Assembly: GCF_030684315.1 (NCBI RefSeq)
Contig: NC_081383.1
Coordinates: 22,737,942-22,801,941 of the forward strand
Direction: 5' to 3'
Origin: Stegostoma tigrinum
Lineage: Eukaryota
DNA length: 64,000 nucleotides
Numbering within the stretch: position 1 is the stretch's first letter; each line of letters opens with the position of its first letter. Made by a program: the position numbers and the translations under genes. The notes below the pieces were generated by a model that did not search any database, was not told the DNA's origin, and saw nothing but the letters and a program-made list of their open reading frames with translations. This document shows positions 1 through 64,000 of this stretch, piece by piece.

Positions 1-1099
1 TAGAATCTGGGGTCAACAGGGTTGAGGACAGTGTGACCAAAGATGGAACAGATGTTTCTCTACTTGTTGTTGGATCAAAATTCTGGAATTTGCCTCCTTA
101 AGAGCAACTATAATGAATGGTTGCTAGACCTTGCTAGGCACACACCCATGTCCTGATTTAGTTTTTTAATTTTAGAGTAGGAAGAATACAGACCATAGAG
201 GTGATGGAGATTTAAGAGGGAGAGAGAAGCAAGATGGAAGGATCTGATGACAACAGCACGAATTTTCAAACTCCTCTTTGGGGTCAGGGAGTTGATAAAT
301 AATAGCGAAAACAGGGGTGATATAGTTAAAAGACTTACTGCACTACCGAATGAGGCTAATGGGGTTTTGGGTGACTTGTGATTTGTAGAACCCATGAGAA
401 TAACAAAAAGTACCAATTAAGTCTGACAGTAACAAAGGTTTCAGTAACAGTGGGGATGAGTTGGAACAGAAGCAAAAAATGAAAGTTGAAAAATGTGGTC
501 TTCGTGGCAGTGAGAATGTGTAGTTGAAGCTCAGTTCAGGGTGAAACAGGAAACTGAGGTTATACAGTAATGGACTCATTCCGGGAAAGTTATGTAAAAT
601 ACTTGTGGATAAACACGCAGGTGGCAAATGTTTAATTATTGAGAAAATAGCTTTATAAATGGGTATAGTTTTTCTGGGTCCATGGTGCTAGCCTCAGAGG
701 TGGGTGGTCTAAAAATGGTGAGAGGTGACCAGGACAGCTTGTCAATGTACTCTGAGCAAGTGCAGCCGCTGTCTAATACAGTTTTCCTTGATAAGCTTGC
801 AAGTAGAAACAATTCTGAGGGTACTCTTGTCATTTTGCAAATGCCAGGGCACCCCATATGTGCAGCTCATTATAGAGGCCAACAGTTCAATGCCATCCTG
901 TGGCAAGCCAGATGGCCAACATCACGCTGCCAAGAAGTAACAACACTTAGAAAAATGCAGAGTTGGAGCCATGATAAATCCAATGTGGGAGATTCCGCTT
1001 ATAAACGCTTGACTGAACAGGCAAAGCGCAGCAAATGTATTCTCCCAGTCTTCCACCCTATTTCAGCAGCACCCACTTCATCTTGTTCTGGTTGCTGAG

Positions 1100-1222
1100 C
1101 CTCTGATTGGGTAAGAAGCACCAAGAATCCACCCACCATCACAAATGGGCTGGTACCACTTCCAAGAGGACTGCTCTACTGATCTTGATCCTGATAAGTG
1201 TGGATTTGGGGAACCATATGTG
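1100..1222 (+). repeat. Unclassified dispersed repeat, copy 1 (similar to 6681-6803)
   Basis: cctctgattgggtaagaagcacc...ccaccatcacaaatgggctggtacc...caagaggactgctct aligns by eye with cctctgattgggaaagaagcact...ccaccatcataaattggacggtacc...caagaggactgctct at 6681-6803. Confidence 0.7.
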
Positions 1223-1563
1223 GCAGCACAGTGGCTTAGTTGTTAGCACTGATGTCTCACAGCTCCAGGGGGACCTGGATTCAATTCCAGCCTCGGGTGA
1301 CTGTCTGTGTGGGGTTTGCACATTCTCCTGTGTCTGTGTGGGTTTTCACTGGGTGCTTTGGTTTTTTTCCACAGTCCAAAGATGTACAGGTTATTTGGAT
1401 TGGCCATGACAAATTGCCCATTGTATCCAGGGATGTGTAGATTAGGTGGATTAACCATGGGGAATGCTGGGTTACGGGTGTCTGGGTGGGATGCTGTTTG
1501 GAAGGTCAGTCCGGACTCGATGGGCTGAAAGAATTGCTTCCACACTCTGGGGATTCTATGATT
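1221..1563 (+). mobile_element. HE1-type V-SINE (tRNA-derived, shark)
   Basis: A box tggcttagttg, B box-like ggattcaattcc, V-domain gtgtggggtttgcacattctcc...ccacagtccaaagatgt, 3' tail ccacactctggggattctatgatt; similar to three other copies in the window. Confidence 0.9.
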
Positions 1564-1649
1564 ATATAATCAGAAAAGCCACAGTACAAATGCAAAGCAA
1601 TGGAGTAGTGCCTGGAAATATCTGAGTATACTAAGTGAAACAGTTAAAA

Positions 1650-2016
1650 ATGCGGGTGAGAGGAAACTCCAGAAGATTATAATTCACTGGGAAGTGGTCC
1701 TAAGTAAATTGTTGGAGGTGTGAACTGCCAAGCCCCCACATCCTAAAGGCCTTCACTCTAAGGTCTCAAAAGAAATGACTCATGAGATTGCTGCTGTGTT
1801 GGTCTTAATTTTCAAATTCCCTAGATTCAGGGGAAGGCCAATTAGATTGGAAATAGAAAGCAGGAAACTGCAGGCCTGATAGTTTAACATGTCACATGGA
1901 AGTTATTCAAAGGTATTATTCTAGGCATTACCTCGATTTTGTCTACCTGCTCTGCAATAATTGAGCAGAGTCATCATTTGTGAAAGGGAAATCTTGTTTA
2001 ACCAATATTTTGGAGT
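1650..2016 (+). mobile_element. Decayed CR1 LINE ORF2 (RT region) fragment
   Basis: Remnants of CR1 motifs: ttttcaaattccctagattcagg, aaagcaggaaactgcaggcctgatagtttaacat, cagagtcatcatttgtgaaagggaaatcttgtttaaccaat. Confidence 0.65.
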
Positions 2017-2460
2017 TTTTTTATTCATTAATGGATTGTGGGCATTTCAGGATTCAGCCAGTACCTCCTGTGGATCCTGACCTACTCTTGAGGGATTCCA
2101 GGTGAGCTGCATTCCTGAATTACTGCAGTTGACACAGTGTAGGTACACTAGCAGTTCTGTTAGGGACGGTGCTCCAGGTTTTTAACCCAGTGGCCCTGAA
2201 GAAGTGCTGGTATTTTTCCAAGCTATGAATGTCTGTGGCTTGAAGGGTTAACTTACAAAGCAGTGGTGTTCCCATATAACTGCTGCCCTAGAAACTCTGG
2301 ATTTCAAAGGAGTTGTCCAAGGGCCTTTGTGAGTTGTTCAAGTGCATTTTGCACATGGTATACATTGCTGTCACAGTGCATCACTGGCTGAGGGAGTGAA
2401 TGTTGAAAGTGTTAGATGGCATGCCAAATAAGTGGGTTTTTTTTGTCCTGGATGGTGTTG
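2017..2460 (-). mobile_element. 3' end of CR1/L2-group LINE (same family as 57862-62460 and 62964-63188)
   Basis: Reverse complement resembles the 3' segments at 57990-58110 and 62152-62460; A-rich tail seen as ttttttattcattaatgg. Confidence 0.7.
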
Positions 2461-4777
2461 GAAAATTAAGGTTTCTGGGAAAAGAAAACTGATCTTGCAA
2501 TGAGTCAGCATATAAGTGTAACACTGTTAGGATCGTGCATATGTTTTCTTCTTGTGAATGCAGACCAGGGATTTCCACATTACTATTGGATACATTCAGT
2601 GTTTATGTTGGATTATACTGGACAGAGTAAATAAGGAGGTAAGAAACACATTTTCCAAGGTCTGTAAGAGTCATCAATGAAGTGGTTAATTTTTACTGGC
2701 AATCTTCATTCAGCTGTTAGTTTCTTTCAGAGGTTACCTGGTTTATGTTACAAAAATTCACCAAATTTCTTGGGAGACTTTCATCTCCCATGAAGCCTCA
2801 TTATTTATACTGCCTTCAGATAAGGTGGTAAGCTGCTGGTGGGCTGCATCTCATTTTCTACCAAGCAGTACTATTACATCTGTTGTTGTCTAATTAATTT
2901 CACTGTATTGAAATGTGTAAAATGCATCCCGTGTCATGAGAGTTTAGCAAATATTTAATGTTCGGATAATAGTTTGGGACTGAGACTTGATTTCTGCTGC
3001 ACTGGAATGTTGATAAACCTCCAGAGCTATCGACAGCCTCATGCTCTCTAATAGTCAGGCACTGGGAACAGTGCCTACAGAGTTGACAGCTCTGAACCCT
3101 TGAAATGTTGAACCCAGCCATCTGAATTCCAGATGTTGTATCAAGTGGATCAGGCACAAGAACGTCGTGTTTGAGCTGTGACCTTGGTAAGCTGGCTGCT
3201 TACAAACATAAGCGTTAAAAAGCTGAGTTTCACCACATCCAATACAGCTGGTAAAGCAGCAGTAAAGTCTGAGGTCACAGTTCACCATTCCGATTACTTG
3301 GCTTTGCTTGCCCACATTCCCAGAACAGAAGCCTGCTATTCAGTAAAAAAAAATGAGGGAAGAAAAAGCAATTTACGTTAATGCAAAAAATAGTAAAATG
3401 ACTGGCTTAAACTTTAATACTCTCAGTTCACGACATATGGGAAAGACCATATTGATCTATTCTCCATTAATCTCCTAGATCATTCTCCAAGCAAACAAAT
3501 ACAAATACTCCCGCTTAAAGAGGAAAGAAATGCCTCACGCTGCTGCATTATTTTAACACTCTAGGGTATTACAGTAATGGCAAAAGACAGGAAATTGCCA
3601 ATTAGACAAAGTGTGTTGTGCAAAACTGAGTTACTGTATTGTAAAGTTGCAGAGGCTCGTCCTGGATTTTCTTAAAACATGATGACAGAAATATGTTTTC
3701 TTAAAAAAAAATTTGGCCTGCTCAATTATGTCTGTTCACCTTAGACTTTACATTCGATTTTTGTACAATACAAGTAATTGTATACAAGTTTTTTTTGTTG
3801 TTGAAACGCGTGTTCTTTTAAAACAAAATTTGATGTGCAGAAGAAATTGGGAGCACAGTCAATCGGGAAGTGTCCAATCTTCTTCCAGGCCTAGAATTTG
3901 CTTCAATCGAACCAATGGTGGAGGTCACTGAGGTTCAATTTTTATTTGCGTGAGGGGATGGAAATGAAGGAAAGCTGTTTATTTGCTTTTGAATTCTTAG
4001 CCACCTGCGCAGCAGAGTCTCTTGTTGTCTAAATAGCCTCACTGTAGTTGGACAGCAAATTTTAAAATTCCTGCTTTGAGGACAGTTTTGTTTCACACTT
4101 AAGTCTTTAGATATAAGGAGCCCCTGCAAACCAAAACATAGCCACTAAAATCAGAAAGCACTTTCTGAGTAAATCTCAGAAATAACCTTTGGAAATAACA
4201 GCTGAAAAATGACCCCTGGTTGTTACAATTTTGCAAAACTTTCAGCTCACTACTCTCCTCCTGCAGGATACTTTGCACCATCTCCATGATGGTCATTACT
4301 CTATTCTAGTGCCAGGAAGGCATCAAACTATTCGGGAATGATAGACAAGTGGGACTAAATATGTATTAGGTTACAGGCAGCAAAAAATGGAAGAAAATAG
4401 ATTATAGAGGGTATAAAATGGGAGGCCAGCCAGAGAGAATTGCAATAATCAAGGCCCAATATGATAAAGCAGTTAAGTGATGGCTTCAACAATAGAATGA
4501 GTTAAGGCCAGGTGGAGATGGACAAAAATACAGAGGTGGAAGAAAACAGTTTTATGAAATTGAACCTAATCTCAGGGTCAGATCAGATACCAATACTAAA
4601 ACTTCATTTTAACTAAACTTCATTTGTAGCCAATAGTCAGGAAGTGGGATAATACTGAGGGCTTGAAAAGATTTTGTGGCAGAGTTTGAAGAGAAAAGAC
4701 ATTCATCATGACAAATCTGAGGCAGTTAATGGGTTTATTGACATTGTGGTGACACAGAACTGGTTGTTATCAGCATA

Positions 4778-5063
4778 TCTAGAATCACAGAATCCCTACA
4801 GTGTGGAAACAGGTCCTTTGGCCCAACAAGTCCACACTGACCCTCAGAGCATTCCACCCACACCAACCTTACCTACACTTCCATGAACACTACGGGCAAT
4901 TTCCCATGGCCAATCCACCTAACCTAAACATCTTTGGACTGTGGGAGGAAACCAGAACACCCAGAGGAAACCCATGTAGACACGGGGAGAATGTGCAAAC
5001 TTCACACAGACAGTCACCCGAGGGTGGAATTGAACCTGGGTCCCTGGTGCTAACCACTGAGCA
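4778..5063 (-). mobile_element. HE1-type V-SINE
   Basis: agaatcacagaatccctacagtgtggaaacagg tail; gacacggggagaatgtgcaaacttcacacagacagtcacccgagg V-domain; tgctaaccactgagc A-box complement. Confidence 0.9.
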
Positions 5064-5849
5064 CACTTTTGGATGATGCCAGTGAGAGAGAGTCACTCTA
5101 AGTACTTTGACTGGCTTGTAACAAAAACTAATTTCAGTTATTTGCTTGAATTTTAGCAATTTGGTTAATTTCACCCAATTTTTTTTTAATGGAATCCACC
5201 CATCACCACACACCGTATTCCTTGGTGAAGCTACAAGAGTGAGGCAGTAATCGAGAGCGCACTTCTGGAGGTGACATTACATCATTTAAAGACCTTAGTC
5301 TGATTTAGCCCCTTCAGGTTTCCAACTCCTCAGCTGCGTTCTGACTACAATATTATAATAGAGTGGAGACACGATACGAGCTTACCATAGCATCTCACTG
5401 CAGCACTGCATTCTCTGACCTATTGTTCAAATAGTCAAACTCAGTTATAAACATCAAAACCTGCCGCATAATGCTAGCATAATGGGAATTAAATACCTAC
5501 GGTCTTTCCAGCATATCCCTTACGTAACTTCAGCGCATATCTGGCAGATAGGTCAACAATCCATCAAATTTGTGATTGTGTTTTGCACCAAGATGTTTAG
5601 AAAATTCTTACATATGGTAAATGGAGGAAGCCTGCCCTTGGTATATTGTGTTTCAAAACATATGCAGAAGTACGTCTCAAGATACAGGACATCACAGGCA
5701 TGGCTCTGGGCTTGAGCATTCAGGATTCAACTACAATATGTCCAAAAATAACTGAGAATTTACAAAGTCAGCAGTCACATGCTTTCTCTGATGGTGCCTG
5801 CATTAAGTACTATTCTAATTCTGTAAAATTACAACACGAAACCTGACTT

Positions 5850-6550
5850 CATTCTCCCTTGATACCCTCACAACTCAAATCCTCATCATTGTTCTCTTGT
5901 ACTTAATTGCTGCTCTCTTTGGCATCACATACTCATCTTTAAAATTATTATATCAACTTATTTTGCAAAAGTCTGTGTCCAATCCTTCCATTCTCTCTTC
6001 CTAATACCCCATCCCAATATTTACTATCTCTGCAGAATTTGGAAATTTGTGGTTACCACCCAAATCTATGGTCACCTTTTCCTTTTTCTATAACAAATAT
6101 CAGCCAAAGCATCACAAACATCTCGATTTTACTTGTTGATGACTTTTTATGTAAATATGACATTGTTGAATTATTCCACCTCAAACTCTTGACATTATTT
6201 GACACGATCAAACACACCACTCTTCTTCACTGTTTTGCTTCAGTGATCCAACTCAGGCTAATGACAATATTCAAACATATTCAACCCTCGGCTAGTCCCT
6301 CTCATGTAAAGGCTTTTCTTTCTCAGCCCGTCGGTCAGCTCATAACTGCCAAGGTCTCAATTTTTTTGTCTCTATGTTGAACCATTGACTTCTTTCTTAA
6401 TCATAAGGTGGCGTTTCATCATGTTTGCTCGTATACCAAGTTTTACCTCTCCATTATTTTTGCCATCAAGTTGTCATTGAACAGAATCTTCTCCAGCTCA
6501 ACGTTGGCAAAATTGTGAGATCATTGAGGTTCAGTCAGACACTCTACACC
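5850..6550 (+). mobile_element. Highly decayed L2-like LINE RT fragment
   Basis: ORF 6039-6380 contains LLTLFDTIKHTTLLHCF, resembling the L2 RT motif AFDTVDHxxLLxxL; pyrimidine-rich sense strand. Confidence 0.5.
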
Positions 6551-6680
6551 TGAAATATAGTGGGTCTACTCTGCTATTTTTCCACAGTTAGTGAGTCCCC
6601 ACAAGAGCACACGCACAGGCCACCCATCTCAGAAGCACCCAGGTCTCCTTGTAGGCTGGCGAGACTCTAGAATTGTTTAC

Positions 6681-6803
6681 CCTCTGATTGGGAAAGAAGC
6701 ACTGAGAACTAACCCACCATCATAAATTGGACGGTACCATCTTCAAGAGGACTGCTCTGATTATCTTGTTCCTAGTAAGTATAGGTTTTGAAACCAGATG
6801 TAG
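6681..6803 (+). repeat. Unclassified dispersed repeat, copy 2 (similar to 1100-1222)
   Basis: Direct similarity to 1100-1222. Confidence 0.7.
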
Positions 6804-6989
6804 TGGAACAACCAATATTGAAAAGTCAAGGCAATGGAGATTGGGTGGAAAGTGTCCAGACACAACTGTGTATATTCAGTGAAAAGACGTCAAAGGGTAT
6901 GAATGAAAGCAAACCATGAAAATCAAATACAAAACGGAGATTGTGACAGTGCAGTGCTAATAACGGTATTAACACGATGCATAGGGTTG

Positions 6990-7700
6990 GCCTAAGTTCA
7001 GGTAACCAGAACGTAGAAGCCATTTTAGAGGAGATTAGATTGACAGAAGTGAGATGTCACTTATGGCAGCAGCTACAATTCACATAACAGTCACCAGGCA
7101 GTAGGGTGCAGTATAAAGAAATTTTGGGAGTTTATTAGAAAGGTACAGTGATAATTGTAGCACATTACAATCTAAAATGATGGGCAAAAACTGCCTAGAT
7201 GAGGAGTTCAAAGAATGTTTTTGGATAGTTTCTTAAAACAACTTGTCTGGAGCTGACCAGACAGCAGGCTATACTAGAACTGTTACTGGCAAAGAGATAG
7301 TGTTAATGAATGACCTCTTAGAGAAGGCATCCTATGTTACAGTGTTCATAATATGATTAAATTTACGTTTACTTTGAGGGAGAGAACAGTGGGTCCAAGG
7401 CTAGTATTTTAAAGTTAAATAAATCAGTTAAGAAAGGAAAGCTAGCTAAACTGAACTTGTAAATTACATTAAGGGTTAGGTTAACAGAAATGTAGCGCCT
7501 GGCATCTGAGGGACTTTTCAGAATACAGAGAATAGATCCATTTCACTAAGAACTTAATAGACCCATTTCAATTCAAAATAAAAATTCCAAGGAAAGGATC
7601 CGCAATCCATAGTTTACTAAAAGTTTAAAATTATATGAAACTCGAAGAAAAAACATGTAATTATTCAAAGATCAAAAGATTGAACATTATAAGATTTAAA
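6990..7700 (+). mobile_element. Decayed CR1 LINE endonuclease/linker fragment
   Basis: CR1-like remnants: gaggagttcaaagaatg, gaccagacagcaggctatactagaact (PTR..AILDL-like), agtgttcataatatgattaaattt (SDHN-like). Confidence 0.55.
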
Positions 7701-7850
7701 GAGCCCTGCTGACATGGAACTTATCCTTCATTGAGTGTAAATGAAAACATCTTACTGCCATGCTGTATTCATATCATCAATCTTAGAACCACTACTGTTA
7801 AAGTTTTTATTCTGAATTTCCTCCTTTCAGCCATTAGCTCTGAAACTGTA

Positions 7851-7990
7851 TCAGAGATAATAGGGACTCCAGATGCTGGAGAATCCGAGATAACAATGAT
7901 GAAGGGTGAAGGTCCGAAACATCAGCCTTCCTGCCCCTATGATGTTGCTTGGCCTGCTGTGTCCATCCAGCTCTATACTTTGTTAGTTAA
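7851..7990. mobile_element. PLE terminal-repeat mini-element (family 1), inverted structure, degenerate hammerhead
   Basis: Tail segment joined to inverted tgatgaagggtgaaggtccgaaacatcagc...; exact 9-bp flanking direct repeat gaaactgta (7842-7850, 7991-7999). Confidence 0.8.
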
Positions 7991-9189
7991 GAAACTGTAG
8001 CTTCATTCAAAATTTCACAGCACTCTTACTTTGCTGCTTATAATGCCATTAAGCCATCATCCTTGGCCTTTACAACTTCCACTGATTCCTCAAACCTCAA
8101 TCTGTCCACTCCCTCATTCTACCATACTCTTCCACTTCTTCCACTCCTACTTCACATTTCCCACTATTCCCTTTCCAGCTGTAGTCAACTGAGTGTTTTC
8201 AGCTTTCTCCCTTTATCATTTGTGATAGAGTTTTCATTCATTCCACCCCTGCCCTTTTTCGGACTCTTCTGCCAATTCCCTCTCCCTTGCCTCATCAAGC
8301 GCTCATAAAATCCTCCTGAAATCTGAGACTATGTGCTTAATTCCCCATTAAGTTTGCTTAGCCCTGACCTAGAACTGTGAATGGCCTGGGTCATTTTGCT
8401 AAATTTAAAACACTAAAAAAGTTATCTGAACACAACAGCATGAACCCAGTACAAAAAATGCACATTCCTGATGGTTCATTGATTGTAACAGCATAGAATT
8501 AAAATTTTATTCAAAAAAAGTGATGATTTTTAAAAAAAATTAACACATGAATACAGCAACTGAAAAGCTCAACAATCTGGTTGAACTTTGTCCTTCAGAC
8601 CTCAGTTTAAGCTTCCTCATACTGACAGGAAACAGTTGGGATTTTCTACTAGACAAACAGCCTTGAACTTGAGTTCTGCACCTCTGACCCTGCTAGAATC
8701 CAAAAATACAAGCACTTACTGGCACAATGTTTCTAGCACAGGCTTTCATTTTAACTGTCTTTGTCCCAGATAAATTTCAACCAGGGTCTGACTGTGACAA
8801 AGCAGGTACATGAGTATCGTCTGTTAGACTTTGGATGTTTTCATGCAGCACAGAGAATTGCAGTCTCAGTGAATTAAGATTTTTAATGGGAAATTGATTT
8901 TATTGATTACTCCATTGTGTAAAGTACGGAAAATTAAGTAACTATGTCCAACAACTAAATATTCATCTTTTCCCAGAGACCAACTGCAAAAATTTAAAGA
9001 TGGAAGTACTATTTGGGCATTGGGCTTGATATATTATGGTGTTCGAATTTTCTGCCATTTTACAAAGTAAAAGAACATTTCCTCATAAAAATGTTTTCTC
9101 TCATACTTCTTCACTTTTAGCAACAGTGATCATGAAGTGTTGAGATGCTACTCCATTAATATTCCAACTGCATGTATCTACTTACTTCA

Positions 9190-9506
9190 CCAGGATTCTT
9201 CCAGATTCTCTGGACTCTGGAACAGTTCTTAAAAGCAAGAACTTCCTTCCTCAGATAAGAATATCAAATCTGCATTCAATATTCCAGGTGTGGTCTCACC
9301 AATGCCCTGTATAATTGCAGCAAGTCATCCTTGCTTTTGTAATCAAATCCCCTCACTAGGAAGGCCAATGTACCAGTTACTTCCCTTACCATCTGCTGTG
9401 CTTGTATGCTTACCTTCAATGACTGGTGTACAAGGATGATGAATGGCAGAGCAGATTCAAAGGACCGAATGACCTAATCCTGCTCCCATCTTCCACGTCT
9501 CTATGA
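9190..9506. mobile_element. CR1 LINE fragments in both orientations
   Basis: Minus-strand caatattccaggtgtggtctcaccaatgccctgtataattgcagcaag, followed by plus-strand CR1 tail gaatggcagagcagattcaaaggaccgaatgacctaatcctgctcc. Confidence 0.7.
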
Positions 9507-10030
9507 ATAAGGCCACTTCCTACTCACCAGAGGTCTTCAAGCACCAACAGCAACAGAACTGACAGAATGGAGGACTTTTTTTATTTCTTCTTTACTGTTG
9601 CCAGTCAGTTATTGTTGGCAAAACCAAGCTGACAAAACCTACCCAATGCCCAGCCACTGACATTCGAATATCTTTGTTCCGTGTGTTTGGAAGTGCTATG
9701 GTTTTATATGAGGAGCGTTCTCACAGCAGAGTGTAATCTTTATAACCCAGACCAAATTCCTACATTGTAGAACTGAGAATATTACAGTGATTCAGTGTTA
9801 TCCAGATGTATAAAAATGTCATGAGAACCTACATCAGACTAACGTCAGGATTCCTTGGGAAGATCTAACACAAAACTGGAGATAAAATTGTTCGTATCAA
9901 GCAACTGCAATATCGTCCAGCACACTGCTATCGTCCTCCTCACTGCTGCTTCCTGTTCAATGACAGACATTGCCTTGCTCTGTGAGGTTCCCAGTAACTG
10001 CAGTTGCACGCTCATACATGTAAAATCATT

Positions 10031-10367
10031 ATCATAGAACAATACAGCGCAGAGCAGGCCCTTCGGCCCTCGATGTTGCGCTGACCTGTGAACTAATCTA
10101 AGCCCTTCCCCCTACACTATCCCATCATTATCCATATGCTTATCCAGGGACTGTTTAAATGCCCCTAATGTGGCTGAGTTAACTACATTGGCAGGCAGGG
10201 CGTTCCATGCCCTTACCACTCTGAGTAAAGAACCTGCCTCTGACATCTGTCTTACATCTATCACCCCTCACGTAGCTATGCCCCCTTGTACAAGCTGAAG
10301 TCCTCATCCTCGGAAAAAGACTCTCTCTGTCCACCCTATCTAATCCTCTGATCATCTTGTATGTCTA
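10031..10367 (-). mobile_element. CR1/HER1 LINE 3' end
   Basis: catagaacaatacagcgcagagcaggcccttcggccc tail; ggcagggcgttccatgcccttaccactct (RVVRAWNALP motif on the minus strand). Confidence 0.85.
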
Positions 10368-11094
10368 AAGCAATCAGTTGTGTTGTTATGTTTGAGACAG
10401 ATGTATGAGATAGCTGATAAAGGAAATTTAAGCATTCTTTTAATAGTTATCTCAAAACAATGATGGGAATACACTGTTCCAAAGGGGGAAGAACATGAAA
10501 TTTTGATTGCTAGCACTTACTATTCGAAGTAAAGGGTACTGTTTAGTGTGCAAAATGCAACGTCCTCTAAGGGTACAGTGTGCACATCATGATGAAAATC
10601 AGCTCACAATAGTTGTTTGATGCCAGAGATGCCATCTTGAAGTTGTGCAATCCAGCAAATGCTCTCACTTAACTTTGCTCAGCTGACATGAATTAAACAG
10701 TAGACCAAGCAGCCCATCAATGGCATTGAAAGGGACCATCCACTATACACAGGTCAGTGTTGATTAACTTACTCTGGTTGCTGCTTTGATTCTACAAGTG
10801 TTTAATGCTTTCTATAACTATTAAAAGAAGAAAGTGGATCTGTGTAGGAAATGCTGAAGTAATTCTTCCTTCTTCAATGCTTCCACTCAAATTAGTTGCT
10901 CCAAGTAATGGGGACATTAGTAGCCATTCCTTTGGAGAATGAACAGAAGCCACAGAAAGCAGATCCCTGGAAGACAGAGGAGGATGCGGGAGAAGGAATT
11001 TCAGCACAAGGCCATATTTGCCCTTCTCATATGAACAATTCTAACATCTCAAATGAGGTGGGGAACAATGTATAAGGTATCTTCACTTTTCCTT

Positions 11095-11418
11095 ATTTTT
11101 TAATGGGACATAGGCAAGGCCAACATTTGTTGTTCATCCCTAATTGCCCTTGAATTAAGTGGGCAATCAGAGGATGTTTAGAAATCAACCACATTGCTGT
11201 GGGTCTGGAGTCACATGTGTCAGACCAGATAAGAATAACAAATTTTGTTTCCTAAAGGGCATTAGTGAAACAGATGGATTTCACCATTACTAAGATTAGC
11301 CTTCAACTGCACATTTATTAACTGAATGTAAATTCCATCAGATTCTGTAGTGGTAAGAACACTAGTCTGGGCCTCTAGATTGCTATTCCTTTAACATTAT
11401 CAATAGACCATCCCTCCT
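11095..11418 (-). mobile_element. tRNA-derived SINE with LINE-derived 3' tail (family shared with 11985, 46113, 53496)
   Basis: Body caaccacattgctgtgggtctggagtcacatgt; tail catccctaattgcccttg is complementary to the LINE tail at about 62395-62460. Confidence 0.75.
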
Positions 11419-11984
11419 TCCCACTAAGTGAAGGCTGAAATCTGACACAGCCACTACTGGCAACATCAGAGCTGGCAAAACAACACGTCAGCAGCCAATG
11501 TGTGATGTTCTTTTATGCATCTGCCTCCTTTGAATCTAGAGCTCGAGATATTTCCAACCATTTTGCAGTTGCTGTCCCCTGTTGCATGATCGAGGTCATT
11601 GATGCTTTTTACTCATTGAGAGCTAACTCTGAGGTGCAACCCATGTGTGCGTGTGCAGCATGCATGCAATAAAACTATTCCACTGCACAAAAGGCAACAC
11701 TGCAGAGCAGTGGCCTGCTGAGAGAACAAATCATGCACCACTTAAGTATATGCTGAAGTATGATCTTCTTGTTCATAATTCTTTACACAGATTAAAGTGA
11801 TTCAACACTATACTACTGACTGTGATCAGGCACTTGGTTTTCAGTGTTGGGCATGAAGAGTGGTGTGGCCCCGGAGGGGATTCTGCCACCCCCTGCACTC
11901 TGTCCATATACAGTGGCTGGAAAGGAAGTTGAAGGAGAGAATACTGGAAAAGAAAAGCAACTCAGGCATTCACAAAAGTTTTTT

Positions 11985-12288
11985 GAATTAGCATTTATTA
12001 GGCCAATCCTAATTGCCCAGAAGGTGGTTTAGAGCCAACTACATGGTTGTGGGTGTGGAGTCACATGTAGGCCAGCAGTTTCCTTCGCTAAAGAACATTA
12101 ATGAATTGGATAGAGTTTTCAAACAATTGACAAAGGATTCCTGGCCACCATTAATTCCAGTTTTTTTTAATACTGAATTCACATTCTACCATTTGCTGTG
12201 GTGGGATTCAAACCCTGGGTGTCCTGGACATTACTGGAGTCTCTGGATTAATAGTTTGGTAATAACACCACTAAGCCATTGCCTCCCC
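11985..12288 (-). mobile_element. tRNA-derived SINE, same family
   Basis: Minus-strand head ggggaggcaatggcttagtggtgttatt (A box) and gggtttgaatccc (B box); head nearly matches 46113. Confidence 0.85.
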
Positions 12289-12458
12289 TAATGTTAAAAT
12301 TCAATATATTTTGAGAATTAGCCACTGGATGACCACTATTCGATTGTTATTGGATCTCCACACTTGTAGATAAAGATTAACAGTAATCTCAATTTTTAGA
12401 AAAGTAGTGCAATGAACTGGATGACCTCAATGCCTGATGCTTCAATGTCAGAAAGAAA

Positions 12459-12887
12459 ATAGACCAATAGGATTCTTTGAAACCACAAGATTTTTTGGAG
12501 TGTTGCTCCTTCATCACGTGAACTGGGGGAAAGTGTATGGGCACAGAATTTATGGGCGGAGAAATAATGGCAAGATAATTCCAGGTATTTAAGAGTGTCA
12601 ACACTATTTAACACTTTTGATCACCTTCAAACACTTACTAATTCAGCCCATCAACACACCACTCACACAATTTGTACTTATCTGGCGATACTCTTAATTA
12701 CCTGGAATTATCTTGCCATTATCTCTCTGCCCACAAATTCTGTGCCTGTGTACTTTCCCTCACTTCACCTGATGAGGGAGCAGTGTGCCAAAAAGCATAT
12801 GTTTTCAAATAAACCTGTTGGACTGCAACCTGGTGGTAAGTGACTTCTGACTTTGTCCACCAAAGTCTGACATCAGCATCTCTACAT
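12459..12887. mobile_element. PLE-like terminal repeat, family 3, inverted pair, each arm with a degenerate hammerhead
   Basis: 12459-12599 is the reverse complement of about 12687-12826; the ORF track shows near-identical peptides on opposite strands; cores ctgatgagggagcagtgtgccaaaaag (+, 12769) and gtgatgaaggagcaacactccaaaaa (-, from 12517). Confidence 0.7.
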
Positions 12888-13204
12888 TACGTGTTCTCTT
12901 TGACTGAGGCTCTACCCTGAGAGGCCAATCTCTCTGGGTAAAAGCTAACACCAGCTGGAAGATTCGGTATCATCTAACCTGTAAGTATTAGCCCTGAAAC
13001 ATTACTTAGACTAAGTAATCATACCATCTTAATGGCAATCAGCAGTACAATATTATATATGAAAGAATACTATTTAATAAGGTGAGGGAATTCCCAGTGG
13101 CCTTTCAACACTCTGAATCAGCCTGCATTCTGAATGGTTCAACATCACACATTTGTAGTCTTGACTCAGATAGTCTAGGAAAAGATATTTAGCCGTTGTG
13201 AGCC

Positions 13205-13633
13205 TTTAGTCTGAAGAAGGATTCCTGTCTCTGATGTTAGAAGATTGGTAGTTCAAGTCCAAGACCAGGAACTCAAACACGGCAATACATCTAGCATGAT
13301 TGTACAACACATTGACACTTTCAGAGGATATGTTAAATTGAGGCCCTGTCTGCCTTCACCATTAGATTTGAAATATTCCATGGTAGTACGTTAAAGAAGA
13401 GCAGGTGGGTTCTCACCTGTGTCCTCTCTAACTTTCCAAATTTAACTAACATTGTGAAAACATAAGATCCATTATCACATTTTAATATTTGTGAGACTAT
13501 GTTGTGCACTACCTGGCTTTCATGTTTCCCAAATTATAACGATAACAACACTTCAAAAGCACTTCATTGGCTATAAATCACTTTGGAGCATCATTCAATC
13601 ATGAAAACTACCATTTAAGTGCATTTCTTTTTT
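13205..13633 (+). mobile_element. Deu-domain SINE (SacSINE1/AmnSINE1-like)
   Basis: gaggccctgtctgcc...ccatgg...gaagagcagg...ttctcacctgtgtcct central domain; tail cacttcaaaagcacttcattggctataaatcactttgg; B box-like gttcaagtcc. Confidence 0.8.
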
Positions 13634-14570
13634 AGCACAGAGCCAGAAGCCCAAAATTACATCTGTGTTTTGAAATATTATTTGTGATATTAAATCAAAA
13701 CACTCCTAAGTATTGGATGAAGGTCTTGTAGAACCCGGTATGGATAAACTAGTTATCAAGAGCAAATAAATAAGCTGATAGTCACTTGGAGAAAATAAAC
13801 TAACTCTAAGCTAGAGTATTTTTCTGCCAATCGTTTACATAGCAGCAACTGATTATTCCATGCGCTAGACTATTCTGTACTGCTTGTTGAAGGAGGAGAC
13901 ACGGAACAAGACAAACAGGAGTAATCGGCAAGTTTACAGACAACTGGAAACAAGCACATTAAAAAAAAACTTGCTAAAACTGATGTGTAATACCAAACAC
14001 AACAATACTTAGATGCCTTGCAGATGTGGAAAACACTAGTCATTTTCTTGGAAACACATCAGATTGATCATTTCAATCTGGTGAGTCACGCCTGATTCGT
14101 TTCATTCTGGATAAAGCTTCTTTCAGCTTTCACACAATGAAAATTTCATCATAAACCACATTATTGCTATTAACCATATTTGCATAGTTTGTACCACTGA
14201 ATTACTTCACTTTTCAATTTTGGTCATCCTAAACTCTTAGGATGGTGAGATGTGTATTAACATTTTGAGTAACTTTTTTTTCAATTGTTGAAAATTCTTT
14301 TTGAAATTGTTGCAACTGCAATAATTTTGCTTCTCCATTACAGAGGAGAAAGTTTAAAATAAAAATTGGACTGCTACACCACAGATTTGGGAGTCGAGGC
14401 TGAAGTTCTGCCACTCTCAGATGCAGTTATGTGACATGGCTCAGTTATCAAACATGTGGTTTAGCAGGAGTGGTGGGCTGACTCAGTGCAGGCACCCACA
14501 GCCAACAGGCCGTCTTCTGGCACAGAATGAAGTGGCGTTATACCCACAGGATTGCAGAGATTTGGTTTGA

Positions 14571-14748
14571 GATCAGAGATAATGGGAACTGCAGATGCTG
14601 GAGAATCCAAGATAACCAAGTGTGAAGCTGGATGAACACAGCAGGCCAAGCAGCATCTGATGAAGGGTCTAGGCCCGAAACGTCAGCTTTTGTGCTCCTG
14701 AGATGCTGCTTGGCCTGCTGTGTTCATCCAGTTTCACACTTGGTTATC
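14571..14748. mobile_element. PLE terminal-repeat mini-element (family 1), fold-back
   Basis: Arms 14611-14658 and 14701-14748 are complementary at 47/48; 40-nt tail 14571-14610; flanking repeat agagatttggt (14556-14566, 14749-14759). Confidence 0.9.
14657..14684 (+). ncRNA. Minimal type I hammerhead ribozyme motif
   Basis: CUGAUGA-A-GGGU(CUAG)GCCC-GAAA-CGUC: both conserved core boxes, 4-bp stem II, palindromic ACGU in place of stem III, GUC cleavage triplet. Confidence 0.75.
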
Positions 14749-16700
14749 AGAGATTTGGTGTGCCCTGTTTCTACAGTTGAAGGGGATTGTGTGAAACTTA
14801 GAGCCCCAGAAGAAAATGGTGTGGGAAACAGGTAAACAAAATTGGAAGCATTAAGGTTAAAAATCAGTTTCAGGAAATTGGTGAGTGCAGTTGGTTGGCG
14901 TAGGCTTTTCATCAAAAGAATGCATGAAACTCTCCTTTAATCGAAAAGACTGGCCCAGAAGAGTTGAAACATGTGTCACAGTTATGAGTGAAAGAGTCAG
15001 AAATGGAAATTCGAACTGCAATAATGAGAAAACATCTCAAACTGTAATTCTTCAAGATTTTTTTTCATTTCATTCAATGTTTAATCAAATATGGCATGCA
15101 TAGAGGGCCTTGAGAACAAAAAGGGCTGATTTATTGCGGATAAGTGTCTGATACATAAATAGATACTTTTACTTTTTTTATTAATTCATATGACACGTAA
15201 ATTGCTGACTAGGTCAGCACTTGTTGCCGTCCTCTACTTCTGTATTAACTAGAACTAAATGATTCATCTTTCTTGGAGACTATTGGTGACAGTATTGATC
15301 CAAATCATGGGGAAGATACAATGGGCCAAATGAAGCAGCCTTTAAAGTACGCAAGGGCATTGGGCAATTTCACCAAAGAAGCCACCTAAGCTCCTGGAAA
15401 AATTCAATCACAAGCCAGCCCATCAGAAAAGTTGCCCCCGTAAGTAGAACTGTTAGAGTTTTGGAGGAGACATTCCTCCAAGCAGAGTCTGGTTTTCTCT
15501 CACATTTGTAGCTAAAAGACCCATGTTAGCCCATCAGGAGCAAATGCAGGAGAGAGAAGATGATGGTGGCAGTCTGCAAAACTGGAAGTCACAAGGGTTG
15601 GGGGAACAGAGAGAGAGAGACTGCCAAAGCTAGGGAGAGGGTGAGAGCAAGGGAATGTTGCAAAGACAGGGAAGAGAGTCGGGAAAACCTAGAAGGAAAG
15701 TCTAATAAAACTTGCAAAGGCCACACACTGGCCCAATCTGTTTTATATGCCTCAAAATGGAGCTCCACCACAAACAGAATGTTCATTTTCAAGTTTTACT
15801 GTTTTCTTTCATTGGACTTTCCCCAGGGAAGGATGAGTGAGGGCTTTTAAGTGTAAGGGAAGATGGCAAAGGAGGTGAAACTTTTCAAAAAAGTACTCAA
15901 TCAACTGGGTGCTAGGGAAACTGAGGTAATTAATTCCTTGCAAATGAATGTGGAGTCTCTAGCTTAAGGCCTTGTAGGTTCAGGAGCTACATTAATTGCA
16001 CAAAATATAGTGGCTGCTATTGTATGAAAAACTGTGTGAATTGAATAATTTAACATTCTAAATCATCGCACATTCTGTGAATTTCTTGAGGTGTATTGAC
16101 TATGCTATAAACAACATGCAGCAATTTAATTACGATGTCATTTGGCTAGGGAGAGCATGCTTAGGGTGATGGTACTTTGTGTGTTGGAGGTGTGTGTCAG
16201 ATTTTTTAAAAGTGGCTGCTAACTTAAGCCTGCTGTCTTGTGTCCATTTAAACAATGCGAGGTCTTGGTCTTTAGTGATTTATTTGTATGCTGTAGTTCT
16301 TTATATTTAACGCAGGAATGGTGAATACTGAGGATACTTTTAATTCAGCTTCTGTGTGAGTCCAACACCTTGACATGACTCATTAAAATCAGAATTAGTC
16401 AGAATGAAAAAGGGTATACAAAAAGCTAATAATTTGTCACAACAAAAACCTCAAGCAGAGTTTTTTAGAGGAAGAAAGATTATTTTGATACCTGATCTAA
16501 AGCTGAAATCTGTGCACATTCATGGGAATAGTATGATCAGCTATACTATTTTCAAGTCAGGCCACACCTGACCTTTACAACGATTGACAGTACAACTGGT
16601 CACCTGAAAATGGAATGTTTTGATTCTTGTTTCCATTGTCTTTCCAGCAAATTGAAGGAAATCAATAGCATTCAATGTTTATAACGTGTTTACGATCATT

Positions 16701-17052
16701 GCTTAGAAAGGGTGGGTGCTGGGAAGTTGTTTCCATTAGGCGAGGAGACTAGGACCCGTGGGCACCGCCTTAGAATTAGAGGGGGTAAATTTAAAACTGA
16801 AATGAGGAGACATTTCTTCAGCCAGAGAGTGGTGGACCTGTGGAATTCATTGCCACGGAGCACAGTGGAGGCCGGGACGTTAAATGTCTTCAAGGCAGAG
16901 ACTGATTAAATTCTTGATCTCGCAAGGAATCAAGGGCTACGGGGAGAGTGCAGGGAAGTGGAGTTGAAATGCCCATCAGCCGTGATTAAATGGCGGAGTG
17001 GACTCGATGGGCTGAATGGCCTTACTTCCACTCCTATGTCTTATGGTCTTAT
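16701..17052 (+). mobile_element. Young CR1 LINE 3' end
   Basis: ORF 16712-16909 KLFPLGEETRTRGHRLRIRGGKFKTEMRRHFFSQRVVDLWNSLP is a CR1 ORF2 C-terminus; tail tcctatgtcttatggtcttat. Confidence 0.92.
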
Positions 17053-19475
17053 AATGAAAAAGGAACTATCAATCTTTAACTTCCATCAGTTGACTTTAAT
17101 GCCTGAGCTTTTAATGGTCTCAAGTAGGACACCACTGACTTAAAATGGCTTCTGTGATCACACAAAGAATATGAAACTGGTGGCACAGGATTTACCATTT
17201 TAATCAAGGCCCTGTAACACTGAGACAAAAAAAAATGAATCACTTGTTTTGGAAAAAAATTGAATTCACAGATGGGAACTGAAAATTCGCTCGTAAAGTG
17301 TTCATTTTTAAATAAGGTACAGAGGTGGACTAGAAATATACAAATGAATCATATTTCAGTAACAAAGATGAATAAAATGATATGGACTGGTAATAGCAAG
17401 AATGTTTCAAGTTCTTCTCTGGATTAAATTGGCTCCTTTTGTTTTGATTTAGTTAATTCTGTTTTATTTGAAGTGAGATAGCTGCAAGCTTAGAAACAAA
17501 CACTTTCTTGCGTCTGACTGACAGAAGGTGTTAAAAACACAGGAGTCGATCACCCCTCCTCACCTTGCAATAACATGGGCCTAACTGATTTTGTGTGTTA
17601 GACCGAACATTGTAAAACATGTCTTTAAATCCCTATTTTCTTAGTAAGCAGAAAAATATTTTTTAAAAAATTGGTTTGATTTAAGCTTTATTGTCACATG
17701 TACTCAAGTGCAGAAGCGGAAAAGTATACAAGTCGCCACAGACAGTACAAGGTTCACTTACAACAAAAAAAAACTTTATTCTGTCACTAATACTCAATGC
17801 AGCCACTAGTAACTAATATTTCCTCAATTTCACCATAAATAACAATGAATAGATGCACATCTATTCCAAATCTATAACTGTATAACAGGCTCAGTCAGTG
17901 GGACACTATTGTAGTTCCGTCCAGAAAAGGAGAGCATACATTTTTATTAAATTCTGCAAAATGAATTCCTAGAATGTGACAAAAATAGAGAAGTTATAAG
18001 TCCACATCAGCAAACCACAACAGAGTCTGGAATGGACTATCCTCTAATTTGAAAAAAGAAATCAAGTCTAATGATATTTCAGCAACTGCCCTCACTCACT
18101 CAATGACTCCAGTTACGAGGCAGGTCTTGGCACTGATTGGATATAATTATGTTGTAAATCATATTCAACTCTCAAACAATAATGAAGATTTCTATTTATT
18201 CTATATCAGTATCAATAGGTGAGATCACATCTTTAGATTAAATATTAATAACTAGTTACCATCTACTATCTGGCTACAGAATTATTGCGTCTTGCTATTG
18301 TGTAATCTGGGACTTTTTCTATTGTTGAGGCCGAGGCTAAGGCACTGAAGGAACACTAGTATTATTAACAACTGATAAAATGATTTTAACAGGTTACTAT
18401 GTCCATGTGACTTAAGAGGAGATGATTCAGCATTGGTTAGGCATGTTTGCGAAATCCTAATAAAATGCAGTGAAAGGACACTTGTCTTGGCTTCATGCTT
18501 TGCTTGATGTCATAGTTTCAGATAGCATGTCCTATCCATTTTTCATATATATCTTCCTCTTTCTGTGAATGTATGCATTAAAAATGTAGCTAACAAATAA
18601 AACTGAGGTAGACATGGAAGCTCAGGTTTTAACTCTCAGTGGGATGCAGGCTTTGAATTTGTCAGATCAAGATCACATGTGGCCTGGGATATTTAAATAC
18701 AGGGATGGGAAGTTGGGGATGTGGAAGACAAAGCAGGCAGCGAATCATCCAACCCCTCGTGAGAGTATATAGCCTCACTTCAGATGCCAGATTTCTACCC
18801 AAAGCCAGCTGGGAGGACTGGGAGGTGGGTATGTAGAGGTGGCAAATCTGGCTTCAGCCAGAAAAAAACAAAGAAAATGGTGTCCAGCAAGTGTAACTGA
18901 AGGTTACACTCATTTGGAGGAGGCAGAGGAGCTGCACCTAAAAGTTGGGGAGGTTCAGATTAATTTATTGTTCCATAAGGAGTGTCTCAAAAATTTCTTA
19001 CCTGGGCCACCTCTCACCAATGCTGCTTGTCACCAACTTTTGCTGTGCCTTAGAGGATGTGAGGTATTCACACATCTCCGAGTTAACTGCCATCAGGGTC
19101 AGAGTCAGGGTTGTAGGCTGTGCCTGTCTGTGAAGGCAGCTTTCATATTCCAAAGAAACTAGTTGTTTTGTTTTATCCAGTTAACCCCCCAACTAGTTCT
19201 CACTGGATGGGGAGTACAGGGGTTTCTTTTCTGCTTGGTAATGTCCAGCAGAGGCAAAGGAACAATGACCTCCTTTCAGATAATGTTCAGGGTATTACCA
19301 CTTTGGCTATTTGCCACACATCTTGTTGTCGGGGGACTAACTGCATCTCCGGTCTCATTTATAAAGAGATCAGTGGCATCCTGAAGTTTTTTTCAAAAAA
19401 ATGGTGTCAAACTTTTAATCAGAGCTCTGATTGTATTTACAAAATGTTTCTCACACAGTTTTAATAATATGAACT

Positions 19476-20146
19476 GCAGTGGTCATATGGCACAGTTGGT
19501 GGTGCCCTGCTTCTGAGCTAGCTGCTGCAGGTTTGAAATTGGATGGGTCTTGTTTGTTTCCCTCAGAGATCAAAGATTGAGAAGCAAACCGATAAAAGCA
19601 TACACGATTGAGTGGCATAAATAGGTTGGCCAGGAAGGCACTTATTCATTAGTAGAGAGGTCAATAACCAGTGGCATAGATTTTAGAGTAGAACAGTCAG
19701 GGTAGAATTGAGGAGAACTGTTTTTTTTCTACTTAGAGGGTGGTGGAAATCTGGAACTCATAGTCTGAAAGGGCTGTTGAGTAAGAAACGTTTCTAAGAT
19801 TTAAGCAGTAGTTTGACATTCAGTTGCATTGCCAAAGGCACCAGGAGTATGGGCCGAAAGATGGAAAATAGGATTAATGGAATCAGATCTTTGTCCACCA
19901 ACATTGGCAAAATGGGTCAAATGGTCTCCTCCTGTGCTTAATCTAGAAGTCTGTGCTTTCCACTCCAGAACTTTATGGCCAAAGAAGGTGTGTTCATAAA
20001 GTGGTCAAGCATCTACTTGCAAATCCTTCCAGCTCATGTTACTGGGTGGCTGTAAGGGCAGCAGAGAATTCTGGTCAGCCATATGATGGAAAGAAAGTTT
20101 GAGCCTCAACAGTCATTATTTATAGCTGCCAACTACAACATGTACA
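19476..20146 (+). mobile_element. tRNA-derived SINE-like element interrupted by a CR1 3' fragment (about 19540-19950)
   Basis: Head tggcacagttggtggtgccctgcttctgag...caggtttgaa, then CR1 C-terminus (agagggtggtggaaatctggaactca), then resumption at ccactccagaact. Confidence 0.5.
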
Positions 20147-20437
20147 TTGTCACAGGAATTTGGTCTCCCTGAAAGAACTATAAAACACCCCCATAATAAT
20201 ACAAACTGCTTCATGTGCAACATATTTAGCACAACTTCCAACTCAACCTCCCTTATATTTGAGTATTCCTGCCATAGCAATCCATTTTTTCAAACCCAGC
20301 TGAGTTTCCATTATCAGGCTTTATTTTTGTCATTCCTGGAGCAAATAAAAACAAACCATATTCTTGACTTGTAAGCACTTGCAATGATATATTTGCCAAC
20401 TAAAGTATGTGTGATGAGATTTTTTTAGTCTAATAAA

Positions 20438-20778
20438 ACAGAATCCCTATAGTGTGGAGGCAGATCATTTGGCCCATCGAGTCCACATTGACCCTCAAAA
20501 GAACATACCACCTAGACCCATCCCTCTAACCTCACATTTCCCATGGCTAATCCATCTTGCCTATGCATTACTAGACATAATGCACAAATTAGCATGATCA
20601 ATCCACCTAACCTGCACATCTTTGGACTGTGGGAGGAAACTGGAGCACCTGAAGGAAACCCATGCAGACACGGGGAGAATGTACAAACTCCATGCAGACA
20701 GTCGTCCGAAACTGGAATCAAACCTGAGTCCCTGGTGCTGTGAGAGTACAGTGCTTACCAGTGAGCCACCACGCCACC
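20438..20778 (-). mobile_element. HE1-type V-SINE
   Basis: Same tail, V-domain and head as 4778-5063. Confidence 0.9.
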
Positions 20779-21885
20779 TCTAGCATTTGTTAGTTTACCT
20801 GTGTGACAATGACAACCTTTCAACATTTAGGCCTGAATTCTCAGAAGGATGGTGAAGGTTGTCACAACATTGCTGAAGTCCCAAGGGCAGGCTGTTATTT
20901 CGTACATCAATCATTCACAAAGGCAACTGTACATCTTAATATTCAGCTGCCTTCAGTCAGATGCGATTTTCACTAGTGGGACATCCAAAACAACTCTTGT
21001 GGACTTTAGGTGAAGGAAAAGGTCTGAAGCTGGAGTATTTTTTATTAGTGGGAGCCCTTTTGGTTAGATGCAAAGACAGTTTTGGGATTGTTAAAAGTAG
21101 ATATGAATGTGAAGAAAAATGGACAAGTGAATGATTTATGCTTTCAAGAGAATTCTCAAATTGCTTAGGCATTAAATCTCTTGATCTTTAAATTTCGCGG
21201 AAAAATATCTGGACTTTTAAAAAAATGTAATGCTTGCTATTTCACTCTTTGGTGACATAGGCTCAGGTTTCTCCTTTTATTATTTGCGCTGCATGGCTGA
21301 TTTTACAACCTGTCATTTTCACAGTGTGTCAATTCACAGCTCATTTACAGTTCCATGTGCTTTTTATATATTTGAAATGGACCTATGATTAGAAATCTTA
21401 TTTATATAAGCAATTAAATAGTTGGAAGGGAAGGTAGTGAATGGGTTTAGACTGTTTTTTGCAGGAGTGGATAAAGGAGCCTGGGCTAAGATAGATGGGG
21501 CATGGGGTGTGTCAGAATGGATAGCGGAGGTATGTAAGGGTAACAGCAGGAACGATCTTTTTGCTTCTTTTTAATGGAGGTCTTGATGATTGAGGCAATT
21601 TTTTCCCCTATAGTTCTATGCATCCAGAAGGTCTTGTGACTACTTTGGTATTGTGGGCCTGCCTGTAGCGAACAGCAGCCACCATCACTGGAAACTCCCC
21701 TCAGGGCAAAATCAGAGCTACTTCTGTTTTAAAATAAAATGGTCTCCATTATTGCTGTTGAGGAATTTCTAAACTATGTAGCATTTGATTCTGAAGTTCT
21801 TCACAGGATTAGAACTGAATAATGCCTGATTTTTAGGAAATTTCCCTTCTGTACACACACACTGAGCAAGTACTATTTAAAACAG

Positions 21886-22098
21886 GATAACCAAGTGTGA
21901 AGCTGGATGAACACAGCAGGCCAAGCAGCATCTCAGGAGCACAAAAGCTGACGTTTCGGGCCTAGACCGATGAAGGATCTAGACCCGAAACGTCAGCTTT
22001 TGTGCTCCTGAGATGCTGCTTGGCCTGCTGTGTTCATCCAGCTTCACACTTGGTTATGTTGGATTCTCCAGCATCTGCAGTTCCCATTATCTCTGATC
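21886..22098. mobile_element. PLE terminal-repeat mini-element (family 1), 81-bp palindrome
   Basis: Arms 21886-21966 and 21978-22058 with 2 mismatches; 40-nt tail 22059-22098; TSD actatttaaa(a/g)cag (21872-21885, 22099-22112). Confidence 0.92.
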
Positions 22099-23594
22099 AC
22101 TATTTAAAGCAGGGTTCTTTTCTATTATTGCTCCTCTGTTGGAATTTTTAAGAGTTGTATCATATTTTGAGGGTGCATTTAACTTATGTCAGAAAACCAG
22201 CCCTCCAACAGGTGCACTGAATATCAAAACCCTAAAGATATTAAACATTTGTGAACCCAAAATAGGGTTTTCATAAACTGAACAGCATCATGGATAAACT
22301 TCTAAAAAGGAATATATGTAAGAAAATAACATTTTTAGAATGTAGATAAAACAAATATCAATCTGACTCAAAACCTGCCAATTTGGGAAGATTCAGATTT
22401 ATCTGATTTTATTGATGATGCATTATTTTAGATTATAAAGGTCACGGCAGATTAGGTGGTGTGGTAGGTTTCGACATTATCATTTCTGCTTTTGACCTGG
22501 CTTTACACATTGATGGAATGAATATCCTTTCTGACAGCTAGCTATGAGGCTCCTAAGGGAACAGTGGCAGAGATCCATCCCTTCTGAGATATCTTCTCAA
22601 GATATGTATAAAGAGGAAATCTCTCTATACAACTGTTTGTACTGTAGGGACAAGCTGTAAATTACCAGCCTCCAGACTGAACTTAAATGTTCTCACAGAT
22701 GCTGCAAATGACAGTTAACACCGTATCTATTTAAAAATCAGCCAGCAATCTCACTCACATAAACCACAAGGATGGCTGCTGTTCTGAACAGAAACATCAT
22801 ACTGATGCAGTGAAAGGGCTCTTCTGTGATTAGAATTATAGCATATTGCTGCTGGAAAACAAGATGGACCAATATTAATATTTAACTCAGGGTACTCTCT
22901 ATTTCGAACAGTTCGATGTTCAAACAGTAGAAAAATGTTTGTATCAAATCCAAGTCAGGAGTGATGTTCCCCTAAGTTCAATGAAAATAAAACAACAAAA
23001 AACTGCAACACCACAGTTTCAAATCTTTGAACAGTGGTCGCAGCATGTTAACTATTATTGTAAACCAAACACAACATGCCTTGTTCAGAATCATAAATTG
23101 GAATCCAAATTACTGATGCTCCGTCAGTGGAAATACACCATTATGTCAACTGGCTCCAGGCACCTTTTAAAAAATAGTGAGTAGGACCGAGATACAGAAG
23201 TTCCACTTCCATTTGTGGCTGATCCAGCTTTTGCCAGTGGGGGCAGGGCATGAATCACAGCTGCAAGAAACAAATTCAGCAAGGCTCCTTGTTCTGGGAA
23301 TACTGTGCGGTACAATGGGGTTAGAATTGAACAAGAAGGACGCCACTGCGGGTGATAGCTTAAGGTTAATGAGCTGAGGTTAGTAAGATATCATGAGAAA
23401 ACGTACCGGGGTCGCGGTGATAAACGCTCCAAAAATCTCACCACAAATCGCACTTATCAAAAAAATGGAAGATTCAGCTCTTTGAGATTTCCTCTCCTTC
23501 TTCTTCTACATTTCAGAGAATAAGGCACAATCGCCACCACCCCAGGAATGAGTCTGCTGTCCTCTTCTGCAGAGGAAGAATTATATTCTTCTTT

Positions 23595-23730
23595 TTGCAA
23601 GGGGACTAGAACTGCACACCATATTCCAACTGCAGGCTAACCAGTGCTCTATATGACTGAAGGAAGACTTCTATGCTCCTGTGCTCAAATCATCTTGCAA
23701 TAAAGGTAAGGACAATGTTTGTCTTCCAAA
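23595..23730 (-). mobile_element. CR1 LINE internal fragment
   Basis: ggggactagaactgcacaccatattccaactgcaggctaaccagtgctct encodes an LVSLQLEYGVQF-like CR1 motif on the minus strand. Confidence 0.7.
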
Positions 23731-24557
23731 TGTAGATAATATGACTTTAAAAAAAAAACACTACAGGGTAATACAAGTTTATACAGGGAATTCTTTTTGG
23801 GTTGTTGGATTCCAGGTGAATCAATTGAATGGAATTGAATAAAATACATCCCTCACAAGGTTTGCCAGGTGTTGTGGTGTACTACATGCTCAATAACAAC
23901 CATTCACCACAGTAATCCTTCCAGGGACAAATGAATGCTTATAGCAACAAATAGCTGTGATAAACTTTTTTGTTTGTGGTAGGTTCAGCTCCTTCCAATA
24001 GTATGTAGGAGACAGCTGATTTGATTCAGCAGCACCCGGTTTAATTTATGCCTTCGAACACTGTCATTGTTTATATTCATTTATAACATTACTAAAGAGT
24101 AGATGGTTGTACAGCCTATGCAATTTGAAGCAAATATCTAATGACCCATGATATTTTGTATTACAGTTAATGGATGAAATTGGAAAGTTATTTCTAAGGA
24201 ATTATTCCACTAATCTTAGTAATCGCCACATTGTTAATGTTCTCTTGATGACTAATGTGAACAGGATCTTTAAAATCCTTTGGTCCATACTTGCTTGAAT
24301 TTTTTTCCAATGTGCTAGATTTTATAATTTTCTAAGTAAAATATTCTCTGAAAAGTATTGGGAATATCAAAAAAAGTCAAACGAAAACTCTCAGCTATTA
24401 TACCATGTAGATGAACAGTCTTTTACGCACTCAAACTCTATTCAACTTTTTTCATGGTATTATATAAAATTAAAATAATATCCTTTCTTATTATGGATTT
24501 TTTAAAATGGGAATATGGGCTATGTCAGTCCCTGTCCAATAGCTATGAACTAAACAT

Positions 24558-24708
24558 AGATAACATAGTGTGGAGCAGGATGAACACAGCAGGCCAAGCA
24601 GCATCTTAGGAGCACAAAAGCTCCTGAGATGCTGCTTTGCCTGCTGCGTTCATCCAGCTCCACACTTTGTTATCTCGGATTCTCCAGCATCTGCAGTTCC
24701 CATTATCT
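24558..24708. mobile_element. PLE terminal-repeat mini-element (family 1), hairpin lacking the hammerhead core
   Basis: Arms 24558-24613 and 24620-24675, loop acaaaa, tail to 24708; flanking repeat ctatgaactaaa (24543-24554, 24707-24718). Confidence 0.88.
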
Positions 24709-26599
24709 ATGAACTAAATATGTTTGCTAGAAATTAGAATGTTGGAAGAATCTATTTTATTAACTGTGTGAAAGTTCCAGCACCAGAAAGAATCATATGA
24801 TGTGGATCACAAGGATTTTCAGCTATTGATTCCTACCATCTTGAATGAAGCACTTCCAAGAAAAAAAATTACAGTACTCCTCAGGATCTTGGCCAAAACT
24901 CTTAATTCTGATTTCAACTGGAGGTTACTCTTGTGTGAGAAAATATTTCATTTTTATTTCTCCTAGCTTAGTCACAAATTGAGTCAGGTTACTGGACATT
25001 TACATGAATGCTTTCATTATGTTTTCAATGGCTGACACTATGTAACTTCATTGGTGTCTACTTCCATGTACATTGGTTCTCTGTTGATTTGTGGATCTTA
25101 AACTAATTTTAGAATCTCAGATGAAAACTTTCAGATTACAAAACAGTTAACATCGCCTTGTATTTACTTTATCTAGGTGTTATCATTTTAGCTATTAATA
25201 TGAGTCAACCAGTGATATTTAACTTTCTTTCCAGCACTGTTGACTAAGCGTAGGCTCAGTGTCAAGTACTATGCACATGTAAATAAAAGGTGACTTGATG
25301 ATGGGATACCGGCCTCTGCAGTTATTTCTTTGGCCTTTGTATAATTTACTCTCAGTTTTATATATCTACAATTTGGCAGCTACAGCATATAAGAATACAA
25401 GTGTCCGTCTGGTCAAGAACACTAGCCTGAAATTGTGCTTGAAAGACAGAGTTATTCACATTAAATTCCAGTTCATATTTGGAAAATAATAAGCAACTGT
25501 CTCTAAATTGCATACTACAAAAGGGAGGCAGAATCCTGCAGTCGCCATTTATGCTACTGCACTCTTCTCTCCACCCCCACCCCATCTTTACTGTAATAGC
25601 ACATTTCACACAGTGGTTAGAGCTGTAACATTGTTGGTGACCCTACAAGGCAGGCCTGGATTAGCAATTTTGCTGTAAAAGCGGAAAGCATTGGAGATTG
25701 TATAATTTACTTTACCAAAGACTTCATGGTGCTTCATCAGAACTACAGACCCAAGGGCTTTGATGCTATCAAGTATTTTTTATTAATTCTCCAGTGACTC
25801 AAACCACACTTTTTTTTCCAGATGTAAGGCAGCACGATATGGGATTTCCACTTTCCTGATTATTTCTGACTTTCTTGTTTATTCACAAAATTGTCAAAAG
25901 GTATAACAACTTGAGACTAAGGGTCAAAATGTTGATTAAGCAGTGCTCGGGCTACGGTGCTACAGCTCATGCGTAGAATATGCATTGCTAAGTACAACAC
26001 AGCACTTCATGTATTGCTAGAGGGTTTTTAATAACTCAGTGCACAGGACATCGTGTTCTTTTATTGCTGTGTTTTCTGCCCCTCCTTCCCAGGGACTTTG
26101 CCAAACTCTTCCTTGTGTGAAAATACAGACAGACTTTTGCAAATAACTTTCAATATGATCACATCTGAGGCTAAAACTGTGGCTTGCAGTATGATATTCG
26201 CACAATGCTAAGGTCAATCTTCTAAACAGATCGTACTGTGGAACGTTCCAATTGGTGCCATGCCAATAAGCTTAGTAGCATTTCCAATTCCAAACCTCCA
26301 CCCCCCTACCCCACCCAACCAACAATCCAACCCCCCAATCTTCAGATTTAAAATTCTGGATGAACTTACAGCAATCGAACAGAATCCAAATGCTGTTGGA
26401 ACGAAAGACATGTGGAAATTATATGTGAAACAACGCAAATTTACAGTTACGGATTTAACTTATTTTTTAAAACAAACGTACCCCTCCCCGCTACTAAACA
26501 AAACTGATAGCAATAAGGCAAGACTAATGGATGCGATACAGTATATTTTTAAGTGCTGTTGTTGTCATTCTGACATGCAAGTTGTTAAGGTGAGGGCAC

Positions 26600-27227
26600 A
26601 AATTGCAGTTCGCTTCAGCCATTTTCTGCCAGCGTTCATGTGGCAGCCATTTCATGTTGTCAGTTTGTTCAGCTTTATTAACAATAAAATCAGAACTCGG
26701 TTTTCCTATTTAACCTGCAGTGTTTAAAACCCTTACTTAGATGTATAAATTGAAGTTTAATTAAGAGTATATTGTTGACTTGGTGTCTTTTCATTATAAA
26801 AGGAACGTGCAGCATTAAATATCTGCTTGCCTTGCTCAACTGCAATCACTTTTTTTCAATTTTTGTTAGAATGTCATAAATATTTAAATTCGATTAAGTA
26901 ACTGGAGCCAAATTTCTTCCTTTGTTAGCCTAACTATTCCCTCTACTTTAAATAATTCAAGTTTGCTTTTTAATCAACTCTTGGCTGCAGTTCCCTGCCA
27001 CAATGTTCTTGGCTGCCATTTCAAGTACAAAAAAGCTTTTGGCAGCCATTTTAGATTGCTCCTTGAGCACTGTGTACATAGCCTCTAGCTGAGTGCCAGC
27101 ATGAGCAAGTGCCAAAATAGAAGTCCCAAACATTGTTCTGGCACTGCAGGTTGTGTGGAGATGACATAAGACATAAAGAAATTACATAACTATATCAAAT
27201 ACCAAAGTAATAATAAGAGATCTACCT
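26600..27227 (+). promoter_or_regulatory. Candidate promoter/regulatory block
   Basis: No recognisable repeats; TATAAAAG at 26795-26802; four same-orientation YY1-like GCCATTT motifs at about 26618, 26646, 27015 and 27045. Confidence 0.35.
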
Positions 27228-27267
27228 ATGTGCTTGAAAACTGTGAATTGCTGTATCTCCCTTCTTG
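27228..27267 (+). CDS. Candidate short alternative first coding exon (MCLKTVNCCISLL + 1 nt)
   Basis: ATG at 27228, open frame to a consensus donor TTG|gtaagt at 27268-27273; peptide not recognised. Confidence 0.25.
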
Positions 27268-27994
27268 GTAAGTACATTTAATACAATAAATATGAGACAT
27301 TTTTAGGTAAATCAGCTGATAGAAAAACTACAAAAATCTTTTGATTTCATGACATTACTTTGTTAACTTCTTTTCAGCCTTTATTGCATAATTAAATTTT
27401 CAAACCTACAGCTTTTTTGAAGCAAGCATCATCTGCAAATAGTTTTTAATTGATTGCTCCAAGTTCACTCCTAATCATCTACAATTTTCTCACCAATCAT
27501 TGCTGGAATGGATTTTACATTAACATTTAAATTCCAACTGCACTGTACCATCCGCTGCATCTGTTAGCTATTTTTGGCAAAGTTATTGCTTACTTGGCTG
27601 CAATCCCTTCCGTGTTACGATTAATGCAGTTCCAACTTAAAACCTTTATATTTTGCAAAAGGTAAATTTTTTAAAAAAATCTTTTCCTTCAAATTAAGTC
27701 CAGTTTGCAACAAGGAAGTTCAGCTACTCCCTGCTTCATCAAGGCCCGAGAGACACAGGAATTTCTTTTCATATGAAAGATTGCTGTCTGCAATTGGAAG
27801 GGAGCAGATTAAGTTCCGGCTTCAAAGTAGAAAAGGGGATTGGGACTTCTAAAACAATGACTGTACTACAAAAATAGCACAGAAGGGAGCAAATGATTGT
27901 GTCTCACAGGTACAAGTCATATAGATGGTATTTCTACTTTTAACACACTATATGTATTTCTCGTGACATACACGGTCAGTAAAAAGTGCTGATC

Positions 27995-28335
27995 TATTAG
28001 GGTAGACAGGAAGGAACCTTTCCACTTGATGCAACGATGAACCAGGAGGGGGCACAGAATTAAAATAGAGGCAGGACTTTCAAGGGGATATAAGGAAAAA
28101 TCCTTTTACCCAGAGGATAGTGGTAATCTGGAACTCACTGTGTGTACAGATGGTACAGGCAGAAACCCTCATCACATTTAAGACAAATTTAGATGTGCAC
28201 TTGCAATGCCAAGACGTACAAGGCTAGAGGCCAAGTGCCGGTAAACGGGATTAGATTAGTTCAGTGCTTGTTTATGACAGGCGCAGACTCAATGGGCCAA
28301 AGGCCCTTTTTCTGTACTGTAGCCCTCTATGACTT
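27995..28335 (+). mobile_element. CR1 LINE 3' end
   Basis: ttttacccagaggatagtggtaatctggaactcactg (FTQRIVVIWNSL); tail gcagactcaatgggccaaaggcc...ctgtactgtagccctctatgact. Confidence 0.85.
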
Positions 28336-29879
28336 CATTGCATCTAAATTACTGCTTAAGCCATTTCAAATTATACTTTGCTCTTGAAAAAAAATTTCTG
28401 TATGGGTATTTAAAATACTAATGTATCATTGAAATTTGCATCAGTTCACAGATTATCCGTATCAATTATACACAGTATGATGTGACCAGATAGCCCACAG
28501 ACTCTCAATGATGGCAGAGAGGGTAAAGATGTGCTTTAAGACCTTTTGTCTTATACTCATTAGAATTAGGATATATCATAGGAAGAGTCCTTCTCCAAAT
28601 TGAAGCAAGACAAAAAGCTTCGGCATTGTGTCTCCTTTTTAGCAATCTTTAAATGCCACATACGTTCAGTCTTAACCAAAGTTGGCTACACCCCGTGTAA
28701 AAAATGCATTCACTTCAAGTTCCAGAAACCCTTGTTTGCCAATTTGTCTATATTACAAGACTGCACTGGTTGGCAAATTCACAGTCAAACCATCTACTTC
28801 TGTGATGCAACTTGATCAAAAGTGAACTGTTGTGCTAACAGTTGAGGGTAAAAGTATCCCGTCTCAGTGTTTAAGTTTGAGGTTTAGCACAGCTGCAGAT
28901 AAAACAAAATAAAGAAGGCTTGTTTTCTATAAAGGTTAACAACACTTCAGCCCTGATGTTTGTAATGAGGACCATCATAGTGAAAAGGGGGGACAAGCCA
29001 AAATATGGTAATTCCTGACACCAAACATGGAACTTGTCATTTTTGTGCGGGCAGGCCAGATTTTGTGCATGCACAGTTCATGGAGATAGCTGGCTATCTA
29101 AATCGGATGCCCCCACTGAAGTGCTATTTTAGTAGCCCAGGAGTATGAAATCTGAAGTTTGCAGCTTAGCACTGAAAAGAGAAAGTCTGATCTTTGTGCA
29201 TTCCTTTGGACGCGGCACAGTATTCTTTTAGAGAGGTAAGATACCCCTCCGGATGTGGTCCTGAGATATTGTTGGGGGACTGTGCAGTACTTCCAGGGTC
29301 ACCCATCCGGGTGTCTAATACAGTCAACACCTTCCAACCAAAAATATGAAATGAGTTAAAAATCGGGTTTGTGGAGCCAATAACTTTCCCACCCCCATGC
29401 ACCCAACTCGCAATCAAAAATCCATGCTTTACATTTGATTAAATTGTGAATTAATCTTTTGGTACATTTCAATTGTTGCATTATAAGTGATTATATTTAA
29501 AAAGTACTCTGTTGGCTGCAAAAAAAACTTGATGTTTTATAATGCAAAAGAAAATCACAATTAAAAAAACAATTCCTTATTTAGAAGATTCAAGCTCATC
29601 TGAATATCTGTAGAACTGATAACAATTCTGACTACTTCACTTTAAAAATATAACCAATTGTAGGAAAGTTGATGGAATTCTCTCGACATTACCAGCAAGA
29701 ACAGAAATAAATGATTCAGATTTTCTCTCAAATACTGCAGTGCATTTATTTTAATGTGTTATTTTGTTACCATAGATTGTGGTGTAAAACTTGTCACAGC
29801 ATTTAAGATTACCCTATATTTCCAGTGCTAAAATGCTTGTTTAGGTCTGTAGTCAGCAATAGGTATATATGCACAGCTC

Positions 29880-31090
29880 CAGAATTAATCTGCACTTTCA
29901 GAAGCAGAGATTACTCAAGAACAATCAGCATGGTTTTGTTAAGGGGACGTCATGTCTGACCAACTTGGCTGAATTTTTCAAACAGATGACCAGGTGTGTA
30001 GATGTAGTTTACTTGGGCTTTAACCAGGCTTTTGATAAGGTCTCACATGAGAGGCTGATAGCAAACGTAGGTGTCCATGAGATCCAAGGAAATTTGGAAA
30101 ATTGGATCCAAAATTGACTGAGTGGCCGGAAGCAGGGGCTGATGGTTGAGGGGGTATTTTCATAACTGGAAGGCTGTGTCTAGAAGGATCTGTGTTGGGG
30201 CCTCGCTGTTTGTGCTGAGATGATTTAGACTTAAATGTAAGAGAGTTGATCCGTAAGTTTGCAGCTGATACAAAAATTGTTGGGGTAGTAAATAGTAACA
30301 AGGATAGTGTTGCATTACAGGAAGATATAAATGGGCTGGTCAGAGGTAATGCACTTGGGCTGGACAAAAAAGGCTAGGGAAAACATGATTATTGGTAAGA
30401 TCCACTGAAGCACTGAAGATCAGGGATCTTGATATGCATGTCCACTGGTTCTTTAAAGTAGTAAAACGGAAGATTAGAAGGTTAAGAAGACATGTTGGAT
30501 ACTTGCCACAATATTTGACAGCAGGGAGGTTATGCTTGAATTGTATAAAATGTTGATTAGGTCACAGCTAGAAAATTGCATGCATTTTCGGAATCCACAT
30601 TGTAGGAGGATTGTGATTGTACTAGAGAGAGTGCAGAGGAGATTTACCAGGATGTTACCTGAGCTAGAGAGTTTTAGTTATGAAGACAGATTGGACAGAC
30701 TGGGGTTGTTTTCCTTGGAGCAGAAGAGGCTGAAAGGAGACATGATTGAGATGTATAAAATTATGAGGTGGGGGTGTTAGGCGGAAAGAAACATTTCCTC
30801 TTGGAGGAGGAATCAATGACTAGGGACACTGACTGAAGATAAGGGGAAGGAGTGTAGAGGCTTTGTGAGGAGATTATTTTTCACCTAGAATGTGAGATAT
30901 CTGGAACTCATTGCCTGAATGGATGGCAGAGGCAGAAATCCTCAGAACATTTACATGTACAATTGCAATGCCAAGGCGTTGAAGGCTATAGGCTAAGTAC
31001 TGGATAGTAGAAATAGAAGAGTTAGGTGCTTGTTTTTGACTGATGCAAATTCAATGGGCAGGACTTTTTGCAGTGCTGTAGACCTGTGAC
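29880..31090 (+). mobile_element. CR1 LINE 3' ~1.2 kb, RT pseudogene
   Basis: NQHGFVKGTSCLTNL, VDVVYLGFNQAFDKVSHERL, aagtttgcagctgatacaaaa (FADD-like), LERVQRRFTRMLP; frameshifted. Confidence 0.92.
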
Positions 31091-31353
31091 TGCGACTCCC
31101 CATCCCAATTTCAACTGCTCAGCTAGTAAATGCATGTTAAGAACTGTACATGTATTAAGAGTTGACTTCAATTTTACAGCTCATTTAGGGTTACAGACAT
31201 CTTATAGTACATGGGATCAAGCAAGTTCAAGCAAGATACTGGCCATATTGCCAAGACGATGCATGGCAGCTGAATACACACCCATACAGCATATACCTGT
31301 GATGGCAAATGATGAATGGGAACGGCTCTTCCTACATCAATACTGGCAGTTCA

Positions 31354-31461
31354 CCCAAAACATCAGCTTTTTTGTTCCTCTGATGCTGCTTGGCCACTGT
31401 GTACATCGAGCTCTACACATTGTTATCTAAGATTCTCCAGCATTGGCAGTTCCCACTATCT
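31354..31461 (+). mobile_element. Decayed PLE terminal repeat (family 1)
   Basis: cccaaaacatcagc...gatgctgcttggcc...gttatctaagattctccagcattggcagttcccactatct matches 21984-22092. Confidence 0.8.
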
Positions 31462-32307
31462 ATCTCTCTCTCACATTTTATACTGCATGGTTAAAGCAAC
31501 TCCCATTTTCTAAGATTTTTTGAAGCTTCAAAAGTTAACTTGTAGGCCACATTTTATGACAGCTGTTGGAATGAATCAACTACTTAGCCACATCTACATG
31601 GAAATTAGAAGAGGGAGGAAAAGACTGTGTCACTATTGCACTGGTTCTCCAATTTGTACTGGTTTTCAGCACAACCCTTGTGCAAGTACAGGACTGACAA
31701 ATTAACCCACATGTACAAAAGTAACCAGATTTCAATGCCAAGTAACAAGGAAGAACAACAATGTAGGGTGCAGCCAACAGTCTTATACCAAAATCTACCC
31801 TCTAAATGCATCAGTTTGAATGAAATTACTTTCAAACGTTTATAAACACAGATGATAAAAATCTCCTTTAAATGGAAATGGAAGATTTCAGCACACAAAG
31901 TTCTTGCAATATTCTTATTATAATGATGATACTAAATTCCATTTACATTTTTAAAAAAAACTAAGACACATAACGTAATTGGTTTAATACACCATAGTTT
32001 ATCATTAAAATAGTGGATAAAGGATTTTCATAAACATGTGTCAAATATTTCTATACTAATAGTTGAACAGTGTATTTCCTCAGCCTTAGAGTATGGACTC
32101 CATATATCATTTGTACCTCAGATTTAATTAAATTAGCCACATGTTCAATTAAAAGTAATTGACTTCCCTCTGACAGACTCATCTGATGTAATATGGAAAA
32201 ATCGCTTAAATTTTGCCTTAAACGTATTTATAGGTAGTGGTCTTCAGGAAAGGAATGTGGACATATAGTCTGTCAAAGTCAACAGTGAAAGAAGACTGAA
32301 AAACTTC

Positions 32308-32523
32308 AAACAAAAGCAGAAATTGCTGGTGAAACTCAGCAGGTCTGACAGCAACTGTAGTAAGTTAATGTCATCAATTCAGTGACATTTCGTTCTGATG
32401 AAGACACATTGGACTCAAAACATTAATTTTACTTTCTCCCCACAGATGCTGCCAGATCTGCTGAGTTTTGCCAGCAATTTCCATTTTTGTTTCAGATCTC
32501 CACCATCCGTAGCTCTTGGTTTT
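32308..32523. mobile_element. PLE-like terminal-repeat mini-element, family 2, fold-back with degenerate hammerhead
   Basis: Arms about 32308-32358 and 32442-32492 are complementary; core ctgatga (32395-32401)...ggactcaaaacatt; unpaired tail of about 30 nt. Confidence 0.7.
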
Positions 32524-32751
32524 ATCATAAAAAAAGCTTTACCAGGTGATGCCAAACAGCCCACATGTTGGCAAAAAAATTGCAAACCTCATTCAGAGAT
32601 GTTTAAAGACGCCTGATGGGACCAGGGGTTGGAATCATCCTGTTGTAGATCATAGATAATGGGAACTGCAGATGCTGGAGAATCCAAGATAATAAAGTGT
32701 GAAGCTGGATGAACACAGCAGGCCAAGCAGCATCTCAGGAGCACAAAAGCT

Positions 32752-32779
32752 GACGTTTCGGGCCTAGACCCTTCATCAG
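32752..32779 (-). ncRNA. Minimal type I hammerhead ribozyme motif in the PLE terminal repeat
   Basis: Minus strand reads CUGAUGA-A-GGGU(CUAG)GCCC-GAAA-CGUC, identical to 14657-14684 and sense to the PLE ORF. Confidence 0.8.
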
Positions 32780-33007
32780 AGAGGCGGATGGGGTGAGGGT
32801 TCTGGAATAAATAGGGAGAGAGGGGGAGGCGGACCGAAGATGGAGAGAAAAGAAGATAGTGGAGAGGAGAGTATAGGTGGGGAGGGAGGGAGGGAATAGG
32901 TCAGTCCAGGGAAGTCAGACAGGTCAAGGAGGTGGGATGAGGTTAGTAGGTAGGAAATGGAGGTGCAGCTTGGGGTGGGCGGAAGGGATGGTGAGAGGAA
33001 GAACAGG

Positions 33008-33518
33008 TTAGGGAGGCAGAGACAGGCTGGGCTGGTTTGGGGATGCAGTGGGGGAAGGGGAGATTTTGAAGCTGGTGAAGTCCACATTGATACCATTGGG
33101 CTGCAGGGTTCCCAAGCGGAATATGAGTTGCTGTTCCTGCAACCTTCGGGTGGCATCATTGTGGCACTGCAGGAGGCCCATGATGGACATGTCATCTAAG
33201 GAATGGGAGGGGGAGTTGAAATGGTTCGCGAATGGGAGGTGCAGTTGTTTATTGCGAACCGAGCGGAGGTGTTCTGCAAAGCGGTCCCCAAGCCTCCGCT
33301 TGGTTTCCCCAATGTAGAGGAGGCTACACCGGGTACAATGGATACAGTATACCACATTGGCAGATGTGCAGGTGAGCCTCTGCTTAATATGGAAAGTGAT
33401 CTTGGGGCCTGGGATGGGGGTGAGGGAGGAGGTGCGGGGACAAGTGTAGCACTTCCTGCGGTTGCAGGGGAAGGTGTCGGATGTGGTGGGGTTGGAGGGC
33501 AGTGTGGAGCGAACAAGC
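33008..33518 (-). pseudogene. PLE GIY-YIG endonuclease domain, uninterrupted but 5'-truncated
   Basis: CNRRKCYTC linker, NVVYCIHCTRCSLLYIGETKRRLGDRFAEH, ANHFN, RRLQEQQLIFRLGTLQPNGIN; the ATG at 33529 lies in the TSD, so it is not a native start. Confidence 0.92.
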
Positions 33519-34108
33519 TTGTAGATCATTGCAGCTTTCCTGCATCTGACAGCAGGGATTTCTTCATTATATAACAGTACTGACAGCCCTCACCATTAAC
33601 ATATGCGAGTATAATAACTGTCCAGGCATTATATCTCATTTCTGCTCAAATTATGATTTTTTTAAAATCACAACACAATTTTGTTAAAATATTCAATTCA
33701 ACAACCTAGGCACATGTAGGCGAAGCAACAAAAAGACTTGAGGAAAAGCCACTGGCACCTCAATAAGTCAATAATGTCTGATTGAAGAACTGAATCTTTT
33801 CATTTACTCAAATTATAATGACTTATTTGTTGCAATACATTGCATTCTGCACAACATAGAGCGTAAAATCGATGCAGCTTTTTTCCTTAAGATATAAATC
33901 AAAGACTTGGGAGTGACATTGGCTTAGTTCTTACTGAGTCCTAGTAAAGTGCCAAATTTCATTTATCCAAAGAACTTATAATTGTCAGAAAACATCCTGA
34001 GGTAATTTGGCCAAGTATTACGATAATTCCTTAAGCATTTGCCAAGTGTGATAGCTTAACAAGGCACAAATGTTGCCAAATAGTTTTCAAACAATACACC
34101 CTTTTTGA

Positions 34109-34238
34109 TGTCTAGCAAAAGTGAAGACAAATTGTGATATTGTCGCAGGCAACCATCAATGTTATTTTTTAAAAAAACTAACAAACATTGATAGCTGCCT
34201 GTGACAATATCATAATTTGTCTTCACCTTTGCTCGACA
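34109..34238. repeat. Isolated inverted repeat, 55-bp arms with 20-nt spacer
   Basis: 34109-34163 vs reverse complement of 34184-34238: 6 mismatches, no gaps. Confidence 0.9.
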
Positions 34239-35789
34239 AACTAACTAGCCATGCGACTCCGTTGCACTCCAACTTATTCCTTTGCTGCCAGCCACAATGC
34301 AGCCTACTACAGCATACATGAGATTTAAGCAGTGAATTAATCTTTGTATTTATTGATTTCATTTGTCTTCTGCTAGCCATGAAGTCTCATCATAATATAG
34401 CCTTTTTCCAGGCAATTATATAATTGAAATATGTCTGACCTATGCAGAACAGCGGTCAGCTCAGTAAACATTCTCAACAACATAATCAGAACAACAGATA
34501 ATAAGGCTGAAGCTGGAATTGTACAAACTCTGGTCAAAGCATAATGTTTGGATACGTATCCAGCCTGGTGTCTAACAGACACTCAATTGCTGAAGACTGT
34601 GCAGAGAAAAGATACAACATTCATTATTATTGACAGTACTGTGAACTATGAAGAAGGATGGGACAGATTGCAACTTTTCACCCAGAGAGGAGGTATCATA
34701 AATTAAACTGTAGAAGTAGAGTAAAATAAAAATTAAGATTCATAGCATGAGATTCTTCACACTTCACAAGAACAGTCAAAGCAAATGCCCTTGAATCATT
34801 TAACAAACAATTGGATGCTACAATGAATGGGGGAAATGTAGAATCTCTCTGGATGAATGGGTTAAGATGAACCAAATGGCTTTCACCATGTGTATTTATT
34901 TTATGACACTGTGAAAATAAAGTACATGGCTAAAATACAGAATGACAAGTGTTTCCAACTACTTTAAGATGTTTCCTCTGTTAACACCTCACATTTGTCA
35001 GTTTGCTCAAAGTAATGACACTGAAACAGATGTGGAAAACTTTGCTCTGTTTTCACAAGGTTCTAACAGGAAAAGGAATGAAGCTTGCAGACCCACACCT
35101 GAAACAGTCAGAAACATGCAAATAATAGGATACTGACATGAACGTGAAGCCTTCTGCATCTTCAACCAACATTCTTGCTTGGTACTTATCACTTTTAATT
35201 GCTCCCTTTACAAATGGGCAATCAAAGGTGCTTGATGCTTTACGATGTGCGTAAAGTAAATGTGCCCAAAAGATTTTAAGCCACCTCTGCTTCGGTTTTC
35301 TTTCTGCAAGTAATTGGCTTTATCTGAGTCTATGTGCAAGTTGTTTTAATTTTAATTTGTTTCCAGCCTCATTACTAGTATTTAAGAGTTCAATAGTGGG
35401 AAGTCCCTTATTTGGCATTATCAAAGTAGGACAAATAATTGAAAGGCTGCCAATCAAGTTTGGCTGCCCATGAAATGTTCTGTGCCCCATGGGCCAACAC
35501 CTGCACACACATATCTGCAGACAGAGTGTATATACTTCACTTTGGCAGACTATTAATACAAGCTGAGGCACTAACACCAAAGGTAGGCTTTCAGAATTTT
35601 TCTCAGCTCGTGGGACATTTTCTTTCATTGTTCCCCTGCATTTGAGTTTCACTTCTGTGCAAGAGTCATTTTCCAGTATCAGTGCGCTCCATACAACTCT
35701 CTCAAAAAATGAAACATTGCTATCAGAATCTCTACAACTCTTGAAGGGCCCTTCCCAACACATTGAACATGAAATGTTAACACTGTTCC

Positions 35790-37085
35790 ACATTATTTCT
35801 GATGTCTTTGCCAATCAAAAATCTACTTCTGCCTTAAATACATTCATTCATTCAGCCTCCACTGCTCCCTGAGAAAGAGATTCCAAACACTGACTATCCT
35901 GTGAAAAAAAATTCTTCCTCATCCCCATTTTAAATGGGACACTCCTTATTTTGAAACTGTTCTCCTTTGTTCTAGACTATGTCAAGAGAGAAAAATCCTC
36001 TCAGCATAATCCATGTCAAACTCCTTCTCAATCTTATCGGTTTCAATAAGATCACTTTTCATTTTTCTAAGCTATCACTAGTACAGGCCCAATCAACTTT
36101 TCTTCAATATGCACACCCTTTCATATGGTGAATCAGCCTTATCAGCCTTCTCTTAATTGCTTTCAATTAAACATGTTTCTCCTTAAGTAAGGCAACCAAA
36201 ACCGTGCACAGTATGCACTATAGAATTGTAGGAAGGCTTGCCTAGTTTGATATCCCAACCCACTTGCCATTCCCCCTAATCCAACATTCCATTTGCCCTC
36301 CTTACTTGCTGAACCTTCATGCTAACATTTTGTGATTCAGGTACAAGCTCCCCAGATCTCCCTGCATTCTGCAGTTTCTCTCCATTTAAGTAATTTTTTT
36401 TCATTCTTCCTGCCAAAATGGAATCTGCACTATCCATTATCTGACACTTTTTTGTCTACTTACTTACCCAGTCTATATCCCCTGCAGACTGGTTGTATCT
36501 TTCTCACAACTTGCTTTCCTACCTAACTTTCTACAGATTGCAAGTAGTCGAGTTCACAACACCAACATTCCTCTAGCTCGTTTGCTAATCTAAAAATGAC
36601 ACATTTTATCCTGGTTTGTTGTTTCCTGTTAGTTAGCCAATCCTCTGTTTCTGCTAATTTATCACCCTGCCCATCTCTAACAACGACTACCCCCCAAAAA
36701 ATCAGCAATTTACTTCTACAATGTCCATTTTAAGAGGCACCTCTCCAAATATCTTTTCACAATCCACCCTGCTTGATCCATCCACAAATAACTTTAATAA
36801 ATTTGTCAATTTCTTTTCCTGAAACTGTGGTGACTGTGCATGATTGTGTTAGGATTTTCCAAATGTCTTCTTGTGACTTCAAAAATAATAAGTTAGATTA
36901 GGTTGATAGGTTAATTAAATTTTTCCAAAAGTCAGTTGTTGTACTCACTAGTTTATAGGTTCCTGCTTTCTATCCCTCTCCTTTCTTGCAGAATCGTGTA
37001 ACATTTAAAGCTTTCCAATTTGCTGGGTTCTTTCCAGAATCTAGGGAATTTTGGAAGATTACAACAAATACATCCACACTCTGCA
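35790..37085 (-). mobile_element. Decayed CR1 LINE (RT to 3' end)
   Basis: Minus-strand CR1 hallmarks: tcagcctccactgctccctgagaaagagattcc, ttcctgccaaaatgg, gttagttagccaatcct, ggttcctgctttct, ccagaatctagggaattttggaagatt. Confidence 0.75.
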
Positions 37086-37769
37086 ATGTCCAAAGCTCAG
37101 ATTCCTGCCCATCAATTTGGATGTACCTCAAGTTGCAGTCCCTTCTTGCTCATGTGTTTTGATACACGACTTTCTTACTTTGATAAATAAACAAATATTG
37201 CTGATTTAAATTTAATTTAAACAGCAATCAAGGTTAAAATGAAAGAGATACACCACGCAAGTAAGACTGGATTCACTCCATATCATCAGTGGGACTAATT
37301 TGTATGAGGCAAATGCTAGTACACTATTCAAAATAGCTTCAGACAACAGTTCAAAATGGGTCATATGGTTTGGAAAAGTTTGTTCAAGAAAAATAAAACT
37401 AGATATGGCCAATTTAGGGACAGAGTTGGATTGAGATCTTTCTGTTCCATTTGCAAAAACAGGAATTCAAATAAAGGCAAACTTTAAGTCATGCTGTCTT
37501 CGTCTTTACAGAAAGTAAGTACAGAGCAATGGTGTTAAGTGACTCTAATTTAAATTAACAGGTGGTGCCCCATTAGGAAACTTTTTTCCCCTCTGTTATT
37601 TGTATGATATAGAAAGGCGCACATCAAGGGTAACAAAAAAAACTGCAATAAATCTAACTACAACAGATTTATTTGTTTAAACACATTAGCTGAGGGTTAA
37701 GAACAGGTTAGGAAACCTGTTTCTTCCCAAAATGTCTTGAGATCTGATCTCCCCTCCCTGAGCCCTCAC

Positions 37770-37920
37770 TTGGGTTGGCCAAGGGAAATTGCCCCATAGT
37801 GTTCAGGGATCTGTAGATTAAGTGGGTTTATAAGGTATGGGTTTGGGTGGGATGTTCTGTGGGTTGGTGTGGGCTTGTTGGACTGAAGAGCCTGTTTCCA
37901 CACTGTAAAGGTCCTGTGAT
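37770..37920 (+). mobile_element. 3' half of an HE1-type SINE
   Basis: ggaaattgccccatagtgttcagggat...gggtgggatg...gcctgtttccacactgta. Confidence 0.8.
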
Positions 37921-38067
37921 CCACGCCAAAGATAGAATTGTTCTAAAGCTCTGTACTGGCTATTTCCTTGGAGACTATTACTCTATTTTAGTTGATTTAT
38001 AAATGTTATTTATGAAGTGACTTTACAGAATAAATTGAAATCCTGGTTAAAATTAAGATGCCACCAT

Positions 38068-38362
38068 GAGGAGCATGATGGCCAGGAGTTGGCAATGCTG
38101 CCACACAGTACCAAGCATACTGGTTTGTTTCCAGCTTTGGGTGACTGTCTGTGTGGAGTTTGCACATTCTTCCCAGGCCTGTTGGGTTTCTGCTAGCTGT
38201 CCTGGTTTCCTCCCACAGTCCAACGATGTGCAGTTTATGTGGATTAGCCATGGTAAATATGGGAATAGTGTTGGGGGTTTGGGAGCCAGGAGGATGCTTT
38301 TCGGAGTGTCAGTGCATACTCAATGGGCTGAAAGACCTCTTTTCACACTGCAGAGGTTCGAT
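38068..38362 (+). mobile_element. HE1-type V-SINE, older copy
   Basis: gggtgactgtctgtgtggagtttgcacattct...ggtttcctcccacagtcc V-domain. Confidence 0.85.
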
Positions 38363-41300
38363 GAATTACTGGGAGAGCCAATGTAAGTGAGCAGAGGGTC
38401 ACTCTTCCCATTTCATTTAAGGTGGCATTATAGGGCCAGCCTGCAAAAATCCTTGGTGCTGCTCTGACAATAGAGTGCAACAAAAGAGGCACTGCTATTC
38501 TGTACTCCTGGCCATGCCCCTATATCCAGGTCAGTTAATTCCTGTGCTCTAGCCAATGCCCAATTGATCCCTGTTATTGCTGCACACCTGGCTAATTGAT
38601 ATTGATTCAGCCTTGAGGAAGAACTTGGGTGAAGTACTACCAAAAAACCAGGTCTGCCTTAAAAAGCCTTTAGTTTCTGAATGAATTGCATCACCTGATG
38701 TTCAAAGCCATCAGCTTTGTCCAAATATAACGCAATTTTTTTGCCAAATGTTCAAACTATAATAATGCAAGATATGTCAAAGCACCTCTGTTGTAAAGAG
38801 GGCTGCATCATATGCATATTGCGTCACATTAAATGTAATGACATATCGTTGCTCTTGTTCCCAGGCAGGAGGCCAATGCTGCTTCACCAAGCTGGCTACA
38901 GAACAATCTAGGAAATGACATGAAACAGAACATTTGTCTGGCTTCAACAAGTTGAAGTTGACAATCAATGTGTCTATTGTGTTTGCTGTGCTTTCTCCTA
39001 AATCTGATTATATCTGAATTTCCTGCCACTTCAAACGAAACGCAAAGAGTAATCCTCTGCTCACTTACATTAGCACTCCCATTTTAATGGGGGTACTTTA
39101 TATTTTACATTGACCTCTCGTAGACCTACAGATGTTTTGTTGATAAATCATTCTGGCACTTATACCCCTGTTATAAGTCCAAATTAGTTTATAAGCAGGC
39201 CTGAAGAAGAGTCCTGATTTGATGAAAAACAGTTCCCTCCACCATATCAAATCATAAACCCTTCATTTAAATCTGGCCAGTGACTAAAATATTTTTAATC
39301 CCTAAATTTATAGTGCCTCCATTTATCTCCATTGATTGCTTAACTGAAAAAGTTGTAACAAGTGGCCTGCATGTAAGATTAGATTGAATGGTAGGATGTT
39401 TCCTTTTTTTTGTATGTACATTTGATTCATTCCTAACGCTTTGTACAAGAACCAGCAGAGTCAATAACACAGAACCATGTTAAACATTAATGCAAATACT
39501 GTGCACAGGTTTCTTAAATTACCTGATGCAAAATCTTTCTAATGCGTTGTGAAATAATCTATTCCTAAGGGTTACAATCCCCACAGAGATGGATAACTTT
39601 CTAAACGAAATGTGATCTTCCTGCTTAGAGCTGAAAGGAAAACTTGACAAAATTTCACTTTTTCAGACTTTTATTATGACAAGAAACCTGGGCGCAACAA
39701 ACTCCCAATTGTGTTGGCAACATACACTTTAAATCACCAACCAGAACTTCTCCCTTTTACCTTCAACACAATGAAATCTCACTCACTTCACAATTATACT
39801 GTCCCTCACATAGAATTCAATTCACCCCAAACCAGTACATAAGTTTTCTAGGCTCCCAAGATTTACATCTCTTCTTTTCTTTTCCCAACCTGGCAACTTT
39901 TAATCCCAGAACTGTCTTTCAGGGTGAGGATTTTTTCTTGAAGAATTATCCTCCTGTATGAGCTAGGCAAATCTACCAGACTCTGCTCAAATACTCCTAA
40001 ATTATATCGTTTCCATTTGAGTATGAACCACCTATGATACCCCATGGTGATCCATAGCAACTTCTGACCTCCAGTTAGTCCCTCTGTCCTGGATCCTGGT
40101 ACACTGCTTGTGGCTGGGAGCTTTCAGAGATATCTTAGGCCCTTCCCCGCTAAACTTCCACCTCCATGGTAAAAAGGAATCTCACGGTTTTTGTATCCAG
40201 CTAGAAAAACTGACAAATCACCGCCAAGACTACAAATTTCTTTTACCTTGTCAGTAAGTGGATTATTTAAAGTTGAACTATTTTTATCCTAAGAATTGCA
40301 ATATGTCCCAAGGACTTTAGAGACTAGCAGTATAACACCATTGCTGCTGCCATTCTTTCCAAGTGTGATACCTTACACCTTCTTTCCAACTAACAAACTG
40401 GGTTACCCTTAAATCTTTACCAATCACTTCACCCAAGCCTGTTGTTAGGCAGACTTCAGATCATATGACATTCTTCAGTTTATCTCAAGTTAAAGATGAA
40501 AACCCTACCAAAAAATTATAAAGAACACATGAATTCCACACTAAAGCTGCAACAGTGCTATTTCATTTCAAATGGAAAATTCATTAATACCTGCAATCTA
40601 TTCCTTGCAGGAATAAAAGATATTGAGCTTTAATCAATGCAAAATGCCATCTTCCAACATTAAAGAGGCTGGGTTGTTCATTAGAACTTGTTTTCCAGAA
40701 TGCATTTCTGCACAGAGCACAGACAAATATTTATAGCTGACAATAAACTCCCCTCAAAAATGAAATTCTGTGAAGCATTTTGAAATGCACCAGAATAAAT
40801 ATACAGACTGGAATTAAACACCACAAGCTAACTGAAACATTTATCTAAGTTTTAGCATTTCATTTCCAGTCTTTAATATTAATATAACTGCACACCTTGC
40901 TTAATTTAATTTGCTTTTAGAAGTTATTAAGCTTGAAACTAGTCACATGTTATAGGTTTGATTCAGAAAGTGCTTTAAGACAAATTTTGGCTGACTGTGT
41001 GGTAATAATATTACCTGGTGGAAACAGAGAAGCAATTTTGTTTATTAAAAAAGGTGCAAAGAAGTACAACAGCACAAAGACAATTCTAGCTGCTGAGTCA
41101 GGATATTGCCCATTCCTTAGGAGAGTAGGGGAGACAAAACTGAATGATTTACAATCATACAGGGCAATCAAAGAATAAGCTAAAGAAACTTGAGAAAGTT
41201 ACAAAGGAGGCAAGTGACCTAACACATAGGAGCTCATATACAATACATTTTGGACTATCTTTCAGCACTGTTCCATCATATGGAAAATATAAAGCTACCA

Positions 41301-42164
41301 CAGTTCCAGACAGTTTCTCCTACTCTGAATTCAGAACTATGGACCAGCTCTAATCATCTGAGCACCAGAAAGCCTTTTCTATACACTGGCTGTCTCACAC
41401 AGACCATGAAAAAAAAATGACAAAGCCAATCAATAATTTTTTTAAATAGAATACAGTGTCCTTGCAATCTGCAAAGTGCTGGAGAGTTCAATCAACAGTA
41501 TTGGTTTCTTCTATTGATCAGGAGGGTTCTCTGTATTCCAATTAACATTTACATAGAAGATCAAGACAAAAATGGAGGACTTTCTAAGATATATCCTTGA
41601 CAGAAATTTATTAGGAATTCTGTCCTTTCACATTGGGCAGAAAATATTCGGAGGAGGGGCCTAAATTAGTACATGTGTGAAACATTCTCCTATAAGTAGT
41701 GCAGTTAGGGCATCTGACGAACTCATAGGAGAAACAGAAGGAAAATATTTCTCTAACTTTGGGAGCACATTGAACTTAAGACTTACAGACCGGACTTCCC
41801 AGGGCTTGGGAAATTCGGCAATGGAAGCCAGCTGCAGCTGGTAAATGCTTTGTGAATTTTATTAGGTCTGGAGGAGCAGGAATGGTTCCACCAGCCACAC
41901 AAGGAAATATTCCTCTGCAAACCACCTCCGTTACATCATCTAATGACTGTTTCCCATCATGGCCAGTCTTTCCCACTCTCCTTCCTTAATGTCATGCTCT
42001 GAGAGCACTAACAACTCCCAGTTGTTCCCATTGCTGGAATAAAACCCCAGCAATCCCCAGCTGTGGTCCTCTACTGCTGGTTTTCCCATGGACATGTTGG
42101 CAAACAGCATCACATTGAACATAGCTGTCTGCCCTATGCAATTTGCAACCAAACCTCTGCAAGT

Positions 42165-45100
42165 CCACTACGTACAGAACCTACTGAGATTGAATAAAGA
42201 CATTTGGATGAGGGGACCGAATATATGGTAGCTAAACTGGCCAATGACAACAATGAAAGTAAGTTGTCAAAGGAGATAGAGTCTGCCAAGGGATAAACAG
42301 TCTAAATGAAAGGGCAAACATGGGTGAACTTGCCATTTTGGCAGGAAGAATAGAAAAGCAGTGTACAGTTTAAATGGAGAGGAATTGCAGGAGTCACTGG
42401 TCCTGAGAAATTCGAGAGATCATGATACACGATTCAGAAGAGGTTAAAATGTGGGTACAGCAAGTGATTAGGAAGGTAAGTGAAATGTCATCATTTATCA
42501 CAATGGGAATGGAATAAAAAGTAAGGAAATTTTGGGACAGGACACTGATGAAACCAGATCTGAAGTATTGAATTCAGTTTTGGCGTCCTTATTCAAAAGA
42601 AAATATAATTGCTTTAGAAGCAGTACACAGAAGCTTTACTCAATTCATTTCTGGGATAGAAGGCTTAAATCTCCGAGAAAGAAAAATAAAAGGTAATGTT
42701 ATGAAACTTCAAGAAAATTGGATAGGGCGGATGCCCGCAAAATGTTTTTGTTCATGGGCATGATTAAAGCAAGGGAACATAGGGCCATACAGCATGGAAA
42801 CAGACTCTTCAGTCTAACCAGTCCATGCCGAACATAATCCCAGGCAAAACTCATCCCACCTGCCTGTTCCTGGCCCATATCACTCCAAACCTTTCCTGTT
42901 CATAAATCCATCCAAATGTCTTTTAAACATTGTGATTGTACCCACATCCACCACTTAATCAGGAAATTCATTCCACATGCGAACCATCCTCTGTGTGTAA
43001 AAAAAAATTGTCTCATGTCTTTTTTAAATCTCCCTCCTCTCATCTTAAAAATGTGTCCCCTAGCTTTGAAATTCTCCGTCTCAGGGAAAAGCCAACTATC
43101 ATCAATTCTATCTATACCTGTCATCATTTTATAAACTTCCATCAGGTCACTTCTCAACCTCCTACACTCCAGTGAAAAAAAATCACCCATGTTTTCCAGC
43201 CTTACCTTATAACTCGAACCTTCCATGCCCAGCAAAATGCTGGTATACCTCTTCTGAACTCTCTCCAGCATGACAATATCCTTTCTATAATTGTGCAACC
43301 AGAACTGGACATATTATTTCATAAGAAGCATCACCAGTGCCCTGTACAACCTCAACATAACATTCCAACTCCTATACTCAAAGGATAGAGCAATGAAGGC
43401 AAGTATGCTAAATGCCTTTTTAACCATCTTGTCTATATGCGACAAAACTTTAAAGGATTATGTACCTTCACCCATAGGTCCCTCTGTTCTACAATACTAC
43501 CCAAGGCCCTACCCTTGTTCGTTATACCAAAATGCAATACCTCACATTTATCTAGATTGAACTCATTCTGTATTTTTCATCCCATTGACCCATTTGATCA
43601 AGGTCCTTTGTAACCTTAGAAATACTTCTTCACTGTCTACATGCCACCAATTTTGTTGTCATCCGCATACTTACTAACTATGCTTCCTATATTCTCATCC
43701 AAATCATTTATGTAAATGGAAAACAGAAGACGGCCCAGAACCAATCCCTGTGGAATACCACTAATCACAGGCCTCCAGTCCAAAAAGCAACCCTTCACCA
43801 ATACTCTCCATCTCCTGCTATTAAGCCAATTATGTATCCAATTGGCAAGCTCACCCTGAATCCCATGTGACTTAATTTTATTAATTAGTCTACCATATGG
43901 AACCTTGTCAAATGTTTTACTAAAATACAAATAAACAACGTCAACTGTGCTGCCATCATCAATCTTTTTGGTAACTTCCTCAAAAAACTCAGTTTGTGAG
44001 GCATGATTTTCCTTGCACAAGTCCATGCTGACTATCGTCTAACAATTTACCCACAACCAAAGTCAGACTCACGGGTCTATAGTTCCCCGTTTTCTCCTTA
44101 CAAACTTTCTTAAACAAAGGTACAACATTAAACACCCTCCAGTCATCAGTCACCTCACCCATAGTTATAGATGATGCAAATATTTCTGCAAGGCATCTCG
44201 CAATTTCCTCCCTTACTTCCCGCAACATTCTAGGATACATTGGTTCAGGTCTTGGAGATTTATCCACCTTTATATTTCCTAAGGCCTCCCAAACTGTTTT
44301 TGAAACATCGAAGTTTATTTCTCTGCCTTCTCTAGACTCCATTTCTTTCTCTACAGTAAAAACTAACACGAAATATTCACTTAGTATCTATCCCATCTCC
44401 TGGAGAACAACACAAAGACGATCTCCTTGATCTTTAAGAGGCCCCACCTTCTCTGTGATTACCCTCTTGTTCTTAATGTATTTGTAAAATCTCTTTGGAC
44501 TATCCTTAACCTTATCTGCCAATGCTACCTCATATCCCCTCTTTGCCTTCCTGATTTCCCTCTTAAGAATGCCACTATACTCATTATATTTGTTAACAGA
44601 TTTGATTGAACCAAGTTGTCCATATAAAAAAAATTCTTTTATTTTTGACTGGAACCTCAAAATCTTTATTCATCCATTGTTCCTTAATCTTACCAACCTT
44701 ATCCTTCACTCTAACAGGTACACACTGCCTCTAAACTCTGGTCATCACTGCCTCAAATGCCTCCCAATTGTCAGATATCCTTTTACCTGTGAACAGTCTA
44801 CTCCAATCAACTTGCAAAAGTTCTCGTCTCACACCAATAAAATTTGCCTTACTCCAATTAAAAACCTTAACTTTTATGGAAGGCTTATCCTTTTCTAATA
44901 GTTTATAATTAATAGGTCTACCTTTAAAGACAGAAATGAAGAGAATATTTTTCTTTGAAGATCATAAAGTGTGAAAATGTCTTCCCCAGAAGGTACAGGA
45001 GACTGGATTGGTAAATTTATTCAAGACTGATTTAGACAGATTTTTGAGAGGAAGAGAGTGAAGGATTATGGGGGTACAGACAGAAAACTGGAGCTGAAAC

Positions 45101-45175
45101 CACAAACAGTTACAATCTTATTGAATGGTGGAGTTGGCTCAGAAGCCAAATTAGCCTACTCCAGCACTAATCATA
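42165..45175 (+). mobile_element. Old CR1 LINE split by a younger CR1 (host parts about 42165-42780 and 44898-45175)
   Basis: RT C-terminal remnants before 42780 end at aagcaagggaacatag and resume at atagtttataatt...acagaaatgaagaga...gaatggtggag tail. Confidence 0.7.
42778..44897 (-). mobile_element. CR1/HER1 LINE, ~2.1 kb 3' portion, RT pseudogene
   Basis: ORFs 44388-44660, 43989-44369 (GNYRPVSLT), 43637-44026 (FDKVPYGRL, SGIPQGLVLG, SKYADD), 42900-43298 (LERVQKRYT); tail at 42778. Confidence 0.95.
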
Positions 45176-45564
45176 TGCAACAAGTGTTTGTAGCAAATCC
45201 ATGATTGTGTTGGGGTTAAAATTCTGTAGTACTGAGGTATGTGTGCAAACAAGCTTGCTCCACCCTCACATCTTTCCATAAAGTGATAACTTATGCTAAA
45301 GCATGATTCGGCAGGCCCTGGAAACAGGAGTTTTGCAATATTCAATTTAAAAAGTAAAGTAAAATGCAAAGTTCAAAAATCACTCATTGACACCACAAAC
45401 ACTGGACATAATTAAAGCACCCATAACCACTGGGCTGGTGAAAGAAAAATCTGATTTTACTTCTGATTTCACTGTAGTCAGGTTATAATCTCTCCATGAT
45501 GAATGATTGCAAATAACTTACTGTTACACTGATAGATAAACTCTGATTGATACAAAACAGAAAA

Positions 45565-45650
45565 AGGGGAATCTGAAATACAAAAGTGTTAAAAATATTC
45601 AGCAGGTCAGGCTGCATCTTTGAAGAGACAACAGTTCATGTTGTTGATGT
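45565..45650 (-). mobile_element. Decayed family-2 PLE-like terminus
   Basis: ggaatctgaaatacaaaa...ttcagcaggtcaggctgcatct resembles 32308-32358 and 53386-53450. Confidence 0.5.
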
Positions 45651-45764
45651 TTCATTGGAACGCAAATATTGTTTACAACATATTTTTTGTCATCAATTAC
45701 AAATTTTGTAAAGAAGAAAAGCAAATTAAAACTTTTAATTTTGATTTTGAAACATACTTCCAAT

Positions 45765-46047
45765 GAATTTTCCAGTGTTACAATTTCATCACCCGTGGCT
45801 TCCCAGCAGCAGGTAGGGATATAGATTGTTTGTCTGCTGAACAATGAGGCAAGCCAACATTCATATTTAACTCTTGACAGGGCTAGTATCATTGGAGCCC
45901 ACTCATCATCCTTCATTAGCTTGGAGAGGACCGATTAGGAAGCCACCTTCCGGAAATTTCCTGTGTCAGCCTCATTGCTGGCAAGTTTTGATTTGGGACC
46001 TCCAAATAGTGCTTGTCATTGCAGTCATGAAACACTTGGGAAAATTC
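45765..46047. mobile_element. Possible MITE / non-autonomous DNA transposon
   Basis: Imperfect terminal inverted repeat gaattttccagtgtt ... aacacttgggaaaattc; no TSD identified. Confidence 0.35.
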
Positions 46048-46112
46048 TCCCAAAGAGTCTAAAATACACTGCATCACAAAGCAAAGATTGACCAAAGGAA
46101 CTCCATCTTACA

Positions 46113-48777
46113 GGGGAGGCAATGGACTAGTGGTATTATCGCTAGATCATTAATCCAGAAACTCAACTAATGTTTGGGAATCCAGGTTCAAATCCTGTCA
46201 TGGCAGATGGCAGAACATGAATTCAATAAAAAAGTCTACTGATGACCATGAAATCATTCTTAATCATTGGAAAACCATATCTGGTTTACTGATGTCCTTC
46301 AGGGAAGGAAATCTGTCATCCTCATCTATTTGGGTGTACACGCGGCTCCAGATCCACAATGGTTAACTCTTAACTGCCCTCTGAAATGACCCAGCAAGCC
46401 ACTCAGTAGCATCAATCTGACTTCTGACCCATGGCTTCAGATTAAAAATGGAAAGAAAACCTCTTGCTGGTTATCACATTTTGTCCTCCCTCAGCTGATG
46501 AATCAGTACTGCTCCAATTTGAATAATACTTGGATGAAGCACTGAGGATGGCAGTGGTGCAAAATGTACTCTGGGTGGGGGATTTCATTGTCCACTACCA
46601 AGAGTGGCTCAGCAGCAACACTACTGATGGAGCTGGTCGGGTTCTAAAGGATACAGCCGCTATACTGGATCTACGGCAGGTGGCGAGGCAACCACAAGAG
46701 GGAAAAACACAGTTGAATTTGTCCCTACCAATCTGCCGGCTGCAGATGTATCTGCCCATGACAATATTGGTGAGAGTGACTACCACACAATCCTTGTGGA
46801 GACAAAGTCCTGTCTTCACTTTGAGAATGCCATCCATTGTGTTGTGTGGCACTACCAGTATGCTAAATGAGTAGACTTTGAAAAGATCTAGCAACTCAGG
46901 ACTAGGCATCTCATGGCCAGTCATTTCCCTTGCTCAATCATTACAATCAACCCAGGGTATCACCCCTGGCTCAACAGAGAGTGCAAGAAGGCATATCAGG
47001 AGCAGCACAAGGCATATCTAAAAATGAGGAGTCAACCTGGTGAAGCTATCAAAAAGGAATACCTGTATTCCAAATAGTATTGACAGCAGGTCAGAGACAG
47101 AGCTAAACAATTCAGTTACCAACGGATCAGATCTAAGCTCTGCAGTCCTGCCACATTCAGTCGTGAATGGCGGTGGACAATTAAGCAACTCATTAGAGGA
47201 GGAGGTGGTTCCACAAATGTCTCCATCCTCAATAATGAAACAGCCGAATACATCAGAGCAAAAGATAAGACAGAAGCATTCGCAGCAATCCTCAGCCAAA
47301 AGTGTCAAGTGGATGATCCATCTCAACCCTCTGCAGTCTTCCCCAGCATCACACAATATCATTGTCAACCAATCTGATTCACTCCACGTGACACCAATAA
47401 ATGGTTTGAAGCATTGGATACTGCAAAAGGTATGGGTCCTGACAACATTCCCACAATAGTACTGAAGACCTGCTGAAGAACTTGCTGCTCCCTTAGTCAA
47501 TCTCTTCCTGTACAGTTACTACACTGGCATCAATCCAAAATTGTGGACAATTGCCCAGGTTTACCTGTGCACAAAATGCAGGACAAATGCAACCTATCCA
47601 ATTACCACCCCATCATTCTACTCTCAATCATCAAAGTACTAGAAGATGCCATCAATCACATTGCTGAGCAGATGCTATCAATCAGCACCTGCTCAGCATA
47701 AACCTGCTCAGTAACGCCCAGTTTAGATTCTGCCAGGGCCACTCAGCTCCTGACCTCACCGCAGCCTTGGTTCAAACATGGACAAAACAGCTGAATTTCA
47801 GAGTGAGATAACAGCGACAGCCGTAGAGTCATATAGTACAGGAAACACATCCATTGGTCCAACCAGTCCATGCCAAACATAATCCCAAACTAAACTAGTA
47901 GCACTTGGCCATTATCCCTCCAGAGATTTCTAATTCATGTGCTTATCTAAAAGTCTTTTAAATGTTGTAACTGCACTTGGATCTACCACATCCTCTGGAA
48001 GTTCATTTCACACATGAATGAACATGCATTTGTGTAAAAAAATTGCCCCTCGTGTCTTTTTTAAATCTTTCTCCTCTCACTTTAAAAAAAATGCCCCCTT
48101 GTCTCGAAATCCCCCACCTTTGGAAAACCTGCCGTTCACCTTATCTGTACCCTTAACCATTTCATAAGCCTCTAGAAGGTCAGCTCTCAACCTCCTACGC
48201 TCCAGTGAAAAACAAAGCCCTTGATATCAAGGCCACACTCAACCGACTATGGCATCAAACAGCTCTGGCATAACTGGAATCAATGGGTATCATGGGGTGA
48301 ACCCTGCTGGTTGGAGTCACACCTAGCACATAGGAAGATGGTTGTGATTGTTGGAGGTCAGTCATCTTAGTTCACAACATCTGTGCAAGAGTTCCTCAGG
48401 GTAGTGTCTTAGGACCAAACATCTCCAGCTGCTTCATCAATGACCTTCCCTCCATTATAAGGTCAGACATGGGGATGTTCGCTGATGACTGCACAGTATT
48501 CAACACCATTCCCAACAACTCAGATACAAAAGCAGTTCATATTCAAATGCATCAAGATATGGACAATATCCACATTTGGGCTGACAAGTGAGAATTAACA
48601 TGCAAGCTACACCAATGCCAGGCAATGACCATCTCCAATAAGAGGCAATCTAACCACAACCCTTGACATTCAATGGTGTTACCATCGCTGAATCCCCAAC
48701 AAGCAAAATTCTTGGGGTTACCATTGACCAGAAACAAATCAACTCGCCGCGCAAACACAGTGGCCACAAGAGCAGGT
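46113..48777 (+). mobile_element. CR1/L2-group LINE ORF2 (AP endonuclease + RT) preceded by a tRNA-derived SINE-like head; 3'-truncated
   Basis: A box tggactagtgg 46123-46133, B box ggttcaaatcc 46185-46195; APE motif NVLWVGDFIVHYQEWL; RT VPQGSVLGP...FINDLPSIIRSDMGMFADD at about 48390-48490; ends at NTVATRAG. Confidence 0.88.
47825..48212 (-). mobile_element. CR1/HER1 3' fragment inserted into the 46113 LINE
   Basis: Closely similar to 42778-43180; host RT reads through acagcc...aaagcccttgatatcaaggcc (ALDIKA). Confidence 0.88.
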
Positions 48778-50716
48778 GAACGCAGGGCTGTGAACCAAAC
48801 TTATTCTATAACAGAACAAGGATTTGCAATAAAGGCATGCTTGGGGACTACTGTTTTTATTGGTGCATGTTACATTTTTTAACCAAATATTGGACAATGA
48901 CTATAAACTTCTTCTGTACTTTTCAACTGAAATCATGCACTTCCTTCACAACATCTTTGCTCTGGCAATGTAGCTGAAAGAAAATGTTGCTTTGTTTTGC
49001 AAGTGCATTGAAACTTCACCCACTATACTCTAAGGGTAAATCAGTGTTACATCACCTGGCTTAAACCCAGTGCTTTGTGGCAATTAGCCAGCTCCCACAT
49101 ACCCTACCAAAACAGCACACTAATGAAAAAATGGTCATTGGATAAAGCAGTTTATGTTACACTGCATTTCTACACCAATGGTTGTCTTGTTTCAGAAACA
49201 GCAACCCTGTTTGAATAGATTACCAAACAATTAAGTATCTGCTTTACACACGTGCCCTTTGCATAACTTCACTGCCTCTGACAGTTCAAACCACTTCATG
49301 CAATCTTTTTCATCTTCATGAAGTTTGCTTGAAAAAATGAAACCATGCCAGGCATATACAATATTCTGATGTTTACAGATTCACTTTAAATGCTCCAAAA
49401 TTATTGTTCATGCAGTAATTTAAAAATGGTGTGTGTGCTTCATAGTATGCACAACATACTAAATTCACTAAATTATTTCCTAATATCTTAAATCATGTAG
49501 AAAATTAAAAGAAAACTGTGTGCATGGGAGGTCTAGCCTTGTTTAAACTTAATTGAATAAATCAGAAAACTCCAGATTTTTATAGCAAGAGCAGCAGCTA
49601 ACGCAGTCTCCTATCATGCTTTCATAAAGAAACAAGGAATAACTGAAGGGCGCTTAAGCCCTATTTTTCAGCACATTTCAAAGTGCTTTCCTTTACTTAT
49701 TCTCTTCGAGATTTTTTTCAATACACTAAAAATAGATATTGTGTGTAAATCAAAGCATTGCAGATATAAAACAAATCAGCCTCACTCCTACAAAAAGGCC
49801 AGTTGAAAATTATAATTATGCTGACATTTGTAATTCTTACAACACATAATTGCAGTGGTTTCAGCAAAACTGCAGCGCTTTAATTTCTCATCACTAATAT
49901 TTCTTCAGTTCATATACACACCCTGACACTTTTCAATGATAAAGGCCTCTTCTAAATGTTATCTACAACTGCACAACTTTTTTTCACAGTTTTATATCCT
50001 ACATAATTTTGGCATAATTTGAAACAAATCTATTACTGAGGCACCTCCACAAGATGTCCATTTACAATTCACTTTGTGGTCTTCTTTGACAACAACTGGC
50101 CTACTTTTACATCACCTTTGCCTGCACTTCTCTTTAATTTGTAATAATTCTCTGATGAGCAACATGATTGAACAGCTCTGGAACTTCAATTAAACACACT
50201 GCATCACCATGCCCACAGCATGTTCGCAGAGTTTGTGAAGGTTTCAAGCATGATATATCACTGCTAAATCCATGGCAAGTATCTTATCCATTTAATCACC
50301 TTGAATTGTGGGGAAAACAGAGGCTTGGATGTGCTGCAAATTCTATGTAATTCATACCAACATCTCCATAATTGTTTTTAATGCTTTTCTGTGCTCAGGT
50401 GGCAAGATAGTAATTTAAATGGACAATCAGATGTCTCTTATTTCTCTGACACAACCTTGTCAAAACACATTGCTTCATTTTTGTCAGTCATTTATTTGTG
50501 GAAGATTACAGAAAAGCTTTCACTAATATTCATGCCTGATGTTCCTTTTCAAGAGGCCTCATTTGAAATGCTGCACACTTCTAATCTTTCCCAATGTCTT
50601 ATCGCACATTTCCATTGCACTTCACCTAATTAACAGTTAATATTAACATTCTGAAAACTATTCAGCAACATTGTAGAAATGTAACATGGCCTAATCTGAC
50701 TGACTTGCATGTAAGG

Positions 50717-50811
50717 GATAACACAGCGTGGAGCTGGAGGAGAACAGCAGGCCATGAGGCATCAGAGGAGCAGGAAAGTTGATGTTTCGGGTTGGGACCC
50801 TTCTTCAGAAA
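50717..50811 (-). mobile_element. Solo PLE terminal repeat (family 1 variant) with hammerhead-like core
   Basis: Minus strand CUGAAGA-A-GGGU(CCCA)ACCC-GAAA-CAUC (50781-50808); flanking repeat tgcatgtaa (50706-50714, 50812-50820). Confidence 0.8.
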
Positions 50812-53362
50812 TGCATGTAAAGGTTGCTTTTCTCTTGGGCTGGAAACTAAAAAATTGTGGAAAGTTCTAGATGCTTTGAGCAGTTAACCCATGAATCAAA
50901 ATTATTGTTGGAACTGTGAATTCTTCAAAGGGGAATCTCTGAAGTTACTCTGTAGGAGTCTACAGCAATAGAAACAAATTTTTGAGAATTTTGCTTCGGA
51001 TTTGAATGTTTTGCACATTTAAGCACTGGAAAGAAAAACATGGCAGTTGATCATGATTATTTCTTGGAAACAGAATGTTTTCCAAATGAAATGTATTTAC
51101 TCATTTTCCATCGGTGTGTCATGTCATGACCGTTAGTTTAGATCATGGGCAGGATAATTTACTTCTTTACTTTGTTAATCGGTCGGGTTACTCAGCTCGG
51201 GTGACCTGCCAAAGTATGTTTGAAACAAGGCAAACGCATTACTGCTTGTAGCATAAACAACCCCATGTAGTTCTTCTACCATTTGATGGACAGAAGGTTG
51301 CAATCTTAAAATTGTGATGTTGCTCAGCAGCTTAAAAATATGAAAATCTGTGCTAAAAGCAAGACATGGATCAATACATTTTAAATGCATGGCGATCTTG
51401 GTAGCATCACTGTGCAAATCCGATAGGTACAAGACCAATTTTAAATATTTGACCACCAGTGGACATTTGCCACCAGAATAAGATTCCACCAAGTGATGTA
51501 TAAACATACAGTCAACATCTGAGCTTAATTATATTGTAACCATAGGTTCACAGGGTAACAGCTAGTTTTCACTTCTGGCTTAAATTTATTATGATCCCAG
51601 AGAAGTACAAGGCATAATTAATGTGGTTTTACAAATCACAACACAAAAATGTTCCTAATGGAACCATCCCTGTAGGGTGCAACATTTTCTACTGTTAAGC
51701 AAGTATTGTTAAAAGGGTTGAGTTGTGACAGTGAATTAACTGTGCTGGCCTTCAGCATCTAGCTTTTAAACTCATGGCTGGTCTTTATGTAAAGTGGCTG
51801 AATTAGTACGATCTATAAGTCTGCGAGTGCACAGGCTGGTTTTCGAGGTTTGTGTAATATTGTTATGAAGCTTTAGCATGATATCACCAGTGCCTACTGC
51901 CATTGCCAGAGCTGCATATTTACTGTCTCAGGAAGACTGGCAGGAGTCAGAATGATCCAGTAAAGATAAGGCTGCGAGAGCCAGCAGCCAAAGATCAATA
52001 TAAAAATAGCTTCATTTGGCAGTAAACGTTTAATAAGTTCCCAAGAAATAGGCTGGTAGCCCAGCTGCCTAATACAGCAGAGTTACAACTGCGTATTAAC
52101 AAACAACCCAAAACTTCTCCACTTTCTTCTTTCAGATTTGATACATCAGCCTACGAAGCTGAGAGTTTACGCAATATCTACAGAAACTATACTTCATCTG
52201 TTTATGATAAAATAAACCAAGCAACACAAAGGCACATGGTGCTCCCTTAAGTAAATACAGGTGAAAAACTGGCTATTCCTCTTGTTTGAAGTGTTTGCCA
52301 ATTTACAAGGCAACAATTGCAGCATTAGGCATGAGTACAGGAAAAAAATACAGGACAGATTGGATTTCAGTATGTGTCAATGATTACTGAATATTTTGCG
52401 TCTTTTAAATGGACCCTATGTTAGTTCTTTCCATATTTGGAATTTAGATCATCCCACTGAAAGAAATCCTGTCCAAGGAATGATATACCATGAGCAAAGA
52501 GATCACAACCATGCTATGAAAAGTGACACTCAAGTTGCTCCCATTGTTCCACTTATTCGTTGACATGCCCTTTGCATCTGGCGTGGTCAGCACTTGTACA
52601 TATTATTGGTCAATTGGTCATGTAATTTCTTTGATCTTTTGTGAAATCTACTCAAAAGCCCTTTACTTTATTTGATTTTCCTTCATGTGCTTTGAGACTC
52701 TTTGCTTAACCACTTTGTTAGCTTTTTCACTCATGTTAAGAGCATAAAATCATACATTAACCCTACGCAGGATAATTTTGCTTCGAGAATGTTTCAAGGT
52801 AGAAGTGTAAAATTCCTGCTGCTGGAAGTATTCCTCAAGTTGACAATGCTGCCCACCATCTGATGGCAGTGTCGATGCAAACATTATGGTTCATTGACTT
52901 GAATGGTTAGTCAAATGCCTCCTTCCAGGTGACCTGTTGAAGACATTGATCTAGTTCTTGTGTTACTGTGCTTCTCATAAGGAGGAACAGCAGTGCAATA
53001 TTAGTATCCCTGCGAACCAGGTCAATTTAACATCAAATTCCCAGGCCTGACTGCTGAAGAGGTTTCTTTTAAATCTTTTCATAGATGTATTATGACTTAT
53101 TGCTAGACGACTAATGGGCTAAAATTCTGTTTCTGTATTCTTAGCACACAGCAGGAGCACATATCATGAGCTTGTGTAGGCTCAGTTAATAATTTTCAAT
53201 GGATAGAAGCTGACTTTATATCCAACCACAGATACCAGGTCTCAGCAGGTGGTCTCTGGGTCATACAATTTTCCAGTTGGAACTGGAAGGAATTTATTTG
53301 GAAGAATTTAAATGCAGTCCCGGAAACTGAAACAGCCAGACTTTATTTCTGAAACACTAAAA

Positions 53363-53492
53363 TCAAAATAAAGAACTGTGGATCATGGAAATCTGAAGCA
53401 AGACTAGAAAATGCTGGAAAAAGTCAGCAGAGTTTGGCAGCATCTGTGGAGAGAAAAGCAGAGTTAATATTTTGAGTCCAGTGACTCTTTTG
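53363..53492 (-). mobile_element. Family-2 PLE-like terminus
   Basis: Reverse complement matches 32402-32523; the ORF track gives the similar peptides HWTQNINSAF and HWTQNINFTF. Confidence 0.7.
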
Positions 53493-53495
53493 TCC

Positions 53496-53792
53496 ATCCC
53501 AAAATGCAATGAAGAGCCATTTGCATTGCTGTGAGTCTGGAGTCTCATGTAAGCTGGGCAAAGACAGCAGTTTTCCTTCCAAAAGCACAATAATGAGCCA
53601 GCTGAGTTTCTCACCAACAGCTGACAGTGATCTCATGGTCATTATTAAATAATTAATTTCCAATGTTTCTTTATACATTGAATTCAAATTCAAACATCTG
53701 CCCTGGCTGGATGGCAAGCCAGGTTCATTGTACATTACCAGGGTCGCCACATAAATAGTTTAGCAATAACACCAGTCGGCCATCGCCTCCCC
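53496..53792 (-). mobile_element. tRNA-derived SINE, same family as 11985-12288
   Basis: Head complement aataacaccagtcggccatcgcctcccc; body cattgctgtgagtctggagtctcatgta. Confidence 0.8.
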
Positions 53793-56499
53793 TGTCCTGT
53801 CCGGGTATGATGAGACAATACAATTGCTGTGGTCTGACCTTTCATATCAAATTTGAGATAAGAGCAAAGGGACAGAGCACAACTGAGTCTAATTATTGAA
53901 CCTCCTTGCAGCTTGTATGAAGAAAGAACATTTGCCATGGTTTGTGCACAGCCTGAACTGCCAGACAAAATCAATGTGCAAACTGTTAATAATGAAGTTG
54001 TTTTGTAGTACTGCACAGTGTGGACATGCTACTTCCTAAAAATGCAATAAAGTGACAAAGTAATTCCAGCAGAAATATGTGAATTGTGCCCACAAATTGT
54101 CCTTCAGTCCTCATCCCGCTGGATTTGCATTCCTAGCATCCACCTGCTCCATGCAGTCCAAAAATAAATATTATCCTTTTCTTTGATGAGTCCAGATTGC
54201 TTCCACAGTGGGGCAAACATCCAGCTATGTGGAGGCCAGAATGGCTCAAAACAGACAATAACTTGCACACTTAAGTCATGTCCTGATCAGGCCAATTCCT
54301 GCTTAATGCTATACCCTCAATGACATTTGTCTTGTATGGAAATTATACAGGTTTTAACCCTTACAAAGCATCTTTGAAGTGTGTGAAAATGTTTGATGCT
54401 TTATGCAACAGGGTCTGCATCATGTTCTCTGAATACCACTGCCAGAGTTGAGGAAAATTGTCAAAATCTGAGCGCAAACCAACAAAGTGCATGCCAATGT
54501 TATTCTTGAGTTGTTCCACTTCTCATGTTAGTGATTTTTTTTTCAGCGTGATGAAAAAGAAGAGTAAAGTTTCTTAGTGGAAAGCGCATGACTTACTGGT
54601 ACAGCACTGATGGACAATTTTGAATTCTAATGAGTTTTCAAACAGCCTTCAATGACTGGAGATGACTTGACATCATTACGGATATGCTTATGAGATGTAT
54701 GTACTGTTCTGAACGGAAATCTGACTTGACAGGAAGTCTATTTCATAAATGGCCAATGATTCAATGTATCATACAGGCAGAACAGAGCTTTGACATGTGC
54801 CCTTACAAAAATTATTTTACAATTGACAATAAAAAAAATGAACAGCTGTAAACCAGACTCCTCGGGGTGTGGTATGATGGGGAAAGGGTGAAGATGAGTG
54901 AGTTATATTCTCCGCAGTTTTCTGCTTTATTTCAGTTTTTGCTCTCAACTCCAAATCCTTGAATTTTCCACTTTTCTCCCTCATTCTGTGCACCTTGATA
55001 TATGTCTGCTTTCAGTAAAGCACATCATCACAACCATGCTTCAAAACAGCTGAAAAGCCATTTTATTGTTACAAGATGAACAGTTATTGAATCCAAAAAA
55101 CACATCAAAGGTTTTTGTAGCAAAGGGAGAAACAGCATACATAAGTGTCCTTGTTTAATGCCATGGATTTATACATGGTAGCAACTTGTAGACTCCATAC
55201 CACAAGCATTGTTTTGTTATGATGGGAAAATGCTCTTAACATTGCAAGCAAGTCAATATGTCATAACAGTGAGCTCTATTCCTCTTTTCAGGGAGCTGGG
55301 TATGCACTCAGGAAACATTGACTTAAAAATGACAAAAGTGTCACAAACACTTTAATTTTAGATAGTAGCACATGGCCTACTTGGGCATGAAGGAAAGCAA
55401 CAGTTTCTTAAAATATATACTAACCATGCTGTACTGACTCAAAACAACCCTAGCAAGGATTGGAAGTTAGATAGCAGCGTTAGCAAATGGCATGGCACAT
55501 TCCATGTAGGGAATGTAATACCATAAGATTTTTGATTGCTACAATAACAAATTAATATACCCATATACAATCACTGTATCCAAGGGGTTTGTGATATTTC
55601 TAATCGTCAAATTATATGGCTACATATTGTCTCCACAAAGCAAGGAGAGCCCAAATAGACCACTTGCCATTGCAAAGATAATTATGCACCTGAACACCAA
55701 TGATTGCTTGCAATATGGAGCAGACACTGCACAGTGAAGAGCCCAAGGGTAGGATATTACTTTCTTTGGGTAGTGACAGGTACAGGTGGATACAGGACAA
55801 CTGAACCACCATCTCTCCCCCTCATCAACGCCACCCCTGACATGGTGAAACAGGAAGTCCATTGGAACTTGCACCTATCAGGCACCTATATGGTCAACTG
55901 GTGGGACTTCTTGCTGAATCACTTCCTGGGAAAGCAATGTCCTGTCACACCTGAAGCTGCCAGTTAAAGACCAACAGCACCTGTGAGCCATGGCACCACT
56001 TCTGATGTCTAAGCTGCAGGCAGCACAACAATACGCAGTGACCTCAAACAGCAGGCTGACTAGGTAATGTTGTAAGGAAATTGTTGTTTTGTGGGTGATA
56101 AGAGAATGGACAGGAGATGCATCAGTGGCCACCTTCATCCATCCCTGTCTTCAATCATCCTCAGATTAGAGTCCAATTGAGTTCTGACATTAGCAAACAG
56201 ACTACTGTGAGCAAGCAAGCTGCCAGTGTTTTCATCTGCGGGGAATGATGCTGGTGAGAAGAGCCCCTTATATGATCATTAATTGACTATTTGAGGGTCT
56301 CAATTGGAGGAGAGGCAGATCTTAATTCATGTGGTGGTAGTAAGGTAGCAGGTATTTTCCTGATGCTAACACAATCAATTAGCATCTCCCCACCACCCTT
56401 TCCACCTTGAAGAAACATGAATTATGACGCAAAACACTGAAAAAGACTAGAAATGAATATACTTGCAGAAATATCGATGCCAACTGGAACAAAAGCAAA

Positions 56500-56597
56500 A
56501 TATTTTGGATACTGGAACTCAGAAATAAAACAGTAAGTGCTGGAAAACTCAGCAGGCATGACATGATCTTCAGGGAGGGAAACAGAGGGAATGTTTC
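56500..56597 (-). mobile_element. Decayed family-2 PLE-like terminus
   Basis: ggatactggaactcagaaataaaacagtaagtgctggaaaactcagcagg. Confidence 0.5.
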
Positions 56598-57247
56598 ATA
56601 TTGAAATTTGCACCTCCAAAGCAGCATCACATCTGACTCTAAACATTATCTCAGTTTCCCGAAACTAGATGTTAAATGTTGTAGGTTAACATGCTGTGTT
56701 CTCACATTAACAGACACACATGCTTTACTAAGCTTATTTTCAAACTGCTCGGGCAGTATTGGATACTGTGGAACCATTTGCCTCCATACATACTGGATTA
56801 AAGAGCAACTTGGGTAGTTAGTGGGAGGATTCAATGCTTATTTATGTGCTGGCATCTCTTGAATGATGTCATGGAGTACCAATTGTACACATGTACCATT
56901 TTGATAACATTAGCAGTATCAATAGTGGAGAGTTCAGACTATTAACACAGCGAGAACATTTATCCAGAATGCTTCCACTGCTGCTATGGAAACAACAGAT
57001 TAAAACATGAGACACACTGATGTTACAGTGCACATTACGTGAAGCAGCAAGCTTTTTGAAGCATGCAACTCCTAGACTCTCTATGCTCTGATTTCTTTCA
57101 TCCTTTTAGAAGACCTTGAGTGACTTGGACTATATTGTCAGCAATAATATTGAGACAACATAGTAATAGCTTTGGTATCCTAACAGGAACTGTAACAAGT
57201 TGAAGCATCTTGAATGGGTTCTGGTCAGAACAGCAAAGTAGGTTAAA

Positions 57248-57469
57248 TGTTAAAGTAAGGTATAGGTAAAGTCGCCATAGTCTCAGAGAACCAGAGGACG
57301 GCTGTCTCACTGGAGAGATGACTGGTGGAAAGCTTAACCTGAGGATTACCAGGCCTCAGGCCAAGGTTGAGAAGGTGATTCCTTCAAGGTAATCGCAGCT
57401 GACTCAGGAATCGGGCCTGCATTGTTGGCAACACTCAGCATTTCAAACCAGACATCCAGCCAATTCAGC
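57248..57469 (-). mobile_element. tRNA-derived SINE (fourth family)
   Basis: Minus strand gctgaattggctggatgtctggttt head and gagactatggcgactttacctataccttacttta short-repeat tail. Confidence 0.55.
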
Positions 57470-58129
57470 GTTAAGGTATGAACCATTTGCAAGGTTAAAA
57501 AAAAGGAAAATTTTCTTCTCTCAGTTAATCACACTTTGCTCTACTATTGAGTCAGGACATCCCTTGACTTCAAATTCAGAATCATTCCATTAGTGAGAAA
57601 CAAAAACTGCTATCATATTGTGTGTTTGCAGCTGTCTACAAGTGTTGGTTCCTTCCAACCTCTCAGAATCAATTTGTCCCACTACTAAAACACACAGAAA
57701 AAGCTAGAATCAAGATTTATCTTGGTCAGCTCGCCAAATATTTTCCTAATCTGTTAGTCAACTGAACTCCTTCAGAACTGTCACAGAATTCATAAAGTAC
57801 AGTGGGAACCATTCAGCTCATGTTAGCACTGGCTCCCCAAATAAGCATCTAACCCAGTTAAAGGCTAGGAATATTACATCAAGTAATAATTCCTGACTCC
57901 CAAAGCCCATCTATCATCTACAAGGAGTATGATGGAATACCCGCCACTTGCAAAGAAAAGTACAGCTCCAACAACCCTCAGGAAACTTGCCACCATCTGG
58001 GACAAAACAGCCTGCTTGATTAGTACCATATCCACAAGCATCCATTCCCTTCAACATCAATGCTCAGTAGCAGCAATGTGTACTATCGCCAAGACATACT
58101 GCAGAAATTCACTAAAAATCCTTAGAAAG

Positions 58130-58364
58130 TGAAATAACTCCAGAAATCAGTATCCTATTCACTAAGTCACTCTTTATTTACATGTGAAAAGCCCTCGGCA
58201 CTGATTTAGATCCCTCCAAGCCAGCTCACAGAGTGAGCAGGATGGCTGACACTCCTATTTTTATCTGCCAGCCAGGGCTCCCTGATTGGACCAGATTATC
58301 AACCCCAATCAGGGAACTTATATTCCATGAGGTCCACCCGGCTGACGTCATTACAATCACTACA
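58130..58364 (-). repeat. 3' LTR
   Basis: tgaaataactcc...aatcactaca; minus-strand AATAAA at 58173-58178. Confidence 0.9.
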
Positions 58365-58639
58365 TCCCTCTCCCTCTGAGTTCAAGGACATAGGCTGGTT
58401 CTTTTTCTTGTAGGCCTCCTGGAGTATTTCAGCACCAGGTCAGGCTCCTTCAACTCTGCAACGGACAGAGGCAACATGTAACACAAAGGAGCGCTCTTGC
58501 GTCAGAGCCTCTTGGCAGAAATTCACCCTCTTCTTTTGGTGGCAAAAGCAATGATGTGGGAAGATCTGTCATGCCTATCTCAGAGTTGGGGGTCTCTTCA
58601 ACACTTGATGGAGAGGGAGAACCCAATGATTTCAGAACA

Positions 58640-61060
58640 GTCAGAGGAGTTGGGTAAGTTTTGCTTTTTTATGGTCCACATGCTTGGTCAGGCACATCAT
58701 GCCTGCCCGAACTTTATATGTGACTGGTCCTGACCTCGCATCGACTAAACTTCTTAACCAAGCAGGGACATTTCCATGGCTCCTAGACCACACTTTTTCT
58801 CTTGAGTAGACTGTCTCTATCATTTTATGGAGGCTTGGGTTCAGCACTGGTGTTCCTATTTCATCATACCTCTCTGTCTGGGAATATCAGATTTAACCTG
58901 GTATGGGGTCTTCTCCCCAAGAACAACTCCAGTGGAGCTATCCCTGAACTTGAATGAGGGCTGGTTCTACAATTAAACAGGAGCCAGAACAGCGGCTGTT
59001 TCTTTGAACCTGCCTTCAAAGTTTGGACTGCTCTTTCTGCCAGGCCATTGGATGATGAATGATACACCGTCCTCATCTGTTGAATGCTATTCAGCTTTAG
59101 GAAATACTTAAGTTCTCTGCTGCTAAACAATGGTGTATTATCTGTGAACAACACTTTCCGGATTCCAGTATTGCAAAAGATGTGTGCAGTCTGTTTATCG
59201 TCATTCCTGTTTTTGACAAATGAACTTTATGGACATCCAACCACTTTAAGTGGGTGTCTACAATGACTAAGAATATTGAGCCCATGAAGAGACCTGTATA
59301 GTTGATGTGTAACTAAGTCTAGGGTTTACATGACTATTCCCATGAATGTGGGGGAGCTGCTGGTGGTAACTTTTGTCCTTGTCAGCACTCTGTGCCCCTG
59401 GGAGGTGACCAAAGCATCCACATTTGCTACTTGGGCTCTGGATGGTGTTTCAACTTGTAATTATATGCACTTAGTATCACAGCCCACCGCTGAATTCAGC
59501 CTGAAGCTATGGTTAGTGCTGGCTTGTCCTCTTTAAGTAGCCCTAGCAGTGGTTCATCATCTGTTATTACAAACTTACATCCACAGAGGTACTGGTGCAA
59601 ATTCCTAATTTCAAATATGACTGTCAAACCATCTCTGGGTGTATTTACGTTCTGAGTTAGCCGAAGTCCTGGATGCATACGCTATTGGACGTTCCTCTCT
59701 ATTAGGCCACCTATGAGCTAATACCACCTGATAATATATAGGGAGACATTACATGTCAATATCTGGTCGCACTTAGTATCATAATGTATTAGTGCCTTAA
59801 GGATGATACCCGTTTCTTCACTTCCCTGAACGCTATGGCTCGGCTGCACGACCATTTCTAAGGCTAACACTTTTATAGGAGTTGATGCAAAGATGTCAGG
59901 ATGGAGGCCAGGTTGTGTAGGAACTTCCCATAATAATTCACCAGCCTGAGGAAAGGCGTTTGCTTGGCTATATATTTGGGGGCCAGGGCATCTTTGAACA
60001 CCCTCACTTTATCTTCCAACGGGTGTAACCCGGTTTTGTTGACCCTGTAGCCCAAGTAGGTCACATGGCATGCCTGGAACACAGATTTTTCTCTTCTAAG
60101 GTGTACACCTGCTTGGGAGAAGCAACTAAGGTCTATGACAAAGTTCTCTAAATGATCCTTATTGGTATTCCCTGTTATTAGCACATCATCCAGATAAATC
60201 GCGACCTTAGGTAGACCTTGTAAAATGTTCTGCATTGTCCTCTAAAAAATTGCACAGGTTGATGATATCCCAAATGGCAGCCTAATATATTGGGACAAAA
60301 CCTTTTGGGTATTAATTGTACCATACTTCTAGGAATCCTCGTCTAACCATAATTGCAGGCACACATGACTCGCTTCGTGAAGGACAGCCACGCTTTGCGC
60401 ATAAATCCTCCATGTGAGGGATTGAGTATTTATCCAGCTGTGAGAAGTGATTTACCATCTGTTTAAAATCCCCCCAAAAGCAAGCCAACCCATTGGGCTT
60501 CAAACCTGGTGCAGCTGGTGCTGCCCATTCTGCAAACTGGACTGGTTTGAAGATTCATTTGCTCTCCAGCCTCTGATTTCAGCATCTACTTTTGCCTATA
60601 AGGCAAATGGCACTGGGCGGGTCTTGCAGAATCATGGAAAAGCTTCCTGGTCAACATGCAAGGTGGTTTAGCTCCTTTGGCAGCTTCCTAAAAAAATTTT
60701 TGGGTATTTAGTTAGGACTTCACTCAGGCAGCCATTTTCTAATCCAAAAATGCGGAGCCAATCCCGGGGAATGTTTTTCAACCAACTTTACCCCAGTCCA
60801 AGCCTCTTGCTACAATGACTGTTATCTGAGCCAGCTACTTCTCATAAGAGATTGGAACTGAAGTTGTACACTTAATCTGTAAAGGTTCCCTGGTATAGAT
60901 TCTCAGTCCAGCTGAAATCTCATGCAACCTCAGGGGTTGGAGGCCAGAGTGAAGTCAGGTTGTACGATCGCTGAAATGGTTGTGCCGGTGTCGAACTCTA
61001 TTAAAACCGGATGACCATTCAACCATATGCTTATTTTGATTGATTCTGATTTGGATGCTG
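58640..61060 (-). pseudogene. Gypsy pol remnants (protease, RT, RNase H, integrase)
   Basis: IEFDTGTTIS (protease), VAIYLDDVLITG (RT), HQYLCGCKFVITDDEPLLGLL (RNase H), FLVIVDTHLKW, TDN and YHSSSNGLAERAVQTLK (integrase); many stops and frameshifts. Confidence 0.92.
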
Positions 61061-61930
61061 CTAAGCAATCTAACTGTTCCAAACCAGATGCAAGTGGCCT
61101 TTCCAAGGTGGGCACCCTCCTGGATACCAGCCTATGAGTTCTCCTGTGCTGTCTCAAGTCTGAAGAGTGGCAACTATAACTACAGTGGTGTGCCAACCTG
61201 GATCTTGAAGAAAATTTTAACTGTTTGGCTGATGCTTGGCTTTCTTTTGAGGTTTTGCTGTGGGCTCACCAAGAGTCCCTCTGCTCAGGATGTGTCCTGA
61301 GTGTGGATATGCAATTGCCTTTAGTCAAGTGGTATTTCCCAAACTCAGTCAGGCTGCTGAGTGTGTACACTTCCAAAAAATGTCCTGTGACTCATATGCT
61401 CTACTTGCCACATTTTCTAATGAGAAATCCAGTTGTCATGCCTTTTTGAAGTCCAGTCAGCCTTCAGCTAGTAGTTGCTTCTGCAAAGTTACATAATTAA
61501 TCCTGCATACCAAACTGTCTCTCAGCTTCTCATTAAGGGTTAAAACAAAGTGACATGCCTCTGCTAGTTGTTGTAACCTATTCAAAAATCCCTACAAGGA
61601 AAAATAACAGCATCTCAGAGGCTTGCGGTCTTACTATTCCTTAACTAAATCTGTCAAGTCTTGAAAGGTTTTAGTACCTTGTGCATCAGGGAAAGTTAGG
61701 CTCCTCATAACCAAAAAAAGCTGTGGGTCCACAATCTGTCAGAAGGCTTGCTGCTCTTCATCTACCCCAACATCATTCGTCTGGAAAAAAATAACGCATT
61801 ACTTCCACATACTGGGCCGAACAAGCCAAGCTTCCCAAATAACAGCATGATGCCAGAAATGCTCATGCCAACTCAAAGCTGAGTGTTGCGAATGTGTTTC
61901 TTCAGGAATATGATTTACTCTCAGTCCCAC

Positions 61931-62151
61931 TGAAATAACTCCAGAGAGGTCAGTATCCTATCACCAAGCTACTCTTTAATTACACATGGAAAGTCCTAGA
62001 GACCAGTCCAGCTCCCTCAGAACCAGCTGTCAGAGTCAACAGAACCTCTGACACTCCTCTTTTTATCTGTCACCCAGGGTTCCCTGATTGCACCAGACTA
62101 ACAGCCCAATCAGGAAACTTATATCTAGCTAATCTCATTATAATCACTACA
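61931..62151 (-). repeat. 5' LTR
   Basis: Direct repeat of 58130-58364; roughly one position in five differs by eye count. Confidence 0.9.
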
Positions 62152-62963
62152 GACAGCACCTTACAAACCCATGACCACTTCCATCTAGAAGGACAAAGGC
62201 ACCACATATGTCACAGCACCACCAAATATAAGTTCCCCCCCTAGCCACTCACCATCCAGACTTGGAATTCTATCATTATTCCTTCACTATCATTCTGTCA
62301 AGATCCGGGATTCTCTCCCTAATGGTATATAGGTCACCCACAGCATGTGGACCAAAGAGGTTCAAGAATGCAGCTCATTAACACCTTCTCACAGGCAACT
62401 ACGGGCAGACAATAAATGCTAGACAGCCAGCAACACCCATGTCCCACAAATTAATAAAAACAATTCAACCTGCCTGCACCTCATTGTCAGGCAGTGCATT
62501 CCAGACCCTAATCACTCACTATGTGAAAATGTTTCTTTTCATAACAGTTCCTCAAATATCATGAAGGTTACTTGGAGCTTCTCTAGTGACCATATTGAAA
62601 TTGTTATTTGTTTACTAAACATTTCCAATCTGTGCCAAAGTTATAATTTCACATACTGAAAAAATTGCAATTAAATAAACAGAAAACAAAAATTCGGACT
62701 GAGTAACAGATTGGCTGTTTGCAGTGCTTCTTGTAAACAAGTTAAGTTAATAACCACACAGCATAACATTTCTAATACTTCAGAGAAACATTCAGAAATA
62801 CCAACTGATATCAATTAAACTAAAATGCCAGAAAGCAATATTTCTGTTTACAACTATTGTCTAATGCTCAGGTGTGATCACGCTGCGTTCAATGTAGGGG
62901 CAATTTTCATTCTGCATTTCTGCTTAGAAACTACCACTACTTACCACCTGAGAAAGACACTTG

Positions 62964-63188
62964 CAAATTCCTCTCCAAGCCACACACCATACTGACTTGG
63001 AAGTATATCACCATTCCTTCACTGTCACTGTGTCAGAATCCTGGAACTACATCTCTAACAGTATTGTGGGTATACCGAAATAATGGACTGAAGTAGTTTA
63101 AAAGGGGGCTCACTACCTTCTCAAGGGAAATCAAGGATAACCAATAAATGGTGACCCTCCAGCAATGTCTACATTCTGTGAAAAAAAT
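62964..63188 (+). mobile_element. LINE 3' end, same family as 62152-62460
   Basis: caagccacacaccatactgacttggaagtatatcaccattccttcactg...caataaatg...A-rich end. Confidence 0.8.
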
Positions 63189-64000
63189 ACTTTTTTTAAA
63201 AATGTGACTCAGAAAATTTTAGTTATAGTTTCATTAAATTTCCATTCTATTTCGCTGCATAAGAAAATAGCAATTTTTACAACAAATCTGACCTGAAAGG
63301 TTCTGAAGGAAAATATTTACTGAGCGCACATAAAAAAAATTATGACACTGCAGACGGGCAGTGCTGCATTTGGTCTCATACTGATGGATTAATTCATCAC
63401 CATGCCCACAATGTGTGGGGAAGTGTTGTGACAGACAGCACACATTCTCAAAATGAAATGTTTCCAACAATTTGAATAGTCAACCCTTTTTTCTTCATTT
63501 TCCTTGTCTGAATTTGGTGCTATCACACTATTCCAGTGGAAGGTGCACTGGGTTGATACAGGTGGAAAGATACATTGATTGGGGTTGGTTGCAAAAGCAG
63601 ACTGACAATGATCCAACAGAAGGACTTAGGTTGAAATGAAATTTCAATTTTACGCAGTTACTTTTATCAGCAGCATCACAAGAATATTTCTTGTGGGGTG
63701 TGCACTTGTTTTTTCAGAGACCAATTAGGGAGACTGCAAGCATTCAAATGCCTCTTTTCAATGTTACATTATGTCACCCTCTCACCTATTCTGCTTGCCA
63801 ATATAAGTACACGCAGGCTCACTTGCTAACACACAATTCCATAAAACACACAAACAGAACTTCAGTCACCTGTTCACACATGTTGTTAAATACATCAACT
63901 CCACAAGAATGTACCTGTTAGTTGTTGAAAGCTTTGGAACGTGCCTGCCTTTTCCAATGGTAAGTTATGCATACATGGTAAGCAGTCTATAAATATAATT

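What the first reader, a model, noticed from the sequence alone, without database searches (positions are those of the whole stretch)
7851..50811. Family of tiny, TSD-flanked, hammerhead-bearing Penelope-terminus elements with a fixed breakpoint and ~40-nt tail
Seen: seven copies of one terminal repeat (7851, 14571, 21886, 24558, 31354, 32654, 50717). Six have their own 9-14 bp flanking direct repeat, so they are independent insertions. Only 32654 carries coding sequence. In the fold-back copies (14571, 21886, 24558) the second arm stops at the same motif (gataac/gttatc), and the inverted segment of 7851 stops close to it. This leaves an unpaired tail, exactly 40 nt at 14571-14610 and 22059-22098. 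The solo copy at 50717 starts at that motif too. Established: PLEs carry minimal hammerheads in their pseudo-LTRs, form inverted 5' structures and have a short 3' tail. Inference: these 95-215 bp units are either abortive PLE integrations or a non-autonomous ribozyme-bearing mini-retroelement family mobilised in trans. The constant breakpoint probably marks a transcript end or a second priming site. The components are known; the density and stereotyped geometry are what stand out.
Basis: partly seen in the sequence, partly recalled or inferred. Interest (0 to 1): 0.7.

Follow-up and report, generated by a model that had tools for sequence, protein, structure and literature searches.

The report
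Penelope run-off stubs, twin-primed insertions
These short repeats are end pieces of a very abundant protein-coding Penelope-like jumping gene; they are likely one-off insertions in which both cut DNA strands primed copying of one RNA at two fixed sites and the copying likely ran off the RNA's front end, so they are a known kind of scar that is mainly useful as a record of how such elements insert.

Summary
All seven copies are real and six have target-site duplications (TSDs); only three keep a whole hammerhead core. They belong to a large RT + GIY-YIG Penelope-like family (1093-aa ORF found). The window's density is ordinary: 196 loci in 1.3 Mb sampled elsewhere.

The 'fixed breakpoint' and the tail end are the two known PLE reverse-transcription start sites (about +65 and +100 after the GUC). 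76 of 78 fold-backs pair one of each, whether 140 bp or several kb long. Junctions are almost all unique. The 14571 junction recurs 38 times but with either arm tailed and in several subfamilies, so these minis do not self-replicate.

Inner ends pile up at -27 to -36, about 30 nt behind a conserved TATTTAT, at an Inr/TCT-like motif. Both arms of a fold-back share the short or long class (72 of 76). Best reading: twin priming on one RNA, with run-off at the transcription start (inferred; no usable RNA data).

The architecture is published. I found no paper with the run-off reading, but this scan noted it before on other DNA, including this genome.

The parts
7851..7990 (.). Tail-only inversion: inverted arm +57..+102 (7851-7896), forward arm -26..+62 (7897-7985); older subfamily
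   Evidence: TSD 7842-7850/7991-7999
14571..14747 (.). Fold-back: tailed inverted arm +17..+104 (14571-14658), forward arm -28..+64 (14656-14748) with an intact minimal hammerhead core; arms joined through a short microhomology
   Evidence: TSD 14555-14569/14748-14762
14657..14684 (+). Minimal hammerhead core (CUGAUGA, stem II, GAAAC, GUC)
   Evidence: no Rfam hammerhead hit; activity untested
21886..22099 (.). Fold-back: inverted arm -18..+65, tailed forward arm -25..+104
   Evidence: TSD 21873-21886/22100-22113
24558..24707 (.). Fold-back without hammerhead core: inverted arm +1..+65, tailed forward arm +10..+102
   Evidence: TSD 24544-24557/24708-24721
31354..31463 (+). Old solo tailed arm -10..+100, no TSD found
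32654..33518 (-). 5'-truncated long-class copy: linker CX4CX2C motif, GIY-YIG end of the ORF, pyrimidine-rich 3' region with TATTTAT, hammerhead and tail
   Evidence: TSD 32643-32653/33519-33529
33011..33517 (-). Open frame with the GIY-YIG endonuclease (last 169 aa of the element's ORF)
   Evidence: PF01541, E 1.3e-4
32807..32813 (-). TATA-like TATTTAT at -61, 30 nt before the predicted transcription start
   Evidence: sequence; position conserved at -61/-62 in 72 of 90 body-linked arms; promoter function inferred
50717..50811 (-). Solo short arm from about -31 (the A of the older subfamily's Inr-like motif, shared with the TSD) to +64; intact core
   Evidence: TSD 50706-50716/50812-50822

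Best explanation
The seven repeats are the terminal pseudo-LTR of an autonomous RT + GIY-YIG Penelope-like element, and the short ones are likely dead-end insertions made when both nicked target strands primed reverse transcription on one element RNA at two fixed internal sites and the enzyme likely ran off the RNA's 5' end at the transcription start. Steps. (1) Shown: an autonomous parent of about 3.7 kb with this terminus. (2) Shown: staggered target cleavage, TSD mode 14 bp. (3) Shown as geometry: outer ends at about +65 and +100, one of each per fold-back; inferred from PMC11167929 that these are RT start sites. (4) Inferred: both cDNAs come from one RNA, the +100 primer either stopping at the +65 primer (tail-only inversion, as at 7851) or displacing it (full fold-back). 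(5) Shown: inner ends pile up at -27..-36, 30 nt behind TATTTAT; inferred to be the transcription start. (6) Inferred: the two cDNA ends are joined by microhomology, often with trimming; when one primer is lost a solo stub remains. (7) Inferred, weakest step: long copies that pass -31 come from another template class, either read-through tandem RNA or a hammerhead-made circle.
For: Parent: natural copy L285 has a 1093-aa ORF from its first Met, with RT and GIY-YIG Pfam hits (E 2.4e-5 and 0.0035, both under the curated cut-offs), the same terminus at both ends, an inverted 5' arm and a 13-bp TSD. End pairing: 74 of 77 fold-backs and 76 of 78 with a full-length reference pair a +65 arm with a +100 arm, and this includes the kb-long ones. 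TSDs: 58 of 71 fold-back clusters, 20 of them 14 bp. Not self-copying: in 23 of 74 pairs the tailed arm is 10 nt or more shorter at its inner end, so neither arm contains the other. One template: with inner ends classed at -40, 53 pairs are short/short, 19 long/long and 4 mixed, against 30 mixed expected if independent (Fisher P 8e-14); the TSD-bearing subset gives 45/17/2. Pile-up: 86 of 181 arms at risk end at -22..-36 (3.2% per nt) versus 4 of 95 at -37..-60 (0.18% per nt); for arms at 90% identity or more, 35 of 78 versus 1 of 43. Scripted on 121 core-bearing arms, 47 of the 51 lacking the upstream TATTTAT end at -27..-36. In the first 100 of 81,206 genome-wide matches, 27 leave the template at -27..-33 and none at -34..-72 (counted by eye). 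Like-filtered ends number 354 at -29 versus 37 at -15. TATTTAT is exact at -61/-62 in 72 of 90 body-linked arms across subfamilies, followed by CCCTCTC, CCTTTTC or CCATTTC; their fit to TCT and Inr motifs and the 30-nt spacing rule are recalled. Jumps from the -29..-33 end into +175 or +420 of the RNA occur (L222, L284). pLTR promoters are published for D. virilis (PMC2377424) and proposed, with TATA and Inr, for A. vaga (PMC3846280).
Against: There is no direct RNA evidence for the start site. The cap-copy test is not decisive: G before -29 in 85 of 100 versus 27 of 37 at the control site (Fisher P 0.13), though above the 59% background (P 2e-8). Short/long concordance would also arise if a leading RT stalled and blocked the trailing one. 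84 of 265 non-window arms end inside +70..-21, which needs trimming or early drop-off as an extra assumption. The full-length copies looked at start at varied points (-698 to about +88) and not at -31, so a second template class must be invoked. Arm ends come from BLAST and are uncertain by a few bases. The D. virilis promoter is TATA-less and internal (PMC2377424), unlike the one inferred here. PMC3846280 prefers self-priming for the inverted structure.
Confidence: 0.7

Rival explanations
1. Same twin-primed abortive insertions, but the inner pile-up is an RT stall or drop-off at the 5' edge of the hammerhead or in the pyrimidine run, not an RNA end.
For: The pile-up abuts the first core base. 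A stalled leading RT would also give short/short concordance. The cap-G excess is not significantly above control.
Against: The stops lie just past the last paired base of the predicted hairpin around the core (the region folds no better than shuffles, z 0.59). C-runs of the same kind at -37..-60 give almost no stops. The position tracks TATTTAT across subfamilies whose pyrimidine runs differ.
Confidence: 0.17
2. The minis are a non-autonomous, ribozyme-bearing family (SINE- or retrozyme-like) copied in trans from mini masters.
For: 126 of 196 sampled loci are 260 bp or less. The 14571 junction recurs exactly 38 times. Tailed solo stubs could in principle serve the +65 start.
Against: 72 distinct inner-end pairs among 77 fold-backs. 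Of 30 loci with the 14571 junction, the tail is on the inverted arm in 20, the forward arm in 7, both in 1 and neither in 2, with many subfamily variants. 38 matches against 81,206 intact cores. The stubs lack the region downstream of the start sites that the Anolis enzyme needs (PMC11167929) and lack the TATA-like box. 4 of 7 window copies have no whole core.
Confidence: 0.06
3. Fold-backs arise by self-priming (snap-back of a cDNA or of an antisense RNA), as proposed in PMC3846280.
For: Junctions are often palindromic or microhomologous. Self-copying predicts concordant arms.
Against: Self-copying needs one arm to contain the other. That fails in 23 of 74 pairs by 10 nt or more and in 14 by 20 nt or more, including 7851 and 14571. 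It gives no reason for a stop at +65, which is also the commonest solo end (70 of 122 solos).
Confidence: 0.07

Closest known systems
Insertion unit of EN+ Penelope-like elements: pseudo-LTR, adjacent inverted 5'-truncated copy, one-sided 30-40 bp tail, TSD (Pen2a_Av, PMC3846280; PMC8557442; passages read)
   Same: Inverted pLTR 37 bp shorter than the direct one, one-sided tail, TSD, putative TATA and Inr in the pLTR, partial tandems.
   Different: Here most insertions are only the terminus (126 of 196 loci at 260 bp or less), TSDs are longer (mode 14 bp), and the inner ends pile up at one site.
PAc, Poseidon of Anolis carolinensis (PMC11167929; parts 1-2 of 4 read)
   Same: Two internal RT start sites bounding the tail, both target strands cut and extended, a hammerhead upstream of the start sites, a template that continues into the ORF.
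   Different: This family has the CX2-5CxxC linker motif that Penelope/Poseidon lacks (Neptune/Nematis type), and its ORF starts after the tail. The parts I read report neither a strict one-site-per-strand pairing nor a fixed inner end.
Minimal type I hammerheads of metazoan PLEs (PMC4209133; parts 1-2 of 4 read)
   Same: Minimal core, no real stem III with a palindromic ACGU, very short stem I, mostly single dispersed copies, some in opposite-strand pairs.
   Different: Cleavage was not tested here, and there is no clear pile-up of ends at the GUC site.
Animal non-LTR retrozymes (PMC7229834; passages read)
   Same: Small, hammerhead-bearing, non-coding, proposed to be moved by PLEs.
   Different: Retrozymes are 170-400 nt tandem repeats with canonical hammerheads. 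The window copies are single or head-to-head with minimal or broken cores. The tandem deletion arrays at L281 and L282 look more like retrozymes.
L1 twin priming and retroviral strong-stop DNA (both recalled, no call)
   Same: Two target-strand primers on one RNA give an inversion; copying starts near the RNA 5' end and runs off.
   Different: Here both priming sites are fixed and internal and the two arms overlap the same sequence.

Membership tests
EN+ Penelope-like element | Single ORF with RT and C-terminal GIY-YIG endonuclease linked to this terminus | tested here: met
   1093-aa ORF in L285/L105; RVT_1 E 2.4e-5 and GIY-YIG E 0.0035, under the curated cut-offs; window fragment GIY-YIG E 1.3e-4, at the cut-off
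EN+ Penelope-like element | Partial-tandem pseudo-LTRs, inverted 5' copy, one-sided 30-40 nt tail, TSD | tested here: met
EN+ Penelope-like element | [quoted passage not shown] | tested here: met
   VVYCIHCTRCSLLYIG with downstream histidines, read by eye; definition
Neptune/Nematis clade | CX2-5CxxC motif in the RT-EN linker | tested here: met
   CNRRKCYTC; definition from PMC8557442
Neptune/Nematis clade | RT phylogeny placing it in Neptune rather than Nematis | not tested
   no named reference PLE proteins were fetched
Minimal PLE hammerhead | CUGANGA, stem II, GAAA, NUH core | tested here: met
   3 of 7 window copies; 81,206 exact cores genome-wide under a one-base upstream filter; Rfam gave no hammerhead hit
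Minimal PLE hammerhead | Self-cleavage | not testable with these tools
   the genomic proxy was inconclusive: 573 ends at +1 versus 374 at -13, both confounded by microhomology
Non-autonomous mini-element (SINE/retrozyme-like) | Copies descend from mini masters: shared junction with fixed tail side and shared variants | tested here: not met
Non-LTR retrozyme | Head-to-tail tandem units of 170-400 nt with canonical hammerhead | tested here: not met
   window copies are single or inverted
Non-LTR retrozyme | Abundant circular RNA | not testable with these tools
   only contig data were available

The most novel reading that the evidence does not exclude
The family has two template states that the genome records separately. 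The linear, capped transcript, primed about 95 and 133 nt from its 5' end, yields only strong-stop-like stubs. A hammerhead-cleaved, circularised monomer has no -31 end and yields long, more-than-unit and multimeric copies. The minimal hammerhead would then be the switch from mRNA to a transposition-competent circle, one enzyme complex would prime both target strands on one RNA at two programmed sites, and the 420- and 654-nt tandem deletion arrays would be PLE-derived proto-retrozymes.
Probability: 0.3. Interest if true: 0.7.

Novelty: new member of a known kind. Interest (0 to 1): 0.4.

Why it matters
The PLE transposition cycle is described as undefined, including the origin of the inverted pLTR and the role of the hammerhead (PMC8557442, PMC11167929). 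This family leaves on the order of half a million footprints (rough extrapolation from 196 loci in 1.3 Mb to 3.2 Gb), with 100%-identical young copies and long open frames. Two regularities give sharp predictions for the existing in vitro system: strict +65/+100 pairing with shared short/long class, and a stop 30 nt behind a TATA-like box. The stubs are not a new class of element, and such stubs should be annotated as PLE ends, not as SINEs or MITEs.

Tried and rejected
Rfam scan: no hammerhead family matched; only chance-level hairpin hits at 34105-34232. RVT_1 search of the genome returned only top-scoring RT frames that I took for LINEs and did not use. RNA evidence: no RNA holder listed; laying contigs of X1 and X3 could not show starts or ends. 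The pattern had a gap one base too long, caught only 601 indel variants and was not used. Cap-G test: suggestive only (85 of 100 versus 27 of 37, P 0.13). Ribozyme cut-site test: 8 of 230 arms end at -1..+2, no more per base than at -2..-21; 573 versus 374 genome-wide; no flanks were obtained, so it stays inconclusive. Folding of the terminus and of the start-site region was no better than shuffles (z 0.59 and 0.29). PDB sequence search: no hit. One pair of identical junctions in block B036 shares flanking DNA and looks like a local duplication. The first concordance count used a 1.4-kb reference that could miss mixed pairs; it was redone with a full natural copy and held. Host gene: 7 of 9 window frames had no Pfam hit and the other 2 are RT relics. 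Ten requested stretches did not exist, so 26 blocks were sampled, all from large contigs at round-number positions. Paper searches that found no description of the run-off or twin-priming reading for PLEs: (open-access library only). No supplements were read; Fig. S2 of PMC11167929 may bear on 5' ends.

Full report
Coordinates: +1 is the first base after the hammerhead GUC on the sense strand; the core starts at -27.

Observation. The seven copies are at the stated places. Six have 9-15 bp TSDs; 31354 has none. The TSD finder called 86 of 203 loci and 2 of 203 shifted controls. A whole hammerhead core is present in 14571, 32654 and 50717 only, and Rfam does not recognise it. The window is G000:C38:22737942-22801941 in a 3.2-Gb genome. 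That it is a shark is my recall plus earlier scan notes; no call names the organism.

Parent element. The 32654 copy carries a GIY-YIG frame. A search with an N-terminal piece of the ORF gave long open frames. Natural copy L285 has a 1093-aa ORF with RT and GIY-YIG hits, the same terminus at both ends, a long inverted 5' arm ending at +66, a main arm ending at +102 and a 13-bp TSD. It has the CX2-5CxxC linker motif that PMC8557442 assigns to Neptune/Nematis; no tree was built. The monomer is about 3.7 kb. Past +102 the element continues into its 5' UTR and ORF, so neither outer end is a transcript end. All 40 scored matches to the ORF start were 100% identical, so the family is young.

Abundance. 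In 26 arbitrarily placed 50-kb blocks there are 196 loci, 126 of them 260 bp or less. The window (109 per Mb) is not enriched over the sample (151 per Mb). An exact 31-base core occurs 81,206 times under a one-base upstream filter.

Outer ends. Of 276 arms, nearly all end near +65 or +100. Fold-backs pair one of each in 74 of 77 cases and 76 of 78 with a full-length reference; one exception is a mis-binned tail-only inversion. The rule holds for kb-long insertions, so the minis are the short end of one process. PMC11167929 (parts 1-2 of 4 read) shows that a lizard PLE cuts and extends both strands and starts reverse transcription at two internal sites bounding the tail. PMC3846280 (passages) describes the inverted pLTR that is 37 bp shorter and the one-sided tail.

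Do the minis replicate? There are 72 distinct inner-end pairs among 77 fold-backs. The 14571 junction occurs exactly 38 times. In the 30 loci cut, the tail is on the inverted arm in 20, the forward arm in 7, both in 1 and neither in 2, with many subfamily variants. This is recurrent microhomology joining, not descent from a mini master.

Inner ends. 86 of 181 arms at risk end at -22..-36, against 4 of 95 at -37..-60. Among 121 core-bearing arms, 47 of the 51 without the upstream box end at -27..-36. In the first 100 genome-wide matches, all from the start of contig C1, 27 stop at -27..-33 and none at -34..-72 (counted by eye; the filter drops some truncated copies). Like-filtered ends number 354 at -29 and 37 at -15. 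TATTTAT sits at -61/-62 in 72 of 90 body-linked arms across old and young subfamilies, followed by motifs that fit Inr or TCT consensus at -31/-32 (consensus and spacing recalled). PLE promoters in the pLTR are published (PMC2377424, parts 2-3 of 4 read), though that one is TATA-less. Some cDNAs jump from this end into +175 or +420 of the RNA. The cap-copy test is suggestive but not significant against its control (85 of 100 versus 27 of 37, P 0.13; background 59%). No clear pile-up was found at the ribozyme cut site. RNA data were contigs only.

One template or two. In 23 of 74 fold-backs neither arm contains the other, by 10 nt or more, which excludes snap-back self-copying for those. Yet the two arms share their class: 53 short/short, 19 long/long and 4 mixed, against 30 expected by chance (P 8e-14); the non-nested subset gives 16, 7 and 1. 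The simplest reading is two target-primed cDNAs on one RNA whose 5' end sets the class. A leading enzyme that stalls and blocks the trailing one fits too, so this test does not by itself separate run-off from stalling; the position of the stop does that.

Long copies. Full-length copies begin at varied points upstream of, or inside, the terminus and not at -31, so they need a template without that end: read-through tandem RNA, or the hammerhead-made circle proposed in PMC4209133 (parts 1-2 of 4 read). Tandem arrays of internally deleted units fit rolling copying. One has 420-nt units about 11.8 times ending at +99, one has 654-nt units about 8.7 times, and one has about 1.8 units with a 12-bp TSD. 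The two long arrays have no clear TSD and may have grown at the DNA level. These units keep 200-320 nt downstream of the tail and are the better candidates for true non-autonomous forms (compare PMC7229834, passages).

Verdict. Real, a new member of a known kind, and mostly explained. Abortive twin-primed insertion is about 0.9 likely, run-off at the transcription start about 0.7, the circle switch about 0.3. Eight paper searches found no statement of the run-off or twin-priming reading for PLEs. This scan's earlier notes already hold both readings on other DNA; I reached them before looking, and those notes are not independent support.

Noticed in passing
window 12461-12860: A fold-back of a different repeat with a degraded CTGATGA..AAAGC motif; about ten related places in the sampled blocks, two of them head-to-head pairs. 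Likely a second PLE family with the same geometry.
   Followed up: partly
L281+L286 (G000:C6:41052879-41057830); L282 (G000:C4:126925912-126931599); L283; L284: Near-identical tandem arrays of internally deleted units (420 nt, 654 nt, about 584 nt; one unit joins +420 to -33) that keep the hammerhead and the region after the tail; candidate retrozyme-like non-autonomous forms.
   Followed up: partly
window 34105-34232: Near-perfect AT-rich hairpin of about 125 bp that draws below-threshold miRNA hits in Rfam; unrelated to the PLE; MITE-like or a small inverted duplication.
   Followed up: no
window 42900-44430 and 58864-61265 (minus strand): Decayed RT-bearing relics (Pfam RVT_1 at 43640-44038 and 59876-60241); by recall CR1-like LINE and Gypsy-like LTR retrotransposon.
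   Followed up: no
window 1092-1570, 4778-5051, 20420-20740, 37840-38364: Several dispersed repeats at 73-83% identity, SINE-like by appearance.
   Followed up: no
L105 / L285 ORF, N-terminal third: Tandem peptide repeat (DGTPPTVDA-like) whose copy number varies between copies of the element.
   Followed up: no
element terminus +60..+65 and +93..+98: Both RT start regions end in the same hexamer TTATCT, a candidate recognition or priming motif.
   Followed up: no
block B036 (L039), 38543-39525: Two fold-backs with the same junction 800 bp apart in opposite orientation share flanking DNA: a local inverted duplication.
   Followed up: yes
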